A stretch of 64,000 bases of DNA, taken from contig CAVOXA010000014.1 in the NCBI GenBank assembly GCA_963700285.1, positions 224,001 through 288,000 on the forward strand. The letters are read 5' to 3'. Every line of letters starts with the position of its first letter. Position 1 is the first letter of the stretch. Shown here piece after piece: positions 1 through 64,000 of this stretch. This DNA is from an uncultured Chloroflexia bacterium. Its GTDB lineage: Bacteria; Chloroflexota; Anaerolineae; JAAYZQ01. The notes under the pieces are model-generated. The model worked only from the letters and a program-made list of their open reading frames with translations. It made no database searches and was not told where the DNA came from. A program made the translations under genes and the position numbers.

Positions 1-5
1 ATTGG

Positions 6-767
6 GTGAGGCTCCAGACGCTTAAGCAACAGCTCACCGGCGGCGTGCGCAAACCCGTCAAGCCGGAGCAGGTGGTGGACGACCTGACCATCATCGAGGG
101 GATCGGGGACAAGACGGCCGAGCTGCTGAACCAGCAGGGCATCTACGCCTTTGCCGATCTGGCAGACACGGACGTGGATCGGCTGCGGACGATCCTGGCG
201 GCGGGAGGCCCTGCCTTCCGCCTGGCGGCGCCGGAGACATGGCCGCGTCAGGCCCGGCTGGCGGCCAACCGCGATTGGGTCAGGCTCCAGTCCCTGAAGG
301 AAGAGCTCACCGGCGGGGTGCGCCGGCCAGCGGCGCCAGAGGTCAGGGTGGAGGCTGAGGCTGAGACGCCCGAAGGAGAGGCGATCAGCGCTGAGAGCCC
401 GGATCCGGCCGAGGAAGAAGCGGCATGGCCTATGCCACCGCCAGAGGTCGAGGCCGAGCCGCCGCTTGTGGAGGAAGAGACCAGCGACGTGGGCCAGGAC
501 GATGTCGCCGAAGAGGCCGGAGGGCCCGAGCCGCCGCCAGAGGTCGAGGTCGAGCCGCCGCTTGTGGAAGAAGAGACCGGCGACCAAGTAGACTGGCCCA
601 AAATCCTCGGCCAAGACGATGCCGCCGAAGAAGCCGCAGAGCCCGAGTCGCCGCCAGAGGTCGAGGCTGAGCCGCCGGCCAGGGAGGCAGAGACCGGCAT
701 GGAAGGGGCGGATCTGGCCGCCAGCGACCGGGAAGCGGATCGCCCGCCGGCCGAGCCCGGCGCGTAG
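6..767 (+). CDS. Helix-hairpin-helix (DUF4332-like) repeat protein with acidic Pro/Glu-rich tail; 5' end lies outside the window
   Basis: DDLTIIEGIGDKTAELLNQQGIYAFADLA...TWPRQARLAA module. The end of a previous copy (WVRLQTLKQQLTGGVRKP) is at the window start. Tail has PPPEVEAEPP repeats. Confidence 0.7.
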   Translation: MRLQTLKQQLTGGVRKPVKPEQVVDDLTIIEGIGDKTAELLNQQGIYAFADLADTDVDRLRTILAAGGPAFRLAAPETWPRQARLAANRDWVRLQSLKEELTGGVRRPAAPEVRVEAEAETPEGEAISAESPDPAEEEAAWPMPPPEVEAEPPLVEEETSDVGQDDVAEEAGGPEPPPEVEVEPPLVEEETGDQVDWPKILGQDDAAEEAAEPESPPEVEAEPPAREAETGMEGADLAASDREADRPPAEPGA

Positions 768-855
768 GCATTCGCCAAGTCCGGGGAGGAACCGGCGGGG
801 GCAGGCAACGGACTGACCCCCGGCAGAGACGCTGCCCTGGAAAGGATGGACGGAC

Positions 856-2595
856 ATGACATCCGATAGCAAGTCGAGCGAAAGGAATTTCACGCTGCTC
901 AAGGTCGCTGTATTGCTGGCGCTGCTGCTCATCCTGGTGATCGCAGTCCTCCAGGAGCGGCGCGCGGCCGAGACAGCAGATCTGGCGGTGCCGCTGCTCA
1001 ATGCGCCCCAACCGGCCGCCGGTGGGAGCACGGGCCTGTCCGGCGTGGCCGAGCCCGGGTCGACTGTGGAGCTGCGGGCCGGCGACACCCTGCTGGGCAG
1101 CGTCGCTGTGGGCGCCGACGGGACCTGGTCGTACGAGGCGGAGCTGGCGCCCGGGGAGCACGAGATCGTGGCCCGCACGCTGGATCCCTCCGGCAAAGTG
1201 GCCGCCGAGTCTGAGGCGCTGACCGTGAGCGTCCCGGCAGAGAGCCCGGAGACGGTAACAGGTACCTTCCTGCCCATGATTCAGCTTCCCGAATTCCCGT
1301 CCGAAGGAGGCTTTCGCCTGGAAGGCAGCGGCGCCCCCGGCTCTACGGTTGAGCTGTGGGCCGGCGCGGATCAGGTGGGCGCCGTGCTCGTTGGTTCGGA
1401 TGGCACCTGGTCCTTTGAAGGCGAGTTGGCCCCAGGGGACTATGAGATTGTGGCCCGCACCGTCGACACCTCGGGCCGGGTGGTCAATGAATCGGAGGCC
1501 GTGGCCGTCCAAGTCTCGGCCGTTGCTGTGGGGGCCGGGACGGAAGCCGCGGGCCCGGAACTCGTGCCGCCCGAGCCCCGCACCGACGGCGGATTTGACC
1601 TTTCCGGCAGCGCCGAGGCCGGCTCCACAGTTGAACTGTGGGATGGCGACGTGAAGCTGGGCGAGGTCATTGCCGGTGACGACGGCGCCTGGTCGTTCAA
1701 CGGCGAACTGGCGCCCGGTGGCCACGTGATCGTGGCCCGCACCGTCGACGCCTCAGGCCAGGTGGTGAATGAATCGGAGGCCGTGGCCGTCCAGGTCTCG
1801 GCCGTTGGCGCAGAGGCCGGGGCGGAAGCGTCTGGCCCGGAACTCGCGCCGCCCGAGCCCCGCACCGACGGAGGATTTGACCTTTCCGGCAGCGCCGAGG
1901 CCGGCTCCACGGTCGAACTGTGGGATGGCGACGTGAAGCTGGGCGAGGCCACAGCAGGTGACGACGGCGTCTGGTCGTTCAATGGCGAACTGGCGCCCGG
2001 CGGTCACGTGATCGTGGCCCGCACCGTCGACGCCTCGGGCCAGGTGCTGGGCCAGTCGGGCGCCGTGACAGTCACAGTTTCGGCGGGGCTGCTGGTGGCG
2101 GTTCCGCGACCGGATGAGGCACACGCCGGCGGAGAGGGTACGGTGACGCTGACGGGCACGGGCGATCCCGGAGCCACGATGGAGATCGTAGAGGATGGCG
2201 TCGTGGTGGGCACAGCGATCGTTGGCGAGGATGGCTTGTGGACGTTCAGCTATGCCGCTGTCCCGGGCGAGCACGAGTTGGCCGTGCGGGATCCGGCAAA
2301 ATCGGAGGCGCCGGGCGCCAGCGTCACCGTCGGGGTGGCGGCCGCAGCCGCGGCTGCCGCGCCTACGGATCAAGCCCCTGCCGGCCAGGCGCTATCGTCG
2401 GGCGGCCAGGCGTATGTGGTCCAGCAGGGGGACTGGCTGAAAAAGATCGCCCGCAAGTTCTATGACGATTCCAGGCGCTGGCGCGACATCATGGAGGCGA
2501 CCAATGCCAAAGCGGCGAAGGATGCGAGCTTTTCCGTGATCACGGATCCGGATCTGATCCGGCCGGGTTGGAAGCTGTGGATACCGGCGGAGTAG
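856..2595 (+). CDS. Membrane-anchored surface protein with bacterial Ig-like repeats and a C-terminal LysM domain
   Basis: N-terminal hydrophobic helix; about 5 repeats of LSGxAEPGSTVELW...ADGTWSF...LAPGxHxIVARTVD; C-terminal YVVQQGDWLKKIARKFY...PDLIRPGWKLWIP (LysM). Confidence 0.85.
   Translation: MTSDSKSSERNFTLLKVAVLLALLLILVIAVLQERRAAETADLAVPLLNAPQPAAGGSTGLSGVAEPGSTVELRAGDTLLGSVAVGADGTWSYEAELAPGEHEIVARTLDPSGKVAAESEALTVSVPAESPETVTGTFLPMIQLPEFPSEGGFRLEGSGAPGSTVELWAGADQVGAVLVGSDGTWSFEGELAPGDYEIVARTVDTSGRVVNESEAVAVQVSAVAVGAGTEAAGPELVPPEPRTDGGFDLSGSAEAGSTVELWDGDVKLGEVIAGDDGAWSFNGELAPGGHVIVARTVDASGQVVNESEAVAVQVSAVGAEAGAEASGPELAPPEPRTDGGFDLSGSAEAGSTVELWDGDVKLGEATAGDDGVWSFNGELAPGGHVIVARTVDASGQVLGQSGAVTVTVSAGLLVAVPRPDEAHAGGEGTVTLTGTGDPGATMEIVEDGVVVGTAIVGEDGLWTFSYAAVPGEHELAVRDPAKSEAPGASVTVGVAAAAAAAAPTDQAPAGQALSSGGQAYVVQQGDWLKKIARKFYDDSRRWRDIMEATNAKAAKDASFSVITDPDLIRPGWKLWIPAE
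1450..2040 (+). repeat. Near-identical intragenic tandem duplication with a 282-bp period (Ig-like modules)
   Basis: GTGGCCCGCACCGTCGAC recurs at 1450, 1732 and 2014, and the sequence between copies is highly similar. Confidence 0.85.
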
Positions 2596-2626
2596 GATAG
2601 CGGCGGCGCACACTCGAGGCAAGAGC

Positions 2627-2662
2627 GAGCCCCTGGGCAGACAGTAGTCCCAGGGGCTCTTT
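2627..2662 (+). terminator. Probable intrinsic terminator after the LysM gene
   Basis: 11-bp stem GAGCCCCTGGG/CCCAGGGGCTC followed by TTT. Confidence 0.55.
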
Positions 2663-2834
2663 GGTGTGGAGAGGGAGTCGCTGTGACGTGAGGTCACGTC
2701 TGGGGTAGGTGGACAGGCCGGGCGGCAAGAAGGGCTGGTACCTGAGCAGTCGCACAGGAGTCCAAGTGGTTGGCTTCGGAGGTTGAGGCCAAGTTGAACG
2801 TCGGACTGCTCATTGGCCTGGTTGTATCGAGGGC

Positions 2835-2869
2835 AGACCTCGGGGGTCTGGCCTCGACCCCCGAGGTCT
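2835..2869. repeat. REP-like palindromic element (AGACCTCGGrGGTC family)
   Basis: Perfect 14-bp stem AGACCTCGGGGGTC/GACCCCCGAGGTCT with a 7-nt loop; related copies at 4603 and 25298. Confidence 0.7.
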
Positions 2870-2877
2870 TGGCGTTT

Positions 2878-4401
2878 TCAGCCGAACTGCTGGGGGATGA
2901 TGCCGCCGGTGCAGCCTGGCGGGATCATGAGCCAGCGGGCGTCGTAGAGGGATCTTTCGGCGTCAAAGACGCGGCCGTCGGGCAGCATGTATTGGTTGGG
3001 CGTTCCAGGCGGGAGTCCCGATTCGAATTCGGGCAGGCGGCTCCGATCCTCGGCCAGTTGGGCGTGGACGTCGTCCCAGTCGAAATCCTGGTAGAGCCAC
3101 TGGCGCATCTGGCGACAGCGGCCAGCGTGGGCGGGTTCGGCGGCCAGGTTGGTTGTCTCCAGGGGATCCTCATCCAGATCGAAGAGCAGGGTCACTCCAT
3201 GCTCTACCTCGACGTATTTCCATCGCTCGTCGCGGACGCAGCGCCAGGCGGCGTTTGGGGCGTCGTCGGGGGTCCCGCCATAGTTGATGCGTACGCCGTA
3301 GCGGTAGGTGGCGCTGGGAGCAAACTGTCGTGGCGGGGTCGCCGAGGCGGGATCGGTGAGCAGGCCGCTGGCATCGACGCCGTCCAGGCCGGGCGGGATG
3401 GGCAGACCGGCCAGGGCACAGGTGGTGGGGAAGAGATCCATCAAGGAGATGGGATGCCGAACGGAACCACCGCCGGGAATGCCGGGGCCGGCGATGAGCA
3501 GCGGCACACCGATGGATGGATCATGGTACAGTTGTTTGCCCCAGAGGCCGTGGAGGCCCAGCATCTCGCCGTGGTCTGAGGTGTAGATGACAAAGGTATC
3601 CTCCAGAAGCCCTGCCCCTTCGAGACCATCCAGAAGCTCGCCCATGCAGTCGTCTACGAAATCGACGCAGGCATAGTAAGCCTCACGGCCGCGGACGGCC
3701 TGCTCCTCTGTGAGGTCGGGGGCAAAGCGCCGGGCAAAGGCCTCAAGGTCCTCGTCCCTGCCCACCGCCGCCGGGGGTACCTGGCCGCTGTAGCGGCGAA
3801 TGTAGCGGCCGGGCGCCGTCAGGGGGGAATGGGGCCGGCCGTAGGAGGCACAGACGAACCAGGGCGTATCGGGCTCGCGGCTTTGATGCTCCAGGAGGAA
3901 GGCCAGGGTCTCGCGGGTGACGACGACGTCCTGCATGAGGCTCTCGGGAACCTCGGTGACACCTGCGCTCTCGGCGTTGGCATAGCCGGGATACATGTGC
4001 AGCGGGTCGGGCTGGTGGCCCAAGGCATGGCGGAGATCGCCATAGGGCCGGTGCTGAAAGCCGTTCATCTGGTCGCGACCGCCAAAGTGCATCTTGCCCA
4101 CGAGGCAGGTGCGGTAGCCGTGGGCGGCAAAGTGGGCGGGCCAGGTGGGGTGTTCGGGAAAGAGGATCCAGTGGTTGGACCAGGCAGCGCAGCGATGGGC
4201 GTCACGGCCGGTCAACGTGGACATGCGGCTGGGCGTACACACGGGATTCGTGCAGGTGGCGTTGTCGAAACGGACGGCGCGGGCGGCGAGGCGGTCGAGG
4301 TTGTCCGTATTGACGATGGGATCGCCGGCAAAGCCGGCTATGTTGCGGTTGTGCTCGTCGGTCATGATCCAGAGAATGTTGGGCTGGCTGGTCATTGGCA
4401 T
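2878..4401 (-). CDS. Sulfatase (choline-sulfatase-like, formylglycine-dependent)
   Basis: PNILWIMTDEH, CTPSR (CxPxR), GKMH, YTSDHGEMLG..GLWGK. Start chosen at the ATG after AAGGAG. Confidence 0.9.
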   Translation of the reverse strand: MPMTSQPNILWIMTDEHNRNIAGFAGDPIVNTDNLDRLAARAVRFDNATCTNPVCTPSRMSTLTGRDAHRCAAWSNHWILFPEHPTWPAHFAAHGYRTCLVGKMHFGGRDQMNGFQHRPYGDLRHALGHQPDPLHMYPGYANAESAGVTEVPESLMQDVVVTRETLAFLLEHQSREPDTPWFVCASYGRPHSPLTAPGRYIRRYSGQVPPAAVGRDEDLEAFARRFAPDLTEEQAVRGREAYYACVDFVDDCMGELLDGLEGAGLLEDTFVIYTSDHGEMLGLHGLWGKQLYHDPSIGVPLLIAGPGIPGGGSVRHPISLMDLFPTTCALAGLPIPPGLDGVDASGLLTDPASATPPRQFAPSATYRYGVRINYGGTPDDAPNAAWRCVRDERWKYVEVEHGVTLLFDLDEDPLETTNLAAEPAHAGRCRQMRQWLYQDFDWDDVHAQLAEDRSRLPEFESGLPPGTPNQYMLPDGRVFDAERSLYDARWLMIPPGCTGGIIPQQFG

Positions 4402-4549
4402 GGTCTCCTTGGTGGATGGCAGCATTGTAGCATGATTCAGGATGGAGGGCAAGAGGGGGTGGTATGCTCCTGGAGCAAGCGCGTTTGGCTGGAGACCGTG
4501 CTGCGACGTTCCGATTTCCTGTCTCAAGGGCGTTGTGGCGCACAGGGAG

Positions 4550-4576
4550 TGGACTCCCGCCTTCGCGGGAATGACA
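4550..4576. repeat. REP-like hairpin of the GTCATTCCCGCGAAGGCGGGA family
   Basis: TGGACTCCCGCCTTCGCGGGAATGACA in an intergenic position. Confidence 0.65.
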
Positions 4577-4602
4577 GAGTTGTGCCAATGGTTGCCGCTC
4601 TC

Positions 4603-4660
4603 GGATCTCGGGGATCGAAGCCAGACCCCCACGTTCGTGGAGGCAGGCTCCCCGAGGTCC
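4603..4660. repeat. Interrupted copy of the AGACCTCGG REP-like element
   Basis: GATCTCGGGGATCGAAGCCAGACCCC...CCCCGAGGTCC has the same GAAGCCA loop as the 25298 copy, with about 20 extra bases. Confidence 0.5.
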
Positions 4661-4731
4661 AGCTTTGCTGATTCAGGCCGGTGCAGCCGGTCATGGACCG
4701 GCTGCGAGCACAGGTAAGGGTAAGCCTAGCC

Positions 4732-6075
4732 TCACTGGCGCATTTGCTTAAGGGCCATTTCGGCGGCGTTGACGACCTGATAGGCGACGGGTGAGGCCGT
4801 GAGCAGCGGGTGGGTGCCCATTTGGAAGGTGGCAATCTCGTCGGCGGTCATCTCGGCCTGGATCATGGTGGCCAGGAGGTTGATCTCTGCTCCCACGGAA
4901 TCACCGCCACAGGCTTCGCCGCCGATGAGGGTCTCGGAATACTTGCGGAAGATGAGCTTGACCTTGGTCGGCTTGGCGCCGGGCAGGCCGCCGGGATGGC
5001 GGTCCGGGGACTCGGCTTCTCCGACGACGTAGGCCATGCCCGCCTCCAGGGCGGTCTTTTCCCCAATTCCGGCCAGCCCGCAGGCCAGGTCGCCGATCTT
5101 GGTGGAAAAGACACTGATGGATCCCTTGCTGGCGCGCCGGATCTCAAAGAGATTGGCGGCGGCGATGCGCGCTTCGGCGGTGGCCACAGAGGCCAGCCAG
5201 GCCCTGGAGGGCTTGCCGGTGAAGAAGCAGACCTTTTCGGCGCAGTCGCCGGCAGCAAGGATGTTGGGGTCACTGGTCACCATGTGGCGGTCGACGACCA
5301 CGCCGCCGGTGGGGCCGATGGCCAGTCCGGCCTCGCGGGCCAGTTCCACGTTGGGGCGGACGCCGATGCCGAGGATCACGGCATCGGCCTTCAGGCGCTG
5401 GCCGTCGTCCAGTTCGACGTATTCGACCTTGCCGTTGCCCTTGATGGCGTTGGCCCTGCGGGCGGCAAGGACTTGGACGCCATTCTTGGCCACTTGCTCC
5501 TCAGCGCGGATACAGAGGTCCTCGTCAAAGACAGTGAAGAGACAGTGGGGCAGCATCTCTACAACAGAGATGACCTTGCCGTCCAGCTTGCGGCATTCGT
5601 CGGCCATCTCCAGACCGATGAAGCCACCACCGATGACGACGATGTCCTGGGCCCCGTGCAGGACGTCCAGGAGGTGGGCCAAGTAGTCCACGTTCTTTTC
5701 GATGGGAAAGACGTTCTCCATATCGACGCCGGGGATGGGTGGAACCAGGGGCAACGAACCCATGGTCAGGATCAGCTTCTTGTAACCGATGGTCTCCCCC
5801 TCCGCGGTGGAGACCGTCCTGGCATCCCGATCGATGCTAGTAACGCGTCCGATGATGAGATCCACGTTGTTCTTGGCCAGAGCCGGATCGGGCATCAGGT
5901 TCTTGTCGGCAGAACCCAGGGTACCAAAGATGTAGGGGATGCCGCAGGGCACCGGTGTCTTGGTTTCCTGGCGAACGACAGCCACGGTGGCTTCAGGATA
6001 GTGTCGTCGCGCTGTGATTGCAGCTGCAAAGCCGGCCGCGCTGCTGCCAATGATGAGTGCGTCTACGTTTTTCAA
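4732..6075 (-). CDS. FAD/NAD(P)-dependent pyridine nucleotide-disulfide oxidoreductase (CoA-disulfide reductase / NADH oxidase / NSR family)
   Basis: IIGSSAAG, redox Cys in PCGIPY, VVIGGGFIGLE, ILAAGDC, C-terminal THP. TTG start after GAGGAG. Confidence 0.9.
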   Translation of the reverse strand: MKNVDALIIGSSAAGFAAAITARRHYPEATVAVVRQETKTPVPCGIPYIFGTLGSADKNLMPDPALAKNNVDLIIGRVTSIDRDARTVSTAEGETIGYKKLILTMGSLPLVPPIPGVDMENVFPIEKNVDYLAHLLDVLHGAQDIVVIGGGFIGLEMADECRKLDGKVISVVEMLPHCLFTVFDEDLCIRAEEQVAKNGVQVLAARRANAIKGNGKVEYVELDDGQRLKADAVILGIGVRPNVELAREAGLAIGPTGGVVVDRHMVTSDPNILAAGDCAEKVCFFTGKPSRAWLASVATAEARIAAANLFEIRRASKGSISVFSTKIGDLACGLAGIGEKTALEAGMAYVVGEAESPDRHPGGLPGAKPTKVKLIFRKYSETLIGGEACGGDSVGAEINLLATMIQAEMTADEIATFQMGTHPLLTASPVAYQVVNAAEMALKQMRQ

Positions 6076-6223
6076 TGTCCATCTCCTCAAAGTTTATTTG
6101 GGTCAACTCTCTCGGTGCAGACCTGGTGATCCACGTTTTCTTTGGTGGATATCCTTGTGACTACCAGGCAGTGGATGTGTCCATGCACTGGATCGGCCAG
6201 GGCTCCTTGCACACAGAGCCTTG

Positions 6224-6283
6224 ATCGTATCCGACAATGCCTCTGTTGTCATCAGCGAGTTGGTGGATCCTGTACTCCACAGA
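6224..6283 (-). promoter_or_regulatory. Promoter with the shared island motif (copy 1), upstream of the oxidoreductase
   Basis: Minus strand ATGACA-17-TACGAT. Plus-strand text TGTCATC-AGCGA-GTTGGTG-GATCCTGTACTCCACA aligns with the copies at 8303, 22431 and 22662. Confidence 0.65.
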
Positions 6284-6406
6284 ACAGGACCGCCCGGAGA
6301 CATTCTTGCTCCACACCTGCTGATGGGCCCTCAACAGATGTCGCACACGCGGTGCTGACGAGAAAAGAAGCCAGCAAGGGCGCGCTGAGCACAGCTTGCC
6401 CACACT

Positions 6407-6604
6407 CTATGGTCTATTGCCCAGGATCAACCGAGCTTTTGCTGCTTTCTGGCGTCGTGCCCGGAGGCCAGACCGCAGGGGCCTGGGGAGAAGATGGTGA
6501 GGCTGCCTCAGCCCCCTTGGTACCCGATCATCCCAGTCCTCGAATATGATCCCAGGCACCGCGCCCAAGGACCAGAACCAGTCCAATTTTTCTTGGGGTG
6601 TCAT
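6407..6604 (-). CDS. Small hypothetical protein
   Basis: ATG preceded by GGAGAGG, directly downstream of the USP gene; no recognisable family. Confidence 0.4.
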   Translation of the reverse strand: MTPQEKLDWFWSLGAVPGIIFEDWDDRVPRGLRQPHHLLPRPLRSGLRARRQKAAKARLILGNRP

Positions 6605-6636
6605 GCGAATGATCCTCTCCCGATCGCTTTGCTGAT

Positions 6637-7551
6637 TCAGGTCTTTTGAGCCCGGACCAGCAGGATCGGTTTGTCACCGGCGCGCAGGACCCGGTCGGCC
6701 ACGCTGCCCAGGGCCCAGCGCGCCAGACCTGTCCGGCCATGCGTGCACATGGCGATCAGGTCCACGTGGTTGACCTCAGCATAGTCGATGATGGATTCTG
6801 CAACCGGCCCCAACCATGTGGCTGTGGATACCTGAATCCCTTGATCCCTGAGGCCGCTGGCCTGGCGCTCCAGATAGGCATGGGCATCCTGGTCGGCTGT
6901 CTGAAAACTGCCTTGCAGAGGCATGTACCAGTCGCCTATGAGCGAGCCAGAGGCATAGACGATGGGCACCTGGAAAAGGGTCATTTCGCACCCCAGGGAC
7001 CTGGCAATCGGGGTGATGGTTGGCAAAACCTGCTCGGCCACTTGCGAGCCGTCCAGCGGCACCAGGATACGACGACACGGGCAGGCTTCCGGCAAGCCTT
7101 TCGGAGCATCCTCTTTCGCGCGCACCAAAAGCACCGGCTTGCTGGCCGACTGCAGCACGCGCTCGGCCACGCTGCCGTGGGTCCAGCGGTTGATCCCCGT
7201 ATACCCATGGGAGGCCATGACGATAAGGTCGACATCCCCTTGCTCGAGAAATTTCAGGATGGCGTCCGCCGCCTGCCCATGACCGACGGCGTGGCTGAAG
7301 CTCAGCCCGGCCTTGGACAGGAGATGGCTCATCGCTCGCAGGTATTGGTTGGCCTCGATTTCGAGCTGCTCCAGGAGTGGAGCAGCTTTCAAGCCAGCTT
7401 TGTCCAGAGCATCCTGAGCGTCAGATGGAATCGAAACTGCGCGGAACAGGATGAGTTCGGCTGGCAGCCCTCTACCCAGGGTCATGGCGCAGGGGAGCGC
7501 TTGCTCGGCGAGATGTGAACCGTCCAGTGGAACGAGAATTCGAGTCTCCAT
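6637..7551 (-). CDS. Tandem universal stress protein (2 x USP domain)
   Basis: Two copies of RILVPLDGS...DLI(V/A)MxxHG.tG..RWxxGSVAERVL...KP(V/I)LLVR. Confidence 0.93.
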   Translation of the reverse strand: METRILVPLDGSHLAEQALPCAMTLGRGLPAELILFRAVSIPSDAQDALDKAGLKAAPLLEQLEIEANQYLRAMSHLLSKAGLSFSHAVGHGQAADAILKFLEQGDVDLIVMASHGYTGINRWTHGSVAERVLQSASKPVLLVRAKEDAPKGLPEACPCRRILVPLDGSQVAEQVLPTITPIARSLGCEMTLFQVPIVYASGSLIGDWYMPLQGSFQTADQDAHAYLERQASGLRDQGIQVSTATWLGPVAESIIDYAEVNHVDLIAMCTHGRTGLARWALGSVADRVLRAGDKPILLVRAQKT

Positions 7552-7666
7552 TGCCCCCTCCTTCTATTTGCTACACGCGACATGCAGTTTCAAAGCTTCA
7601 GCGACGCGATGGCCAAGGCAAGCAAGCCCTTTTGCCGACCTGCCATTGGCACATCATCGGCCAAAC

Positions 7667-8059
7667 CTAGCTGGCAGGACCGGATAGACCCTGGACCTGG
7701 GCCAGGATGGCGTCGTGCAGCGCTTGAGGCGAATCGCCTTTGAACAGGATGGCATCGGCGCCGGCGGCAGCTGCCTTCGCCCGATACTGAGGGTGGATCG
7801 TCAGGGCGACGACCTTAACTTCAGGCCACCGGTCCTTGATACGGCGCGTGGCCTCCACCCCATCCATTACCGGCATCTGCATGTCCATCAGAACCAGGTG
7901 AGGCTGGCATTCTGAGACAAAGCGGACTGCCTCCTGGCCATTGGCAGCAGATCCCACCACTTCTACCTGTGGATAGAGGGATAGCAGGGCTCGTAGACCT
8001 TTGCGCGTCGCCCGCCGGTCATCGGCGATCAGAACCCGTACCGATCTCTCCATGTGCAT
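7667..8059 (-). CDS. Single-domain response regulator (NarL-like receiver only)
   Basis: VRVLIADD, LVLMDMQMPVMDGVEAT, VALT, FKG; no output domain; RBS GAAGGAGG. Confidence 0.85.
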   Translation of the reverse strand: MHMERSVRVLIADDRRATRKGLRALLSLYPQVEVVGSAANGQEAVRFVSECQPHLVLMDMQMPVMDGVEATRRIKDRWPEVKVVALTIHPQYRAKAAAAGADAILFKGDSPQALHDAILAQVQGLSGPAS

Positions 8060-8279
8060 CCCTCCTTCTTGGCTGAACGTTGAGTGCCAAGTGACGTACA
8101 GTGAGCGCACCGCCGTCTCTGCTATTGTCAGCGCCGCAGTACAGTTACTGCCGTCTCCACTTTATGTCAAATTTACCTTCTGTGTCCTCGCCACAGATGG
8201 AGATCGTGTAGCACCCGGCTTTGTCCACCGGGGGATTGTGATTGCACGTACCTGACGTGCTCTGGGTCGTGTTACCCTT

Positions 8280-8338
8280 ATGTTACCTGAATTCGGCTTT
8301 GCTGTCATCGTAGGGTTGATTGATCTTTTCCTCAACAA
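8280..8338 (-). promoter_or_regulatory. Promoter with the shared island motif (copy 2), upstream of the receiver/USP genes
   Basis: Minus strand ATGACA-17-TAACAT; plus-strand text TGTCATC-GTAGG-GTTGATT-GATCTTTTCCTCAACAA. Confidence 0.7.
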
Positions 8339-8621
8339 GACAAAAGCGACCCCGGGCCGCCGTGCTCCACATTTGTTGATGGGCGTTCAACGGCTGTCGT
8401 AGACGCCACACTGGCGTGCATCCTCAGGGGAGCAGGCCGGGCGCATACGCTGGCTGGGCGTCTCGAACCATGCCGGCCTTGACCGGGACGTCTGGCGTCA
8501 CCGCGATCTACAGACCAGGCGGAATCACGGCCACTTTGGGGGAGCGTAGGACAACTCGCCGACGGCGCTCTGGCTCAGCGACTGCAGGCACTGAGCCGGG
8601 TCAGGATCCACAGCAATTACG

Positions 8622-9565
8622 TCAGGGCTGCTGAAGGTTTCTCAGGTAGAATGTCTTTCCCCCGTAAGCAACTTTGACAAGTTGACCGCTGGCAATGAGT
8701 ACGCGGACGACGGGCCACCCAGCTCCGTCCCGGGTCAGCAGTTCGTCGACAGCGTCCTGGCGCATGGGGTGCACGGCGGTGATACTCAGCAGGTCTTTTT
8801 CGGCGTTTCCTGTGAAGGCAAAGGCGTTGCCCTCATAGCCAATGAGGAGCTCTACCTGGTCGACTTTCTCACTGAAGAGTCTGGTAGGCCTGATTGATGA
8901 CTGCCTCCGTTGGGGGTCGCACCCACGCTTCCGCTGGCGGCCGCGTGGGGACCGCCAGGTACGCGGTGGCTGGCTTCAATTGGGCCAGCAGGCCGGCGAC
9001 TCTGCTGAGGTGCTCGGTGCCATCGTTGATATCCTCGACCAGCATCGTCTCTGTCACCAATTCTCCCTCAAAGGCCCGTGCAAACGCTAGCGCCCCATCA
9101 AGTATCGCAAAAGTTTGCAGACTGCCGTGCGGACGGTCAACCAGGCGCCACGTTTCTTCCACCGGCGAATCGACCTTCAGAGAGACCCAGTCCGCCTTCA
9201 TCAAGGCATCCCTCACATCTTTGTGCCAAATGAGGGAGGTATTGGTGATCACGGCAATCGGGATCGCCAAGTGGCCTCAGTAGCTCGATCTCCCGGCCGA
9301 GGTTGATGTCCAGCGTGGGCTCTCCATCGGGTACAAAGGTTAGGTAGTCAATCGCGTCGCCAGCCGCCCTTACCAGCCTGACCTTGTCCTCAACATCCCG
9401 AACGATATTCTCTGGCTCGTAGAAGGCACGGCGCTCAGCCTGCATCTTGAGTGTACGTCCCAACTGGCAGTAGACGCAGGAATAGGTGCACGTCTTGGGC
9501 GGGATATTGTTGATCCCCAGGCTGCGCCCCAGGCGCCTGGAGGGAACTGGTCCGAAGGCTATCAT
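8622..9565 (-). CDS. Radical SAM protein (COG0731-like Fe-S oxidoreductase), split by two frameshifts near 9270 and 8880
   Basis: FGPVPSRRLGRSLGIN, CTYSCVYC (CxxxCxxC), DGEPTL. Continues in other frames as AVITNTSL...VSLKVD and LIGYEGNAFA...ITAVHPMR to TGA at 8622. Confidence 0.85.
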
Positions 9566-9748
9566 GGTGCGCCCTCCCCGTGTTGCGGCATGCTATCGAT
9601 CCGCCTTGAGTATAGTCAAGTACTCCTTCGCGATTGGCACCCTGGGTTGGCGGAGTTGTTGGCACCGTTGTCGGAGGCAGGCAGGTCGCGGACCTGCCTG
9701 GAGCGATGGCGAAGGCTGCGTTCGTGCGCTTGGGCATTGAAGGCCGGA

Positions 9749-10051
9749 CCCCGTCAGGCGAAAACCGACGATCCGGTCGTCCTGCAAAAAGACTTTGCAC
9801 AGGCTTCCATCGCGGCGCACACGCAGTTCCTCCCCTTCCATCAGGCCCACGGCCATGACCGGCAGGCCCAAGTGTTTCAAACTGTTCATATTGTCGGCAC
9901 CTTCGTAGACCGTGTCCTGGCCCAGTAGGTTGTAGGCCACGATCCGTCCCTGGGCCACGGCGTTGGGAAAGATGGCGTGCACGTAGCGTTCAGCGGTGAT
10001 CTGGCCCTTGGTCTCTGCTACGTCCCCGGCGGCATAGACATCCGGGAAGAT
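9749..10051 (-). pseudogene. C-terminal fragment of an NAD(P)/FAD-dependent oxidoreductase
   Basis: PDVYAAGDVAE...HAIFPNAVAQGRIVAYNLLG...IVGFRLTG, lacking the N-terminal FAD/NAD-binding part and the true C-terminus. Confidence 0.7.
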
Positions 10052-10229
10052 GGGCTACCTCCTTTTATGGAATCGGGAGACACACTCTCCGTTTGGAGTC
10101 TCCCTGCGGCATGAAACGAACTCGTGATTCAAATGGTCTTGTGATCCCGGAGCCACGTCCTTTCCGTTCCTCCTATATCTGGACTGCAGACCGGCCCAGC
10201 CTCCTCCAACCTGTCTTAAGCCTGGTGAG

Positions 10230-11060
10230 TTAAAACTGCAGGATGGTACCGGCCGGGCAGGGGCGCACAACCGACGCTCCGAGAATCTGCGTCAGGGCGA
10301 CAAAGGCTGCTTCACCGGAACAGTGATTCGGGTAGACGCGCTGAAGCGCCGGCATCCCCGAAAGCACTTGGCCGATGTGTTGCAGGTCATCGTCGCTGGC
10401 GCTGGTCAGGTGCAGCCCACCGGCGACGACCGTGATCGGGCGTTCGCACAGGCACTTGACACCTGCCAGCGTGTTGAGCAGACCGGCATGGCAGCAGCCA
10501 CAGAGTAGAACGAGATGGTCGGCCGTCTGCAGCACCAGCGCCATGTCATCGCCATAAGCGTCTGGGACGAGCGCATCTCCATCGCGCATCAGGTGACGCT
10601 GGCTGCCGCCCTCCGGTTCGGGCCGTTCAGATATCTCACCCGTTGTCCAGACACCGGGGATGATCTTTTGCGGCGCCGCACTCAATACGAGACCGAAGTG
10701 GTCAACCAGCTCCGCCTGCGCCATGGCAAAGCCAATCGATTCTGTCTTGCCTGACCGCTGCGAAAAGCGCTCGCGAAAGACGTCAGGGTTGGCGTAGAGC
10801 GGGATGCCGGGACGCAGACGCTTCAGCAGCATCGCCAAACCCCCCGTGTGATCATAGTGTGCGTGGCTGATGGCCAGCGCGTCTATCGTCGCCGGATCCA
10901 CGTCCAGCAAAGCTAGATTGTGCAGCAGCACGGTACCACTCTGGCCGGTGTCAAAAAGCAGGCGCTTGCCCTCTGCTTCAATCAGGAAGGCCAGACCGTG
11001 TTCGCCCCAGAACGGGGAATTGCGTTGAACCGCGTCGTCAACAATACAGGTTACTTGCAT
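10230..11060 (-). CDS. MBL-fold metallo-hydrolase (COG1237-like)
   Basis: WGEHGLAFLIE, LFDTGQSG, SHAHYDHTGG, GCCHAG, GGLHL, PNHCSG. Confidence 0.9.
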   Translation of the reverse strand: MQVTCIVDDAVQRNSPFWGEHGLAFLIEAEGKRLLFDTGQSGTVLLHNLALLDVDPATIDALAISHAHYDHTGGLAMLLKRLRPGIPLYANPDVFRERFSQRSGKTESIGFAMAQAELVDHFGLVLSAAPQKIIPGVWTTGEISERPEPEGGSQRHLMRDGDALVPDAYGDDMALVLQTADHLVLLCGCCHAGLLNTLAGVKCLCERPITVVAGGLHLTSASDDDLQHIGQVLSGMPALQRVYPNHCSGEAAFVALTQILGASVVRPCPAGTILQF

Positions 11061-11348
11061 GGCTCTCTCCTTTGTGTCAGGGCTGGCGCCAGGCGCTCTG
11101 TCTCCTGTGCATTGGTGTGCTACTCGCCCTCCCCGCTGACGGACGCGCGGCAACCGATGAGTGTTCTTGCGCCTCCCTACCTAATGCCGGATCACACCAC
11201 TGACACCAGCATTTTGGTGGCCCGCACCACGACCCGATGCGAAGCTGCTGAAACGAGCAGAAAACGCCAGGTCACGGACACTTTGACTGAACTCAGCGCA
11301 GGCCTGGCTCGAGCAGTTAGAAGCCAAGGTCTATTCTATGTAAGCCGA

Positions 11349-11858
11349 CTAGTCCTCCTGTCCACCTTTCGAACTGCGGCGACTGAGCTGGCGGATGATC
11401 CCCAAAACGGCGTTCATGCGAGGGACTCTTTGCATGTAGTCCTGGTACGCCGTCCCAAATTTTGCAACTAGCGACTGCTCCTCGAAAACAGCGCTAGCAT
11501 AGCATGTGGCCGCAGCGACAACTCCCAGGACAGCAACCAGCCAATTCTGGGCGATCAGGGCCAGGGCCAGGCTCATGAGTACCCCGGCGAGATACTGCGG
11601 GTGCCGCACAATGCTGTAGAGCCCACTATCAACCAGCTCAGTGGTCTGCACATAGCTTTTTCCTCTGGCCACACCCCCCTTCTTGCGAAAAGTGTAGATG
11701 GGCAGCCAGCCAAAGACACCCGAAATCGCCAGCACGAACCACCCAACGTTTGTTAGCCAGTCAGTGCCCGTCTGGTTGTAGAGTAGGAAGGAAAGAATGA
11801 TCTGACCAACGGCTGCGATAGTCAAAACAGCACCGAGCAAGGCCATCCTTTTGTTCAT
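11349..11858 (-). CDS. Isoprenylcysteine carboxylmethyltransferase / PEMT-family membrane protein
   Basis: LVDSGLYSIVRHPQYLAG and EEQSLVAKFGTAYQDYMQRVPR motifs; hydrophobic helices. Confidence 0.85.
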   Translation of the reverse strand: MNKRMALLGAVLTIAAVGQIILSFLLYNQTGTDWLTNVGWFVLAISGVFGWLPIYTFRKKGGVARGKSYVQTTELVDSGLYSIVRHPQYLAGVLMSLALALIAQNWLVAVLGVVAAATCYASAVFEEQSLVAKFGTAYQDYMQRVPRMNAVLGIIRQLSRRSSKGGQED

Positions 11859-11926
11859 CACCATCTCCTCAAGGGTATCTGTAAGCGGATCAGAGGCCAA
11901 CTCTGTCATCTCTCGGTCGATCGCGT

Positions 11927-13186
11927 TCATTCCCTCGGAAGGTAGAGTGTCTCCTGAATCATGGCCAGAAGCGGCAAACGCAGGCAGACATCGATGGCAA
12001 TGGCCGCAAAGAACACGTACTGCGGGCCGACGTGCTCCCAGATCAACCCGCCTATCAGAGGAGCCGGAATACTCAGCAGGCCACGGAACAGGCCAACGAC
12101 GCCGATCCAGCGTCCCATCTGTTCCTGGGGCATAATCTCGGCCGCCATCGAAGAGGCCAGGGCCATGTTGATGCTGTTAAAGCCAAAAAGCAGGCCGTAG
12201 AGCAACAGGCTCAGCGATGCGCCCACACCCGTGACCGGCGCATAGATCAGGAGTAGATTGGCCAGATAGGGCAGCGGCGCGATGGCAAAAAGCAAGGTCT
12301 TGCGACCGTACCGGTCAGCCAGGCGTCCTACCGGAATCGAAGCGACCATGGGCACCAACACGCTGGTCATGGCAATGCCACCCAGGACAAACTCGTTGGC
12401 CCCCTTGATATCATGCGCATAGACCGGCATGAAGGGTTGGGCTATCGTATAGGGCAGTTCCATAAGGCCCATCACCAGCAGAAGCCGAACCACGTCTGGG
12501 CCCTGCTGAAAGACCTGAGCAAAACTCGAGAGAACCCGGTGGCGGCCGCCGGGACCGTTGTGGGCCTTGGCAGCGGACAAGCGGGTCAGCAAGAGGACAA
12601 AGATCAGCCCAAAGATGAGCGCCTGGATGGCAAAAAGTGGGCGAATGCCCTCAACACTGATGCCGCCAAACCGAGAGATAAGCCAGGCCGCCAGCATTGG
12701 GGTAACGATGGCCACCGGCGAAGCCAGCGTCCGGCAGAGACCGCGCCCGGTAGCGCGTCCCTCGTTCCGCAGCTCCCCGGCGCAGGTGACGGTGCAGGCG
12801 GTACAGGTGATGCGCGAGCCCAGATAGTAGATGATAATCGCGATATAGAGCCAGGTCCAGAAAGGGGCCGCGAAGTATAACAGGCTGGACGCTGCCAGCA
12901 ATGCAGCGCCGATGAGAAACACGTTCTTCAGGCTGTAGTAGTCGATAAACCAGCCGGCGGGCAAGGAGGCCAGCGCGCTCACGGTGTTGCCCGCGCTCTG
13001 GAGCGACCCCAGTTGTACCGCGTTGGCCCCCAGCAATGTGGCATAGATGGAGGTATATTGCGTGGTGAGGCCCGTGGCCAATCCATGCAAGGTCCGGCGG
13101 CTCAACATCAGCTTAAAGTTGGGCGTTTGACGTCGCGCAAAATCAATGCCGCGCCGGACGATCCTTGATGTATTCATTGGCTCCAA
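11927..13186 (-). CDS. MFS transporter
   Basis: About 12 hydrophobic segments; GRLADRYGRK motif. Confidence 0.88.
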   Translation of the reverse strand: MEPMNTSRIVRRGIDFARRQTPNFKLMLSRRTLHGLATGLTTQYTSIYATLLGANAVQLGSLQSAGNTVSALASLPAGWFIDYYSLKNVFLIGAALLAASSLLYFAAPFWTWLYIAIIIYYLGSRITCTACTVTCAGELRNEGRATGRGLCRTLASPVAIVTPMLAAWLISRFGGISVEGIRPLFAIQALIFGLIFVLLLTRLSAAKAHNGPGGRHRVLSSFAQVFQQGPDVVRLLLVMGLMELPYTIAQPFMPVYAHDIKGANEFVLGGIAMTSVLVPMVASIPVGRLADRYGRKTLLFAIAPLPYLANLLLIYAPVTGVGASLSLLLYGLLFGFNSINMALASSMAAEIMPQEQMGRWIGVVGLFRGLLSIPAPLIGGLIWEHVGPQYVFFAAIAIDVCLRLPLLAMIQETLYLPRE

Positions 13187-13259
13187 TGCCGAGGGATGAG
13201 GCTGGGCTGTCCCTCTCTACTCCGTCGTCAATGATGGTCAGAGTATAGCAGTACAGCCT

Positions 13260-13736
13260 TCACCAATCGAACTGGGCTTCACCTTGGCTCGCTCCATCCG
13301 TAAACCATTCAGCAAGCGCCTGTTGCAGTGCGTTTACCGTCAAGCTAGCGCAGTGCATTTTGGCCCTGGGCAAGCTATCCAGAGCGACAATCAGCTCCCT
13401 CGGTCCGATTTCGCCCGCCTCATCCGGCGACAGCCCCTGCACCATTGTGGTGAGCATGCTGCCGCACGCCAACGCCGGCTCGCGGCCATCGGTCATGAAG
13501 GTAGCTTGTGTGATCCGGTCATCATCCAACCGCAGGTAGATCTCCATCGTATCGCCACAGCAGCCATGAATGACCCCATAGGCATCTGGCTCGACCATGC
13601 GGCCCTGGTTCTTGGGATCGAGCGCTAGCTCGATGACCTTGGCCGAATAGAGAAGCTGGGTCTCGTGTGCCACGGCGTCCTTCTGCGGTTCAGGGACCAT
13701 CTGTTCCACGGTTGTTGCATCTCCTTGATGTCCCAT
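13260..13736 (-). CDS. IscU/NifU-like Fe-S cluster scaffold protein
   Basis: PKNQGRM, GCCGDTMEIYL, ACGS, KMHCA; RBS AAGGAG. Confidence 0.85.
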   Translation of the reverse strand: MGHQGDATTVEQMVPEPQKDAVAHETQLLYSAKVIELALDPKNQGRMVEPDAYGVIHGCCGDTMEIYLRLDDDRITQATFMTDGREPALACGSMLTTMVQGLSPDEAGEIGPRELIVALDSLPRAKMHCASLTVNALQQALAEWFTDGASQGEAQFDW

Positions 13737-13936
13737 GCAAGACTCCTTTGCAGGCAATGAGTAGCCATCCTGTCAGTCATGCTGGTGCACGATCTCTTCC
13801 AGATGTCCCCGCCAGTAGCTCAGATCGCCTCCGGGCAGATTCCACACTACCTCACCGTCCATCGGGATCAACAGTGATTGTCAGACCGTACTCCAGACCC
13901 ATCGTATCTCGCCAAAAAACTCGGCATCTTCCAGCC

Positions 13937-14374
13937 TCAATCATAGGCCAGGCGCATCTCTTGGCCCGGCAAGACGTCCTGGATGAGTTCCTGCCACGCG
14001 GCTGGCTGCCAGGTCCCCAGTGCCTGGTGAGTCAGGTAGTAGTTCTGAGGAATCGGATGGGTGCCGACTACGACCTCCAGCCCATACTTGGCCGGGATGA
14101 ACTCGCAAAAGGCCTGCAGGTGGGGGCAGGGCGGATAGCCAACCACCAGACCCGTCGCCAGGTGAACGATCTCTGCACCGTTCTTTTTCATCTCGGCGGG
14201 AGCGTACTCTATGTTGCCACCGGGGCAACCCCCACAGGTTATGTAGCCAACCAGTTCGATCTCCTCGCCCTGATAGCGGGCAAAGGCTCCTTCCCGGTTG
14301 CGCAGGGAACGCAGGCACTTGCCGCCTGCACAGCTTTGATAGCGATGACAGATAATGATCCCAAGCTTCTTCAT
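13937..14374 (-). CDS. CGGC domain-containing protein
   Basis: GIIICHRYQSCAGGKC, TCGGCPG, YPPCP, VVGTH. Confidence 0.88.
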   Translation of the reverse strand: MKKLGIIICHRYQSCAGGKCLRSLRNREGAFARYQGEEIELVGYITCGGCPGGNIEYAPAEMKKNGAEIVHLATGLVVGYPPCPHLQAFCEFIPAKYGLEVVVGTHPIPQNYYLTHQALGTWQPAAWQELIQDVLPGQEMRLAYD

Positions 14375-14400
14375 CGGAACCAGACCTCCTTCAGTGTTTC

Positions 14401-15150
14401 TTACTTGTCCCTTGTGGGCTTTCGCATCATGGTTAGCAGCCGCTTGCCCCGTATCTGGCGAAAGGTAGCCGCTTGGCCTACGGTCTGCAGTACGGCGGCC
14501 ACATCCACCACCCGCGTCCCGGATATGGCATCGATGCCGTACTCGAACAGGACCGGCGACAGCGGGGCGCTGGCCCCGAGCAGGACCACAAAGGCATCAG
14601 GACGGCACAGACTGACCAGGTCGTCAAAGGTATGATTGAGGAGCGAGGTGCCGGTGAGCGCCACTACGTCTGCCTGGGGAAGCACTTCCACTGCTTGCCC
14701 GGCGGAAAGGTCACCGGCGCGGGGGCGCAGTTCCAGCACCCAGCAGGTAGCTGCTGCCTGGCGCACCCGCTCCACAAAGGGGAAGTGACCGATGATGGCC
14801 ACCCGGTGCCCGGCCGCGCGCTGTAGAATCACATTCTCGGCGTTCACCTGGGTGCAGGCTGCCTCATCCACTTCCAGCAGGGCATTGAAGGCCGCCATGC
14901 CGATGCTGGCCCTCAGAATGCTGGGGGAGCGAAGCCACTCGGCCAGCTCCCGCCCGCTGTATTCCAGCAGGCGGCCTGCCTCCGGCACTGGGGGTCCGGC
15001 TTCGTGGGACTCTGCGCGCAGGGTCGAGGCCAGGCCACATCGAAGTGGCTCGGTGTCCAGAACCACCGCTGTCCAAAAGGCTCCGACCAAAACCTGTCGC
15101 ACCGGTGCGTCCGCTTGCAGGCTATTCAACAGCGTGTCAATGGCGTTCAT
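14401..15150 (-). CDS. DUF364-family (Rossmann-like, putative heavy-metal chelation) protein
   Basis: ASIGMAAFNAL, VAIIGHFPF, DVVALTGTSLLNHT, LLGASAPLSP. Confidence 0.8.
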   Translation of the reverse strand: MNAIDTLLNSLQADAPVRQVLVGAFWTAVVLDTEPLRCGLASTLRAESHEAGPPVPEAGRLLEYSGRELAEWLRSPSILRASIGMAAFNALLEVDEAACTQVNAENVILQRAAGHRVAIIGHFPFVERVRQAAATCWVLELRPRAGDLSAGQAVEVLPQADVVALTGTSLLNHTFDDLVSLCRPDAFVVLLGASAPLSPVLFEYGIDAISGTRVVDVAAVLQTVGQAATFRQIRGKRLLTMMRKPTRDK

Positions 15151-15183
15151 CTTGTTCCTTCTCTTAGGAAATTCCTGACTTGA

Positions 15184-15663
15184 CTAGGCGCCACGCCTGC
15201 GTCGCCGCCGGCCATGGCCGCCCCCCTCGCCACGGGCCCGGGAGCCGCCGCATGGCGTGCTCTGCCGGGTAGCCGGCGATTCCCTGCTCTCCAACCGGCG
15301 GTCCAGATCGCGCAGAAAATAGTCCGCCAGCCGGGGCAGGATCTCGCGCCCAGCCCAGACCAGGGCTCCACCGACAACCGGCAGGACGCTAGCCCGGAAA
15401 GGTACTGGAGCAGGCCCGGTCTTGACCTGGATGACTCGCGGCTCGGGCCGCAGAGCTGGTACTCGGGCCGGGTCGACAGCGGGTTCTGAGGGCATGGCGA
15501 GGGCGATGGCCTCTATGGGGCAGGCAGCAATGCAGGTCTCGCAGTCGCGGCAGAGCCTTTGGTCTACTACCGCCCTGCCACCAACCAGGTAGATGGCGCC
15601 CGTTGGACAAGCCTCCACGCACGCGCCGCAGCCATTGCAGCGATCCACGTTGATAACAATCAT
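15184..15663 (-). CDS. 2x[4Fe-4S] ferredoxin domain with a C-terminal helix and Gly/Arg-rich tail
   Basis: CNGCGACVEACP and CRDCETCIAACP; tail [15 protein letters not shown]. Confidence 0.85.
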   Translation of the reverse strand: MIVINVDRCNGCGACVEACPTGAIYLVGGRAVVDQRLCRDCETCIAACPIEAIALAMPSEPAVDPARVPALRPEPRVIQVKTGPAPVPFRASVLPVVGGALVWAGREILPRLADYFLRDLDRRLESRESPATRQSTPCGGSRARGEGGGHGRRRRRRGA

Positions 15664-15693
15664 CCTAGATCACCTCCTTCCCCGCAGTCCCGG

Positions 15694-15930
15694 TCAGCAG
15701 TCGTGTGGATGGGGATGACCATGATCTGCCATTGACCCACCCAGCTTCTCCAAGGCTGCCGCCAACGCCTCATTGGCTGATTCCATCCGAGCTGCTGCCA
15801 CCTCAATGTCAGCTTCCGCTTCGGCCGCCAACTCCGCCCAAAGACGGAACTGGGCTGCATGCTCGACATTGTGCTCGATCCAGTGAGGCAGCATTGCTCT
15901 CAGCTTGTCCCGTCCGATCATGGCTGCCAT
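15694..15930 (-). CDS. Small His-rich helical protein (putative metal-binding)
   Basis: LPHWIEHNVEHA motif and C-terminal DHGHPHPHDC; translationally close to cooT. Confidence 0.7.
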   Translation of the reverse strand: MAAMIGRDKLRAMLPHWIEHNVEHAAQFRLWAELAAEAEADIEVAAARMESANEALAAALEKLGGSMADHGHPHPHDC

Positions 15931-15931
15931 C

Positions 15932-16129
15932 CTATGCTCCCTCCACTGGCACCAGCGTGACCGAGTGTTTCAGAAAGTCAATGCGGCTCACCCTGGCCTT
16001 GACAACCACCGGTTCCTCGAAGAATGCCTGCAAACGCAAACCATTCTCTACCGGTTCCAACAGAACGAGATCCCGCATGATCTCCTCATCCTGACCATTC
16101 TTGGACAAAAAAACCGTTGCTTGGCACAT
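15932..16129 (-). CDS. cooT: CooT-family nickel-binding protein
   Basis: N-terminal MC, EEIMRD, DFLKHSVTL; 65 aa, typical of the family. Confidence 0.75.
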   Translation of the reverse strand: MCQATVFLSKNGQDEEIMRDLVLLEPVENGLRLQAFFEEPVVVKARVSRIDFLKHSVTLVPVEGA

Positions 16130-16141
16130 GAGATCCTCCGT

Positions 16142-16447
16142 TCAGGGGCTCTCTCTCAGGATCGCATTCAACTCCTCGGCCCCCACATAGCCCACTACCT
16201 CAATATCCTGCTCTCTGACACCCGGGACCTGAGCCACCGCATCTCGAATGTTGAGTACCAGCGTGACGGCCAGTGGGCAGAGGGGTGACGAAGGCCGAAA
16301 CCTGTAGCGCACGAGTCCTGTCTTGCTCTCCACCTGCAGATCTTCAATGAGCCGCATGCGGATCACATCCACGCCTGTCTCCGGGTCAATGACCTGGCTC
16401 AGAGCCTCGATGATGGCGTGTTTGAGTTCGATAGAGTGAACGTCCAT
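16142..16447 (-). CDS. DUF59 (SufT/MIP18-like) Fe-S assembly protein
   Basis: ALSQVIDPETGVDVIRMRLI, PSSPLCPLA. Confidence 0.85.
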   Translation of the reverse strand: MDVHSIELKHAIIEALSQVIDPETGVDVIRMRLIEDLQVESKTGLVRYRFRPSSPLCPLAVTLVLNIRDAVAQVPGVREQDIEVVGYVGAEELNAILRESP

Positions 16448-16448
16448 C

Positions 16449-17333
16449 CTACTCCTCCAGTCTTGCGCTGACGTTCAGCCACATTTCCGCTAGCGCTCCC
16501 GTCATTGCCCCTTTGGGCTGGTAGGCCGTTACCGGCTGTCCCCGGACCATGGCCTCAGTGACGATGGTGTCATAGGGCAACTTGCCCACCACCTCGATGC
16601 CCTCAGAAGCGCAGTAGGCTTCGATGGCAGTCGTATAGGCCGGGCTGAGATCCGCCTTGTTGATACACACCAGCGCCGGCACACCAAAGTGATTCACCGT
16701 ACCCAGCGCTCGTTCCAGATCGTGGATGCCGGACACGGTGGGCTCTACCACCAGCAGGGCCAGGTCTGCGCCTGCACTGGCCGAAATAACCGGGCAGCCG
16801 ATACCGGGCGGCCCGTCGACGATAAGCAGCTCGCGGCCCTCGTCCAGGGCCAGCAGCCGGCCGTGCTGTTTGACCAGGGTCACCAGTTTGCCCGAGTTCT
16901 CCTGTGCAGCGAACAGGTGGGCGTGGAACAGCGGCCCGAAGCGTGTGTCCGATCGAAACCAGAGCCCGGCGTGCTGCTCCTCACAGTGAATGGCCGTTTC
17001 TGGGCACTGGGTTACGCACGAGGCGCAGCCCTCGCAGGCCAGCGGGTCCACACGGTAGGTGTCATCACCTGGGATGACGGCGTCGAACCGGCAGACCTCG
17101 TGGCAGCGCCCGCACAGTCCACACAGATCGGGATCAATGATGGCCACCTGCCCGCCCATGAATACATGTTCTTCTACTTGGACCGGATCCAAGACCAGGC
17201 CCAAATTGGCGGCATCCACGTCGGCGTCGGCCAAGACGATGGGCTTCTCTTGCGAAGCCAGGTGAGCCAGGGCGGCCACCACTGAGGTCTTGCCCGTGCC
17301 GCCCTTTCCGCTGAGGATCACCAATTGCTTCAT
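16449..17333 (-). CDS. MinD-superfamily P-loop ATPase with inserted ferredoxin domain (COG1149)
   Basis: SGKGGTGKT, DADVDAAN, two CxxCxxCxxxC motifs, DGPPGIGCP, VEPTVSG. Confidence 0.9.
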   Translation of the reverse strand: MKQLVILSGKGGTGKTSVVAALAHLASQEKPIVLADADVDAANLGLVLDPVQVEEHVFMGGQVAIIDPDLCGLCGRCHEVCRFDAVIPGDDTYRVDPLACEGCASCVTQCPETAIHCEEQHAGLWFRSDTRFGPLFHAHLFAAQENSGKLVTLVKQHGRLLALDEGRELLIVDGPPGIGCPVISASAGADLALLVVEPTVSGIHDLERALGTVNHFGVPALVCINKADLSPAYTTAIEAYCASEGIEVVGKLPYDTIVTEAMVRGQPVTAYQPKGAMTGALAEMWLNVSARLEE

Positions 17334-18202
17334 AGAGCCACCTCTTGGGCGATCTGTTCATAAAGTCTGACAAAGCGGGGGCGATACTCGGGCAGTGCCT
17401 CTACCAGCGCCTTCCCGTCCGAAACAGCTTCCGCGATGCGGCGGTCCAACGGAATGCGCATCAAGATCAGTATGCCCTCGCTGGCACAGTACTGCTCCAC
17501 ACCCTCATCGCCGACGCCATCGCGGTTGATGATGACACCCACCGGCAGGCCCAGCTCGTCGCGGGCGACCTCCACTGCCAGACGCAGGTCATGCAAGCCA
17601 AAGGGCGTCGGCTCGGTGACCATCAGCACAAAGTCGGCATCGCGCATCGTCTCTACCACGGGGCAAGAAGTGCCAGGCGACGAGTCGAGGATCACCACAC
17701 GGTCATCTGCTGCGGCCAGGTACTTTTTTTTGAGCTGGTGGATGATGGGCACGGGCATGGCCTGACCCACGTCCAATGTACCCTGGGCGAAATCGATCAG
17801 CCCCGTCGAACCTGATTCCAGGGTGCCCGTGACGTTGAGTACCTCGTGAAGCGCTTCTTCCGGGCAGTTGAGCGTACAACTGCCACAACCATGGCACAGT
17901 TCGGGGAAGATGAGCACCCTTTTGCCCACGACAGCGATGGCATGCCAGACACAGACCTCGGCACAGCGGCCACAGAAGGTGCACTTGGCATAGTCCACCT
18001 CGGGGATCAGGATGCCGACCTCATCGCGGTGGTCCAGCTCTGGTTGGAGAAAGAGGGCGGCGTTGGGTTCTTCTACGTCGCAGTCCAGGAAGAGCGGATT
18101 GGCAGAACTGGCGGATCGATGCGCTGTCATCGACAGCGCCAAACTGGTAGCGACGGTGGTCTTGCCCGTACCTCCTTTACCACTTGCAACGACAATCATC
18201 AT
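17330..18202 (-). CDS. MinD-superfamily P-loop ATPase with inserted ferredoxin domain (COG1149)
   Basis: ASGKGGTGKTT, DCDVEEPN, CTFCGRC/CHGCGSC, DSSPGTSCP, VTEPTPFGLHDL. Confidence 0.9.
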   Translation of the reverse strand: MMIVVASGKGGTGKTTVATSLALSMTAHRSASSANPLFLDCDVEEPNAALFLQPELDHRDEVGILIPEVDYAKCTFCGRCAEVCVWHAIAVVGKRVLIFPELCHGCGSCTLNCPEEALHEVLNVTGTLESGSTGLIDFAQGTLDVGQAMPVPIIHQLKKKYLAAADDRVVILDSSPGTSCPVVETMRDADFVLMVTEPTPFGLHDLRLAVEVARDELGLPVGVIINRDGVGDEGVEQYCASEGILILMRIPLDRRIAEAVSDGKALVEALPEYRPRFVRLYEQIAQEVAL

Positions 18203-18286
18203 GTCAGAGCTTCCTCCGGTTCAGTTTCGGCCTCACTTGCGTCCCACCTCCAGCACCCCTGCCAGAGAGAGTCGAGGTGAGATGGA

Positions 18287-19453
18287 TCATTCAGTCAGGT
18301 CCGCGAGCGCCTCGGCCAACGTCGCGGCTTGTATCAGCCGTGTCTCCACGCCCGCGTCAGCAAACACGTAGGCCGGCCCCTTGCCTTGAACATCCTGGCG
18401 CAGCAGGACCACGTCAGTCTTGAGGGCCACCAACCACTCACCCACGCGAATGCCCTTGGCCTTCTCCGCGCCCGTTTGGGGATTGGCCAGCACTTCCTGG
18501 CGCTCAACCTGGCCATCGGACGTGCGAACCGTTGCGAGAGCAAAGTAGGGCGATTCGCCGAAATGTTCGCTAACCGTCCCGCCCACATCGGCCAGAGGTA
18601 CGGCGTAGCGCAAGTGAGTGCGCACTTGCGGCTCGTAATGGATCAACACCCGTTCTACGTGGGGCACCTGTACACGGATGGCCTTTTCCAGGCGTTGGCT
18701 GACGGCGTGGGCTTTTTCCAGATCGTCCACCCTCAGGGCCAGGTCGGCTTCCAGGAATCGATAGCGGCCCGCGTTGCGCCCCACCACCCACCGCAGCTCC
18801 GTCACGGTGGGTTCGGCCTCAATGATCGCCCGTACCTGATCCAGCGTTTCGGCGTCCAGGGAGGCATCCAGCAGCACACGCATCCCGTCGGACAATAGCT
18901 CCCAGCCGGTTTTGCAGATGAGCACCACGATGACCAGCGCTGCGTAGCGATCCACCGGGTACCCGATCATCTGGCCGACGAGAGCCAGAAATACTACCCC
19001 CGACGAAAAGACGTGGGCGCGGTACTCCTGGGCGTCGGCCATCAGGCTGGGTGAGTTGAGTCTCCGGCCCACCCGCATCTCGTAGAAGCTGAAGGCCAGC
19101 GGTACGACCGCCGACACCGCCACACCGGCCAGCATCCAGCCGTTGACCGTCGTCGCCTGAGCGTCACCAAAGAGTGCCTGCTTGGCGATCTCGTAGCCTG
19201 TGAAAAAGATGAGGATCGAGATGCCCACGGCCACCACGTTCTCCACCTTGTAGAGCCCGTAGGGAAAGTCTCGGCTCTCCCGCTCCGAGATCTTGACCCC
19301 TGCCAGCACGGCCACCGAGGCGACCAGGTCCACCAGGTTGTGGACCATCTCGGCGGCCACCGCCAAGCTGCCCGAGGCCGCCGCGATGGCAAGGTTCAGC
19401 AGGCTGAGAAAGATATTTACAGCAATGGATGCCCAGGCAACTCGCGAAGCCAC
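18287..19453 (-). CDS. Cation diffusion facilitator (CDF) transporter fused to a C-terminal NifB/NifX domain
   Basis: SGSLAVAAEMVHNLVD, FPYGLYKVEN, dimerisation domain ending IHYEP, then VSEHFGESPYF (NifX-like). GTG start after GAGGGG. Confidence 0.85.
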   Translation of the reverse strand: MASRVAWASIAVNIFLSLLNLAIAAASGSLAVAAEMVHNLVDLVASVAVLAGVKISERESRDFPYGLYKVENVVAVGISILIFFTGYEIAKQALFGDAQATTVNGWMLAGVAVSAVVPLAFSFYEMRVGRRLNSPSLMADAQEYRAHVFSSGVVFLALVGQMIGYPVDRYAALVIVVLICKTGWELLSDGMRVLLDASLDAETLDQVRAIIEAEPTVTELRWVVGRNAGRYRFLEADLALRVDDLEKAHAVSQRLEKAIRVQVPHVERVLIHYEPQVRTHLRYAVPLADVGGTVSEHFGESPYFALATVRTSDGQVERQEVLANPQTGAEKAKGIRVGEWLVALKTDVVLLRQDVQGKGPAYVFADAGVETRLIQAATLAEALADLTE

Positions 19454-19476
19454 GTCGTCCCCTCTGTCCTTCTTGA

Positions 19477-19627
19477 TACTGTTGGAAAATCCTGACATTG
19501 TCACTGCGAGCGAAGCGAAGCAGTCCCCAACACAGTCAAAAGTGGGGATTGCTTTCCTGTCGCTGCGCTCAGGACAGGCTCTCGCTGCGCTCGTCGCAAT
19601 GACAGGTGTGACATTCTTCCACCAGTA
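19477..19627. repeat. Composite nested REP-like element
   Basis: Outer arms TACTGTTGGAA/TTCCACCAGTA; inner TGTCACTGCGAGCGAAGCGAAGCAGTCCCC...GGGGATTGCTT...TCGCAATGACA; embedded CCTGTC-GCTGCGCTCAG-GACAGG. Confidence 0.7.
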
Positions 19628-19668
19628 ACTTCTTGCACAACCAGTCGCACGGGGCTGGTCGCGGGCGG

Positions 19669-19875
19669 CTAATCCCGCATCATCTGCGCGCCGCATTTGG
19701 GGCACTTGGTGTCGTAACAGGGCTGCCCGGTCTGGTGCGAAACTCGATGCCCGCACATGGGGCAGATGCAGCTACCGGCGGGCCCGGCGGCTTTGGATCC
19801 GCCCATGCGCCCTGGCCCACGGCCTCGACCGCGACCACCCCCTTGACCAGCTCCGCCCCCCTGTCCTCGACCCAT
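19669..19875 (-). CDS. Small Gly/Arg-rich, Cys-rich (zinc-ribbon-like) protein
   Basis: MGRGQGGGAGQGGGRGRGRG...CICPMCG...PCYDTKCPKCG; RBS GGAGGG. Confidence 0.8.
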   Translation of the reverse strand: MGRGQGGGAGQGGGRGRGRGPGRMGGSKAAGPAGSCICPMCGHRVSHQTGQPCYDTKCPKCGAQMMRD

Positions 19876-19904
19876 GTTGCCCTCCTGCCCTCCTTCTGTA
19901 TCCG

Positions 19905-20387
19905 CTATTGGCTCAACTGGTTCAGCCGGCGGCCTACTTCTTCCAGTTGCTGCTGGAGCATCTCGGCTTCCTCGCGCAGCCGGCCCGCATCGTCCTGTTC
20001 GTACTCGCCTTCGGACGGCAGATGCCCATGCTTCTGGCTCTCCACGCATGGCTCTGCGCCCTGGAGCTGGCCGCCCAGGTAACGCTCCAACGACTGGCTC
20101 ACTGTCCCATAGGCCCCGGTGACACCATCGATCCCATACTGCTGGAAGAACATGATGGCCCGGCCGCCCATGCCGCCGGTGAGCATCACGTTCGCCCCCA
20201 GGCCGTTGATGAACCCCGGAACCTGGCCCGGCTGGTGCTGCCCATAGAAGGGGTTGTCCACTTCACGAACTCCGATGACGTCCTGGTCCTGCAAATCCAC
20301 CAGGATGAAATGGGGACAGCGCCCAAAGTGGGGGCTGACGACGCTGTCCAGGCCATTCTTGTTGTCGGCTGAAACGGCAATACGCAC
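19905..20387 (-). CDS. NifB/NifX-family (IPR003731) protein with a C-terminal coiled coil
   Basis: MRIAVSAD, VSPHFGRCPHFILVD, LTGGMGGRA. Confidence 0.88.
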   Translation of the reverse strand: MRIAVSADNKNGLDSVVSPHFGRCPHFILVDLQDQDVIGVREVDNPFYGQHQPGQVPGFINGLGANVMLTGGMGGRAIMFFQQYGIDGVTGAYGTVSQSLERYLGGQLQGAEPCVESQKHGHLPSEGEYEQDDAGRLREEAEMLQQQLEEVGRRLNQLSQ

Positions 20388-20390
20388 CGG

Positions 20391-20945
20391 CTAACCCTCC
20401 TTCTCCAGTTTGTCGATCTTTTCCATTGTCTCGGCCAGTTGCTGGCGCAGGCCCTTGAGCGTTTCGCGCAGCTCGTCCATTTCCGATCCGCTGGCAGCCT
20501 GAGGCTCCGGCTGAATCGGTGCGGATTGCTGCATCCCACGGCCCATGCCCGCTCCACGCCGGCCCCCCATGCCGCGCCCCATGCCCATTCCTGCGTGGCC
20601 GGCCACATTGGCCCCGGCCATCGGCCGGAGTTGGCCTGCCCGGTAGGCTTCCACGGCCTGGCGAACTGTTCCCTCCCCGACCAGGTATCCCGGCACGCCA
20701 GCGGCCTGCAGTACCTCAAAGGCATTCGGCCCCAGGTTGCCGGTCAGTACGGCCTGGGCGCCCTGGTTTACTACGAATTGGGCGGCCTGAATGCCCGCCC
20801 CGCCACCCTGATTCATGGCCGGGTTGGGAACCGCTTCGAACTCGAGCGTCTCGGTATCCACAAACACGTAGGTCGGACACCGGCCAAAGACCGGGCTCGC
20901 CGGTGCATCCAGGTTCTCGCCTTGCGCAGATACTACAATCTTCAT
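20391..20945 (-). CDS. NifB/NifX-family (IPR003731) protein with Gly/Met/Arg-rich tail and coiled coil (IssA/SipA-like architecture)
   Basis: FGRCPTYVFVD, GGGAGIQAAQ, VLTGNLGPNA, then GMGMGRGMGGRRGAGMGRGM and a helical tail. Confidence 0.88.
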   Translation of the reverse strand: MKIVVSAQGENLDAPASPVFGRCPTYVFVDTETLEFEAVPNPAMNQGGGAGIQAAQFVVNQGAQAVLTGNLGPNAFEVLQAAGVPGYLVGEGTVRQAVEAYRAGQLRPMAGANVAGHAGMGMGRGMGGRRGAGMGRGMQQSAPIQPEPQAASGSEMDELRETLKGLRQQLAETMEKIDKLEKEG

Positions 20946-21160
20946 CTTTGGAATCTCCTATCCGCCGGCTTGATCCGCCGGTGTCATCTGATAGTGGTGG
21001 TTCCCCCATGGCGGGTACCTGCCATCGTTCGGCTGAGGACTTTGGGGCTCGGTCCAACCGCTGGGATCCATCTACCCCCGGGCAGATGGGGAAAGCGGGG
21101 AGCGGAGCGTAGGCGGCTACGTCAGGTGTCCCGCCCCGGCGCCCTCCCCAGCATACTGCC

Positions 21161-21562
21161 TTATTCCTGGACCAACTCGTCCATCCGTTGGCTGATGGCG
21201 TCGAGATGGTCCTTCAGCCACTGTGCTTCATCCCTGAGCATCTCAAGCTCTTGCTCCTGCGATGGAGGTTCATAGGAAACCCCATAGGGGCCCCTATAAG
21301 CCACAGCCGGGGGTGGCCCCCACCGCGCCCAACGCGGCGGACCGGCGTCGTAAACCTGATGCCGCCAGCCCCAGGCCCCACCACGTCCCGCGCCGTAGCC
21401 GACCCAACGTCGGCCATACATCCCAGCACCGCCTCGTCCGAAAAACCTTCGACCTGGCCCCGGATTAGCCCAGCCGGGTGCGTCGTAGCCGCCACAGTAG
21501 CCCACGCCCCGGCCCGTCCCTGGTCCCATGCCTGACGGACCCGTACCGTCTCCTGCTGGCAT
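21161..21562 (-). CDS. DUF5320-family Gly/Arg-rich protein
   Basis: MPAGDGTGPSGMGPGTGRGVGYC, G/R/W-rich middle, ELEMLRDEAQWLK...ISQRMDEL. Confidence 0.85.
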   Translation of the reverse strand: MPAGDGTGPSGMGPGTGRGVGYCGGYDAPGWANPGPGRRFFGRGGAGMYGRRWVGYGAGRGGAWGWRHQVYDAGPPRWARWGPPPAVAYRGPYGVSYEPPSQEQELEMLRDEAQWLKDHLDAISQRMDELVQE

Positions 21563-21602
21563 TCTGCTCACCTCCCTTCTTTCACGAATTCGATATCTCT
21601 AC

Positions 21603-21776
21603 CTAGTTTACCTCGATGATAGCGTCCTCAGGGCACTCGTCAAAACAGATTCCGCATTCCAGGCATTCTTCCGGGTCGATGAAGGCATGGCCATCGACCA
21701 TCGAGATCCCCTCGTTGGGACATACATCCACGCAGGTCTCACAGCCGCTACACTTTTCAATGTCCACCTGATACAT
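21603..21776 (-). CDS. 2x[4Fe-4S] ferredoxin, 57 aa (absent from the ORF track)
   Basis: Manual translation MYQVDIEKCSGCETCVDVCPNEGISMVDGHAFIDPEECLECGICFDECPEDAIIEVN*; RBS AGGAGAG. Confidence 0.9.
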   Translation of the reverse strand: MYQVDIEKCSGCETCVDVCPNEGISMVDGHAFIDPEECLECGICFDECPEDAIIEVN

Positions 21777-21954
21777 CTTGTACTCTCCTCTATGGGTCTT
21801 GTCCGGCCACGACCAACCCGGTCTCTATTGGCCGGCATGCATCTGCATGAAACTCGACGCTTGCGCCTGCGGCGTCCGCTTGGCCAGTTCCCGCGCAATG
21901 GGCGCAAAGGCCCTGGCAGGGTACTCTTGTATCTCCCCCTGTTCAATCCGTCCT

Positions 21955-22353
21955 TCAGGACACCCGCCGGTGCACGGTCATGTGCAGGTCGTACACTTTT
22001 AGGAAGTCGTGGAGCATCCGGTCGGTCTCCCTGAGATCATCTACCCACCAGGCCAGGTAGCCGTCGCCCTTCTCCGTGATCTGGTACAGGCGGCGGGCCG
22101 GACCGGCGCTGCCGGTATCCCAGCGTGAAGTGACAAGACCCCGATCTTCCAGGCTACGCAGAAGGCGGTAGACCGTGCTCGAGTCGGCCGGATTCTGCTC
22201 AAAGCCAAACTGCTTCAGGCCCTCCAGGAGCTCGTAGCCGTGAGCCTCACTATCGTGTAGCAGCATCAGCAGACACGGCTCTACAAAGCGGTGTATGCGC
22301 CTCGGGCAGGCTTCCTGCGACTGCCCGTCTCGCCAGCGGCGACCAGAGCGCAT
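21955..22353 (-). CDS. PadR-family transcriptional regulator
   Basis: EPCLLMLL..EAHGYEL, STVYRLLRSLE..GLVTSRW, GPARRLYQITEKG. Confidence 0.9.
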   Translation of the reverse strand: MRSGRRWRDGQSQEACPRRIHRFVEPCLLMLLHDSEAHGYELLEGLKQFGFEQNPADSSTVYRLLRSLEDRGLVTSRWDTGSAGPARRLYQITEKGDGYLAWWVDDLRETDRMLHDFLKVYDLHMTVHRRVS

Positions 22354-22377
22354 CCGTACCTACCTTTACTTGTCATC

Positions 22378-22396
22378 TATGTGCACGATGCACATA
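22378..22396. promoter_or_regulatory. Perfect 8-3-8 palindrome, candidate PadR operator
   Basis: TATGTGCA-CGA-TGCACATA just downstream of the -10 box. Confidence 0.6.
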
Positions 22397-22407
22397 ACTG
22401 TCTTAGT

Positions 22408-22466
22408 ATGATACCCTACGGTCCATTCGTTGTCATCAGAGGGATGATTGATCTTGTATTCCACAA
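22408..22466 (-). promoter_or_regulatory. Promoter with the shared island motif (copy 3), heading the PadR-NifX operon
   Basis: Minus strand ATGACA-17-TATCAT; plus-strand text TGTCATC-AGAGG-GATGATT-GATCTTGTATTCCACAA. Confidence 0.72.
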
Positions 22467-22638
22467 ACTGAGAGCGCTAAAGGCCGGTCTTTCTCCACAT
22501 TTGCTGATGGCCCCTGCGCAAAAGTCGTAGGCACAAAGATAAGGATTTGAAGTCGAGCAAGACGCGTGTCTGGTGCTTTGTTCTTTGCTTTCACCCTGTG
22601 CGTAGGATGGAGCGGCCATCCGTGATCCAGATGGCTCA

Positions 22639-22697
22639 GTGGTATCTCTGGTCTTGCGGGTTATCATCAGAGTGATGACGGATCTTTGCCTCAACAA
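22639..22697 (-). promoter_or_regulatory. Shared island motif (copy 4) with a weak -10 box
   Basis: Minus strand ATGATA-17-TACCAC; plus-strand text TATCATC-AGAGT-GATGACG-GATCTTTGCCTCAACAA. Confidence 0.6.
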
Positions 22698-22722
22698 AAA
22701 GACCGCCCTGAGGCGGTCTTTT
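22696..22722 (-). terminator. Intrinsic terminator downstream of the NarL-type regulator gene
   Basis: AAAAAGACCGCC-CTGA-GGCGGTCTTTT: GC stem with T-runs on both strands. Confidence 0.7.
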
Positions 22723-22741
22723 GGCATTCGCGGATTCAGCA

Positions 22742-22823
22742 TACTAGAGGACTCGTAGGCGTTCCGATGGTACGCTGGGGCCTACTAGAGGATTCGTAGG
22801 CCTTTTTTTGATGCGCTGGGGCC
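22742..22823. repeat. Two tandem 41-bp imperfect direct repeats
   Basis: TACTAGAGGACTCGTAGGCGTTCCGATGGTACGCTGGGGCC and TACTAGAGGATTCGTAGGCCTTTTTTTGATGCGCTGGGGCC, 33/41 identical by manual count. Confidence 0.8.
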
Positions 22824-22834
22824 ACTCGCTAAAG

Positions 22835-23507
22835 CTACTCGCTCCCTAGACTGTCATCCAGCGAAGTGATTCCTTCCTGCAAGGCGTACAACGTCGCCTG
22901 CACCCGGTTCGCCAGGTGCAGTTTGCCGAGAATGTTGCTGACGTGGGTACGTACGGTTGCCTCGGTGACCACCAACTGCCGGGCAATCTCAGGATTGCTC
23001 AGTCCCTTTCGCTACCAGGCGCAGGACCTCCATCTCCCGATCGGTAAGCGGATCGGGCGTCGGCGGACGCGCAGGCGGATGTCTCAGTTCCTTGAGTACC
23101 TTCTGAGCGATGCTCGGTTGCAACGAGGGTTCACCGCGGTAGACCTGTTGGATGGCTTCAACTAGATCTGCCGGTTCAGAATCCTTGAGGAGATAGCCCA
23201 GGGCCCCGGACTTGATGGCAGGAAGGACTTTGTCGTCGCCGGCAAAGCTGGTCAGAACCAGGATGCGCGACTCGGGATTGTGTTCCGTGATCTGACGGGT
23301 GGCTTCGATGCCGTCCAGGCCGGGCATCACCAGATCCATCAGGACCACGTCAGGGTTCAGCGCTTGCGCTTGGGCCAGGGCCTCATGCCCATCGCTGGCC
23401 TCCCCCACCACCTCTATGTCCTCGAACTCTGCCAGCAGCGCCTGGATGCCCCTGCGGACGATGGCATGGTCGTCCACAATCAGTACCCGGATGGCTGGTT
23501 GATCCAT
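22835..23507 (-). CDS. NarL/LuxR-family response regulator (frameshift near 23005)
   Basis: IRVLIVDDHAIVRRG, DVVLMDLVMP, GYLLKD, LTDREMEVLRLVAKG. Continues in another frame as LSNPEIARQLVVTEATVRTHVSNILGKLHLANRVQATLYA. Confidence 0.9.
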
Positions 23508-23589
23508 TGCTGCTACCTCCCCTGGCACGGCGTTGGCAACCGAGGCTTCGAGACTCGCATAAAGATGTATCGCAGATCCTCAGCCCCAA

Positions 23590-25074
23590 TCACGAATCCA
23601 AGCTCTCGATGCCCATATCCCGCACCTCTACCCTCAGCGTCGTCCCCTCATCCGGGGCGCTCTCGATGGCGAACGAGCCGTGGATCCGCTCCACCCGCTG
23701 TTTTATCCCGAGCAACCCCATTCCACCGCTTCGCAGGGCCATAGCGGGGTCAAATCCGACCCCGTCATCCGTGACTTTCAGGCAGACACCCTCACCCTCA
23801 AACTTCAAGTCGACTACCACCTGGCCGGCGCCGGCGTGCTTGAGCACATTGTTGAGGGCCTCCAGGGCAATGCGGAAAAGCTCCTCCTCTACCAGCATCG
23901 GCAAGCGCCGCTCGCCCTCCACACGTATCTCGGTCTGCAGCCGCGCGCGGCTTTCCACGGAAGCCAATCTTGCTTGCAGGGCGGCAATTAGCCCCTCTTC
24001 TTCCAGCACGGGGGGATGCAACTCAAAGATGAGCATCCGCATGTCAACCATCGCCTCGCGGGCCATGTTGTGCAGTTCTTGCACGTTCTCAGCCGCCACT
24101 TGTGGCTTCTCGGCCAACAGCGCCAGACGGGTGGCCTCGGCATAGAGGGTCACACTATACAGCGCCTGGGTCACAGAGTCGTGCAGTTCCCGCGCCAGAC
24201 GGCTGCGCTCGGCAGCTACGGCCTGTTCTCTGGCCTGCTCTTCAAGCGCCTCCTCAGCCCGCCTGCGCTCGGTGATGTCACGATTGCTGCCGCGCCTGCC
24301 CAGGTAGTTCCCGTTGGATCCATATACCGGCTGGCAAACGTGCTCAAGCCAGCGCTCGTCGCCGCCGCGGGTGATGATGCGGAAACCCATAGGATGGACT
24401 GCACTGCCTTCTGCCGGTTCCTCGCGAAGGTGCTCCACCACGATGGCGCGGTCGTCAGGATGGGTGATGGTCTCCAGCAGCCTGGGATCCTCTTGAAACT
24501 CCTCGGAGCGGTATCCGGTGATGCGCTCGCACGACGGCGAAACGTACAAATAGCCGCCGTCCGGGTCCACCCAATACTCCCAGTCGTAGGTGAAATCGGC
24601 CACGGTGCGGAACCGTTCTGCGCTCTCCTTCAGCTCGGTTTCCATGGCCTCGGCATATAGGTGCCCAAAGCGGCCAAGCATGACCCGGAGATAGGCATCC
24701 AAAGCCATCTCTGCTTCGCCTAGGTCTGCAGAGCCAGGCGGGCATGCTTGCCGGATAACCGGGAGTACGGCCGGCCTGAACAGCAGCAGTCCCTCGGTCA
24801 CGTCGGAGATATCAAAACCCATCCGCATGCGGGTGAGCGAGATGTCTTTCAGGTGGGTCTCCATTGGCCCATATGAACCGGTCGACAGCGTCTCGACGGC
24901 GGCCAGGACCCCACGCGACAGCCACGTGCGTATCTCGGCGACTGAATACGCGGCATACCGGGTGCCGGGCAGGTTGTGGGCCATGTCTGCCCACGCGGTC
25001 GCGATATCATCCTGGTACCGAGCAAGGAGCGCAGCAAGCTGCGGTGCCCTGGGCGCGTGTCGAGTCATCGTCAT
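23590..25074 (-). CDS. Cytoplasmic sensor histidine kinase: RsbRD_N-like helical domain + PAS + HisKA_3/HATPase
   Basis: ERSRLARELHDSVTQ (HisKA_3), EALNNVLKHA, DDGVGFD, GMGLLG; PAS YVSPSCERITGY...HPDD; no transmembrane helix. Confidence 0.88.
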   Translation of the reverse strand: MTMTRHAPRAPQLAALLARYQDDIATAWADMAHNLPGTRYAAYSVAEIRTWLSRGVLAAVETLSTGSYGPMETHLKDISLTRMRMGFDISDVTEGLLLFRPAVLPVIRQACPPGSADLGEAEMALDAYLRVMLGRFGHLYAEAMETELKESAERFRTVADFTYDWEYWVDPDGGYLYVSPSCERITGYRSEEFQEDPRLLETITHPDDRAIVVEHLREEPAEGSAVHPMGFRIITRGGDERWLEHVCQPVYGSNGNYLGRRGSNRDITERRRAEEALEEQAREQAVAAERSRLARELHDSVTQALYSVTLYAEATRLALLAEKPQVAAENVQELHNMAREAMVDMRMLIFELHPPVLEEEGLIAALQARLASVESRARLQTEIRVEGERRLPMLVEEELFRIALEALNNVLKHAGAGQVVVDLKFEGEGVCLKVTDDGVGFDPAMALRSGGMGLLGIKQRVERIHGSFAIESAPDEGTTLRVEVRDMGIESLDS

Positions 25075-25104
25075 CCTTTGCGCACAACATGACCTTGTGC
25101 TTTC

Positions 25105-25133
25105 ATTCTACCACGCCATGATCGGCCTGTCAA
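25105..25133 (-). promoter_or_regulatory. Sigma70-type promoter of the kinase-regulator pair
   Basis: TTGACA-17-TAGAAT on the minus strand. Confidence 0.7.
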
Positions 25134-25297
25134 AGGCGGACGCAGGTACACCGGCGATCTGGCTCTGGCTAGCGGCCGTCGCTGGAGAATGTCGAGCGCT
25201 GCTGTGGGACACGGATTGGCGGGATTGACGGAGCTGGGCCGCGGGGGTTGGTACGCGGATCGGCGGCATTGACGAATTTGGACCTCGTCACGGATCT

Positions 25298-25332
25298 AGG
25301 CCTCGGAGGTCGAAGCCAGACCTCAGAGGTCT
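25298..25332. repeat. REP-like palindromic element (same family as 2835 and 4603)
   Basis: AGGCCTCGGAGGTC-GAAGCCA-GACCTCAGAGGTCT. Confidence 0.65.
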
Positions 25333-25364
25333 TTGCACAGTCTGGCGATGCGTGCAGTGGTATA

Positions 25365-25850
25365 CTACTCAATCAGCGGACGTCCACCCAGTTGGTCAAA
25401 TTGGCGCAGCAACACGGCCAGGTGGATGATGAGAAGGGCCGTCAGGATCTGGGCCACGGCATCCAGCCAGCCCACAGGTAGGACCTCTCCGGCCATGGGT
25501 CCGAAGAAGGGGATACCGACCGTGCGCGTAGCGACCCATAGGGCTATAGCAAGGGCGCTGCCGGCGATACCCGCCCAGAGCCAGGCTCGCTTGGGTTCGC
25601 CGACGGCCAGGACCATGGAGTACATGACTTGTAGCACGGCGACGAGAATAAAGAACACGCCATAACCCAGCCATTGGTCAAAGTAGAGCGGTGTGGCCAG
25701 GACATGGATCAGGCCCAGTGACGCAGCCAGGATGATGGCCCGGATCAGCCAGGTACGGGGCTTCAAGTGTGCACTGATCATCTCATCCATTTTGGGCTCC
25801 AGGGAACTGGTCCCGTTGGTACTGGGCTCGATGGGCATTGTCTCGCTCAT
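25365..25850 (-). CDS. Hypothetical 4-TM membrane protein
   Basis: Four hydrophobic segments, GLIHV..TP.YF.QW.GYG.FF, TRTVGIPFFGP. An identical GGAGCCCAAAATG gives an alternative start at 25790. Confidence 0.7.
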   Translation of the reverse strand: MSETMPIEPSTNGTSSLEPKMDEMISAHLKPRTWLIRAIILAASLGLIHVLATPLYFDQWLGYGVFFILVAVLQVMYSMVLAVGEPKRAWLWAGIAGSALAIALWVATRTVGIPFFGPMAGEVLPVGWLDAVAQILTALLIIHLAVLLRQFDQLGGRPLIE

Positions 25851-26212
25851 TTTGGGCTCCTTTAAGATAGTCTGTGACCACACAGCGGACTGCTCAAGGC
25901 CTGCTTTGTGTTTGCGCCATGTTGAACCTCCGGCCAATGGGAGGAAGATCGCCCTTCACTCTGCTGCACGGAGGAAGCACTCCTCCACCTACTCTCCAGA
26001 CGATCCTAGCGCGGGATTTCTTACCTCAATTGCCCCATTTCGCCCTCGGCCTGGCATACGAGAAGCAGGAGTATTACTGCGTACCTGATCGTGCGCTAGT
26101 ATTGCTGTAGGAAAGCATAGGCAGGCAGATGGAAGTCTGGATTCAGTTGACAGGGCCAGGCAGCTATGACATAATGCTCCTGCTTGGACCCAATCGCTTT
26201 GAAGGAGGAGCC

Positions 26213-27187
26213 ATGAGCATCATCGATAGACTCCTGAGATCGGCTGAAGCGTCGGTGCGGCTCAGGATGCAGCTTGGCGTCCTGGGCCGCGACCCAAACA
26301 CGACCGAGATCGGCGCGCTGCGGGAGGAGGTTCGCAGCTCGGACCGGGTACGGACCCTACTCTCCGGACGGGACGCAGAGGGCCGGATTCCAGGCTCCGT
26401 GTATAGCAAGTGGACCGGCGCCCACTGGGTCCTGGCTGCCCTGGCCGACTTGGGCTACCCGCCAGGCGACGAGTCGCTGGTTCCACTGCGGGAACAGGAG
26501 ATGGACTGGCTGCTGGGCGAAAGGCACCAGCAGCGGATCCGGAGCATCTCGGGCCGGGTGCGCCGCTGTGCCTCGCAGGAAGGGAACGCGCTGTACGCCC
26601 TGCTGGCCCTGGGCCTGGCCGATGAACGCGCGGTTGAGCTAGCCCGGCGGCTGGCCGGCTGGCAATGGCCCGACGGCGGCTGGAACTGCGACAAGAACCC
26701 GGCAGCCGTCCACTCGTCGTTCATGGAGAGCCTGATCCCGCTGCGAGGGCTAGCGCTGCACGCCCAGGTCACCGGCAGCCTGGCCTCAAAGGAGGCAGCA
26801 GACCGCGCGGCCGAGGTTTTTCTCAAGCGCAGGCTATACCGGCGGCAGTCGGACGGGAGCGTCATCCACCCCGGCTTTGTGCGGCTGCACTACCCCTGCT
26901 ACTGGCACTATGACATTCTGTTTGGGCTCAAAGTCCTGGCCGAGGGCGGCTACATCGACGACGAACGATGCCGGGATGCCCTGGACCTGCTGGAATCGAA
27001 ACGCCTGCTGGACGGGGGCTTTCCGGCGGAGAACAAGTACTACCAGGCCGGTAGCGGGGCTCGCAGCGGGCGGTCGCTGGTCGACTGGGGCGGCACAAGC
27101 AAACGGCACCTGAATGAATGGGTGACAGCGGACGCGCTCTATGTGCTGCAGGCGGCCGGTCGCCTGGACAGCGCGCCGTCGCCGTGA
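26213..27187 (+). CDS. Conserved protein with prenyltransferase/squalene-cyclase-like QW repeats
   Basis: YSKWTGAHWVL, WQWPDGGWNC, LHYPCYWHYDIL, KRLLDGGFP; RBS GAAGGAGG. Confidence 0.7.
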   Translation: MSIIDRLLRSAEASVRLRMQLGVLGRDPNTTEIGALREEVRSSDRVRTLLSGRDAEGRIPGSVYSKWTGAHWVLAALADLGYPPGDESLVPLREQEMDWLLGERHQQRIRSISGRVRRCASQEGNALYALLALGLADERAVELARRLAGWQWPDGGWNCDKNPAAVHSSFMESLIPLRGLALHAQVTGSLASKEAADRAAEVFLKRRLYRRQSDGSVIHPGFVRLHYPCYWHYDILFGLKVLAEGGYIDDERCRDALDLLESKRLLDGGFPAENKYYQAGSGARSGRSLVDWGGTSKRHLNEWVTADALYVLQAAGRLDSAPSP

Positions 27188-27328
27188 CTGGAAGCAGGCC
27201 GGATTCTCAGCGGACTGCAACTTGATGGGGCACTGCTACATAGCCCAAACTCTTGGAAAAAGTACGCCCAAATTACCGACCCAGAGGCGCGGCGAAACCT
27301 GCGCTTGCCGCGCCTGGGATCGCAGCCA

Positions 27329-28915
27329 TTACCAGCGCTTCCCGACATGGGGCAGGTAGGTACGGCCGCCGGGCACGATGACGGTCAGGGTCGGATCGTA
27401 TACCTTTACTACGCTGGTGCCACTTTGGCGCCTGGCAAGGAAGAAGAATTTGTGGGTACCCGCCTTCACCGGCCGGCGCAGCGTGAGGGCGACCGACTTG
27501 TCAGTCCCATCGCCAGTGTCATTGTAGACGTTGACCCAGCGATCGGCGTTGGGATCGCCGGCAGTATCGTCGATGCCGATGCGAAAGTCGGCCTCGTACG
27601 GGCCATCCTGGCGGCCCAGGGAGGCGTCGGCAAAAAAGAACACCCAACCATCCTGCGGCACCGTCATCGTGCACTGGCGCATCACGTCAAACGTGCCGGA
27701 CGTGGTGGTCCAACTCAGATTACCCGAGGCCCCACACGCCTTGGCCACGAGGCTGGAGGCAGGGATGTAGAGGACGGTGAGCGTCGGGTCATAGACCCGC
27801 ACGCTCGCGCTGCCCACGGAGCGCCTGCCCAGCGAGTAGAAGGTATAGTTGCCGGCGGCGACCTGTTTGTAGACCGAGAGCGCGTACGACCTATCGGTAC
27901 CGTCCCCGTTGTCGGTCCAGACGTCAACCCAGCGGTCGATATCGTCATCGCCTGCGGTGTTGTTGATCCCGATGCGAAAGTTGGCCTCGTACGGGCCGTC
28001 CTGCCTGGACACCGATCCGTTGGCCGCGATAAAGAGCCAGCCAGGCTCGGGAAGGGAGAGGGCGCACTGGCGCATTACCTCAAAGGTGCCAGAGTTGGTG
28101 GTCCAGTTGGCGTTGCCCGACGCTCCACAGATGCGGGTCTGGCTGGTGGTGGCGGGCACAAACACCACGGTCAGGGTTGGGTCGTACAGGAGCAGGGTTC
28201 CCGACCCGCCATACCTCCGGCCGAGGAAGTAGAAAGTATGGTTGCCGGCCGAGATCGGCTTCAGCACCGAGAGGGCCAGCGTCTCATCCGACCCATCGCC
28301 TGCGTCATCGTAGATGTTGACCCAACGATCGACATTTTCGTCGCCGGCGGTGCTGTCGATGTCGACGCGGAACTGGCCCTCGTAGGGGCCATCCGTCCTG
28401 GCCACCGATCCAGTGGCGCTGATAAAGACTGAGCCATCGCTGGGCACCCGCAGGGTACAGTAGTGGATCACCTGAAAGTCGCCGGAGGTGGTGGTCCAGT
28501 CCAGGTTGGCTTGCTGGCCGCAGGTGAGGAGGCCACCGGCAGCGGCCAGCAGCGCGGCTTCGCCGGCCGGCAGCACTCCTTCGGGGGCCCCCCCGTCGTT
28601 CTTGGATCCCGGAGTGGGCAGGGTGACCTCCGCCTCCTCAGGAACCACCGCCTGGGGATCCTGAGGGCCGCCGGCCGCGTTCTTGCCGGCAGGCGAGAGG
28701 TCCAACTGCGCACCACCGGCACCGGGCAACGCGGAGGGAGCAGAGCCGGGCCCGGCATCGAATACAGCATTCTTGTCGGCCGGTTCGGGCGGCTGGGCCG
28801 CATCAGCCGTCACCGACGGCAGCCCCGCCAGAGGGACGAGGACCATGACCCCGGCGAGGGTCCAGGCGAGCAAAAAGCGCTTGAATTGAGCCGTATGCAA
28901 GTACCTCACGGTCAC
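27329..28915 (-). CDS. Secreted protein with three tandem ~130-aa beta-rich repeats and a C-terminal YLPHV motif
   Basis: Signal-like N-terminus; 3x CG...WTTxSGxFxV..C...DGPYE..FR.xID..AGD...DRWV.V..D.GDG.D; ends RTYLPHVGKRW. Confidence 0.8.
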   Translation of the reverse strand: MTVRYLHTAQFKRFLLAWTLAGVMVLVPLAGLPSVTADAAQPPEPADKNAVFDAGPGSAPSALPGAGGAQLDLSPAGKNAAGGPQDPQAVVPEEAEVTLPTPGSKNDGGAPEGVLPAGEAALLAAAGGLLTCGQQANLDWTTTSGDFQVIHYCTLRVPSDGSVFISATGSVARTDGPYEGQFRVDIDSTAGDENVDRWVNIYDDAGDGSDETLALSVLKPISAGNHTFYFLGRRYGGSGTLLLYDPTLTVVFVPATTSQTRICGASGNANWTTNSGTFEVMRQCALSLPEPGWLFIAANGSVSRQDGPYEANFRIGINNTAGDDDIDRWVDVWTDNGDGTDRSYALSVYKQVAAGNYTFYSLGRRSVGSASVRVYDPTLTVLYIPASSLVAKACGASGNLSWTTTSGTFDVMRQCTMTVPQDGWVFFFADASLGRQDGPYEADFRIGIDDTAGDPNADRWVNVYNDTGDGTDKSVALTLRRPVKAGTHKFFFLARRQSGTSVVKVYDPTLTVIVPGGRTYLPHVGKRW

Positions 28916-29099
28916 TCTCCTTCCCTATTCGAATGGTTCTAACCATGGACAAGCGCCGATGGTTGCCCCGCAGCGGAGGCGCCGCCGTCGACCCTGGGCA
29001 GCTCTCCTGCTGCAGGAGCCGGGTTGGGAAAACCGGCCTACTTCCTACCGGAATCGGTGGTGCGGCGCGCCGGTTCCCAGCCGGGCGTGCCCGTCATTC

Positions 29100-29128
29100 A
29101 TTATACTACACTGCGTACACACGCGCAA
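29100..29128 (-). promoter_or_regulatory. Sigma70-type promoter for the repeat-protein gene
   Basis: TTGCGC-17-TATAAT on the minus strand. Confidence 0.6.
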
Positions 29129-29757
29129 ACCATGGCGGGAGGGCTGGGATGCCGGCAGGGTGGTACGTTGCGGTTCGCGGCCATGGCAGAGCCAGCCCCT
29201 GCTGCCGCCAGATCCCGCACCGGGTTGCTGGGATGTTCGCCCTCTACCGCGCTTTCCTGACCGGGGTACGGAAAGGACGAACATGGTGCACGATTCGTAC
29301 AGTATCATCTGCACCCTTGCCCACGAAGGATTCGAGGCATGCCTGCAGCTCGATCAGGCGACCCTTGGCATGGGGCTGGAGGTTTGCCCCAGGACCTGAT
29401 CGCATTTATAATCTGGGAAGGCTATGGCTTCAGTTCAAGGGTACAGGTTGGAGTAAATCAGGACAAGGAGAAATCGAGATTTTGGGCCGGCGCCCGCTCG
29501 CCGCAAGATTATACCACGGATCCGCCGTTCGCACACGGATAGCCTTGCCAACCAGAACAGCCTCTTGATCCAAGGCTTCCCAACCCTTGGGGGCGGGTTC
29601 GGCAGTGCCCCTCGAATCCGTTTTGCCCCGAGTTGCGGACCCCCTGCAAGCGTGGTATACTGCCTCAACGCTCCAATCGACGCAAGTCAGAAGCTGGACC
29701 AGGCAAGATGCGCAGACGCGGTTCAGCCCCATTGTGAGGAAGGAGGGATGACCAGCG

Positions 29758-31643
29758 ATGAAACAGCGTCACACCGTCAAGTATCCCATCTCCCGCTATC
29801 TCAATGCCCGTTCCGCCTATTGCCCCAGCATTGCGCCGGATGGCCAACGGATGGCCTTCATCTCGGACATCACCGGCGTGCCCCAGGCCTGGCTGGTGCG
29901 GCTTGCCCCCGGCGTCGACGAGGTGCTGTGGCCAGACCAGCTCACCTTCGGGGCGGACCGCGTCACGGGCCTGTGGTTCTCCCCCGCGCAGCAGGACCCC
30001 CGGCTCATCTTCTCCCGGGACGCTGGTGGGAACGAGAAGGAACAGCTAAGCCTGCTTGACACCGATGATGGTACCGAGGTCCCACTGACGGCCGGCCACG
30101 AAGGCGCCGTACACCGATTTGGCGGCTGGTCTAACGATGGGACTCGGATTCTGTTCGCTGCCAACCGGCGAGATCAGGGCCTGTTTGACCTCTATCTGCA
30201 GGCCCTGGACGGCGGCGCCCACCTGCTGTGGGAGAACAACGAACCTGGGTACCTGTCCAACATCTCTTTCTCACCGGATGGCAGCCGTGCCGTGATGACG
30301 CGCGTGTCCGCCAGCTTTCGTCACGACCTGATCGAGGTAGACCTGGACGCTGGCACCACACGCCTCATTTGTGCCAGTCAGGAAGATGCGCGCTACGAAG
30401 CAGTGTGTTATGCGCCGGACGGCCGGTCGCTGTTGCTCAATACCGACCTGGCCTCTGATTTTCTGTACATCGCTCGCCTCAAGCTGGACGATATGAGTAT
30501 CGAGGCCGTGGTCTCGCTGGACTGGGACGCCGAATTGATGACCCTTTCTCCCGACGGGCGCAGCGTGGCCTACACCCTCAATGTGGAAGGGGCATCGGAG
30601 CTGGCCCTGTTTGATCTCACGAGAGGGGAGACGCGGGTCGCGCCAGGGATGGGAACAAGCCGGGAAGAGGGCACCACACCAGGTGTGGTGGGCATGACAG
30701 ACGGCCGCTTGGCCTTTGCGCCCGATTCGCGCAGCCTGGCCTACGCGTTCGCCAGTGCTACGCGAGCCTCTGACGTCTTGTCTGGGACCTGGAGGAGGAC
30801 CGGGTCCGGGCCGTGACCCGGTCCTCCCACGGAGGGATTCCGGTCGACGCGTTCGTGGCTCCGGAACTGGTCCGCTTTCCCACTTTTGATGAGGTGGCTC
30901 CGGGCGAGGTACGAGAGATCCCCGCCTGGTTCTACAGGCCAGCGGAGCGTCGCGGCACCCAGATGCCGGTCGTCGTCTATGTTCACGGCGGCCCTGCAAG
31001 CCAATTCCGGCCGGATTTCCTCCCGTTGCTCCAGTATTTTTTGCAGAAAGGGTACGCGGTGTTTGCTCCCAACGTGCGCGGCTCCACGGGCTACGGCAAG
31101 GCCTACGCCAGCCTGGACGACGTGGAGAAGCGCATGGACTCGGTGGCGGATCTGGGCCACGCGGCCCGCTGGCTCAAGGGCCAGCCTGACGTAGACGGGG
31201 ATCGCCTGGCGATCTATGGCCGCAGCTATGGCGGGTTCATGGTGCTGTCGGCCGTGGCCACCTACCCGGACCTGTGGGCGGCGGCCGTCGACGTCGTGGG
31301 CATCAGCAATTGGGTCACTTTCCTGGAGAACACCAGCGGCTACCGGCGAGCGCATCGCGAGGCCGAGTACGGCAGCCTGGCTACCGACCGCGAGTTTCTG
31401 AGGACGATCTCGCCCATCCACCAGGTCGACAGGATGGTGACCCCCATGCTGGTGATCCACGGCGCCAACGATCCGCGGGTGCCGGTGAGCGAGACGGAAC
31501 AGATGGCGGCAGCCCTGGCTCAGCGGGGCGTCCCGGTTGAGTTCTTGGTGTTTGACGACGAAGGGCACAAACTGGCGAAACTCAAGAACAAGCTGGTAGC
31601 CGATGCCGCGGTCGCGGATTTTTTGGACAAGTATCTCGCGTGA
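29758..31643 (+). CDS. S9-family (acylaminoacyl/dipeptidyl) peptidase with beta-propeller (frameshift near 30780)
   Basis: SPDG repeats; VHGGP, PNVRGSTGYG, nucleophile motif GRSYGG, HGANDPRVP, DEGH. Confidence 0.9.
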
Positions 31644-31655
31644 CCTGTAGCGAAA

Positions 31656-31678
31656 GGGCGGGGTGACCCCGCCCCTAC
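31656..31678. repeat. GTAG-family REP half element
   Basis: GGGCGGGGTGACCCCGCCCCTAC in an intergenic position. Confidence 0.6.
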
Positions 31679-31722
31679 GGGCTGCTTTTTGGGTTCACAA
31701 TTCACAAAGAGGGAGGCGCTTG

Positions 31723-33410
31723 ATGCCTGATGTCCGGTTTGACACGTTCTACCGCTATGACGATCTGACGCGTATCCTGGAGGCATTTGTTGCAGAATAC
31801 CCCCAACTCATGAAGCTGGAGAGCATTGGCCAGAGCTACGAGGGGCGCGACATTTGGTCAGTCACGGTGACCAACCTGGAGACGGGCGAAGCCGAGGACA
31901 AGCCTGCGCTGTGGGTGGATGGCAACATTCACGCCACAGAGCTTGCCCCAGGGACCGCCTGCCTTTACCTGCTCCAGAAGTTGGCCACGGGCTACGGCAC
32001 CGACCCCGACATCACCCGCTGTCTCGACAGCCGCGCTTTTTACGTCAGTCCCCGGGTCAACCCCGATGGCGCCGAGCTGGCTCTGGCTGACAGAGCCCAA
32101 GTTCATCCGCTCCAGCACGCGGCCCTATCCCTACGACGAGGACCCCATCGAAGGCCTGACCTGGGAGGATGCGGACGGTGACGGGCGCGTCTTGCACATG
32201 CGTGTGCCCGACCCGAACGGCGCGTGGAAGGTCTGCCCCGAGGAGCCCCGGCTCCTCATCCGGCGCGACCCGGCTGAGACAGGAGGTCAGTATTACCGGC
32301 TGCTGCGCGAGGGGCGGATCGAGGGTCCCGACAGCATTGTTTACGGGGCTCAACCCGACAAGCAAGGTCTGGACATGAACCGCAACTTTCCCATAAACTG
32401 GCGGCAGGAATTCCAGCAGCAGGGTGCGGGGCCCTACCCGACTTCGGAGCCGGAGGTACACGCCATCGTCGACTTTATCGCCAGCCATCCCAATATCACC
32501 GGCGGCGTGGCCTTTCACACCATGAGCGGGGCGCTGCTGCGTCCCTACCCCGACCAGCCCGATGAGGCCATGCTGGCCGAGGACCTGTGGACGTATCAGA
32601 AGATTGGCCAGAAGGGGACCGACCTGAGCGGCTACCCTGCCATCTCGGTCTACCACGACTTTCGCTACCATCCCAGCTCCGTCACCAGCGGCTCCTTTTC
32701 GGACTGGATGTACGAGCATTTCGGACAGTTTGCCTGGGTCGTAGAGATTCTGGAATCCACAGGGGCAGGCGGGCATCGAAGAGCTAGATTTTCAGCCCTG
32801 GCGCCGCGAACATCCCCTGGACGATGACCTCAAGCTGCTCAAATGGAGCGACGAGGAACTGGAGGGCAAAGGCTACATCGATTGGTACCCCTTCGAGCAC
32901 CCCGAACTGGGCCCCGTAGAATTGGGCGGCTGGGACTGGTTCTACGCCCTCAAGAACCCACCCTCCCATCTGCTGGAGAAGGAGGTCGCCCCCTTTGCCG
33001 ATTGGTTGATCTGGCATCTGCTCATCTCGCCGCGCTTGGAACTGTTTCAGGTGGACGTCAAGCCCATGGGGGACAATACGTACCAGATCCGTCTGGTGGT
33101 CCACAACACGGGCTGGCTGCCGACTTACGTAACCAAGAAGGCGCTGGAGAGAAAGCTGGTGCGCGGCGTGGTCTGCGAGATCGAACTGCCGGAGGGCGCG
33201 ACGCTGGAGTCGGGCAAGATTCGGGAACAGTTGGGGCAGTTGGAGGGGCGAGCCTACAAGCCTGCCAGTCACTTTGTCTACTACCAGTCCGATGTTCCGG
33301 CGGAGCGGGCCAAGGTGGAATGGATCGTGCGCGCACCCCAGGGGGGCTCTGTCACGCTAAGGGCGCGTCATGAGCGGGCGGGTACGGTTGTCACCGGCGT
33401 GGAGCTTTGA
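31723..33410 (+). CDS. M14-family zinc carboxypeptidase (frameshifts near 32090 and 32750)
   Basis: SIGQSYEGRDIW, DGNIHATE, PRVNPDG, DMNRNFP, SEPEV, FHTMSG; three ORF pieces join by single-base corrections. Confidence 0.88.
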
Positions 33411-33505
33411 TTGTCTGCGAAGTGAATTGCGGGTCTGGAGCGGATGTACCCAGTCAATCTGGTACGCCTGTGCTTGCTTAGGAATAGATGGGAGGATTTG
33501 ACTGA

Positions 33506-34300
33506 ATGAGGCAGTACCTGGATCTGATGCATCATATCCTGGAACACGGCGTGGAGAGGCAGGATCGCACGGGAGTGGGTACCCTGTCGGTGTTTGGGTA
33601 CCAGATGCGCTTTGATCTGAAGGCCGGCTTTCCACTGCTTACGACCAAGAAACTGCATCTCAGGTCGATCATTTACGAGTTGCTGTGGTTTCTCCAGGGC
33701 CAGACCAACATCCGCTACTTGAAGGAGCACGGCGTCAGGATCTGGGACGAGTGGGCGGATGACGAGGGGGACCTGGGTCCCGTGTACGGTTCCCAGTGGC
33801 GGTCGTGGCGGGCCGCTGACGGTCGAGTGATCGACCAGCTCTCACAGGTGATCGAGCAGATCGAGACCAACCCAAGCTCACGCAGGCTGATTGTAAGCGC
33901 CTGGAATCCGGGTGAAATCGACGAGATGGCGCTGCCAGCCTGCCATGCGCTGTTCCAGTTTTACGTGGCAAACGAACGCCTGTCCTGCCAGCTCTACCAG
34001 AGATCGGCGGACGTCTTTTTGGGGGTTCCCTTTAACATTGCCTCTTACTCGATCTTGACAGCCATGGTCGCGCAGGTTTGCGGGCTGGGCGTGGGAGATT
34101 TCGTCCACACGCTGGGGGATACGCACCTGTATCTGAACCACCTCGAACAGGTCCGGCTACAGTTGTCCCGAGATCCGCGCCCGCTGCCCGAAATGGTGAT
34201 CAATCCTGAGGTCCGGTCCATCGACGGTTTCTGCTATGAGGACTTTGAGCTGCGCGGCTACTCGCCCCACGCGCATATTCCGGCGCCGATCGCGGTCTGA
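33506..34300 (+). CDS. thyA: Thymidylate synthase
   Basis: [49 protein letters not shown]. Confidence 0.97.
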
Positions 34301-34302
34301 GG

Positions 34303-34357
34303 GAGAGACTAGGAGACCCGGAGACGGGGGGATGGGGAGATGGGGAGACTGGGACAC
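34303..34357. repeat. Degenerate 8-bp tandem purine-rich repeat (GGAGAYnn)
   Basis: GAGAGACT AGGAGACC CGGAGACG GGGGGATG GGGAGATG GGGAGACT. Confidence 0.55.
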
Positions 34358-34398
34358 CACCTCTGGCAGCTTCTCCTGTCAATTGCCAAGGAGGTGGA

Positions 34399-34911
34399 AT
34401 GTACTCAAGCGCAACACCAGAGAGATTCATGCGGCACACACTGGCTCTGGCCGCCCGGGCGCTGGAGCTGGGGGAGTTGCCCATCGCGGCGATTGTGACC
34501 CTGGATGACGAGATCCTGTCCAGTAGCACCGCATCGGAGCAGCAGGAGAAACGCTATCTGGGCCACGCGGAGCTAGTGACTCTGGAGAAGGCTGATCGAT
34601 TGGGGCTCTCCTACGACCAGCGGCGCCGGGCCAGGCTGTTCACCAACCTGGAGCCGTGCCTGATGTGCATGGGTGCGGCCATGTCCTTCTTTTTGGGAGA
34701 GATCGTCTACGCGCTAGAGTCACCGGGCGATGGGGCAGTGGACCTGGTCCTGGCCTGGAACCGCAGAGAAGAAGACATCCCAGGATACCAGGTACCCAAG
34801 ATCACCGGCGGCCTGCTCAGGGCTGAGAGCATACGGCTCTTTGAGGCATACGTGGACCGTCACGAACCGGGTCCCATGCGCGACTGGGCCGAGACGCTGG
34901 CCAGACTTTGA
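34399..34911 (+). CDS. Nucleoside deaminase (TadA/cytidine deaminase-like)
   Basis: GELPIAA, GHAE, NLEPCLMCMGA zinc motif. Confidence 0.88.
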   Translation: MYSSATPERFMRHTLALAARALELGELPIAAIVTLDDEILSSSTASEQQEKRYLGHAELVTLEKADRLGLSYDQRRRARLFTNLEPCLMCMGAAMSFFLGEIVYALESPGDGAVDLVLAWNRREEDIPGYQVPKITGGLLRAESIRLFEAYVDRHEPGPMRDWAETLARL

Positions 34912-35100
34912 CTGCCCTGTTTGGGTCCGGACTGGCTGGCCAAACGCAGCCATGGGTGCGTGCAGATGGCTTCTCCCCGTCTGACTCAGCATCTACGAGT
35001 TCCGACGCCGACTGCCCCGCTACAGGCAGTGAGGGCGCTTGAGGGGAACTGGAATTGGCGCCATCATGGTATCATATCGAAACCATTGTGAGGCATGCGC

Positions 35101-35343
35101 ATGGCCATCATTACTGTGAAAGGCATACCCGAGGACCTCTATAGGCGCTTGAAGGAGTCTGCACGGGCCAACCGGCACAGCATCAACAGTGAGGTAATCG
35201 TATGCATCGAGCGGTTTGTCAGACCCCAAGAGCTCGAACCAGAAGCGTTGCTCACCAGGGCGCGCTGTCTTCGCGAGAAGCCTGGCGAGTATCAGATCAC
35301 GGACAGAGAGTTCAGCGAGGCCCAAAGGATAGGGCGTCCATGA
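35101..35343 (+). CDS. Ribbon-helix-helix antitoxin (FitA/Arc-like)
   Basis: MAIITVKGIPEDLYRRLKESARANRHSINSEVIVCIE...GRP; stop overlaps the next ATG. Confidence 0.8.
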   Translation: MAIITVKGIPEDLYRRLKESARANRHSINSEVIVCIERFVRPQELEPEALLTRARCLREKPGEYQITDREFSEAQRIGRP

Positions 35344-35414
35344 TCGTCGTGGACACGAGCATCATCGGCCATCTTTATCGGGTCGATCCTGTCTCCCTCG
35401 GTCGGAATCTATGA
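35340..35414 (+). pseudogene. Truncated VapC/PIN toxin (first ~13 codons only)
   Basis: ATGA overlap with the antitoxin; MIVVDTSIIGHLY is a PIN N-terminus, followed by unrelated sequence and a stop. Confidence 0.7.
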
Positions 35415-35766
35415 CGATGCCAGACTGAACGCGGGATTGCTGATCGGACCCTTGACGGCGACGGAAAAGGCAAGCACAAAGTCTCGGGCGTTGGCCGAAA
35501 TTCCAGGTCTGTGTTACAATCAGGGGACTGCAATGGGCCGTCCAGTGCTCAGGCCAGAACACGCATTCGGCGGCTTTACTCAGGAGAATGCAGGTCGCGG
35601 ATCAGCTTCGAGCGACGGGGTGCGCTCTACTGACAATCGCTCACAGCTTGCCTGGGAAGCCTAGTTGTGCGAGGGACGCCGGCGCAAGCTCAGGGCCAGA
35701 CGAACGAATCAGTCTTGGTGGTCCTGCAGGCAGGATCACCTCCCCAATCATGAGAAGGAGATCAAG

Positions 35767-36729
35767 TTGAGTACTGATTTGCTCGGAAGCGGAAACCACG
35801 TCTATCAGGAAGTGACGGGCTGGGCGAGATTGCCCGAGGGGTTGACCTACAGGGAGGTCGTCGACGTCGCGGTAGATGCCCAAGACCGCGTGTATCTGTT
35901 CTGCCGGGGCGAGCACCCCGTCCTAGTATTTGAGGCCGATGGCCGCTTTGTAAAAGCCTGGGGAGAGGGGCTGTTCACCCGCCCCCACGGCCTGACCTTC
36001 GGCCCAGACGGGACCCTGTATTGTGTGGACGACCAGGGCCAGTGTGTCCGCCGCTGCAGTCCCGACGGCCAGGTACTGGAAGTGATGGGTACTCCGGGCA
36101 AGCCGGCGCCGCGCTTCAGCGGCCAGCCCTTCGACCGCCCCACCAAGGTGGCCTTTGATCCCCAGACCGGCGAACGCTATGTCGCCGACGGCTATGGCAA
36201 CGCGCGGGTGCACAAATACTCCGCTGCCGGGCGGTACCTATTCTCCTGGGGTGACTATGGCAGCGACCGCGGACAGTTCAACCTGGTGCACAGCGTCGCC
36301 ACCGACGGCCAGGGGCGGGTCTATGTCGCCGACCGGGAGAACCACCGGATCCAGGTCTTTGACCACCAGGGCGGTTATTTGACCCAGTGGAACAATGTCC
36401 ACCGGCCCTGCGGCCTGCACATCGCCGGCAGCCTGGCCTACGTCGGCCAGCTTCCCACCGCCATGGCAGTAAACGCCAGCTACCCCAACCTTGGCGCCTG
36501 CATCAGCATCCATGACCTGGCTGGCCGCCGCGTGGCGAGGCTTGGCGATGTCAGAGTGGGCGAGGGGCCGGGGCAGTTCACGGCCCCCCACGGCCTGGCC
36601 GTTGACTCGAAGGGTGATATTTACGTGGCGGAGGTATCCTGGACCCACTATGGCAGCAAACTCGACCCACCCAGGACGGCACGCTCCTTTCGAAAACTGG
36701 TTAAGGTCAAGCAGGAAACCCAGGCCTAA
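35767..36729 (+). CDS. NHL-repeat protein (PAL / peptidyl-alpha-hydroxyglycine lyase-like beta-propeller)
   Basis: DVAVDAQDRVY, PHGL, YVADGYGNARVHKY, YVADRENHRIQVFD; TTG start after AAGGAG. Confidence 0.85.
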   Translation: MSTDLLGSGNHVYQEVTGWARLPEGLTYREVVDVAVDAQDRVYLFCRGEHPVLVFEADGRFVKAWGEGLFTRPHGLTFGPDGTLYCVDDQGQCVRRCSPDGQVLEVMGTPGKPAPRFSGQPFDRPTKVAFDPQTGERYVADGYGNARVHKYSAAGRYLFSWGDYGSDRGQFNLVHSVATDGQGRVYVADRENHRIQVFDHQGGYLTQWNNVHRPCGLHIAGSLAYVGQLPTAMAVNASYPNLGACISIHDLAGRRVARLGDVRVGEGPGQFTAPHGLAVDSKGDIYVAEVSWTHYGSKLDPPRTARSFRKLVKVKQETQA

Positions 36730-36915
36730 AGCCTGCCCCCTTTGCAAGGACGATTCCAAGCATGAGGTACTGGGGCAGATGGGCGCGCCGGTACCCCAAT
36801 TGGAGACGGTGCCGCGCCGTGGCCAGGACGAATCGGGTGAAGCGCTGCACGCTCCCCGCCTGTGACCAGGGCAGCGAAGGCAAGACGACACACCATTAGA
36901 AACGGAGAGTTGACG

Positions 36916-37824
36916 ATGGCAGAACGGACAGGGTTCATTGGACTCGGGATTATGGGCCAGGGCATGGCCCGCAATCTGCTCAAATCGGGTCTTGACCTGA
37001 CGGTGTGGAACCGCACCGCCAGCAAGGCGGAGGCCCTGGGCGCGGAGGGGGCCAAGGTAGCCAGCAGCCCGGCCGAACTGGCCGGCAAGTGCGAGATCAT
37101 TGTCGTCTGCGTCAGCGACACGCCAGACGTTGAAGCGGTACTGCTGGGCGACGAGGGCGTTATCCATGGTCTGCAAGCAGGCGCGCTGGTGATCGACTGC
37201 AGCACCGTCAGTCCCATCAGAACGCAGGAATTCGCCAAGACGGTGGCCGAAAAAGGGGCCCACTGGCTGGACGCGCCGGTCAGCGGAGGGAGCGAGGGCG
37301 CCGCGAAGGGGACCCTCAGCATCATGGTCGGCGGTGAGGCGGATCAGTTTGCTCGGGCCCAGGCGGTCCTGGGCGCCATGGGCAAGAATATCACCCACGT
37401 GGGTCCCAGCGGCGCGGGTCAGATGGTCAAGCTGGTAAACCAGATCCTCGTGGTCCACAGCATGATGGCGGTGGGCGAGGCATTTCTCTTTGCGCAGGCC
37501 GGCGGCCTGGACCTGGGAAAGACGCTGCGGGCCGTGGAGGGAGGCGCGGCGGGGAGCTGGACGCTGAGCAACCGGGGGCCGCAGGTCATCCGGAGAGACT
37601 GGCGCCCCGGCTTTATGATCGACCTCCAGCAGAAAGACCTTCGGCTGGTACTCGAGGCTGCCGACCAACTGGGCGTCCCGCTTTTGGGATGCAGCAACGT
37701 ATTTCACCTGTACCGAACCCTGCAGGATCGTGGCTTCGGTGGACAGGGAAACCACGCCCTAGTCAGAGCGCTGGAGTTCCTGTCGGGCATCGAGGTGGGC
37801 GCCGAGGACGAGGCAGGCGGGTAG
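36916..37824 (+). CDS. beta-hydroxyacid dehydrogenase (GarR/GlxR / 3-hydroxyisobutyrate dehydrogenase family)
   Basis: GFIGLGIMG, WNRT, LDAPVSGG, GQMVKLVNQ, KDL. Confidence 0.9.
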   Translation: MAERTGFIGLGIMGQGMARNLLKSGLDLTVWNRTASKAEALGAEGAKVASSPAELAGKCEIIVVCVSDTPDVEAVLLGDEGVIHGLQAGALVIDCSTVSPIRTQEFAKTVAEKGAHWLDAPVSGGSEGAAKGTLSIMVGGEADQFARAQAVLGAMGKNITHVGPSGAGQMVKLVNQILVVHSMMAVGEAFLFAQAGGLDLGKTLRAVEGGAAGSWTLSNRGPQVIRRDWRPGFMIDLQQKDLRLVLEAADQLGVPLLGCSNVFHLYRTLQDRGFGGQGNHALVRALEFLSGIEVGAEDEAGG

Positions 37825-37967
37825 AGCCTTTCGACCAGACTCGGCGGAGCCGAGCACAAAGTCAGGAAATGCTCTGGAACCGCCCAAGCGCGCCAAAGCG
37901 CGCACTACAAACGGGACGCGCCCTGGATGGATCCTGAACCGAATGCAGGGGGATAGACAAGAAAGCA

Positions 37968-39587
37968 TTGAAGACAACAAGCCAGACACCCGAACCAAGC
38001 AGCAACCGGCAAGAGCCGCCGGGTTCGCGCGTGTCCCTGGAGGAGGTCGCGCTCTGCCTCCATCCACGGGACAACGTGGCCGTCGCCAAGACCGACCTGC
38101 AGCCGGGTACCTCCCTGGCGCGGACACAACGGCAGCAGGAAGCAGGGTATATTCTTGTGGTTGAGGTCGTGCCTATGGGCCACAAGGTCGCGCTCCGGTC
38201 GATCCCCGCTGGGGAGCCGGTATACAAGTACGGGCAACCCATCGGTTTTGCATCCGAGAGCATCCGGCCAGGACAGCACGTGCACGACCACAACGTGGAC
38301 CCGCAGGCACTGAAGCAGGACTATGCCTTCGGTACAGATGGTGAAGCAGTGGAGGTGGTTCCCAGGGCGCAGAGGCGCACTTTTCTCGGGTTCAAGCGCG
38401 TCGACGGCCGGGTGGGCACCCGCAACTATGTGGTCATCATACCCAGTGTGCATTGCTCGGTCCAGGTCTGCCGCGGGATCGCACGCCATTTCACGTCAGA
38501 ACGCCTGGCACGCTACCCCAACGTGGACGGTGTCCTGGTGCTGACACACACCGCGGGCTGCGGCGGCAGCATGGACTATGCGATCCTGCAGCGCACGCTA
38601 GCCGGCATGGCCCGGCATGCAAACACCGGCGCCTACGTCCTGGTGGGTCTCGGTTGCGAAGGGAACCAGATCGAGCAGATGTCGGCCCAGTATGGGCTGG
38701 CTCGACCGGGGGCCGGCGAGAAGAATGAGAGATCGATTGCTCTAGTGATCCAGGATCTGGGCGGCACGGCAAGGACCGTAAGGGCTGGGATCGACGCGGT
38801 CGCCAGGATGCTGCCGGCGGTGAACGACGTACATAGAACGCCGCAGCCCCTGTCCGAACTCGTGCTGGCCACGCAGTGCGGGGGCAGTGACGGCTGGTCG
38901 GGTATCACGGCCAACCCATTGGTGGGCCGGGTCGCCGATCTGATCGTACGTCAGGGCGGCACCGTGGTCCTGTCCGAGACGCCCGAGATCTGCGGGGCGG
39001 AGCACCTGCTGACCCGGCGAGCAGCCTGTCCAGAGGTTGGTCAGGAACTGCTGGCCAGGCTGCGTTGGTGGGAGGATTATGTTCAGCGCCAGGGAACGGT
39101 GCTGGACAACAACCCCGGTCCGGGAAACCGGGCCGGCGGCATCAGCAACATCTATGAGAAGTCGCTGGGCGCCATTGCCAAGAGCGGCAGCACACCGCTT
39201 ATGGCTGTTTATGACTATGCCAGCCCCCTGGACGAGCAGGGATTGGTATTTATGGACGCACCCGGCGATGACGCCGTATCGATCACAGGCATGGTGGCCG
39301 GGGGCTGCAACCTGGTGGTGTTCACCACAGGGCGGGGCTCCGTATCTGGCTCCGAAGTAGCGCCCTGCATCAAGGTCTGCTCGAACTCGATCACCTACGA
39401 GCGCATGGCGGAGGACATGGACCTGAACGCTGGCCTGCTGCTGGAACTGGGGGTCGGTCCCGAGGCGCTGGCGGCAGAGCTGCTTGACCTGGTCATTGCT
39501 GTTGCCTCCGGCCAGCCTTCCAAGAGCGAGCGACTGTACGTAGGCGAGGGGGAATTCATGCCCTGGATACCTACCGGCACCATCTGA
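37968..39587 (+). CDS. uxaA: UxaA/GarD-family sugar-acid dehydratase (altronate dehydratase-like)
   Basis: SAF domain (DNVAVA, GHKVAL, KYGQPIG, HVHDHN), VGTRNY, GLGCE, QCGGSD, EKSLG, FTTGRG. Confidence 0.85.
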   Translation: MKTTSQTPEPSSNRQEPPGSRVSLEEVALCLHPRDNVAVAKTDLQPGTSLARTQRQQEAGYILVVEVVPMGHKVALRSIPAGEPVYKYGQPIGFASESIRPGQHVHDHNVDPQALKQDYAFGTDGEAVEVVPRAQRRTFLGFKRVDGRVGTRNYVVIIPSVHCSVQVCRGIARHFTSERLARYPNVDGVLVLTHTAGCGGSMDYAILQRTLAGMARHANTGAYVLVGLGCEGNQIEQMSAQYGLARPGAGEKNERSIALVIQDLGGTARTVRAGIDAVARMLPAVNDVHRTPQPLSELVLATQCGGSDGWSGITANPLVGRVADLIVRQGGTVVLSETPEICGAEHLLTRRAACPEVGQELLARLRWWEDYVQRQGTVLDNNPGPGNRAGGISNIYEKSLGAIAKSGSTPLMAVYDYASPLDEQGLVFMDAPGDDAVSITGMVAGGCNLVVFTTGRGSVSGSEVAPCIKVCSNSITYERMAEDMDLNAGLLLELGVGPEALAAELLDLVIAVASGQPSKSERLYVGEGEFMPWIPTGTI

Positions 39588-39699
39588 GGATAGACAGGTC
39601 AAACGAAAGGCGAATGCTGCTTGTGGATTCAGGCTGAGGCCGCCAGACCTGGTCCCCGAAAACCGCCCTGCCTATGACTAGAGGAGATCCAGATCAAAG

Positions 39700-40521
39700 A
39701 TGAGCAAGCTTCACTATCCGTTCCCGTTGGCGATCCAGACGATCCTGCCCGAGGACTATCGGGAACCCGGTTTTCGGACAAAACTCGAGTTGCTCCAGCA
39801 GTTCGGCTTCTCCGGGATCGAGCTGAACATGGCAAGGCCCGAGCAGGTAGATCCCCTTGACCTCAAGGCGCTGCTAGCGGACCACGGTCTGAGGATGACC
39901 ATGTTTGCCTCGGGGGCCACAGCCAAGGCTGAAGGCCTTTCCCTGTCTCACGAGGACGAGCGCGTTCGTACAGAATCCATCCAAAGATGCATCGAGTTCC
40001 TGGACTTTGCGGCGGAATATGAGGCTGGCGTCATCGCCGGCTTTCTCAAGGGCCCTGCCAGTACCGACAAGGCCCGCGCTCGTGCGCTCTTTCGGGATTC
40101 GCTCATCCAGTTGGAGCCCCACGTTCGGGAGAAACGGGTCCCGCTGCTCATCGAGGCGACCAACCATCACGAATCTTCGGTGGCCAACTCGCTGGAAGAG
40201 GCGGCCGGCTTTTTCGATGGCTTTGAGAACCCGTACCTGCGCATCCTGCCCGATACCTACCACATGAACATCGAGGAGAGCAGCATGTACGGCGCCCTGG
40301 TGAAATACGCGGGCCTGTACCAGTCGGTTCATATCTCTGACAACAACCGCTTCTTCCCGGGTCTGGGCGCCATCGACTTTTACGCGATGTTCCGCTTCCT
40401 GAAAGAGATCGGCTATACGGGCAGTGTGGGCATCGAGGGCAATCTCCGCCATGGCTTTGAAGAGGATCTGAAAGCCTGCATGCGCCTGCTCCAACCGATG
40501 CTCCTACAACTCCAAGGCTAG
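39700..40521 (+). CDS. Sugar phosphate isomerase/epimerase (xylose-isomerase-like TIM barrel)
   Basis: LLIEATNHHE, DTYHMNIEE, HISDNNRFFPGLGAIDF, GIE. Confidence 0.85.
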   Translation: MSKLHYPFPLAIQTILPEDYREPGFRTKLELLQQFGFSGIELNMARPEQVDPLDLKALLADHGLRMTMFASGATAKAEGLSLSHEDERVRTESIQRCIEFLDFAAEYEAGVIAGFLKGPASTDKARARALFRDSLIQLEPHVREKRVPLLIEATNHHESSVANSLEEAAGFFDGFENPYLRILPDTYHMNIEESSMYGALVKYAGLYQSVHISDNNRFFPGLGAIDFYAMFRFLKEIGYTGSVGIEGNLRHGFEEDLKACMRLLQPMLLQLQG

Positions 40522-40570
40522 ATTGGCGCGGCCTACCGAGCTGGATTGGTCCGAGTTCCGAAAACTGGCC

Positions 40571-41548
40571 TTAAGTCAGGAACTGCTTGGCAACCTTGGT
40601 TACGTAGGTAAAGGTTGGATTGACAACGGCCGTGCAACGCGCCTCCAAGACCTGACCCAGGAGCAGGTAGGCGTCGATCCTCGAGAAACAGTAGTCCTCC
40701 TCCAGCCAGAGGATCAGCGACTCCAGCGCGTAGCGAAACGCATCCTCACAGGGACGGGCCATCGCCAGCGTGGCGATGTGGCCGTCATTCACCAGGCGGG
40801 GCCAGTAGAAACTCTTGGGCCTGGGGGCCAGCTCCACGCTGATCCGCACCCGGCCACTGGTCTCGATACCGCCCGCGCCGCAGATTTCGCCGTCGCCCTG
40901 GATGGCGTGCATGTCACCGATGTGCAGCAAGGCCCCCTCGACGTTCACGCCCAGCATCAGGGTCGCGCCGGTGGTCACCTCCTGGGCGTCAAGATTGCCT
41001 CCCCAGTAGCCGGCCCAGCCATTGTGATAGCGCTCGCGAGCGGGCGCCACACCGATGCAGCCAATCATGGGGCGCGCCGGCAGTTTCAGGCTGTCGCTCC
41101 AATGGATCAGGCCATCCCCGATCTCGACGACCTTGTGCCCGGGTCCGAGGCCATTGGCCCCGAACCAGCCAGGAAGCGTGCCGTTGTTGCCTGGATAGTT
41201 GGTATAGCCCAGCGGGTCCAGGTCGATTTCGCCGATGTGGACGAGCAGCACGTCTCCCGGCGCCGCGCCCTCGACATAGATGCAGCCGCTGGAGGGGTTG
41301 CCGCTGGGCAGCCCGGCCGGCACGAACCAGGGAAGGGACCAGTCGGGGCCGAACATGTTTCCCACCGGCTGGGCGCCATCGTTCAGCTTGTCGCGGAGCG
41401 ACTGCCCGTCGGGATGGCCGTCCAGCCAGGGCCCCCGGTTCATCTGTGTCTCAACCTCGAACTCTTCTCCCGGCTCCACCCGCAGCGTGACCGGGTTGTC
41501 GCGGCCGGTCTCAAAGTATAGGATTTCTTTGGTTGCTCTTTTCATCAT
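40571..41548 (-). CDS. Acetamidase/formamidase-family protein
   Basis: IYVEGAAPGDVL, PMIGCIGVAP, GGNLD, GDMHAIQGDGEICG. Confidence 0.88.
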   Translation of the reverse strand: MMKRATKEILYFETGRDNPVTLRVEPGEEFEVETQMNRGPWLDGHPDGQSLRDKLNDGAQPVGNMFGPDWSLPWFVPAGLPSGNPSSGCIYVEGAAPGDVLLVHIGEIDLDPLGYTNYPGNNGTLPGWFGANGLGPGHKVVEIGDGLIHWSDSLKLPARPMIGCIGVAPARERYHNGWAGYWGGNLDAQEVTTGATLMLGVNVEGALLHIGDMHAIQGDGEICGAGGIETSGRVRISVELAPRPKSFYWPRLVNDGHIATLAMARPCEDAFRYALESLILWLEEDYCFSRIDAYLLLGQVLEARCTAVVNPTFTYVTKVAKQFLT

Positions 41549-41616
41549 GAACCCCCGGGAAGCAATTCGGTTTCCACGACACCAACGCCACAGACTCGAA
41601 GCGGAGTTCACATCCT

Positions 41617-41645
41617 ATCATAGGCTCTGGGAATGAGCAAGTCAA
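41617..41645 (-). promoter_or_regulatory. Sigma70-type promoter for the acetamidase gene
   Basis: TTGACT-17-TATGAT on the minus strand. Confidence 0.6.
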
Positions 41646-41773
41646 GCCGGGCACATCCAGTCTTCTTGAGGGCGAGTCGTTTCTAATCGGGCGTGTCCTG
41701 AAGAACCATCCTTTGGCGCGGTCGGGCGCATGGCCAGAATCGCCCCAATCCATCTGATCGGGCCAAGCGGCAC

Positions 41774-41802
41774 TTGACAAAGCACTGGGGATCAGGTATA
41801 AT
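41774..41802 (+). promoter_or_regulatory. Consensus sigma70 promoter of the LacI-sugar operon
   Basis: TTGACA (41774-41779), 17 bp, TATAAT (41797-41802). Confidence 0.85.
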
Positions 41803-41813
41803 ATAGCTGTCCA

Positions 41814-41868
41814 TGAAAACGATACCATAGCATCGTTTTCATGGAACGGTTCCATTGTATCGTTTTCA
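41814..41868. promoter_or_regulatory. Four contiguous LacI-type operator boxes
   Basis: TGAAAACGATACCA, TAGCATCGTTTTCA, TGGAACGGTTCCA, TTGTATCGTTTTCA: central CG pseudo-palindromes directly after the promoter. Confidence 0.7.
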
Positions 41869-41911
41869 GACTCGAGATCTCGGAAGGTTTCAAGTCTGGA
41901 AGGAGCCACCG

Positions 41912-44095
41912 TTGCCGACCATCAGCGATGTTGCACGGCAAGCAGATGTATCCCCAGCCACGGTTTCGCGTGTGATCCAGGGCGCCAGAAACGTGAACCC
42001 GGCAACGCGTGAACGGGTCGAGCATGCAATCGAGGAGCTGGGCTATGTCCCCAGCGCTGTGGCCCGGAGCCTCCGCTCCAAGCGCACCCGCTCCCTCGCC
42101 CTGGTCGTGTCCGACATCACCAACACCTTCTGGACAACCATCGCCCGCGGCGTCGAAGACGTAGCCCAACAGCATGGCTATTCCGTCCTCCTCTGCAACA
42201 CCGACGAAAACCTCTCCAAGCAGCAGCAGTATCTGGATTTGCTGATTGGCCAGCAGGTGGACGGCGTCATCATTGCGCCCTTTGACTCGGATGCCCAACA
42301 CCTCGACAAGTTGCGCAGGCGCAAGATCCCTACTGTGGTCATCGACCGTCGCATCGAGGGCTGGGACGTCGATTCGGTGAGCGGCGATTCGCTATCTGGC
42401 GCGCGAGCACTTGTGCGGCACCTGATCGGTCTGGGCCACAGGCGGATCGCCGTGGTATCCGGCCCGGCCATCACCTCCACGGCCGAGGATCGCGTTGCGG
42501 GCTACTGCATGGCCCTGGCCGAGGCAGGCATTGCCCTTGAGCCGCGGTTGATCAAGCGCGGAGAATACAGAAATGTCTCCGGCGAGACCCTGACCCACCA
42601 ATTGATGGACGAAGGGTCGCAACCGACGGCCATCTTTGCGGCAAACAATCTAATCGCCATGGGCGTCATCGATGCCCTGGAGAAGCGGGGATTGCGGGTT
42701 CCACAGGACATTGCCCTGGTCTCTTTCGACGACCTGCCCAATGCCTCCCACCTCTTTCCCTTTCTGACGGTCGTGGCGCAGCCCGTGTACGATATGGGGG
42801 TCAACGCTGCCCAATTGCTGCTCAGCCGGCTGGACGCGGAAGTGCCCCTACGCCCCAGGCAGGTGATCCTTCCCGTTCGCCTGATCGTACGTCACTCCTG
42901 CGGCAGCAGCCTGGCTGGAAACGGCCGCAGCCAGCTCAGTCTACCAATCCCGCCGAACGCAGCGGAGCGAAGCACGATGGTCAGGCCACTCAGCGACGAG
43001 GAACGGCGCGGTCTCTCGAGCTACCTGGTGGGGGTGGCAGCACAAGTCTCTAGCGGACTCCCACGACTGTCCGACTATGACAAGTCTGACGTCAGCCGCC
43101 TGTTGAAGGCACTTCAGCACCAGGTCGCGGACCGTGTACCGCACCTGGAGTTGACGGTAGACAGCCGGGCCGTATACGAATATGTATTGGAGCACGAACT
43201 GGAGCAGGGTCTGCAAGATGCCAATACCGGAGGGCTGTCGATCACCCCCGAGGATCACGTCGAGTTCGCCCTGCGGCTGGGCATGGACGCAGTCCCGTGC
43301 AGCTTTGACTGGCAACCCCGGAGCACCGCCCGTGAACCAGGCTCGCCCGGTGAGATCGAGCCTCCCCCTTCGCTGGCAGCCCAGATCAGTCACCTGGAAC
43401 GCTATCTGCGTGCCGTTCAGGGGACCCGGGTCGGCATCATCGCCCGGTTCAGCTCTTTTTTTGGCGCCGCCCTTCGTGCTGCAGGCATCATCGACGCACC
43501 GCAGCGCTATCTTGAGAACCGGTCGTCGACCCAAGATCTTATGGACACGCTGCTGGAGCGCCAGGAGCGCGTCATGCGCGCGATCTGCGATCGCTTTGCC
43601 GATGAACTGGCGCTGGTCATGGTCGATGAAGAGCTCGCCTTGAGCAGCATGCTAGCCATGGAGCCCGAGACCTTCATGTCCGTCTTTCCGCAGCGCATGG
43701 AGCGGCTGATCGCGCCCGCCAAGGACCACGGTAAGCTGTTGCTAATCCACACCAGGGACAAGCTGGCCCCGGTGCTGCCTATTTTGCACGAACTTGGCTT
43801 CAATGGGGTCCATCCCATCGAACCAGAATGCAACGATATTCTTGCGATCAAGCGGCAATGGGCCGGAAAGCTCGCACTCGTGGGAAACATTCCTACGCCT
43901 TTGCTGGCGCAAGGCAGCCAGGATCAGATCGAGCAGAGCGTGAAGGAACATTGCGTTCAGTTGGCTCTCGGCGGAGGATATGTATTGGGTTCCGCTGGCG
44001 GCATCACAGCCGAAATCCCGCCAGAAAGTTTCGTGGCCATGACGCGCGCCGTCCACAAGTACGGGCGTTTTGCGGCCCTGGGCCGAGAGACATGA
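41912..44095 (+). CDS. LacI-family repressor fused to a C-terminal uroporphyrinogen-decarboxylase/MtaA-like domain
   Basis: TISDVARQADVSPATVSRV HTH and sugar-binding core ending LIVRHSCG. Continues in frame as ADRVPHLEL...GVHPIEP...LALVGNI...GGGYVLGS...IPPESFVAM. Confidence 0.85.
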   Translation: MPTISDVARQADVSPATVSRVIQGARNVNPATRERVEHAIEELGYVPSAVARSLRSKRTRSLALVVSDITNTFWTTIARGVEDVAQQHGYSVLLCNTDENLSKQQQYLDLLIGQQVDGVIIAPFDSDAQHLDKLRRRKIPTVVIDRRIEGWDVDSVSGDSLSGARALVRHLIGLGHRRIAVVSGPAITSTAEDRVAGYCMALAEAGIALEPRLIKRGEYRNVSGETLTHQLMDEGSQPTAIFAANNLIAMGVIDALEKRGLRVPQDIALVSFDDLPNASHLFPFLTVVAQPVYDMGVNAAQLLLSRLDAEVPLRPRQVILPVRLIVRHSCGSSLAGNGRSQLSLPIPPNAAERSTMVRPLSDEERRGLSSYLVGVAAQVSSGLPRLSDYDKSDVSRLLKALQHQVADRVPHLELTVDSRAVYEYVLEHELEQGLQDANTGGLSITPEDHVEFALRLGMDAVPCSFDWQPRSTAREPGSPGEIEPPPSLAAQISHLERYLRAVQGTRVGIIARFSSFFGAALRAAGIIDAPQRYLENRSSTQDLMDTLLERQERVMRAICDRFADELALVMVDEELALSSMLAMEPETFMSVFPQRMERLIAPAKDHGKLLLIHTRDKLAPVLPILHELGFNGVHPIEPECNDILAIKRQWAGKLALVGNIPTPLLAQGSQDQIEQSVKEHCVQLALGGGYVLGSAGGITAEIPPESFVAMTRAVHKYGRFAALGRET

Positions 44096-44471
44096 GGGCT
44101 GTGCGGAACATGCAGGGCTATGCCCGGCCAGGCCAGCGACCATTGAGGGGTCCATGGTGCGCTTTCACGAGGGCTCAGAATGGCGTAGGGGACAAGAAGC
44201 CCGTACGCGCCTTGCCCATGCTGCTGTCCAGAGTGCATGGCAGCGGGTGACGAAAGGGGGTGATAGCGAGCAAAGTAGCCGTCCTGACCGAGTTGGCCAG
44301 TACAAGCCACTGGCTTGTCCGGGAAGCGATGGCCATCGGAGTTGAGGGCTTGTCTCTGGCAGGTTCGTTTGGCACAAGGCAGATCCAGGGCAAGCGACCT
44401 AGACATTGGGGGCCTGGCACGAAACCCGCCCCCACAAGATCCGCACAACATAGAGTGAGGAGGAGGTTGTC

Positions 44472-46109
44472 ATGAAGAAGCTTTGGACAATGGTCGTACT
44501 ACTGGTAGTGATTGCCCTGCTGGCCGCCTGTGCGGCACCGGAGCCCGAGGTGGTCGAAAAGCTCGTCGAAAAGGTCGTCACCCAGGTAGTTGAGAAACAA
44601 GTCGAGGTCGAGAAGGTCGTCACCCAGGTGGTCGAGGTCGAGAAACAAGTCGAAAAAGTCGTCACCCAGGTGGTCGAGGTCGAAAAACAGGTCGAGGTGA
44701 CTGCCATGCCGGCGGCCAAGCCCTACGAGGGCGTGGAGATCAACGTCCTTACCTTCACCGGCCCGCAGATCGCCGAGCCGCTGCAGCGGCGCGGACCCGA
44801 CTTTGAGGCGTTGACGGGAGCCAAGGTCAACGTCATCATCGTGCCCTTCAGCGACCTGTATCAGAAGATCCTGACCGATGCAGCGACCGGGACCAACGCC
44901 TTTGACTCCTGGGTCTTTGCGCCCCAGTGGATGGTCGACTTTATCGTCCCGGGGTACGTCGAGGATCTGACCGATCGCATTGCCAATGATCCGGCCCTCC
45001 AGTGGGAGGATGTCGCACCTTTCTTCCGCGACTTTAGCGCCTCCTACGAAGGCCACATCTACACCATCCCGCTGGACGGCGATTTCCACATGGGCTACTA
45101 CCGCACCGACCTGATCGATTCGCCGCCGGCAACCTGGGATGACTACCTGGCCCTCTCCGCCGAATGGCACGGCAAGGATCTCAATGGAGACGGCGACCCA
45201 GACTATGGTTCCTGCATCTCCAAAAAGCGCGGCGCCCAGGCCTACTGGTTCATCACGGACATCGCCGCGTCGATGATCCAGACCCAGGGCACAGGCCAAG
45301 GTGCATTCTTTGACCTGGAGACCATGGAACCCCTGGTGAATAACGAAGCCTTTGCCAAAGCGCTGGAGATCTACAACGAGACGACCCAGTACGGCCCGCC
45401 CGACGAGTTGAATCTGGACGTGGGTGACACCCGCAGCCTCTTCACCTCGGGCCGTTGCGCCCTCTCGCTGGACTGGGGCGACATCGGCACGCTGGCCATC
45501 GATCCTGATACCTCGGTGGTCCAGGACAAGACGGGGGCCTATATTCTACCGGGTTCCACAGAGGTGCTGGATCGCGCAACGGGCGCGCTGGTACCCTGTG
45601 ACGAGAACACCTGCCCCTACGCCATCGACGGCGTGAACCACGCGCCCTTTGCGGCCTATGGCGGCTGGTCCGGCGGCATCAATGCAGGCGCCGACGACCT
45701 GGTCAAGGATGCGGCCTACGACTTTTTCTCCTACATGGCCCAGCCAGCCCAGGCCAACGTCGACGTCACCATCGGCAAGACCGGCTACAATCCCTACCGA
45801 ACCTCCCAGTTCCTCAACCGGCAGGCTTGGGTGGAGGCGGGTATGAGCCCTGAGGCGGCCAGCAACTATCTGGGCGCCATCGAGGGCAGTCTGGCCAGCC
45901 CCAACATGGTTCTCGACCTGCGCATCCCGCAGAACCAGCGCTACCAGCAGGTCGTCCTCGATCAGGCCGTCAGCCAGTACCTGGCCGGCGAGATCGGCCT
46001 GGAAGAAGCCATGCAGCAGATCTATGACGGGTGGGAAGAGATAACCGAGGAACTTGGACGTGCGGAACAGCTCGCAGCCTATCGTGGAACTCTCGGCGTG
46101 GAAAAATAG
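44472..46109 (+). CDS. ABC sugar transporter substrate-binding lipoprotein
   Basis: Lipobox LLAAC, VEKVVTQVVEVEKQ linker repeats, family-1 SBP core (PPATWDDY, PLDGD). Confidence 0.9.
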   Translation: MKKLWTMVVLLVVIALLAACAAPEPEVVEKLVEKVVTQVVEKQVEVEKVVTQVVEVEKQVEKVVTQVVEVEKQVEVTAMPAAKPYEGVEINVLTFTGPQIAEPLQRRGPDFEALTGAKVNVIIVPFSDLYQKILTDAATGTNAFDSWVFAPQWMVDFIVPGYVEDLTDRIANDPALQWEDVAPFFRDFSASYEGHIYTIPLDGDFHMGYYRTDLIDSPPATWDDYLALSAEWHGKDLNGDGDPDYGSCISKKRGAQAYWFITDIAASMIQTQGTGQGAFFDLETMEPLVNNEAFAKALEIYNETTQYGPPDELNLDVGDTRSLFTSGRCALSLDWGDIGTLAIDPDTSVVQDKTGAYILPGSTEVLDRATGALVPCDENTCPYAIDGVNHAPFAAYGGWSGGINAGADDLVKDAAYDFFSYMAQPAQANVDVTIGKTGYNPYRTSQFLNRQAWVEAGMSPEAASNYLGAIEGSLASPNMVLDLRIPQNQRYQQVVLDQAVSQYLAGEIGLEEAMQQIYDGWEEITEELGRAEQLAAYRGTLGVEK

Positions 46110-46134
46110 GCTCGTTGAGTCGAATAGATGATCT

Positions 46135-46165
46135 CAAGGCCCGGCCCGTTCTGGGCCGGGCCTTG
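46135..46165 (+). terminator. Intercistronic stem-loop after the SBP gene (stabiliser or partial terminator)
   Basis: 13-bp stem CAAGGCCCGGCCC/GGGCCGGGCCTTG, no long U-tract. Confidence 0.5.
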
Positions 46166-46193
46166 GATGCCGAGACGCGAGGAGGGAGGGAAC

Positions 46194-47288
46194 ATGCGCA
46201 GACGGTCAGGATGGTCAGACAGGGTGGCTGGCAACGTCTTTATCCTACCAGCCGTTCTGGTCGTGCTAGTGCTTGCCATCTTTCCTCTGTTGGTCTCGCT
46301 TTATATGTCACTCACCCGCTTCAAGTTCGTCAAGGGCGGGTTCGAATTCAAATGGGTGGGCCTGGCCAACTTTGAGAGGCTGCTTCTCGGCAGCGAGCAG
46401 AGCCACTTTCTCGGCAAGTTGTCCAGCCCGTCGCCCCTCGGCTGGGTGATCTTGGGAGTGGTAGCCGGGTCGCTGCTCTACGGGCTGCTGCGTTATTTCC
46501 GCAGCGGGCAGATCTCTGTGGTGGGCTCAGTCGGTCGCTTCTTCGTCTCGATCCTGGCCCTCCTGAGCACGTACCTCATTGTCGCCACGCTCAGCCCAGG
46601 AGGCAGGCCAGGCACACTGGTCGTTACCTGGATCTATGTCTTTGTCGGCATCGCCATCCAGTACTGCTTGGGTCTGGGCCTGGCATTGCTGGTCACCCAG
46701 AAACTGCCGGGCAGGCGCTTCTTCCGCGTCGTTTTTTTGCTGCCAATGATGATCACACCGGTGGGCGTCGCCTACCTGTTCCGCATGTTGACCGACACGG
46801 ACAAGGGGCCCTTGCAGCCGATCTGGCAGGCCATGGGACTGGGGCTTTATTCCTGGGTCAACGATCCCTGGGGCGCACGGGTGGCGGTCATGCTGGGAGA
46901 CATCTGGCAGTGGACGCCCTTCATGTTTATCGTGTTGCTGGCTGCCCTGGAGGCCCAGTCAGTGGAACAGATCGAAGCCGCGCTGGTCGACGGGGCCAAC
47001 CGCTGGCAGCTTTTCTGGCGCATCACCTTCCCCCAGATCCTGCCAGTGACCACCACCCTCGTCTTGATCCGCATGATCGAGGCCTTCAAGATCGTTGACC
47101 TGCCCAACGTGCTGACCAACGGCGGGCCAGGCACGGCAACGGAATCATTGACACTGCAATCGTTTATCGCCTGGCGCTCGCTAAACCTGGGGGGCTCGGC
47201 GGCTGTAGCCTACATGTTGCTTTTTGTCGTGACCATTATTGGGATCGCATACGTCAATATCCTGCGGCCCAACATCGTGGAGGGCTAG
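46194..47288 (+). CDS. ABC sugar transporter permease
   Basis: WVGLANF, DIWQWTPF, EAALVDGA (EAA motif), GGPGTATE. Confidence 0.9.
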   Translation: MRRRSGWSDRVAGNVFILPAVLVVLVLAIFPLLVSLYMSLTRFKFVKGGFEFKWVGLANFERLLLGSEQSHFLGKLSSPSPLGWVILGVVAGSLLYGLLRYFRSGQISVVGSVGRFFVSILALLSTYLIVATLSPGGRPGTLVVTWIYVFVGIAIQYCLGLGLALLVTQKLPGRRFFRVVFLLPMMITPVGVAYLFRMLTDTDKGPLQPIWQAMGLGLYSWVNDPWGARVAVMLGDIWQWTPFMFIVLLAALEAQSVEQIEAALVDGANRWQLFWRITFPQILPVTTTLVLIRMIEAFKIVDLPNVLTNGGPGTATESLTLQSFIAWRSLNLGGSAAVAYMLLFVVTIIGIAYVNILRPNIVEG

Positions 47289-47292
47289 GGGC

Positions 47293-48324
47293 ATGAGAAG
47301 CCAACTGTTCGCCCGCAAGTCGATACATGAGCCATCTCCCTTCGGCAGGGCGGTATCCTACCTGCTTCTGGGCCTCTGGACCCTGGTCGTACTCTTTCCG
47401 CTATACTGGCTGCTTGTCACATCCTTCAAGCTGCCCATCGACGTCAACATGGGCCCATTCTACATCCCCTTCGTGGACTTTCAGCCTTCGCTGCATGCCT
47501 GGGAGTATATTACCGTCGGCGATCTCAGCCGCGATACGTGGCGGCCCTACCTCAATACCGTCATTGTGGCTCTATTCAGCGCCTCGCTGGCCCTGATACT
47601 GGGAACGGCCGCGGCCTATGGCCTGACCCGCTTTGAATACCGGCCCAAAGTTGGCGCCGTCCTGGTCTTTCTCGGCTGTCTGGCCCTGGTTGTCGTCATG
47701 GTCAGTTTGGGGACGCCGTGGCCGATCGCGCTCGTCGCCGGCATTGCCCTCTTTGCCATCCTGCTGAACACCATCGCCAAACGCTCTGGAAAGAGCCTGG
47801 GGAATGCCGACATCGCTTTCTGGCTCATCTCCCAGAGGATGCTGCCTCCGGTGGCGGTGGTTATCCCCATCTATGTCTTTTTCCAGCAGCTGAGACTGCT
47901 GGATACACGCACCGGCCTGATCATCACCTACCTGGCTATCAACCTGCCCATTGTGATCTGGCTGATGCGCGACTATTTCCTGACGATCCCAAAAGAGATC
48001 GAGGAATGCGCCGCCGTGGATGGCGCCTCGCGCTACCGAACCTTTTGGTCCATCGTGCTGCCCATATCGCTGCCGGGCCTGGTGGCTACTTTCCTGTTCG
48101 TGCTTGTCTTCTGCTGGAATGAGTACCTACTGGCACTGTTTCTCTCCGGGGCCAAAGCTCAAACCATGCCGCTGGTCGTTGCCGCGCAGAACGCCACCCG
48201 CGGTCCGCAGTGGTGGTACATGTCGGTGCTTATCTTGATCATGATCGCGCCTGTCATCATCATGGCCATCTTCCTGGAGCGCTTTATCGCGCGCGGCCTG
48301 TTGGTCGGAGCGGTCAAGGGCTGA
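47293..48324 (+). CDS. ABC sugar transporter permease
   Basis: LFPLYWLLVTSFK, IPKEIEECAAVDGAS, WNEYL. Confidence 0.9.
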   Translation: MRSQLFARKSIHEPSPFGRAVSYLLLGLWTLVVLFPLYWLLVTSFKLPIDVNMGPFYIPFVDFQPSLHAWEYITVGDLSRDTWRPYLNTVIVALFSASLALILGTAAAYGLTRFEYRPKVGAVLVFLGCLALVVVMVSLGTPWPIALVAGIALFAILLNTIAKRSGKSLGNADIAFWLISQRMLPPVAVVIPIYVFFQQLRLLDTRTGLIITYLAINLPIVIWLMRDYFLTIPKEIEECAAVDGASRYRTFWSIVLPISLPGLVATFLFVLVFCWNEYLLALFLSGAKAQTMPLVVAAQNATRGPQWWYMSVLILIMIAPVIIMAIFLERFIARGLLVGAVKG

Positions 48325-48405
48325 GAAGCACGCTACTTCTGCGCAGTCCGCTAGCGGACGTACGGACCCTCGCCGTATCTTGCAGAAAGAGAGGAGAAAG
48401 GGTAC

Positions 48406-49494
48406 ATGAACTCCATCAGAGTCGCATTGCGTAAAGACTGGTTCACGGAAAGGGAGCGGATGCTGGTCGACTCTGGCATCTTGAAAGCAACCATCTTTCT
48501 GTACGAAAGTGGAGTACATGCCGTCAAACTGGCGAATGAGCATGGACACATCATCGTGCTCCCCTACAAGGGGCAACAGATATGGAACGCCTTTTTTCGC
48601 GGGCGATACCTGAATATGAAGACGATGTACCATGAACCCAAGAACGCCGACCATTTCCTTGACACCTATGGCTGTTTCCTAATGCACTGCGGCCCCCTGC
48701 GCATGGGCTGCCCTGGACCTGAGGACAACCACGTTCTTCACGGCGACCTCCCGTATGCCAACTATGACGAAGCGGCACTTGAAATAGGCGAGGATGAGCA
48801 GGGTCCTTACATGGGTATCACAGGTCTGTTTGACTATAACAGAGCCTTCGGAGAAAAGTACCAGGCCCGTCCCCTGGTCAAGCTCCATGCAGGCTCATCG
48901 CTCGTTGATATCTCCATGGAAGTTCAGAACCGATCCCACTATCCAATGGAACTGATGTACATGTGTCATGTCAACTTCCACCCGGTCGACTATGGAAGAA
49001 TCGTCCAGAGTGTGGATTGGACAAGAGAATGCATGCAGGTTCGGACGGTCATTCCCGAACACGTGGAGGCATCGCCAGATTTCGTCGATTTCCTTGGCAA
49101 ACTGGAAATGGACCCAAAGCGCACCGAGATCATTCGACCCGAGGACGAGTATGATCCCGAAATTGCGTTCTTTGTGCACGCTCCAAAGGTGGATCCAAGC
49201 GGCTGGGCACACTTTATGCAGGTGCATCCCGACAAGTCGGCTGATTACATCAGGTACAAACCGGAAGAGCTCGATCACAACACGCGCTGGATATCAAGAA
49301 CAGCGGATCAAGCAGGGTTAGGTCTGGCGCTGCCTGCCACCTGTGATCCCGAGGGCTACACGGCCGAAAAGAGGAAAGGAAACATCAAAGAGATCCAAGC
49401 CAGGACCAGCGTCTCATTCTCTGTGGTGGCAGGCCATCTCCAGGAATCAGAAGCGAAAGAGATGGAACAGCTCATCAAAGATCTGGTCGCCTGA
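48406..49494 (+). CDS. DUF4432 / aldose-1-epimerase-like (DeoM-like) protein
   Basis: LPYKGQQIW, YGCFLMHCG, LHGDLP, MYMCHVNF, LPATCDPEGY. Confidence 0.8.
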   Translation: MNSIRVALRKDWFTERERMLVDSGILKATIFLYESGVHAVKLANEHGHIIVLPYKGQQIWNAFFRGRYLNMKTMYHEPKNADHFLDTYGCFLMHCGPLRMGCPGPEDNHVLHGDLPYANYDEAALEIGEDEQGPYMGITGLFDYNRAFGEKYQARPLVKLHAGSSLVDISMEVQNRSHYPMELMYMCHVNFHPVDYGRIVQSVDWTRECMQVRTVIPEHVEASPDFVDFLGKLEMDPKRTEIIRPEDEYDPEIAFFVHAPKVDPSGWAHFMQVHPDKSADYIRYKPEELDHNTRWISRTADQAGLGLALPATCDPEGYTAEKRKGNIKEIQARTSVSFSVVAGHLQESEAKEMEQLIKDLVA

Positions 49495-49561
49495 GAAGAG
49501 GTGAAGGGTAGCCATCGCCGTTTATCGAGAGGCAAACGCAGATAGACTTGCAAGGAGGTGC

Positions 49562-50332
49562 ATGATGTCGGGGGGAATCAAGGTGCTGTTTGCAGGTGAG
49601 GCGATATACACGCTGCAGACCATCTACAAGGGCAGAAACTCGTTCAGCATGGGGCGCTACTTCGAACATGGTCAGTACTTTGTCAAAGCCCTGGAGGACA
49701 ATGACATCGATTTCGACTACTGCCCAACGAACCTGGTTGCTGAGCAGTTCCCATGGACCTTGCAGGAGATGAAGGCGTACGATGTCATCGTTGTCAGTGA
49801 TGTGGGATCTGACACCTTCCTGATCTCACAGCGAACTATGGAAGGTGAAAGGACACCCAATAGGCTGCAGCTCCTGGAGCAGTATGTGGCCGAAGGTGGT
49901 GGCTTCCTGATGTGGGGAGGGTATCTCTCCTTCACGGGCATACATGGCAAGGCATTCTACAAAAGGACACCCATCGAGAAACTGCTACCGGTGAATCTGA
50001 TGGAGACTGATGACCGGGTTGAGGTCCCGGAAGGCTTCTTGCCGGCAATCGTCGAGAACGATCATCCCATCCTGAACGGGGTACCGGAGCCGTGGGAAGG
50101 CTACTTTCTCTCCTATAACAGGTTGATTCCCAAGGCTGGGGCTACGGTCGTTGCCGTGATTGAGGAATATGACAACGACCCGTTCCTGGCGGTGTGGGAT
50201 TATGGTCAAGGCAGGTCCCTGGCATCTGCCGTAGATTGTGCTTACCATGGTGCGGCTCCACCCTTCTTGAATTGGGAGTGTACAAGCCAGTTGTACGGAA
50301 ACATGGTGAGATGGTGCGCCAAGCAGATTTAG
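49562..50332 (+). CDS. Class I glutamine amidotransferase-like protein (DUF1355/GATase1-like)
   Basis: KVLFAGE, YDVIVVSDVGSDT, GGGFLMWGGYLSFTG, DDRVEVPEG, YGQGRS. Confidence 0.8.
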   Translation: MMSGGIKVLFAGEAIYTLQTIYKGRNSFSMGRYFEHGQYFVKALEDNDIDFDYCPTNLVAEQFPWTLQEMKAYDVIVVSDVGSDTFLISQRTMEGERTPNRLQLLEQYVAEGGGFLMWGGYLSFTGIHGKAFYKRTPIEKLLPVNLMETDDRVEVPEGFLPAIVENDHPILNGVPEPWEGYFLSYNRLIPKAGATVVAVIEEYDNDPFLAVWDYGQGRSLASAVDCAYHGAAPPFLNWECTSQLYGNMVRWCAKQI

Positions 50333-50452
50333 CCTCCGAGCTTTCTTCACGGGTGCTAGACGCCGAGGACCCTAAAATCCTTGGACTCTGACATAGATTG
50401 AGGACATTCGAGAGATCCCCAGTCGCTGTTAGGATTAGTTGGGAGGCGTGAG

Positions 50453-51973
50453 TTGACTTGTAGCGGTTTCATTCTGGCGCACGATCTCGGAACGACCGGG
50501 AATAAGGCCTCTCTGTTTGATGCCACCGGATCGGCCGTCGCCGCCACCTTTTCATCCTACGCGACAGCCTACCCACATCCCAACTGGGCCGAGCAGGACC
50601 CGGCTGACTGGTGGAGAGCGGTGCGCGATTCGACCCTGGAGCTCTTGGCCACCGCCGATTTGCCGCCGGCCGAGATTGCCGTCATCAGCTTCAGTGGCAT
50701 GATGAACGGTATGCTGCCCGTGGATGTGGAGGGCACTCCCCTACGCCCGGCCATCATCTGGGCTGACCTGCGGGCAACGGCCGAGGCTGACACCTTGGCC
50801 GAGCGCTGCGGCTTTGAGGAGGTCTACCGCCGGACAGGCCACCGCCCTGGCGCGTCCTACACGGCGGCCAAGATGCTGTGGCTCCGGAGCCACCAGCCCG
50901 ACCTTTACGCCCGCACCTTCCGCGTTCTCCAGGCGAAGGATTATGTCGCTCACAGACTGAGTGGCGCCTTTGCCACAGATTACTCGGATGCCTCCAGCAC
51001 CAATCTCTTTGACCTGGAGCAGCGAGACTGGGCCGTCGACATTATCGAGGCGGTGGACCTAGACCCGGAGAAACTGCCGCCAGCCCTCCCCTCCAGCACG
51101 GTCATCGGCCAGGTGACGCGGGAGGCCGCCGCTGAGACCGGTCTGCTGGCTGGCACGCCGGTCGTCATCGGCGGCGGCGATGGCGCCTGCGCCACCGTCG
51201 GTGCCGGTTCCGTCAAGCCGGGCGACGCCTACAATTATGTCGGATCCTCGTCCTGGATCGCCGTGACCTCGGAACAACCGCTCCACGACCCGCAAATGAG
51301 GACCTTTACCTTCGCCCATCTAGACCCAGCGCTCTATTTTCCCACGGGTACGATGCAATGCGCTGGCGGCTCCTTTGATTGGCTGGAGCGGTTGCTGCGC
51401 GACGAGGGCAGCGACAAGCTATACGACGAACTGGGCACGGCGGCAGCAATGGTCAAGCCGGGAGCGAATGGGTTGCTCTTCCTGCCTTACCTCATTGGTG
51501 AGCGAAGTCCCCATTGGAACCCGTTGGCCCGGGGGGCATTCGTGGGGCTGACCATGACCCACGGCCGCCCCGAGATGGCCCGCGCGGTGATGGAGGGGGT
51601 GGCCCTGAATCTAAGGATGATCCTCGATGCCTTCCAGGGGCAAGGTGCCGGCATCGAGGCCATGCGCCTCATCGGCGGTGGTGCGCGGAGCCCGCTGTGG
51701 CGGCAGATCCTGGCCGACGCTTACGGCTTGGCGATCCTGCGGCCCGAACTCCTGGCCGAGGCCACCTCGTTGGGTGCGGCCATCGCCGGAGGCATCGGTG
51801 TTGGCCTGTTCACCGACTATAGCATAGCCCATGAGTTCGTCCAGGTGGAGCCCGGTGAGCAACCCGATCCTGGCCGTAGCCAGCAGTACGCCCGCTTGCT
51901 CGAACTGTTCCAGCGTACCTATGCCCTTTTGGAACCAGTCTTTGAGGATCTGGCCGGCATTGAGCAGCATTGA
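50453..51973 (+). CDS. xylB: FGGY-family carbohydrate kinase (xylulokinase-like)
   Basis: AHDLGTTGNK, EQDPADWW, IIWADLR, TDYSDAS, GGGDG, FLPYLIGERSPHW, GGGARS. Confidence 0.85.
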   Translation: MTCSGFILAHDLGTTGNKASLFDATGSAVAATFSSYATAYPHPNWAEQDPADWWRAVRDSTLELLATADLPPAEIAVISFSGMMNGMLPVDVEGTPLRPAIIWADLRATAEADTLAERCGFEEVYRRTGHRPGASYTAAKMLWLRSHQPDLYARTFRVLQAKDYVAHRLSGAFATDYSDASSTNLFDLEQRDWAVDIIEAVDLDPEKLPPALPSSTVIGQVTREAAAETGLLAGTPVVIGGGDGACATVGAGSVKPGDAYNYVGSSSWIAVTSEQPLHDPQMRTFTFAHLDPALYFPTGTMQCAGGSFDWLERLLRDEGSDKLYDELGTAAAMVKPGANGLLFLPYLIGERSPHWNPLARGAFVGLTMTHGRPEMARAVMEGVALNLRMILDAFQGQGAGIEAMRLIGGGARSPLWRQILADAYGLAILRPELLAEATSLGAAIAGGIGVGLFTDYSIAHEFVQVEPGEQPDPGRSQQYARLLELFQRTYALLEPVFEDLAGIEQH

Positions 51974-52284
51974 GGGTATCTTTCCCTGCGTTACCGGGGG
52001 TGGCCATGCCGTCAGGGCTCACAAATCCTTCGGCAGGGGCACCATGAGCGATACGCCGGCTTCCAGGTCAGGTTTTCCGAACCACGCGGCTGCAGCGACA
52101 TGGGCGTGCGGATGAGTATGCCGATCTTTGACCCATCCTTTGACCAGGAGGTCGCGTTCTTGTCGACTGCTGAGATCGGCGCAATGAAGCCGGATGAAGC
52201 AGCAGCCGCGGCTGAGAGAACCGGCCCGATCTGGCGAATGGAGCTGGTACTGTTCCGGCGCTGCGCGATAGATAGAAGCCATCT

Positions 52285-53241
52285 ATGATCTACCGGGAAC
52301 TGGGTAATACAGGGCTCAAGGTCTCTACCCTCAGCTACGGCGCCTCGCCGCTGGGCAACGAGTTCGGCGCTGCCGACCCAGGGGAGGGCCTGCGGGCCGT
52401 CCACTATGCCATCGAACAGGGGATCAACTACTTTGACGTTTCCCCCTACTATGGTCGCACCCTGGCCGAGACCCGCCTGGGGCAGGCCCTGGCCGGCCAC
52501 CGGGACAAGGTCTACCTGGCAACCAAGATGGGACGCTATGATACAGATGTCTTTGATTTCTCGGCCGGGCGCGTGTTCAGCTCGGTGGAGGAGAGCCTCA
52601 GGCGCCTGCAAACCGAAACCATCGACGTCTTTCAGATCCATGATATCGAATACGGCAGCAAGGATCAGATCATAAACGAGACGCTGCCGGCCATGTTCAA
52701 GCTAAAGGAAGCCGGGAAGATCCGCTTTGTGGGCATTACCGGCTACCCCGTGGGCATTCTCAGCGACGTAGCCGAGGCGACAGACGTTGATACCATCCTG
52801 ACCTACTGCCGCTACAACCTGTTGGACAGAACCATGGACGATGCCTTGGTCCCCGTGGCGCAACGCAGGGACATCGGCTTGATCAATGGTTCGCCGCTGC
52901 ACATGCGCGTGCTGACCGAAAAGGGTGCGCCGGACTGGCACCCGGCTCCCAAGCGCGTGCTTGAGGTGGGCCAGCAGGTCGCCCAGTACTGCCGCGACCA
53001 GGGCGTGGACGTGGCCGACCTGGCCCTGCAATTCGCCCTGCAGCACGAGGGCGTGGCCACGACCTTGGTGGGCATGAGCAAGGTCCGCAGCGTGGAACGG
53101 AACCTCAGGTCGGTGGGCATTGCCCCCGACCCCGAGCTGCTGGCCACCGTCCTGCGGATGATCGAGCCCGTGGCCAACGTCTGCTGGAAAGAGGGCCGCC
53201 CCGAGAACAACGACCCCGGCGCGGTGGAGAAGCAGTCGTGA
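52285..53241 (+). CDS. Aldo/keto reductase, L-galactose/L-fucose dehydrogenase-like
   Basis: YRELGNTGLKVS, GASPLG, NYFDVSPYYG, ATKMGRY, QIHDIEY, GITGYP. Confidence 0.88.
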   Translation: MIYRELGNTGLKVSTLSYGASPLGNEFGAADPGEGLRAVHYAIEQGINYFDVSPYYGRTLAETRLGQALAGHRDKVYLATKMGRYDTDVFDFSAGRVFSSVEESLRRLQTETIDVFQIHDIEYGSKDQIINETLPAMFKLKEAGKIRFVGITGYPVGILSDVAEATDVDTILTYCRYNLLDRTMDDALVPVAQRRDIGLINGSPLHMRVLTEKGAPDWHPAPKRVLEVGQQVAQYCRDQGVDVADLALQFALQHEGVATTLVGMSKVRSVERNLRSVGIAPDPELLATVLRMIEPVANVCWKEGRPENNDPGAVEKQS

Positions 53242-54074
53242 GGATCGACGCGCACCAGCATTTCTGGCGCTACACACCCCAGGACTATGGCTGGATTGGC
53301 CCCGGTATGGAGGTCATCCAGAAGGACCACCTTCCCGGCGACCTGGTGGCGCTTGCCGACCCGCTGGGCATCGGCGGCAGCGTAGCCGTCCAGGCCCGCC
53401 AGACCCTGGCCGAAACCCAGTGGCTGCTGGATCTGGCCGAGCAGCATCCACTGATCAAGGGCGTCGTCGGCTGGGTGGACCTGCAAAACCCCAGGCTGGA
53501 CGAACAACTGGAGCGTTTCTGCGCCTCTCCCTACTTTCGGGGGGTCCGCCACGTTGTCCAAGACGAGTCCGTCGACCAGTTCATGCTGCGGCCCGCTTTC
53601 CTGGGGGGCCTCTCGGCGTTGGCCGATTTCGGCCTGACCTACGACATTCTGATCTTTCCCCGGCACCTGCCCGTGGCTTGCCAGGTGGTGGAGCGCTGCC
53701 CGCACCAGCCCTTCGTACTGGACCACATGGCCAAGCCGCATATCAGGGACCGCGCCATGGAGCCGTGGGCCCAAGATATCCGGCGTCTGGCCGCCTATCC
53801 CAACGTAGCCTGCAAGGTCTCGGGTATGGTGACCGAGGCTGATTGGCAGCGCTGGCAGCCCGGCGACCTGAGGCCGTACCTGGATGTTGCTTTTGAGGCA
53901 TTTGGTCCGGCTCGGATCATGTTCGGCTCTGACTGGCCGGTGTGCACCGTGGCCGGCAGCTATGCCCAGGTGGCCGGCCTTGTCGGTGATTATGTCGAGA
54001 ACCTTTCCACAGACGAACAGGCAGAGGTCTGGGGCGGCACAGCCACCAAATTCTATGGGTTGGGGGCACGATGA
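53238..54074 (+). CDS. Amidohydrolase, L-fucono/L-galactono-1,5-lactonase-like (COG3618)
   Basis: IDAHQHFW, VAVQA, GVRH, LDHMAKP, CKVSG, MFGSDWPV. Confidence 0.9.
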   Translation: MRIDAHQHFWRYTPQDYGWIGPGMEVIQKDHLPGDLVALADPLGIGGSVAVQARQTLAETQWLLDLAEQHPLIKGVVGWVDLQNPRLDEQLERFCASPYFRGVRHVVQDESVDQFMLRPAFLGGLSALADFGLTYDILIFPRHLPVACQVVERCPHQPFVLDHMAKPHIRDRAMEPWAQDIRRLAAYPNVACKVSGMVTEADWQRWQPGDLRPYLDVAFEAFGPARIMFGSDWPVCTVAGSYAQVAGLVGDYVENLSTDEQAEVWGGTATKFYGLGAR

Positions 54075-55098
54075 AAGCTATCTCACTGCCAGAGCCGGGC
54101 AAAGTCGAGATCGTCGACGTACCCGAGCCCCAAGTGGGGCCCGAGGACGTTCTGGTGGAAATCGGCTACGCCGGCCTGTGCGGCAGCGATCTGGGCATGT
54201 ACCGGGGCACCTTTGCCATCGGCACCTATCCAACGATCCCGGGCCACGAAGTCAGCGGGACCATCGTCGCCAGGGGCAGCCAGGTTCCAGACTCGATCCA
54301 GAATGGCGCCAGGGTGACGCTCTGGCCCTACAGCGAGTGCGGCATCTGTCCGGCCTGCCGCCTGGGCCGGATCAATACCTGCCAATTCAACGAGACGCTG
54401 GGCCTGCAACGCGACGGGGCCATGGTGGAGCGCTTTGCCATCCACTACAGCAAGGTATTCTCCAGCCAGGTGCTCACCCTGGAGGAATTGGCCCTGGTCG
54501 AGCCCATGAGCGTCGGCTACCACGCCGCTAACCGGGGGCAGGTGGGCGAAATCGACTCGGTGCTCGTCATCGGCTGCGGCACCATCGGCATGGGCGCCGT
54601 GGCAGCCGCGGTGCGTAAGGGGGCGACCGTCCTCGCCGCAGACGTAGACGACGGCAAGCTGGAACTGGCTCGCCGTTTTGGTGCGCAGCACACCATCAAC
54701 TCGACCAGGGAGGACCTGCTGGAGCAGGTCGCCCACCTTACAAAGGACGAAGGGGTGGCTGTGGCCATCGAAGCCGTGGGCCTGCCCCAGACCTACCGCC
54801 TGGCCGTGGACGCCGTCAGCTACGCCGGGCGAGTGGTTTATGTCGGCTATGCCAATCAGGAAGTGTCCTACAACACGACACTCATTGTGCGCAAGGAGCT
54901 GGACATCCGCGGCTCGCGCAACGCGCTGCGCGTCTTCCCGGCCGTGATCAAGATGCTGGAAGGACGGCAGCAGCCATTCACCGACCTGATCACCCGGGTC
55001 TTTCCCTTTGCGGAGACGGCCCAGGCGCTGGAGGATTGGAGCCAGAACCCGGCGCCTTTGCCAAAATCCTGATTGACCTGACCGGCGATCTGGGCTAG
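54071..55098 (+). CDS. Zn-dependent dehydrogenase, L-galactonate/L-gulonate 5-dehydrogenase-like (1-nt frameshift near 55050)
   Basis: GLCGSD, GHEVSG, CGICPAC..C, LVEPMSVGYHA, GSRNA; corrected end NPGAFAKILIDLTGDLG*. Confidence 0.85.
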
Positions 55099-55213
55099 TC
55101 TTTTTTGTTTTCTTCCTCCTCCTCTGGCCGTCCCGCTCCCCCATCGCCACCGCGCCGGGTTGGTGGGGAGCGGGAAGGTCCAGGATCCAAGCGGAGGGAG
55201 GCTAGGATAGATC

Positions 55214-56264
55214 ATGGAATCCCAAGTGCAGGGCAGGCTGGACCATCAGAGAGCCTTCTGGGAAAAGAGCAACCACGACCGGCCGGTGATCGGCTTTACC
55301 GGCAGCTACTTTGCGCCTGACACCGTCCAGCTCATCGGGCGCGAGCAGGGGCGAGTAGCGCCTGAGGACATTGACATCAGCCGCATCCTGGCCTACACCG
55401 AGGCCCAGTTCGAGGCGTGGCAGGACTGCACCGGCGACCTGTTCTGGACCGCAACACAACTGTACCAGTTTCGCTGGCTGGCCGCGGCGGTCGGCGCGCC
55501 GGTCTTCGCGGGCGGCGACTCGGTCTGGGCCGAGCCCTTTGTCGAAGACTATGGGCAGATCCAGTGCATCGAGGTTGGCGGCGAGGGTCCCTGGCTGGGG
55601 GTCCTGTGGCAGCTCACCGACGCCATGGTGGAACAGGCCAACGGCCGCTATCCGGTGGCCGCCAACGAGTTCATGAGCCCGCTCAGCGCCCTGGTCGACC
55701 TGCGCGGCAACACCGAGTTTGCCTTTGACCTTTACGACCGGCCTGACGAGGCCGGACCTGCTCTGAGCAGGTTCACCGAGGTCTGGCTGGACCTGGTCAC
55801 GACAGTACGAGCGCATCCCGGACTGGCACGGTGGCTACCCCAGCGCGCAGCGCTACATCTGGGCGCCGGGCCGGATCATCGAGTTCAGCGAGGATCCGGC
55901 CTTCATGCTCTCGTCACGGTTCCACGACGAGATCGTGATGCCCTCCCACGCCCGGGTCGTGCAGCAGGTCGAGTATCCCTATATCCATCTGCACTCGACC
56001 CAGCTCCACACGCTGGACCGCCTGCTGGAGATGGAGGACCTGGTCGCCATCGAGCTGACGCCCGACCATGGGGCATCGATCCCGGAGCTGATCCCGACGA
56101 TGGCCAAGATCCAGGCGAACAAACCGCTGATCGTGCATGCCTTCTTTTCGGCCGAGGAGATGCGCATGATCGTCGACAGGCTCCCGCCGGAGGGCCTGTG
56201 CGTCATTGGCCGGGCCGACACGCCCGACGAGGCCCGCCGTCTGCGAGACGCGGTGCGCGGATGA
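55214..56264 (+). CDS. UroD/methylcobalamin methyltransferase-superfamily-like protein (frameshift near 55800)
   Basis: FWEK..HDRPV, LVDLRG..EFAFDLYDRPD, then in another frame WAPG..SED..MLS..F, IHLHS, PEGL. Confidence 0.6.
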
Positions 56265-56330
56265 CGGCGCAGGTCCAGGGCTGAACAAAGGATCAATCAC
56301 TCAACACGCGATATGCAAGGAGGATCAACA

Positions 56331-58146
<1,816 letters not shown>

Positions 58147-58234
58147 ACAGCAGGCAGCAGTTGGGCTAAACTGACAGGCAGGGCATCGTGATGCCCTGCC
58201 TGTTTGACATTCAAGAATCCTGCGAGGTGGAAAC

Positions 58235-59320
58235 ATGAACAGCAATCCTGGCGACCGTCCCACGGAATCCGTGGCCGGTACCATGCGCGCGGCACGCCTG
58301 CACGGCATCCGCGACCTGCGGCTTGAGACACTGCCAAGGCCGGTACCCGGCCCTGGCAAAGTTCTGCTCAAGGTGGCCGCGGTAGGCGTCTGCGGCTCGG
58401 ACGTGCACTATTACCTGGAGGGCCGTATTGGCAGCCAGGTCGTGACCGGGCCCATGATCTTGGGCCACGAATTCTCGGCCTGGGTGGCCGAATTGGGCGA
58501 GGGCGTCACGGGGCTGGAACTTGGGCAGTTGGTCGCCGTCGAGGCCGGCGTCCCCTGCGGCGCCTGCGAGCAGTGCCTGCTGGGCCACCCCAACCTGTGC
58601 CCCAACGTGCGCTTTTGCAGCACACCGCCGGTCGATGGGGTGTACGCCGAGTACACCGTTATGCCGGCGGAAAACTGCTACCCCCAACCCGAGGGCATGG
58701 GGCCCGTCGAAGGCGCCATGCTGGAGCCGCTGGGCATCGCCATCCACACCGTGGACCTGGGCCACCTGAAGGCCGGAGACACCGTGGCCGTGTTGGGCGC
58801 CGGGCCCATCGGCCTGCTGACCGCGGCGGTGGCCCGGGCAGCCGGGGCCAGCGAGGTCTATATGACCGAGCCACTGGCCTTCCGCCGACGATTTGCCCTG
58901 GATCATGTCGCCGACGCTGCGCTGGACCCAACAGAATGCGACATCACACACGAGATCCTGCGCCTGACCGGCGGCCGGGGGGTCGACGTGGCCTTTGAGG
59001 CAGCCGGCGCGCCAGAGACCCCGCAGCAGGCGGCCTCTGTGACCCGCATCGGCGGCAAGGTCATCATCGCCGGCATCCCCTCGGAGGACGTGATGACCTT
59101 CAGTCCTGATACCGTGCGCCGGAGGGGTCTGACGATCAAGATGGTCCGCCGCTCCAAGCATACCTACGAGCGAGCTTTCCGCCTGGTCCGGACAGGCCAG
59201 GTGGACATCAAGTCGCTGGCCACGCACCTGCTGCCCCTGGAGCGCATCAACGAGGCCTTTGAGATGGTGGCTGGCTATCAGGATGGCGTATTGCGGGCGG
59301 TAATCGAGATCGCGCAGTAA
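58235..59320 (+). CDS. Zn-dependent polyol dehydrogenase (sorbitol/L-iditol dehydrogenase-like)
   Basis: VGVCGSDVHYY, LGHEFS, CGACEQC..C, GAMLEPL, GAGPIG. Confidence 0.88.
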   Translation: MNSNPGDRPTESVAGTMRAARLHGIRDLRLETLPRPVPGPGKVLLKVAAVGVCGSDVHYYLEGRIGSQVVTGPMILGHEFSAWVAELGEGVTGLELGQLVAVEAGVPCGACEQCLLGHPNLCPNVRFCSTPPVDGVYAEYTVMPAENCYPQPEGMGPVEGAMLEPLGIAIHTVDLGHLKAGDTVAVLGAGPIGLLTAAVARAAGASEVYMTEPLAFRRRFALDHVADAALDPTECDITHEILRLTGGRGVDVAFEAAGAPETPQQAASVTRIGGKVIIAGIPSEDVMTFSPDTVRRRGLTIKMVRRSKHTYERAFRLVRTGQVDIKSLATHLLPLERINEAFEMVAGYQDGVLRAVIEIAQ

Positions 59321-59353
59321 GGAAATGCGGGCACTCTGAGGGCCGCTGGGCGA

Positions 59354-59458
59354 CTATAACGGCAGTCCCCGCTCTAGCTGCTGACGGTCGAGGGTGATGA
59401 GGCAGTCGTCCAACTGATCCGCCAGGGAGATGGAGACGCTAGCATCAAGGACAGCCAC
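59354..59458 (-). pseudogene. VapC/PIN toxin with a large internal in-frame deletion (34 aa left)
   Basis: MAVLDASV (PIN start) joined directly to SISLADQLDDCLITLDRQQLERG (PIN C-terminal ITxD motif). Confidence 0.7.
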
Positions 59459-59461
59459 GCT

Positions 59462-59731
59462 TCACCTGCGCTGCGCGGCGACGAGTTCGACGCCGCTCTT
59501 CTCTGAACTCCAGGCTGCTGCGACCTCCTGCGCCAGGATCCTCATCTCCGCCATGCTCTCGTCGATCTTGCTCTGGCGCAGCCGATGGGCCTCAGCTTTG
59601 GACAGTGGTCTGAGAATTGCCACCGACTCGCCCCGTGGGGTCACGACGTATTCAGCCATCTCTTCCCGCACGGAGCGTATCACGCGCGACGTCTGATTCT
59701 TCAGTTCGCGCACACCGATGGTGTCCGCCAT
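59462..59731 (-). CDS. Phd/YefM-family antitoxin
   Basis: TIGVRELKNQTSRVIRSVRE...YVVTPRGESVAILRP. Confidence 0.85.
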   Translation of the reverse strand: MADTIGVRELKNQTSRVIRSVREEMAEYVVTPRGESVAILRPLSKAEAHRLRQSKIDESMAEMRILAQEVAAAWSSEKSGVELVAAQRR

Positions 59732-59749
59732 GATCAACCTCCCAATGCT

Positions 59750-59798
59750 TGCAGCTACCAGGTAGCTACATCATGGCCCTGAACAAACATGATGTCAA
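59750..59798 (-). promoter_or_regulatory. Antitoxin promoter and palindromic operator
   Basis: TTGACA-17-CATGAT (minus), and TGCAGCTACC-A-GGTAGCTACA at 59750-59770. Confidence 0.65.
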
Positions 59799-59904
59799 GT
59801 AAGAGCAGGCGCGATTCGGACACTGGCAGTAGATTCACGAGAAACGCCGATACAGCAGGCCCTTGGGTTCATCTCTTCAAGCCCAGCTGCTCCCTTGGAC
59901 TGCT

Positions 59905-59962
59905 ACCTGTACGAATGTACAGACAGGAACCTGTACGAATGTACAGACAAGAACCTGTACGA
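59905..59962. repeat. 2.4 tandem copies of a 24-bp unit containing the palindrome CTGTAC-GAAT-GTACAG
   Basis: ACCTGTACGAATGTACAGACAGGA / ACCTGTACGAATGTACAGACAAGA / ACCTGTACGA. Confidence 0.85.
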
Positions 59963-59969
59963 TAGCATG

Positions 59970-59998
59970 TTGCGCAGAACGCAGATCTGTGCTATAGT
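59970..59998 (+). promoter_or_regulatory. Sigma70-type promoter adjacent to the palindrome array
   Basis: TTGCGC-17-TATAGT with an extended TG. Confidence 0.6.
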
Positions 59999-60213
59999 GG
60001 TGACCGCGTTGTGCAAAGCACAAACTGATACACACGCGAATGGCGGCAAGCAAGAACAGGACTCGGACGCCGGACAACCCTGCAACGTACTGTCAGCGCC
60101 AGCGTACAGCACCCGGCAACCCGTCTGGCAGCGCTCAAGTGGCCGCATAGGCCACGTTCAACTGGCAGCGTATCCGAGTTGGACCGGCAGCGTTAAAACA
60201 AAGATAGGTTTGC

Positions 60214-60625
60214 ACGCATCCCTGGGCAGGCAGTCCTGGGATCGGATCAATACGACGTAGTATCAATTCGTGTGAGGAGGAGTCCATGCTATTAGGGTGT
60301 GGTTGTCTCTTGGCCATGGGCGCGGCCTTTGCGCCGCGGCTCGTGTTGATTTTCATGTGGATTTTCGGCTGGCGGGTTTCGGCCGCGTTCGATACCTGGA
60401 TCTGGCCGCTACTCGGTCTCATCTTTTTGCCCTACACCACCATCATGTGGGTCCTGGTCTGGACCCCAGTCACGGGAGTCGTCGGCTGGGACTGGCTCTG
60501 GATCGCCCTGGGCGTAATGCTCGACATCATGAAGTGGGGCCAGATCGCAAGCAACCGCAAACAAATACCATACTACCCGGAAGGCGCTTACTAATACGCT
60601 CAGGACTGCCTGCCCAAGGATGCGT
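60214..60625. repeat. 25-bp inverted repeats (60214-60238 and 60601-60625) enclosing one gene
   Basis: Left ACGCATCCCTGGGCAGGCAGTCCTG; right CAGGACTGCCTGCCCAAGGATGCGT; 24/25 complementary. Confidence 0.85.
60286..60594 (+). CDS. Small Trp-rich membrane protein
   Basis: RBS GAGGAGG; three hydrophobic helices; PRL..W...PLLGLIFLPYT...GWDWLW..LG..LD. Confidence 0.8.
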   Translation: MLLGCGCLLAMGAAFAPRLVLIFMWIFGWRVSAAFDTWIWPLLGLIFLPYTTIMWVLVWTPVTGVVGWDWLWIALGVMLDIMKWGQIASNRKQIPYYPEGAY

Positions 60626-60700
60626 ATACTGTGCGACCTCATAGATGTTTCTGCTGCGATTGACCAGTACCGGACCAGCGCTAGTGCGTGCTTCCTCCGC

Positions 60701-60730
60701 TTGACAGGAACCCACACTCTATGTTATAGT
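60701..60730 (+). promoter_or_regulatory. Sigma70-type promoter for the second membrane-protein gene
   Basis: TTGACA-18-TATAGT with an extended TG. Confidence 0.6.
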
Positions 60731-60770
60731 ATAGCGGGAGTATTCCCAAACTCACACAAGGAGGAGCAAC

Positions 60771-61052
60771 ATGTGCTGTGTCTTCACGATTCTGCTTTTC
60801 TTCGGACCTCGTCTGGGCAGCCTGGTCTGGTGGTTGTTCCAGCCCTCTCGTTTTACGCTGGCTTTCGGCGGGAATTGGTTCCTGCCCATTCTGGCCCTGA
60901 TCTTCCTGCCGTGGACGCTGCTGATGTACCTCATCGTCTTCCCAGGCGGCATTGTCGGCTTTGATTGGCTCTGGCTTGGTCTGGGTCTCCTGGCCGACAT
61001 AGCCTCCTATGCTGGCGGTGGCTATGGAAACCGCGACCGACTGACGGGCTAG
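60771..61052 (+). CDS. Small membrane protein, paralog of 60286-60594
   Basis: RBS AAGGAGGAG; MCC...GPRL..WW...PILALIFLPWT...GFDWLWLGLG..AD. Confidence 0.8.
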   Translation: MCCVFTILLFFGPRLGSLVWWLFQPSRFTLAFGGNWFLPILALIFLPWTLLMYLIVFPGGIVGFDWLWLGLGLLADIASYAGGGYGNRDRLTG

Positions 61053-61240
61053 GTCGAGAGCAGGTACCGCACAACTAGCCGTAGTGAGGAGTCCAGGCCC
61101 ATCGCCTGGGCTCCTTGTTCGACCGTCCGAGCTTCTGCAGGCTGCGGGACGGTCTGATGCTGTCCGCGAATCGGTAAGAGTGAACGGAACACAACAACAG
61201 ACCTTATACGTTGAGGCCCCAAAGGGGCCGGGAGGAATGC

Positions 61241-61987
61241 ATGACAGAAGTTACGGTAGGCACCCAGGTCAAGACCAGCGACGGACATGATATCGGCGCT
61301 GTCAGGGAGTTGGCTGCGGACGAGCACTTTGTCCTACAGCATGGCAAGGATTGGGAATTGAAACTTCCCACCTCGGCAGTGGATCGGATTGAGGGCGACA
61401 CAGTCTATCTCGCGCTTGACAAAGAGGCGTTCGAAAAACTGCCCACCATCCCGCTGGCGAAAGAAGCCAAGCACGGAATGGAACAGGAGCAGATCGAACT
61501 GGTAGTCCGGGTCTTTGACAACCCGAACAAGGCAGCCGAAGCGCTAGAGTTCGTGGAGGACCTGCGCAGTCGCAAGGTGCTCAAGGTGCTCAACGCCGCC
61601 GTGTTGGTCAAGGACAAGGACGGCAAGTTCTCCATCGACGACGTTAAGGAGTTCGAAGCCAAGAAGGGTCGATTATGGGGCGCCGTCACCGGCGGCCTGG
61701 TGGGGCTGGTCGCCGGCCCGGCGGGCGTCGTCGTCGGCGCGCTGGCAGGGCTTGGCCTCGGAGGCCTGGCCGGCAGCAAGATCGATGCCGGCTTTAGCAA
61801 CAAGTTCCTGGAGAACCTCGATCAGTACCTGCAACCGGGCAGCTCGGCCCTCATCCTGCTTATGGAGCACCACTGGGCCCGGAGCGCCGCGGAATCAATG
61901 AACGACCTGGGGGGCGTGGTCTTTCAGGAGACGCTCACCGATAGGCTCGTCAAGGACCTGACAGAAGCGGCAGGCAAAGAGGGATAG
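61241..61987 (+). CDS. DUF1269-family protein with an N-terminal PRC-barrel-like domain
   Basis: VGTQVKTSDGHDIGAV..VDRIEGDTVYL; NAAVLVKDKDGK, Gly-zipper GAVTGGLVGLVAGP, LQPGSSAL. Confidence 0.8.
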   Translation: MTEVTVGTQVKTSDGHDIGAVRELAADEHFVLQHGKDWELKLPTSAVDRIEGDTVYLALDKEAFEKLPTIPLAKEAKHGMEQEQIELVVRVFDNPNKAAEALEFVEDLRSRKVLKVLNAAVLVKDKDGKFSIDDVKEFEAKKGRLWGAVTGGLVGLVAGPAGVVVGALAGLGLGGLAGSKIDAGFSNKFLENLDQYLQPGSSALILLMEHHWARSAAESMNDLGGVVFQETLTDRLVKDLTEAAGKEG

Positions 61988-62384
61988 ATAGGGCCAGCAC
62001 AGACCGTGCCTCGAGCGACAAGTGCTTTGATTGCGCCCAAGCTGGACCGTTCGAGGCGCTACTGAATCATCATTGACATGCCTGCCACGCCGGAAGCTAG
62101 GCGCGGCAGGTTTGCGTTCAGGATGGGCAAGTCTGGATGGCCCTCACTGCACTATCTCCTCCTCGTGGGGGCAGACCAACCACCTTGTGCCCGAATGGTG
62201 CCATCTCCGGCCAATCGGGATTGCCCTGCCTCGCTTCTGGCCTGGCCCCTCGGTCCGTGCGGGACCGCGGCGCATGTGTACCCCGTCAGGACCAGCATCG
62301 CATCCTGGATCAGGCCGATCCTGGGGCGATAGGTCTTGAATTCCTGTTCCGGAAAATCAAGCGAGGTGCCCTCCTAGGTCTTCA

Positions 62385-62545
62385 GGCAGTGGCGACAATC
62401 TGGCCATCCTGACACTCCTCCGGATACTCGCCCAGGTGCAAAACGTTGCCGTCGTTTTCCTAGACGTAAAAGGCAATCTCGGCCTCTACCAGTTCCTCAT
62501 CGGCATAGTCCTCGATCCAGGCCACCACCGCCGGCGCCTCTCTGC
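62385..62545 (-). pseudogene. Degenerate partial duplicate of the upstream lipoprotein domain
   Basis: AVVAWIEDYADEELVEAEIAFYV*ENDGNVLHLGEYPEECQDG aligns with SVVAYIVDYSNNQAIEKEIAFYAQDDEGKVWYLGEYPEEYENG; in-frame TAG. Confidence 0.65.
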
Positions 62546-62557
62546 CGGTAGACGCTT

Positions 62558-63508
62558 CTACGGGACCTCGAGCGGTGGCGTTTGATCGTATACTTCCTTG
62601 CTGATCTCGTAGGCACGCTTCTCTTGCTCCAGCGCCTCGGCGCGGACCTCCGCCAGGGCCTCTGGACTGAGCTCGGTTCAGCTCGACCAGTTCTAGCGTC
62701 TCTTTGGTTGGCATCGGCCCCCCTCCAGCCAACTCGAACCTCGCCCACGCCACGGCGCATAATACTTGAGCTGGAAGGCATCCGTCTCCTCCAGGCTGGA
62801 CTCGGCAATCACCAGAACGTCCTGGTAGCAGTCGACCGGGACACAGGTCTCCTGGCCCATCTGGTCCACCCGCCCGCGGTCCGTCCAGTTGACCGCCGGT
62901 CCCCACCCCTGGGAGTAACTGGGCGTCCCTTCCTGGGGCTCCGCCTGCATCTTGATCCCCGCTTTGGCCCCTTTGAAGCCGGCGATCCAGGCGGGGGCGT
63001 TGACAAAGCGCCCGTTCTCATATTCCTCCGGATACTCGCCCAGATACCATACCTTGCCTTCGTCGTCCTGGGCATAGAAGGCGATCTCTTTCTCTATCGC
63101 CTGGTTGTTGCTGTAGTCGACGATATAAGCCACCACGCTTCGCACACCGTCGATCATCTTGGTCAGGTCGGTGACAGTGAAGACGATGCGATGGGGAATG
63201 ATCAAACCACCCTCTTCGGTGGAGCCTTCATAGATCCACTGCGTCCCCGGTACCATAGGCAGCCATGGATTGTCGATGGTGGTCGGATCATCGAAATCGC
63301 CGGGGTTCAGCTCCTCGAGCTGGCTCGCGGTGTCGATGGTCGGTTCGGGGCTAGGCTCGCTCTCGACGGTCGGTGAAGGCGGCACCGTCGGCGCCAGGGT
63401 AGGGTTGGCTCCGGTGGGCGCGGCCGGGCTGGGCGCAGTGCCGCAACCTACAGCTACGATCAGGAGCAGTGAGACAAGTGCCAGTACGATGAGATGGAGT
63501 CGGCTCAT
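62558..63508 (-). CDS. Putative lipoprotein of unknown function (frameshifts in the 62670-62760 region)
   Basis: Lipobox AVGC, Pro/Thr linker, IDNPWLPMVPGT, FYAQDDEGKVWYLGE, KYYA.GVGEV; corrected end EISKEVYDQTPPLEVP*. Confidence 0.7.
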
Positions 63509-63603
63509 ACTAACTTCCTTTTCTGTCGTGTTAATATCTCGATGCGAGGAGCAGACCGTGTGCTCCGGCAAGCTCCAGATAGATCTTTCGGCTGCTTAAA
63601 CAC

Positions 63604-63630
63604 AGGGGGCAGGTCTAGGACCTGCCCCCT
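63604..63630. repeat. REP-like hairpin / possible terminator after the RND gene
   Basis: AGGGGGCAGGTC-TAG-GACCTGCCCCCT perfect 12-bp stem. Confidence 0.55.
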
Positions 63631-63644
63631 CGGGCACCTTGATC

Positions 63645-64000
63645 CTACAAGGCGGCACTGCTGGCGATGGGCTCGGAAGATGGCCGCCATGCTTTCTTTT
63701 TCCCAAAGCGCAGGTACAGTGTGGGTACAACGAGCAGGTTCAGCAGCGTCGAGGTGAACAGGCCGCCCAGGATCACGATGGCCATCGGGTACTCGATCTC
63801 CTGGCCGGGAATATTGCCCGTGAACACCAGGGGCACGAGGGCCAATCCGGTGGTCAGCGCTGTCATCATGATCGGTGCGATCCGTTCGCGCGCCCCGCGC
63901 ATGACGAGCGCCGGGCCAAAGGTCTCCCCTTCCGCCTCTTCCAGATGCTGGAAGTGGCTGATCATCATGATCCCGTTGCGGGTGGCGATGCCCAGGATGG
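63645..64000 (-). CDS. RND efflux permease (CusA/CzcA-like), C-terminal part only
   Basis: [51 protein letters not shown]. Confidence 0.9.

Follow-up and report, generated by a model that had tools for sequence, protein, structure and literature searches.

The four similar motifs in the 64,000-nucleotide stretch of DNA analysed here (the window) are probably the proximal ends of four promoter cassettes of about 125 bp. Their likely activator is the adjacent NarL/LiaR-type response regulator, following its predicted phosphorylation by a PAS-type kinase. The binding motif is new, and the activation mechanism is of a textbook kind.

Results

Four motif copies and the promoters they belong to

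A preliminary description of this DNA had reported four copies of a ~36-bp motif, and we found all four at the places given, intergenic and in a single orientation. The −35 hexamer is ATGACA in copies 1–3 and ATGATA in copy 4, and as described it lies exactly 17 bp from a −10 hexamer on the minus strand in all four. These hexamers had been listed correctly, but calling the −35 non-consensus was too strong, since ATGACA matches TTGACA at 5/6 positions. When the 7.05-Mb genome was scanned with a 39-bp matrix, as had been proposed, the four copies scored 53.8–59.6 bits and the next site 20.9 bits. With leave-one-out matrices the omitted copy scored 38.5–48.7 bits, a level that only the 4 real sites reach in 7.05 Mb. 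The host is an uncultured sediment-type bacterium.

The extent of the motif had to be revised: the common element spans ~125 bp, and the 36-bp motif is its proximal part. A conserved dyad, CTACNACA-WW-TGTNGTAG, sits 55–95 bp further upstream, outside the 36 bp first reported. The motif had also been said to mark four island promoters that form a self-contained regulon. That there are four copies stands, but no gene here belongs to copy 4 itself, which lies 231 bp upstream of copy 3. The set is self-contained for the exact 36-bp variant only; cassettes of this type occur beyond the cluster, and a matrix built from relatives found two further strong sites in the same genome (C14:130646 and C10:88096). 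Composition does not support an island (GC 0.59–0.63 vs 0.61 for the contig). No integrase or transposase was found among the 41 + 26 + 5 window ORFs scanned, and the cluster flanks are syntenic with the sister genome G001.

The motif is conserved upstream of the orthologous genes in G001, a check the preliminary description had called for. Strict 34–36-bp patterns matched, among 401 genomes of the class, only in the source genome and G001, and a GTDB scan returned 4 stretches on 2 contigs; such patterns miss the wider cassette family, which only regulator-anchored matrices revealed. A long pattern found two sites in 401 genomes of the phylum, both in the source genome, and left the four copies themselves unmatched; it was thus too strict to be informative on other classes.

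Layout of the cassette

Reading towards the gene, the cassette consists of two 18-bp palindromes (CTACNACA-WW-TGTNGTAG; boxes A and B), a terminator hairpin, a half-site (C), a weak site (D), the −35 ATGACA and, after 17 bp, a housekeeping-type −10. If transcription starts 7 bp beyond the −10, the dyads are centred near −121 and −99, the half-site near −65 and the degenerate site near −42.5.

6224–6346, minus strand: cassette copy 1, upstream of the Pyr_redox gene; −10 TACGAT 6224–6229, −35 ATGACA 6247–6252, D 6251–6268, C 6274–6281, decayed hairpin, B 6308–6325, A 6329–6346
8280–8402, minus strand: cassette copy 2, upstream of the REC-only and USP genes; −10 TAACAT 8280–8285, −35 ATGACA 8303–8308, D 8307–8324, C 8330–8337, B 8364–8381, A 8385–8402
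22408–22530, minus strand: cassette copy 3, upstream of PadR; −10 TATCAT 22408–22413, −35 ATGACA 22431–22436, D 22435–22452, C 22458–22465, B 22492–22509, A 22513–22530
22639–22799, minus strand: cassette copy 4, in the ancestral-type position behind the regulator, without its own gene in the source genome; −10 TACCAC 22639–22644, −35 ATGATA 22662–22667, C 22689–22696, palindromes 22741–22758 and 22782–22799 within two direct repeats
22696–22723, minus strand: intact terminator-like hairpin with T-tract inside copy 4; RNA fold −19.4 kcal/mol, z −5.2

The palindrome found de novo in the upstream part scored 12.5 bits, against 6.7–7.2 in shuffles. The two best dyad matches in window copies 1–3 fall at exactly −93 and −72, and of 23 strong matches in held-out cassettes 16 lie at offsets −95 to −93 or −74 to −70. 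In both sets the highest-scoring offset is that of the −42.5 site, yet the mean scores there are below zero (−5.0 and −7.7), leaving class II binding at this site weakly supported. The copies are conserved in blocks, with 61–78% identity in the boxes and 21–34% in the far flanks, and spacing between blocks is fixed while the spacers drift.

The hairpin in copy 4 likely ends the kinase–regulator transcript; it was not among the hits of a simple terminator scan. Public runs matched at most 0.20 of the words, as contigs only. A pair of identical RNA contigs stops at 22374 and 22386, before reaching the predicted start at 22401, and a single diverged contig from a relative's RNA library bridges promoter 3; the data being contigs, the start site is a prediction. 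Near-identical contigs overlap parts of the PadR-operon genes and are uninformative on start, strand or level, and the low contig cover of regulator and kinase carries no evidential weight.

The regulator, its kinase and the proposed genomic home of the cassette

22835–23507, minus strand: NarL/LiaR-type response regulator (REC + LuxR-type HTH), with an extra base near 23004–23006
23590–25074, minus strand: histidine kinase (RsbRD_N-like + PAS + HisKA_3 + HATPase)

The HisKA_3 kinase directly adjoins its cognate REC + LuxR-HTH regulator, whose closest solved relatives are LiaR and VraR (E 2e-57). Pfam detected no membrane domain in the kinase. Across an alignment of 87 kinase sequences the N-terminal domain has no invariant His, and the only invariant Cys belongs to a generic stretch of PAS sequence; we therefore assigned no cofactor. 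Our guess is that the signal is a cytoplasmic redox or metabolic cue.

That the adjacent NarL-type regulator is the likely activator, as first proposed, gains support: cassettes follow related regulator genes across the class, the copies here match those of its own clade, and the likely PadR operator is separate (below). A cassette scoring at least 20 bits lies directly downstream of related NarL/LiaR-type regulator genes at 35 of 81 held-out loci, compared with 0/81 on the opposite strand and 0/810 in shuffles; the other 46 loci have none at this threshold within 600 bp. In a pattern search over the same distance downstream, GATGAC[AG]-N16-18-TA..T occurred behind 24/46 regulators at ≥60% identity and behind 0/54 at <56%. 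The cluster matrix gave a median of 22.2 bits in cassettes of the regulator's own clade (13 rows) and −2.5 in the other 68; the cassette of a paralogue in the same genome (C14:129821–130471; 63% identical to the cluster regulator, 117 kb away) scored 7.9 bits. By these scores the cluster copies resemble the cassettes of the adjacent regulator's clade and not that of the paralogue, although common ancestry of the DNA, instead of binding, can produce such a match. We found no regulon described for these response regulators in the literature on Anaerolineae-type bacteria.

The base at position +4 of the −35 box covaries with the helix residue equivalent to the base-reading Lys174 of LiaR: it is A in 50 of 55 cases with A, S, P or T at that residue and in 1 of 18 with R or K. 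On a regulator tree built with the recognition helix masked, the phylogenetic test counted 3 changes, with 1 independent pair on well-supported branches; with only 3 changes the covariation cannot reach significance. We advance a broader reading tentatively, as one that may well prove wrong: a class-wide NarL-type family with a portable terminator-plus-promoter cassette, whose regulator reads the −35 as a half-site and whose Lys174-equivalent residue sets the −35 (GATGACA or GATGTGC) as well as the dyad (CTACGACA or CTACGTCA). Copying would then rewire operons in one step, including the PadR-repressed Fe-S/nickel and CO-dehydrogenase cluster of the genus.

Predicted targets and the putative PadR operator

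4732–6090, minus strand: pyridine nucleotide-disulfide oxidoreductase (CoA-disulfide reductase / NADH oxidase-like), behind copy 1
6637–8053, minus strand: REC-only and double-USP proteins, behind copy 2
8620–22353, minus strand: genes in one orientation behind copies 3 and 4, which may share a transcript: PadR, ferredoxin, DUF5320, two NifB/NifX-like, cation-efflux+NifX, two MinD-like 4Fe-4S ATPases, DUF59, CooT, Fer4, DUF364, CGGC, NifU, MFS, methyltransferase, metallo-beta-lactamase fold, FAD-oxidoreductase fragment and split radical SAM
22378–22396, no strand assigned: palindrome ATGTGCA-N3-TGCACAT, separate from the cassette; exact form unique in the genome

The targets had been named correctly (the Pyr_redox, REC, USP, PadR and NifX-like genes, and CooT at 15932–16129), and the Pyr_redox protein scores 229 bits on the CoA-disulfide reductase model, below the cut-off of 578.8. 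The genes predicted as targets belong to Fe-S/nickel cofactor assembly, redox and stress functions; the G001 set includes a CO dehydrogenase module.

The palindrome beside copy 3 is likely a PadR auto-operator, and similar dyads occupy the same place before PadR homologues that have no cassette. None of 28 other PadR homologues is preceded by the cassette, and 23 of the 28 are preceded by TTGACA, as judged by eye.

Proposed growth of the regulon by copying

Copies 1–3 look as if they were pasted from the site downstream of the regulator, given their decayed terminators and the cassette-free PadR homologues elsewhere. The hairpin folds in copy 4 and not in copies 1–3 (z −1.4, 0.0 and +2.5). G001 carries two recent cassette duplicates, 79% identical over 239 bp. 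We considered clean recombination between these duplicates as a source of copy 2; the DNA behind its −10 matches neither.

We propose that regulator dimers would load the distal dyads, which are strong, and by cooperativity also the weak proximal sites on the same helix face. Sigma-A RNA polymerase would thereby be recruited to the weakened −35, in the manner of the DesR, LiaR and NarL ogt promoters. The home of the cassette would be immediately after the regulator gene, often as the promoter of a REC-only gene; the cluster regulon may have been built by copying it, terminator included, before other genes. At PadR it would have replaced an ordinary TTGACA promoter while the PadR operator stayed; with that operator retained beside the cassette, the operon would need both activation and de-repression.

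Alternative explanations

An unlikely alternative, in our judgement, is that a NarL-type regulator does read the cassette, with the paralogue as the working activator, the adjacent gene a true pseudogene and the cluster cross-wired or silent. The frameshift noted earlier is indeed in the assembly, and its extra base falls in the HTH-coding part of the gene; compared with G001, genes have genuinely been lost from the cluster (the CO dehydrogenase module, Mrp and the REC gene), and the two recognition helices differ at one position only (EATVRTHVSRIL vs EATVRTHVSNIL). However, the extra base sits in a G run, and the share of split genes is similar outside the cluster (7/29, some of them possibly ORF-calling artefacts) and inside it (3/21). 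The regulator is also intact in G001 and in frame both there and in a relative's contig, and the paralogue's own cassette scores low on the cluster matrix. No DNA from the same strain was found across the frameshift, which is probably an assembly error. Somewhat more doubtful still is that the regulator binds the upstream dyads only and that the CCGATGACA block is read by another factor, such as an alternative sigma or a global co-activator of NarL-type promoters. GATGACA is the most conserved block, and similar −35/−10 boxes adjoin two other NarL-type genes of the source genome with weak or displaced dyads (C1:571538 and C22:42985). Yet the −10 is of housekeeping type (TGCTATNCT), the spacer is fixed at 17 bp, and the −35 variant shifts with the regulator clade, which is unexpected for a single shared reader.

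We regard as very improbable the version proposed initially, in which a dimer sits on an inverted repeat TCATC-N5-GATGA across the −35. The repeat is perfect in copies 3 and 4 only, and 2 of the 5 arm positions are complementary in ~70% of relatives. Against this, the other three positions are complementary in 27–30%, and the full distal arm is intact in just 3/33 and 0/35 related cassettes; the arm has one mismatch in copy 2 and two in copy 1, where the proximal-side spacing leaves the pattern unmatched even with 1 mismatch allowed. The exact palindrome also occurs 22 times, scattered over the genome. We give the least credence of all to the idea that the copies are PadR sites, a structured RNA or remnants of neutral duplication. 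In its favour, they are paralogues of one another and one of them lacks its own gene, but their conservation is block-wise, with fixed spacing and drifting spacers. Structured RNA is countered by the lack of any Rfam match in the window and by the loss of the hairpin in copies 1–3. PadR was rejected as the cassette reader, its homologues carrying a different dyad of their own and no cassette. We favour activation of ~125-bp cassettes by the adjacent regulator.

Discussion

These predictions supply a binding motif and a promoter layout, both open to testing, for response regulators of a family that is common in Anaerolineae-type bacteria yet uncharacterised, and the cassette matrix can be used to predict targets in uncultured genomes. 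They also appear to catch regulon growth through promoter copying, with a decayed terminator, recent duplicates in G001 and a constitutive-type promoter replaced by a regulated one.

CooA and RcoM control CO dehydrogenase clusters, and the CooA box is TGTCA-N6-TGACA. As in such clusters, G001 has cooF-cooS-FAD oxidoreductase, and cooT is present in the clusters of both genomes; however, the cassette copies do not fit the CooA box, and control here would be two-component.

With E. coli NarL, as described in PMC10853779, the system has in common a LuxR-type HTH, a dyad with a 2-bp spacer, a proximal site adjoining the −35 and phased tandem sites; the NarL sites lie at −43.5 at yeaR and at −44.5 and −77.5 at ogt. 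In contrast, the half-site differs, the proximal site of the cassette is degenerate, the regulator scores 194 bits on the NarL model (cut-off 250), and there is no NarX-type sensor in the system.

The DesR-type dyad is ATGACA-N2-TGTCAT with an ACA-N2-TGT core, extended in pneumococcal RR11 by a half-site 7 bp further along (PMC11034029), and at B. subtilis Pdes a strong distal and a weak proximal DesR site on the same helix face are both required (PMC4251995). The cassette dyad shares the ACA-N2-TGT core. It reads ACNACA-WW-TGTNGT with CT/AG flanks, and so differs from the DesR box, as given there, at position 2 of each half; the complete box is absent from the cassette, and only the lone −35 hexamer equals a DesR half-site, letter by letter. 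The cluster regulator is also further from DesR (E 6e-33), and the cassette has up to four sites over ~100 bp.

The LiaR consensus in PMC4482077, T(X)4C(X)4G(X)4A, fits the cassette dyad (in its matrix, T 0.65, C 0.83, G 0.83, A 0.65). There, the consensus and an adjoining secondary site were covered from −120 to −77 by a LiaR tetramer, in a numbering possibly taken from the translation start. The recognition helix is TEATVRTH here and TLKTVKTH in LiaR. Unlike LiaFSR and VraSR of Enterococcus and Staphylococcus, which have a LiaS-type membrane kinase, the cluster has a PAS-type kinase with an RsbRD_N-like domain and no membrane domain found, which scores 117 bits on the LiaS model (cut-off 450). 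Finally, in contrast to LiaR and VraR promoters, the predicted targets here are cofactor-assembly and redox genes, and the cassette contains a terminator.

Four cassette copies in the cluster

The preliminary description reported four copies of one promoter motif, all of which we found where it had placed them. The cassette copies and the two adjacent signalling genes are:

6224..6346, minus strand, copy 1, before the Pyr_redox gene
8280..8402, minus strand, copy 2, before the REC/USP genes
22408..22530, minus strand, copy 3, before PadR
22639..22799, minus strand, copy 4, behind the regulator
22835..23507, minus strand, NarL/LiaR-type regulator
23590..25074, minus strand, kinase with RsbRD_N-like, PAS and HisKA_3 domains

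Its neighbour genes, CooT among them, were also correctly named, and are all encoded on the minus strand, following the kinase and the NarL-type regulator. Relatives of the kinase are annotated as Anaerolineae proteins, and on this basis we assign the class as Anaerolineae. Each copy has the claimed -35/-10 layout, with ATGACA (ATGATA in copy 4), 17 bp and a TANNAT-like hexamer. In the scan of the 7.05-Mb genome that it had proposed, a 39-bp matrix gave 53.8-59.6 bits for these four copies alone and 20.9 for the next site, and with leave-one-out matrices the score of the left-out copy was attained by the four real sites only. The cassette copies are a real feature, and their sequence, spacing and uniqueness are established. 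Since copies 1-3 align for about 65 bp further upstream, the element exceeds its described length. Non-orthologous copies are conserved in blocks, with 68-78% identity in the upstream box region (copies 1-3) and 61-74% in the proximal region, against 13-53% in the -35/-10 spacer and 21-34% in the far upstream flank.

The cassette is linked to a regulator family

The strict motif occurred in two of 401 genomes of the class, that of the window (four copies) and its sister genome G001 from the same genus (five copies over 50 kb), and an exact GTDB-wide scan found four stretches on two contigs. Conservation before orthologs, on which the earlier reading depended, was seen in G001. There, a REC-only gene is driven by the copy behind the regulator; the corresponding place in the window lacks it, and relatives' contigs (two DNA runs) also lack this gene between copies 3 and 4.

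With the intact G001 regulator as query, we collected family loci from class genomes and metagenomes. GATGAC[AG]-N16-18-TA..T lay at most 600 bp downstream of 24 of the 46 regulators with at least 60% identity and of none of the 54 below 56% (loci with less than 250 bp downstream excluded). The consensus cassette runs hairpin, T-tract, about 27 bp, TCCGATGACA, TGCTATNCT. A matrix built from 32 relatives, without the window's genome and the G001 site, scored at least 20 bits in 35 of 81 further regulator loci, the remaining 46 lying below; none of the 81 opposite strands or 810 shuffles reached 20 bits. The cassette is thus linked to the regulator family. Where 300 bp or more of sequence was available (31 cassettes), 15 had a REC domain within 900 bp behind them; a few of these domains belong to a second complete regulator. 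By eye, the first ORFs behind the cassettes of relatives' loci L049, L052, L050, L056 and L060 presumably resemble GlsB/YeaQ small membrane proteins, a repetitive hydrophilic protein, MgtC and a V-ATPase subunit, a hint at stress-type targets.

The HTH region of the window's regulator contains one additional base, within a G run, whereas the gene is in frame in G001 and in a relative's contig (47 differences in 410 bp); the frameshift is likely an assembly error. Split genes number 3/21 in the cluster vs 7/29 outside. Frameshifts split 29758-31643, 56417-58169 and 8620-9565 (WD40-like/peptidase S9, fucose isomerase, radical SAM) and also the G001 kinase (L018:14169-15651), consistent with indel errors in both assemblies.

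Structure of the operator

The operator had been misdrawn. The TCATC arm of the proposed core TCATC-N5-GATGA was intact in 3/33 training and 0/35 held-out cassettes and is therefore not core. De novo search of the upstream part gave the palindrome CTACNACA-WW-TGTNGTAG (12.5 bits vs 6.7-7.2 in three shuffles). Counted from the G of GATGACA, strong matches in held-out cassettes began at -95 to -93 (9/23) and -74 to -70 (7/23); the best two lie at -93 and -72 in copies 1-3, and at -90 and -131 in copy 4. A right half-site at -38 is good in all four copies (4.8-7.8 bits). Offset -15 had the best mean match in both training and held-out sets, yet its mean score was negative. If transcription starts 7 bp past the -10, the predicted site centres are about -121, -99, -65 and -42.5, by which the original 36 bp would comprise a half-site, a weak site and the -35.

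Between regulator and cassette in G001, units of about 39 bp are repeated in tandem (L018:16440-16746); they contain the dyad-like CTACGCG-TCCT-CGCGTAG, and the array may be an amplified binding site. At the matching place in the window lies a pair of 19-bp direct repeats (22745-22800).

Which protein reads the cassette

On cassettes from the regulator's own 13-row clade, the cluster's proximal block reached a median score of 22.2 bits; on the other 68 rows the median was -2.5 bits, and the cassette of the paralogue, a related regulator of this genome, gave 7.9 bits. Among 81 cassettes of at least 10 bits (duplicates dropped), the +4 base of the -35 box was A in 50/55 where one helix position of the regulator is A/S/P/T and in 1/18 where it is R/K. 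The dyad halves shift alongside this residue (T in 14/24 vs 11/86). On the tree, the covariation amounts to only three changes and is not significant. The position aligns with LiaR Lys174, which touches bases in the LiaR-DNA structure (PMC4482077).

PadR was rejected as reader: among 30 homologue loci scored (one further was too short), the cassette stands before the two cluster genes only. TTGACA was seen by eye in 23 of the 28 others, so the promoter at PadR differs. A separate dyad follows the -10 in PadR homologue loci; of ATGTGCA-N3-TGCACAT type (window 22378-22396; L226-L253) and conserved across the class in this PadR family, it is likely an undescribed PadR operator.

Family linkage and clade match make it likely that the adjacent NarL-type regulator activates the cluster, as proposed, though not through the exact site drawn. 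Binding of the cassette by the regulator, activation, start sites and signal are inferred.

Other sites and spread of the cassette

The claim of a self-contained regulon stands in part: the 36-bp variant in its exact form occurs in the cluster alone, but the matrix built from relatives also picks up C14:130646, behind the paralogue (60 bits), and C10:88096 (46 bits), with weaker sites adjoining two other NarL-type genes of this genome. A short pattern had five genomic matches vs none in three shuffles. GATGACA-type promoters elsewhere in the genome lie at C1:571538, C22:42985, C10:88096 and C14:130646; two of these four face away from other genes for NarL-type regulators. There are hints that such boxes are a general promoter signature of the NarL-type family.

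The hairpin of copy 4 is strong (z -5.2), and the corresponding stretch of copies 1-3 folds no better than shuffles. In G001, two copies share 79% identity across 239 bp. Two cassettes of at least 25 bits occur in each of eleven fetched loci, some of them near-identical including the hairpin (L050, L060), others simply standing behind tandem regulators. The cassette unit may have been copied from behind the regulator outward to other genes, a direction we infer. At PadR it would have taken the place of a TTGACA promoter, with the PadR operator remaining. A 17.5-kb G001 segment (ABC transporter, YjeF, USPs, GH94 genes) sits between two recent cassette duplicates; it is missing in the window, where copy 2 stands alone (8231-8438 vs L019-L020).

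Gene content

In the G001 cluster, cooF is accompanied by a CO dehydrogenase that scores above cut-off and by an FAD oxidoreductase. This cooF-cooS-FAD oxidoreductase module (L019:11523-15357) is absent from the window except for the C-terminal part of the oxidoreductase (9593-10052); a CO dehydrogenase is encoded elsewhere in the genome. The Mrp/ApbC gene behind PadR is missing, unlike in G001. Directly after CooT, a 78-aa ORF (15694-15930) with a His-rich tail, no Pfam match and 90% identity in G001 may be a nickel-handling partner. A 35-bp element (2835-2869), possibly a small intergenic repeat, matches two G001 places between oxidoreductase and sulfatase genes. The protein at 856-2595 has several bacterial Ig-like domains and a C-terminal LysM domain, and GC falls to 0.54 at 48001-50000, around a DUF4432 gene within a sugar-utilisation cluster.

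Comparison with known systems

The main texts of the open-access literature gave no relevant described motif for this regulator group. Identity with LiaFSR, DesKR or NarXL was ruled out by kinase type or model cut-offs. The layout resembles known ones: LiaR occupies its consensus and a secondary site as a tetramer (PMC4482077), an arrangement like that of the cassette; DesR (motif from PMC11034029) needs both a strong distal and a weak proximal site (PMC4251995), as laid out in the cassette; and NarL at yeaR and ogt is similarly arranged (PMC10853779).
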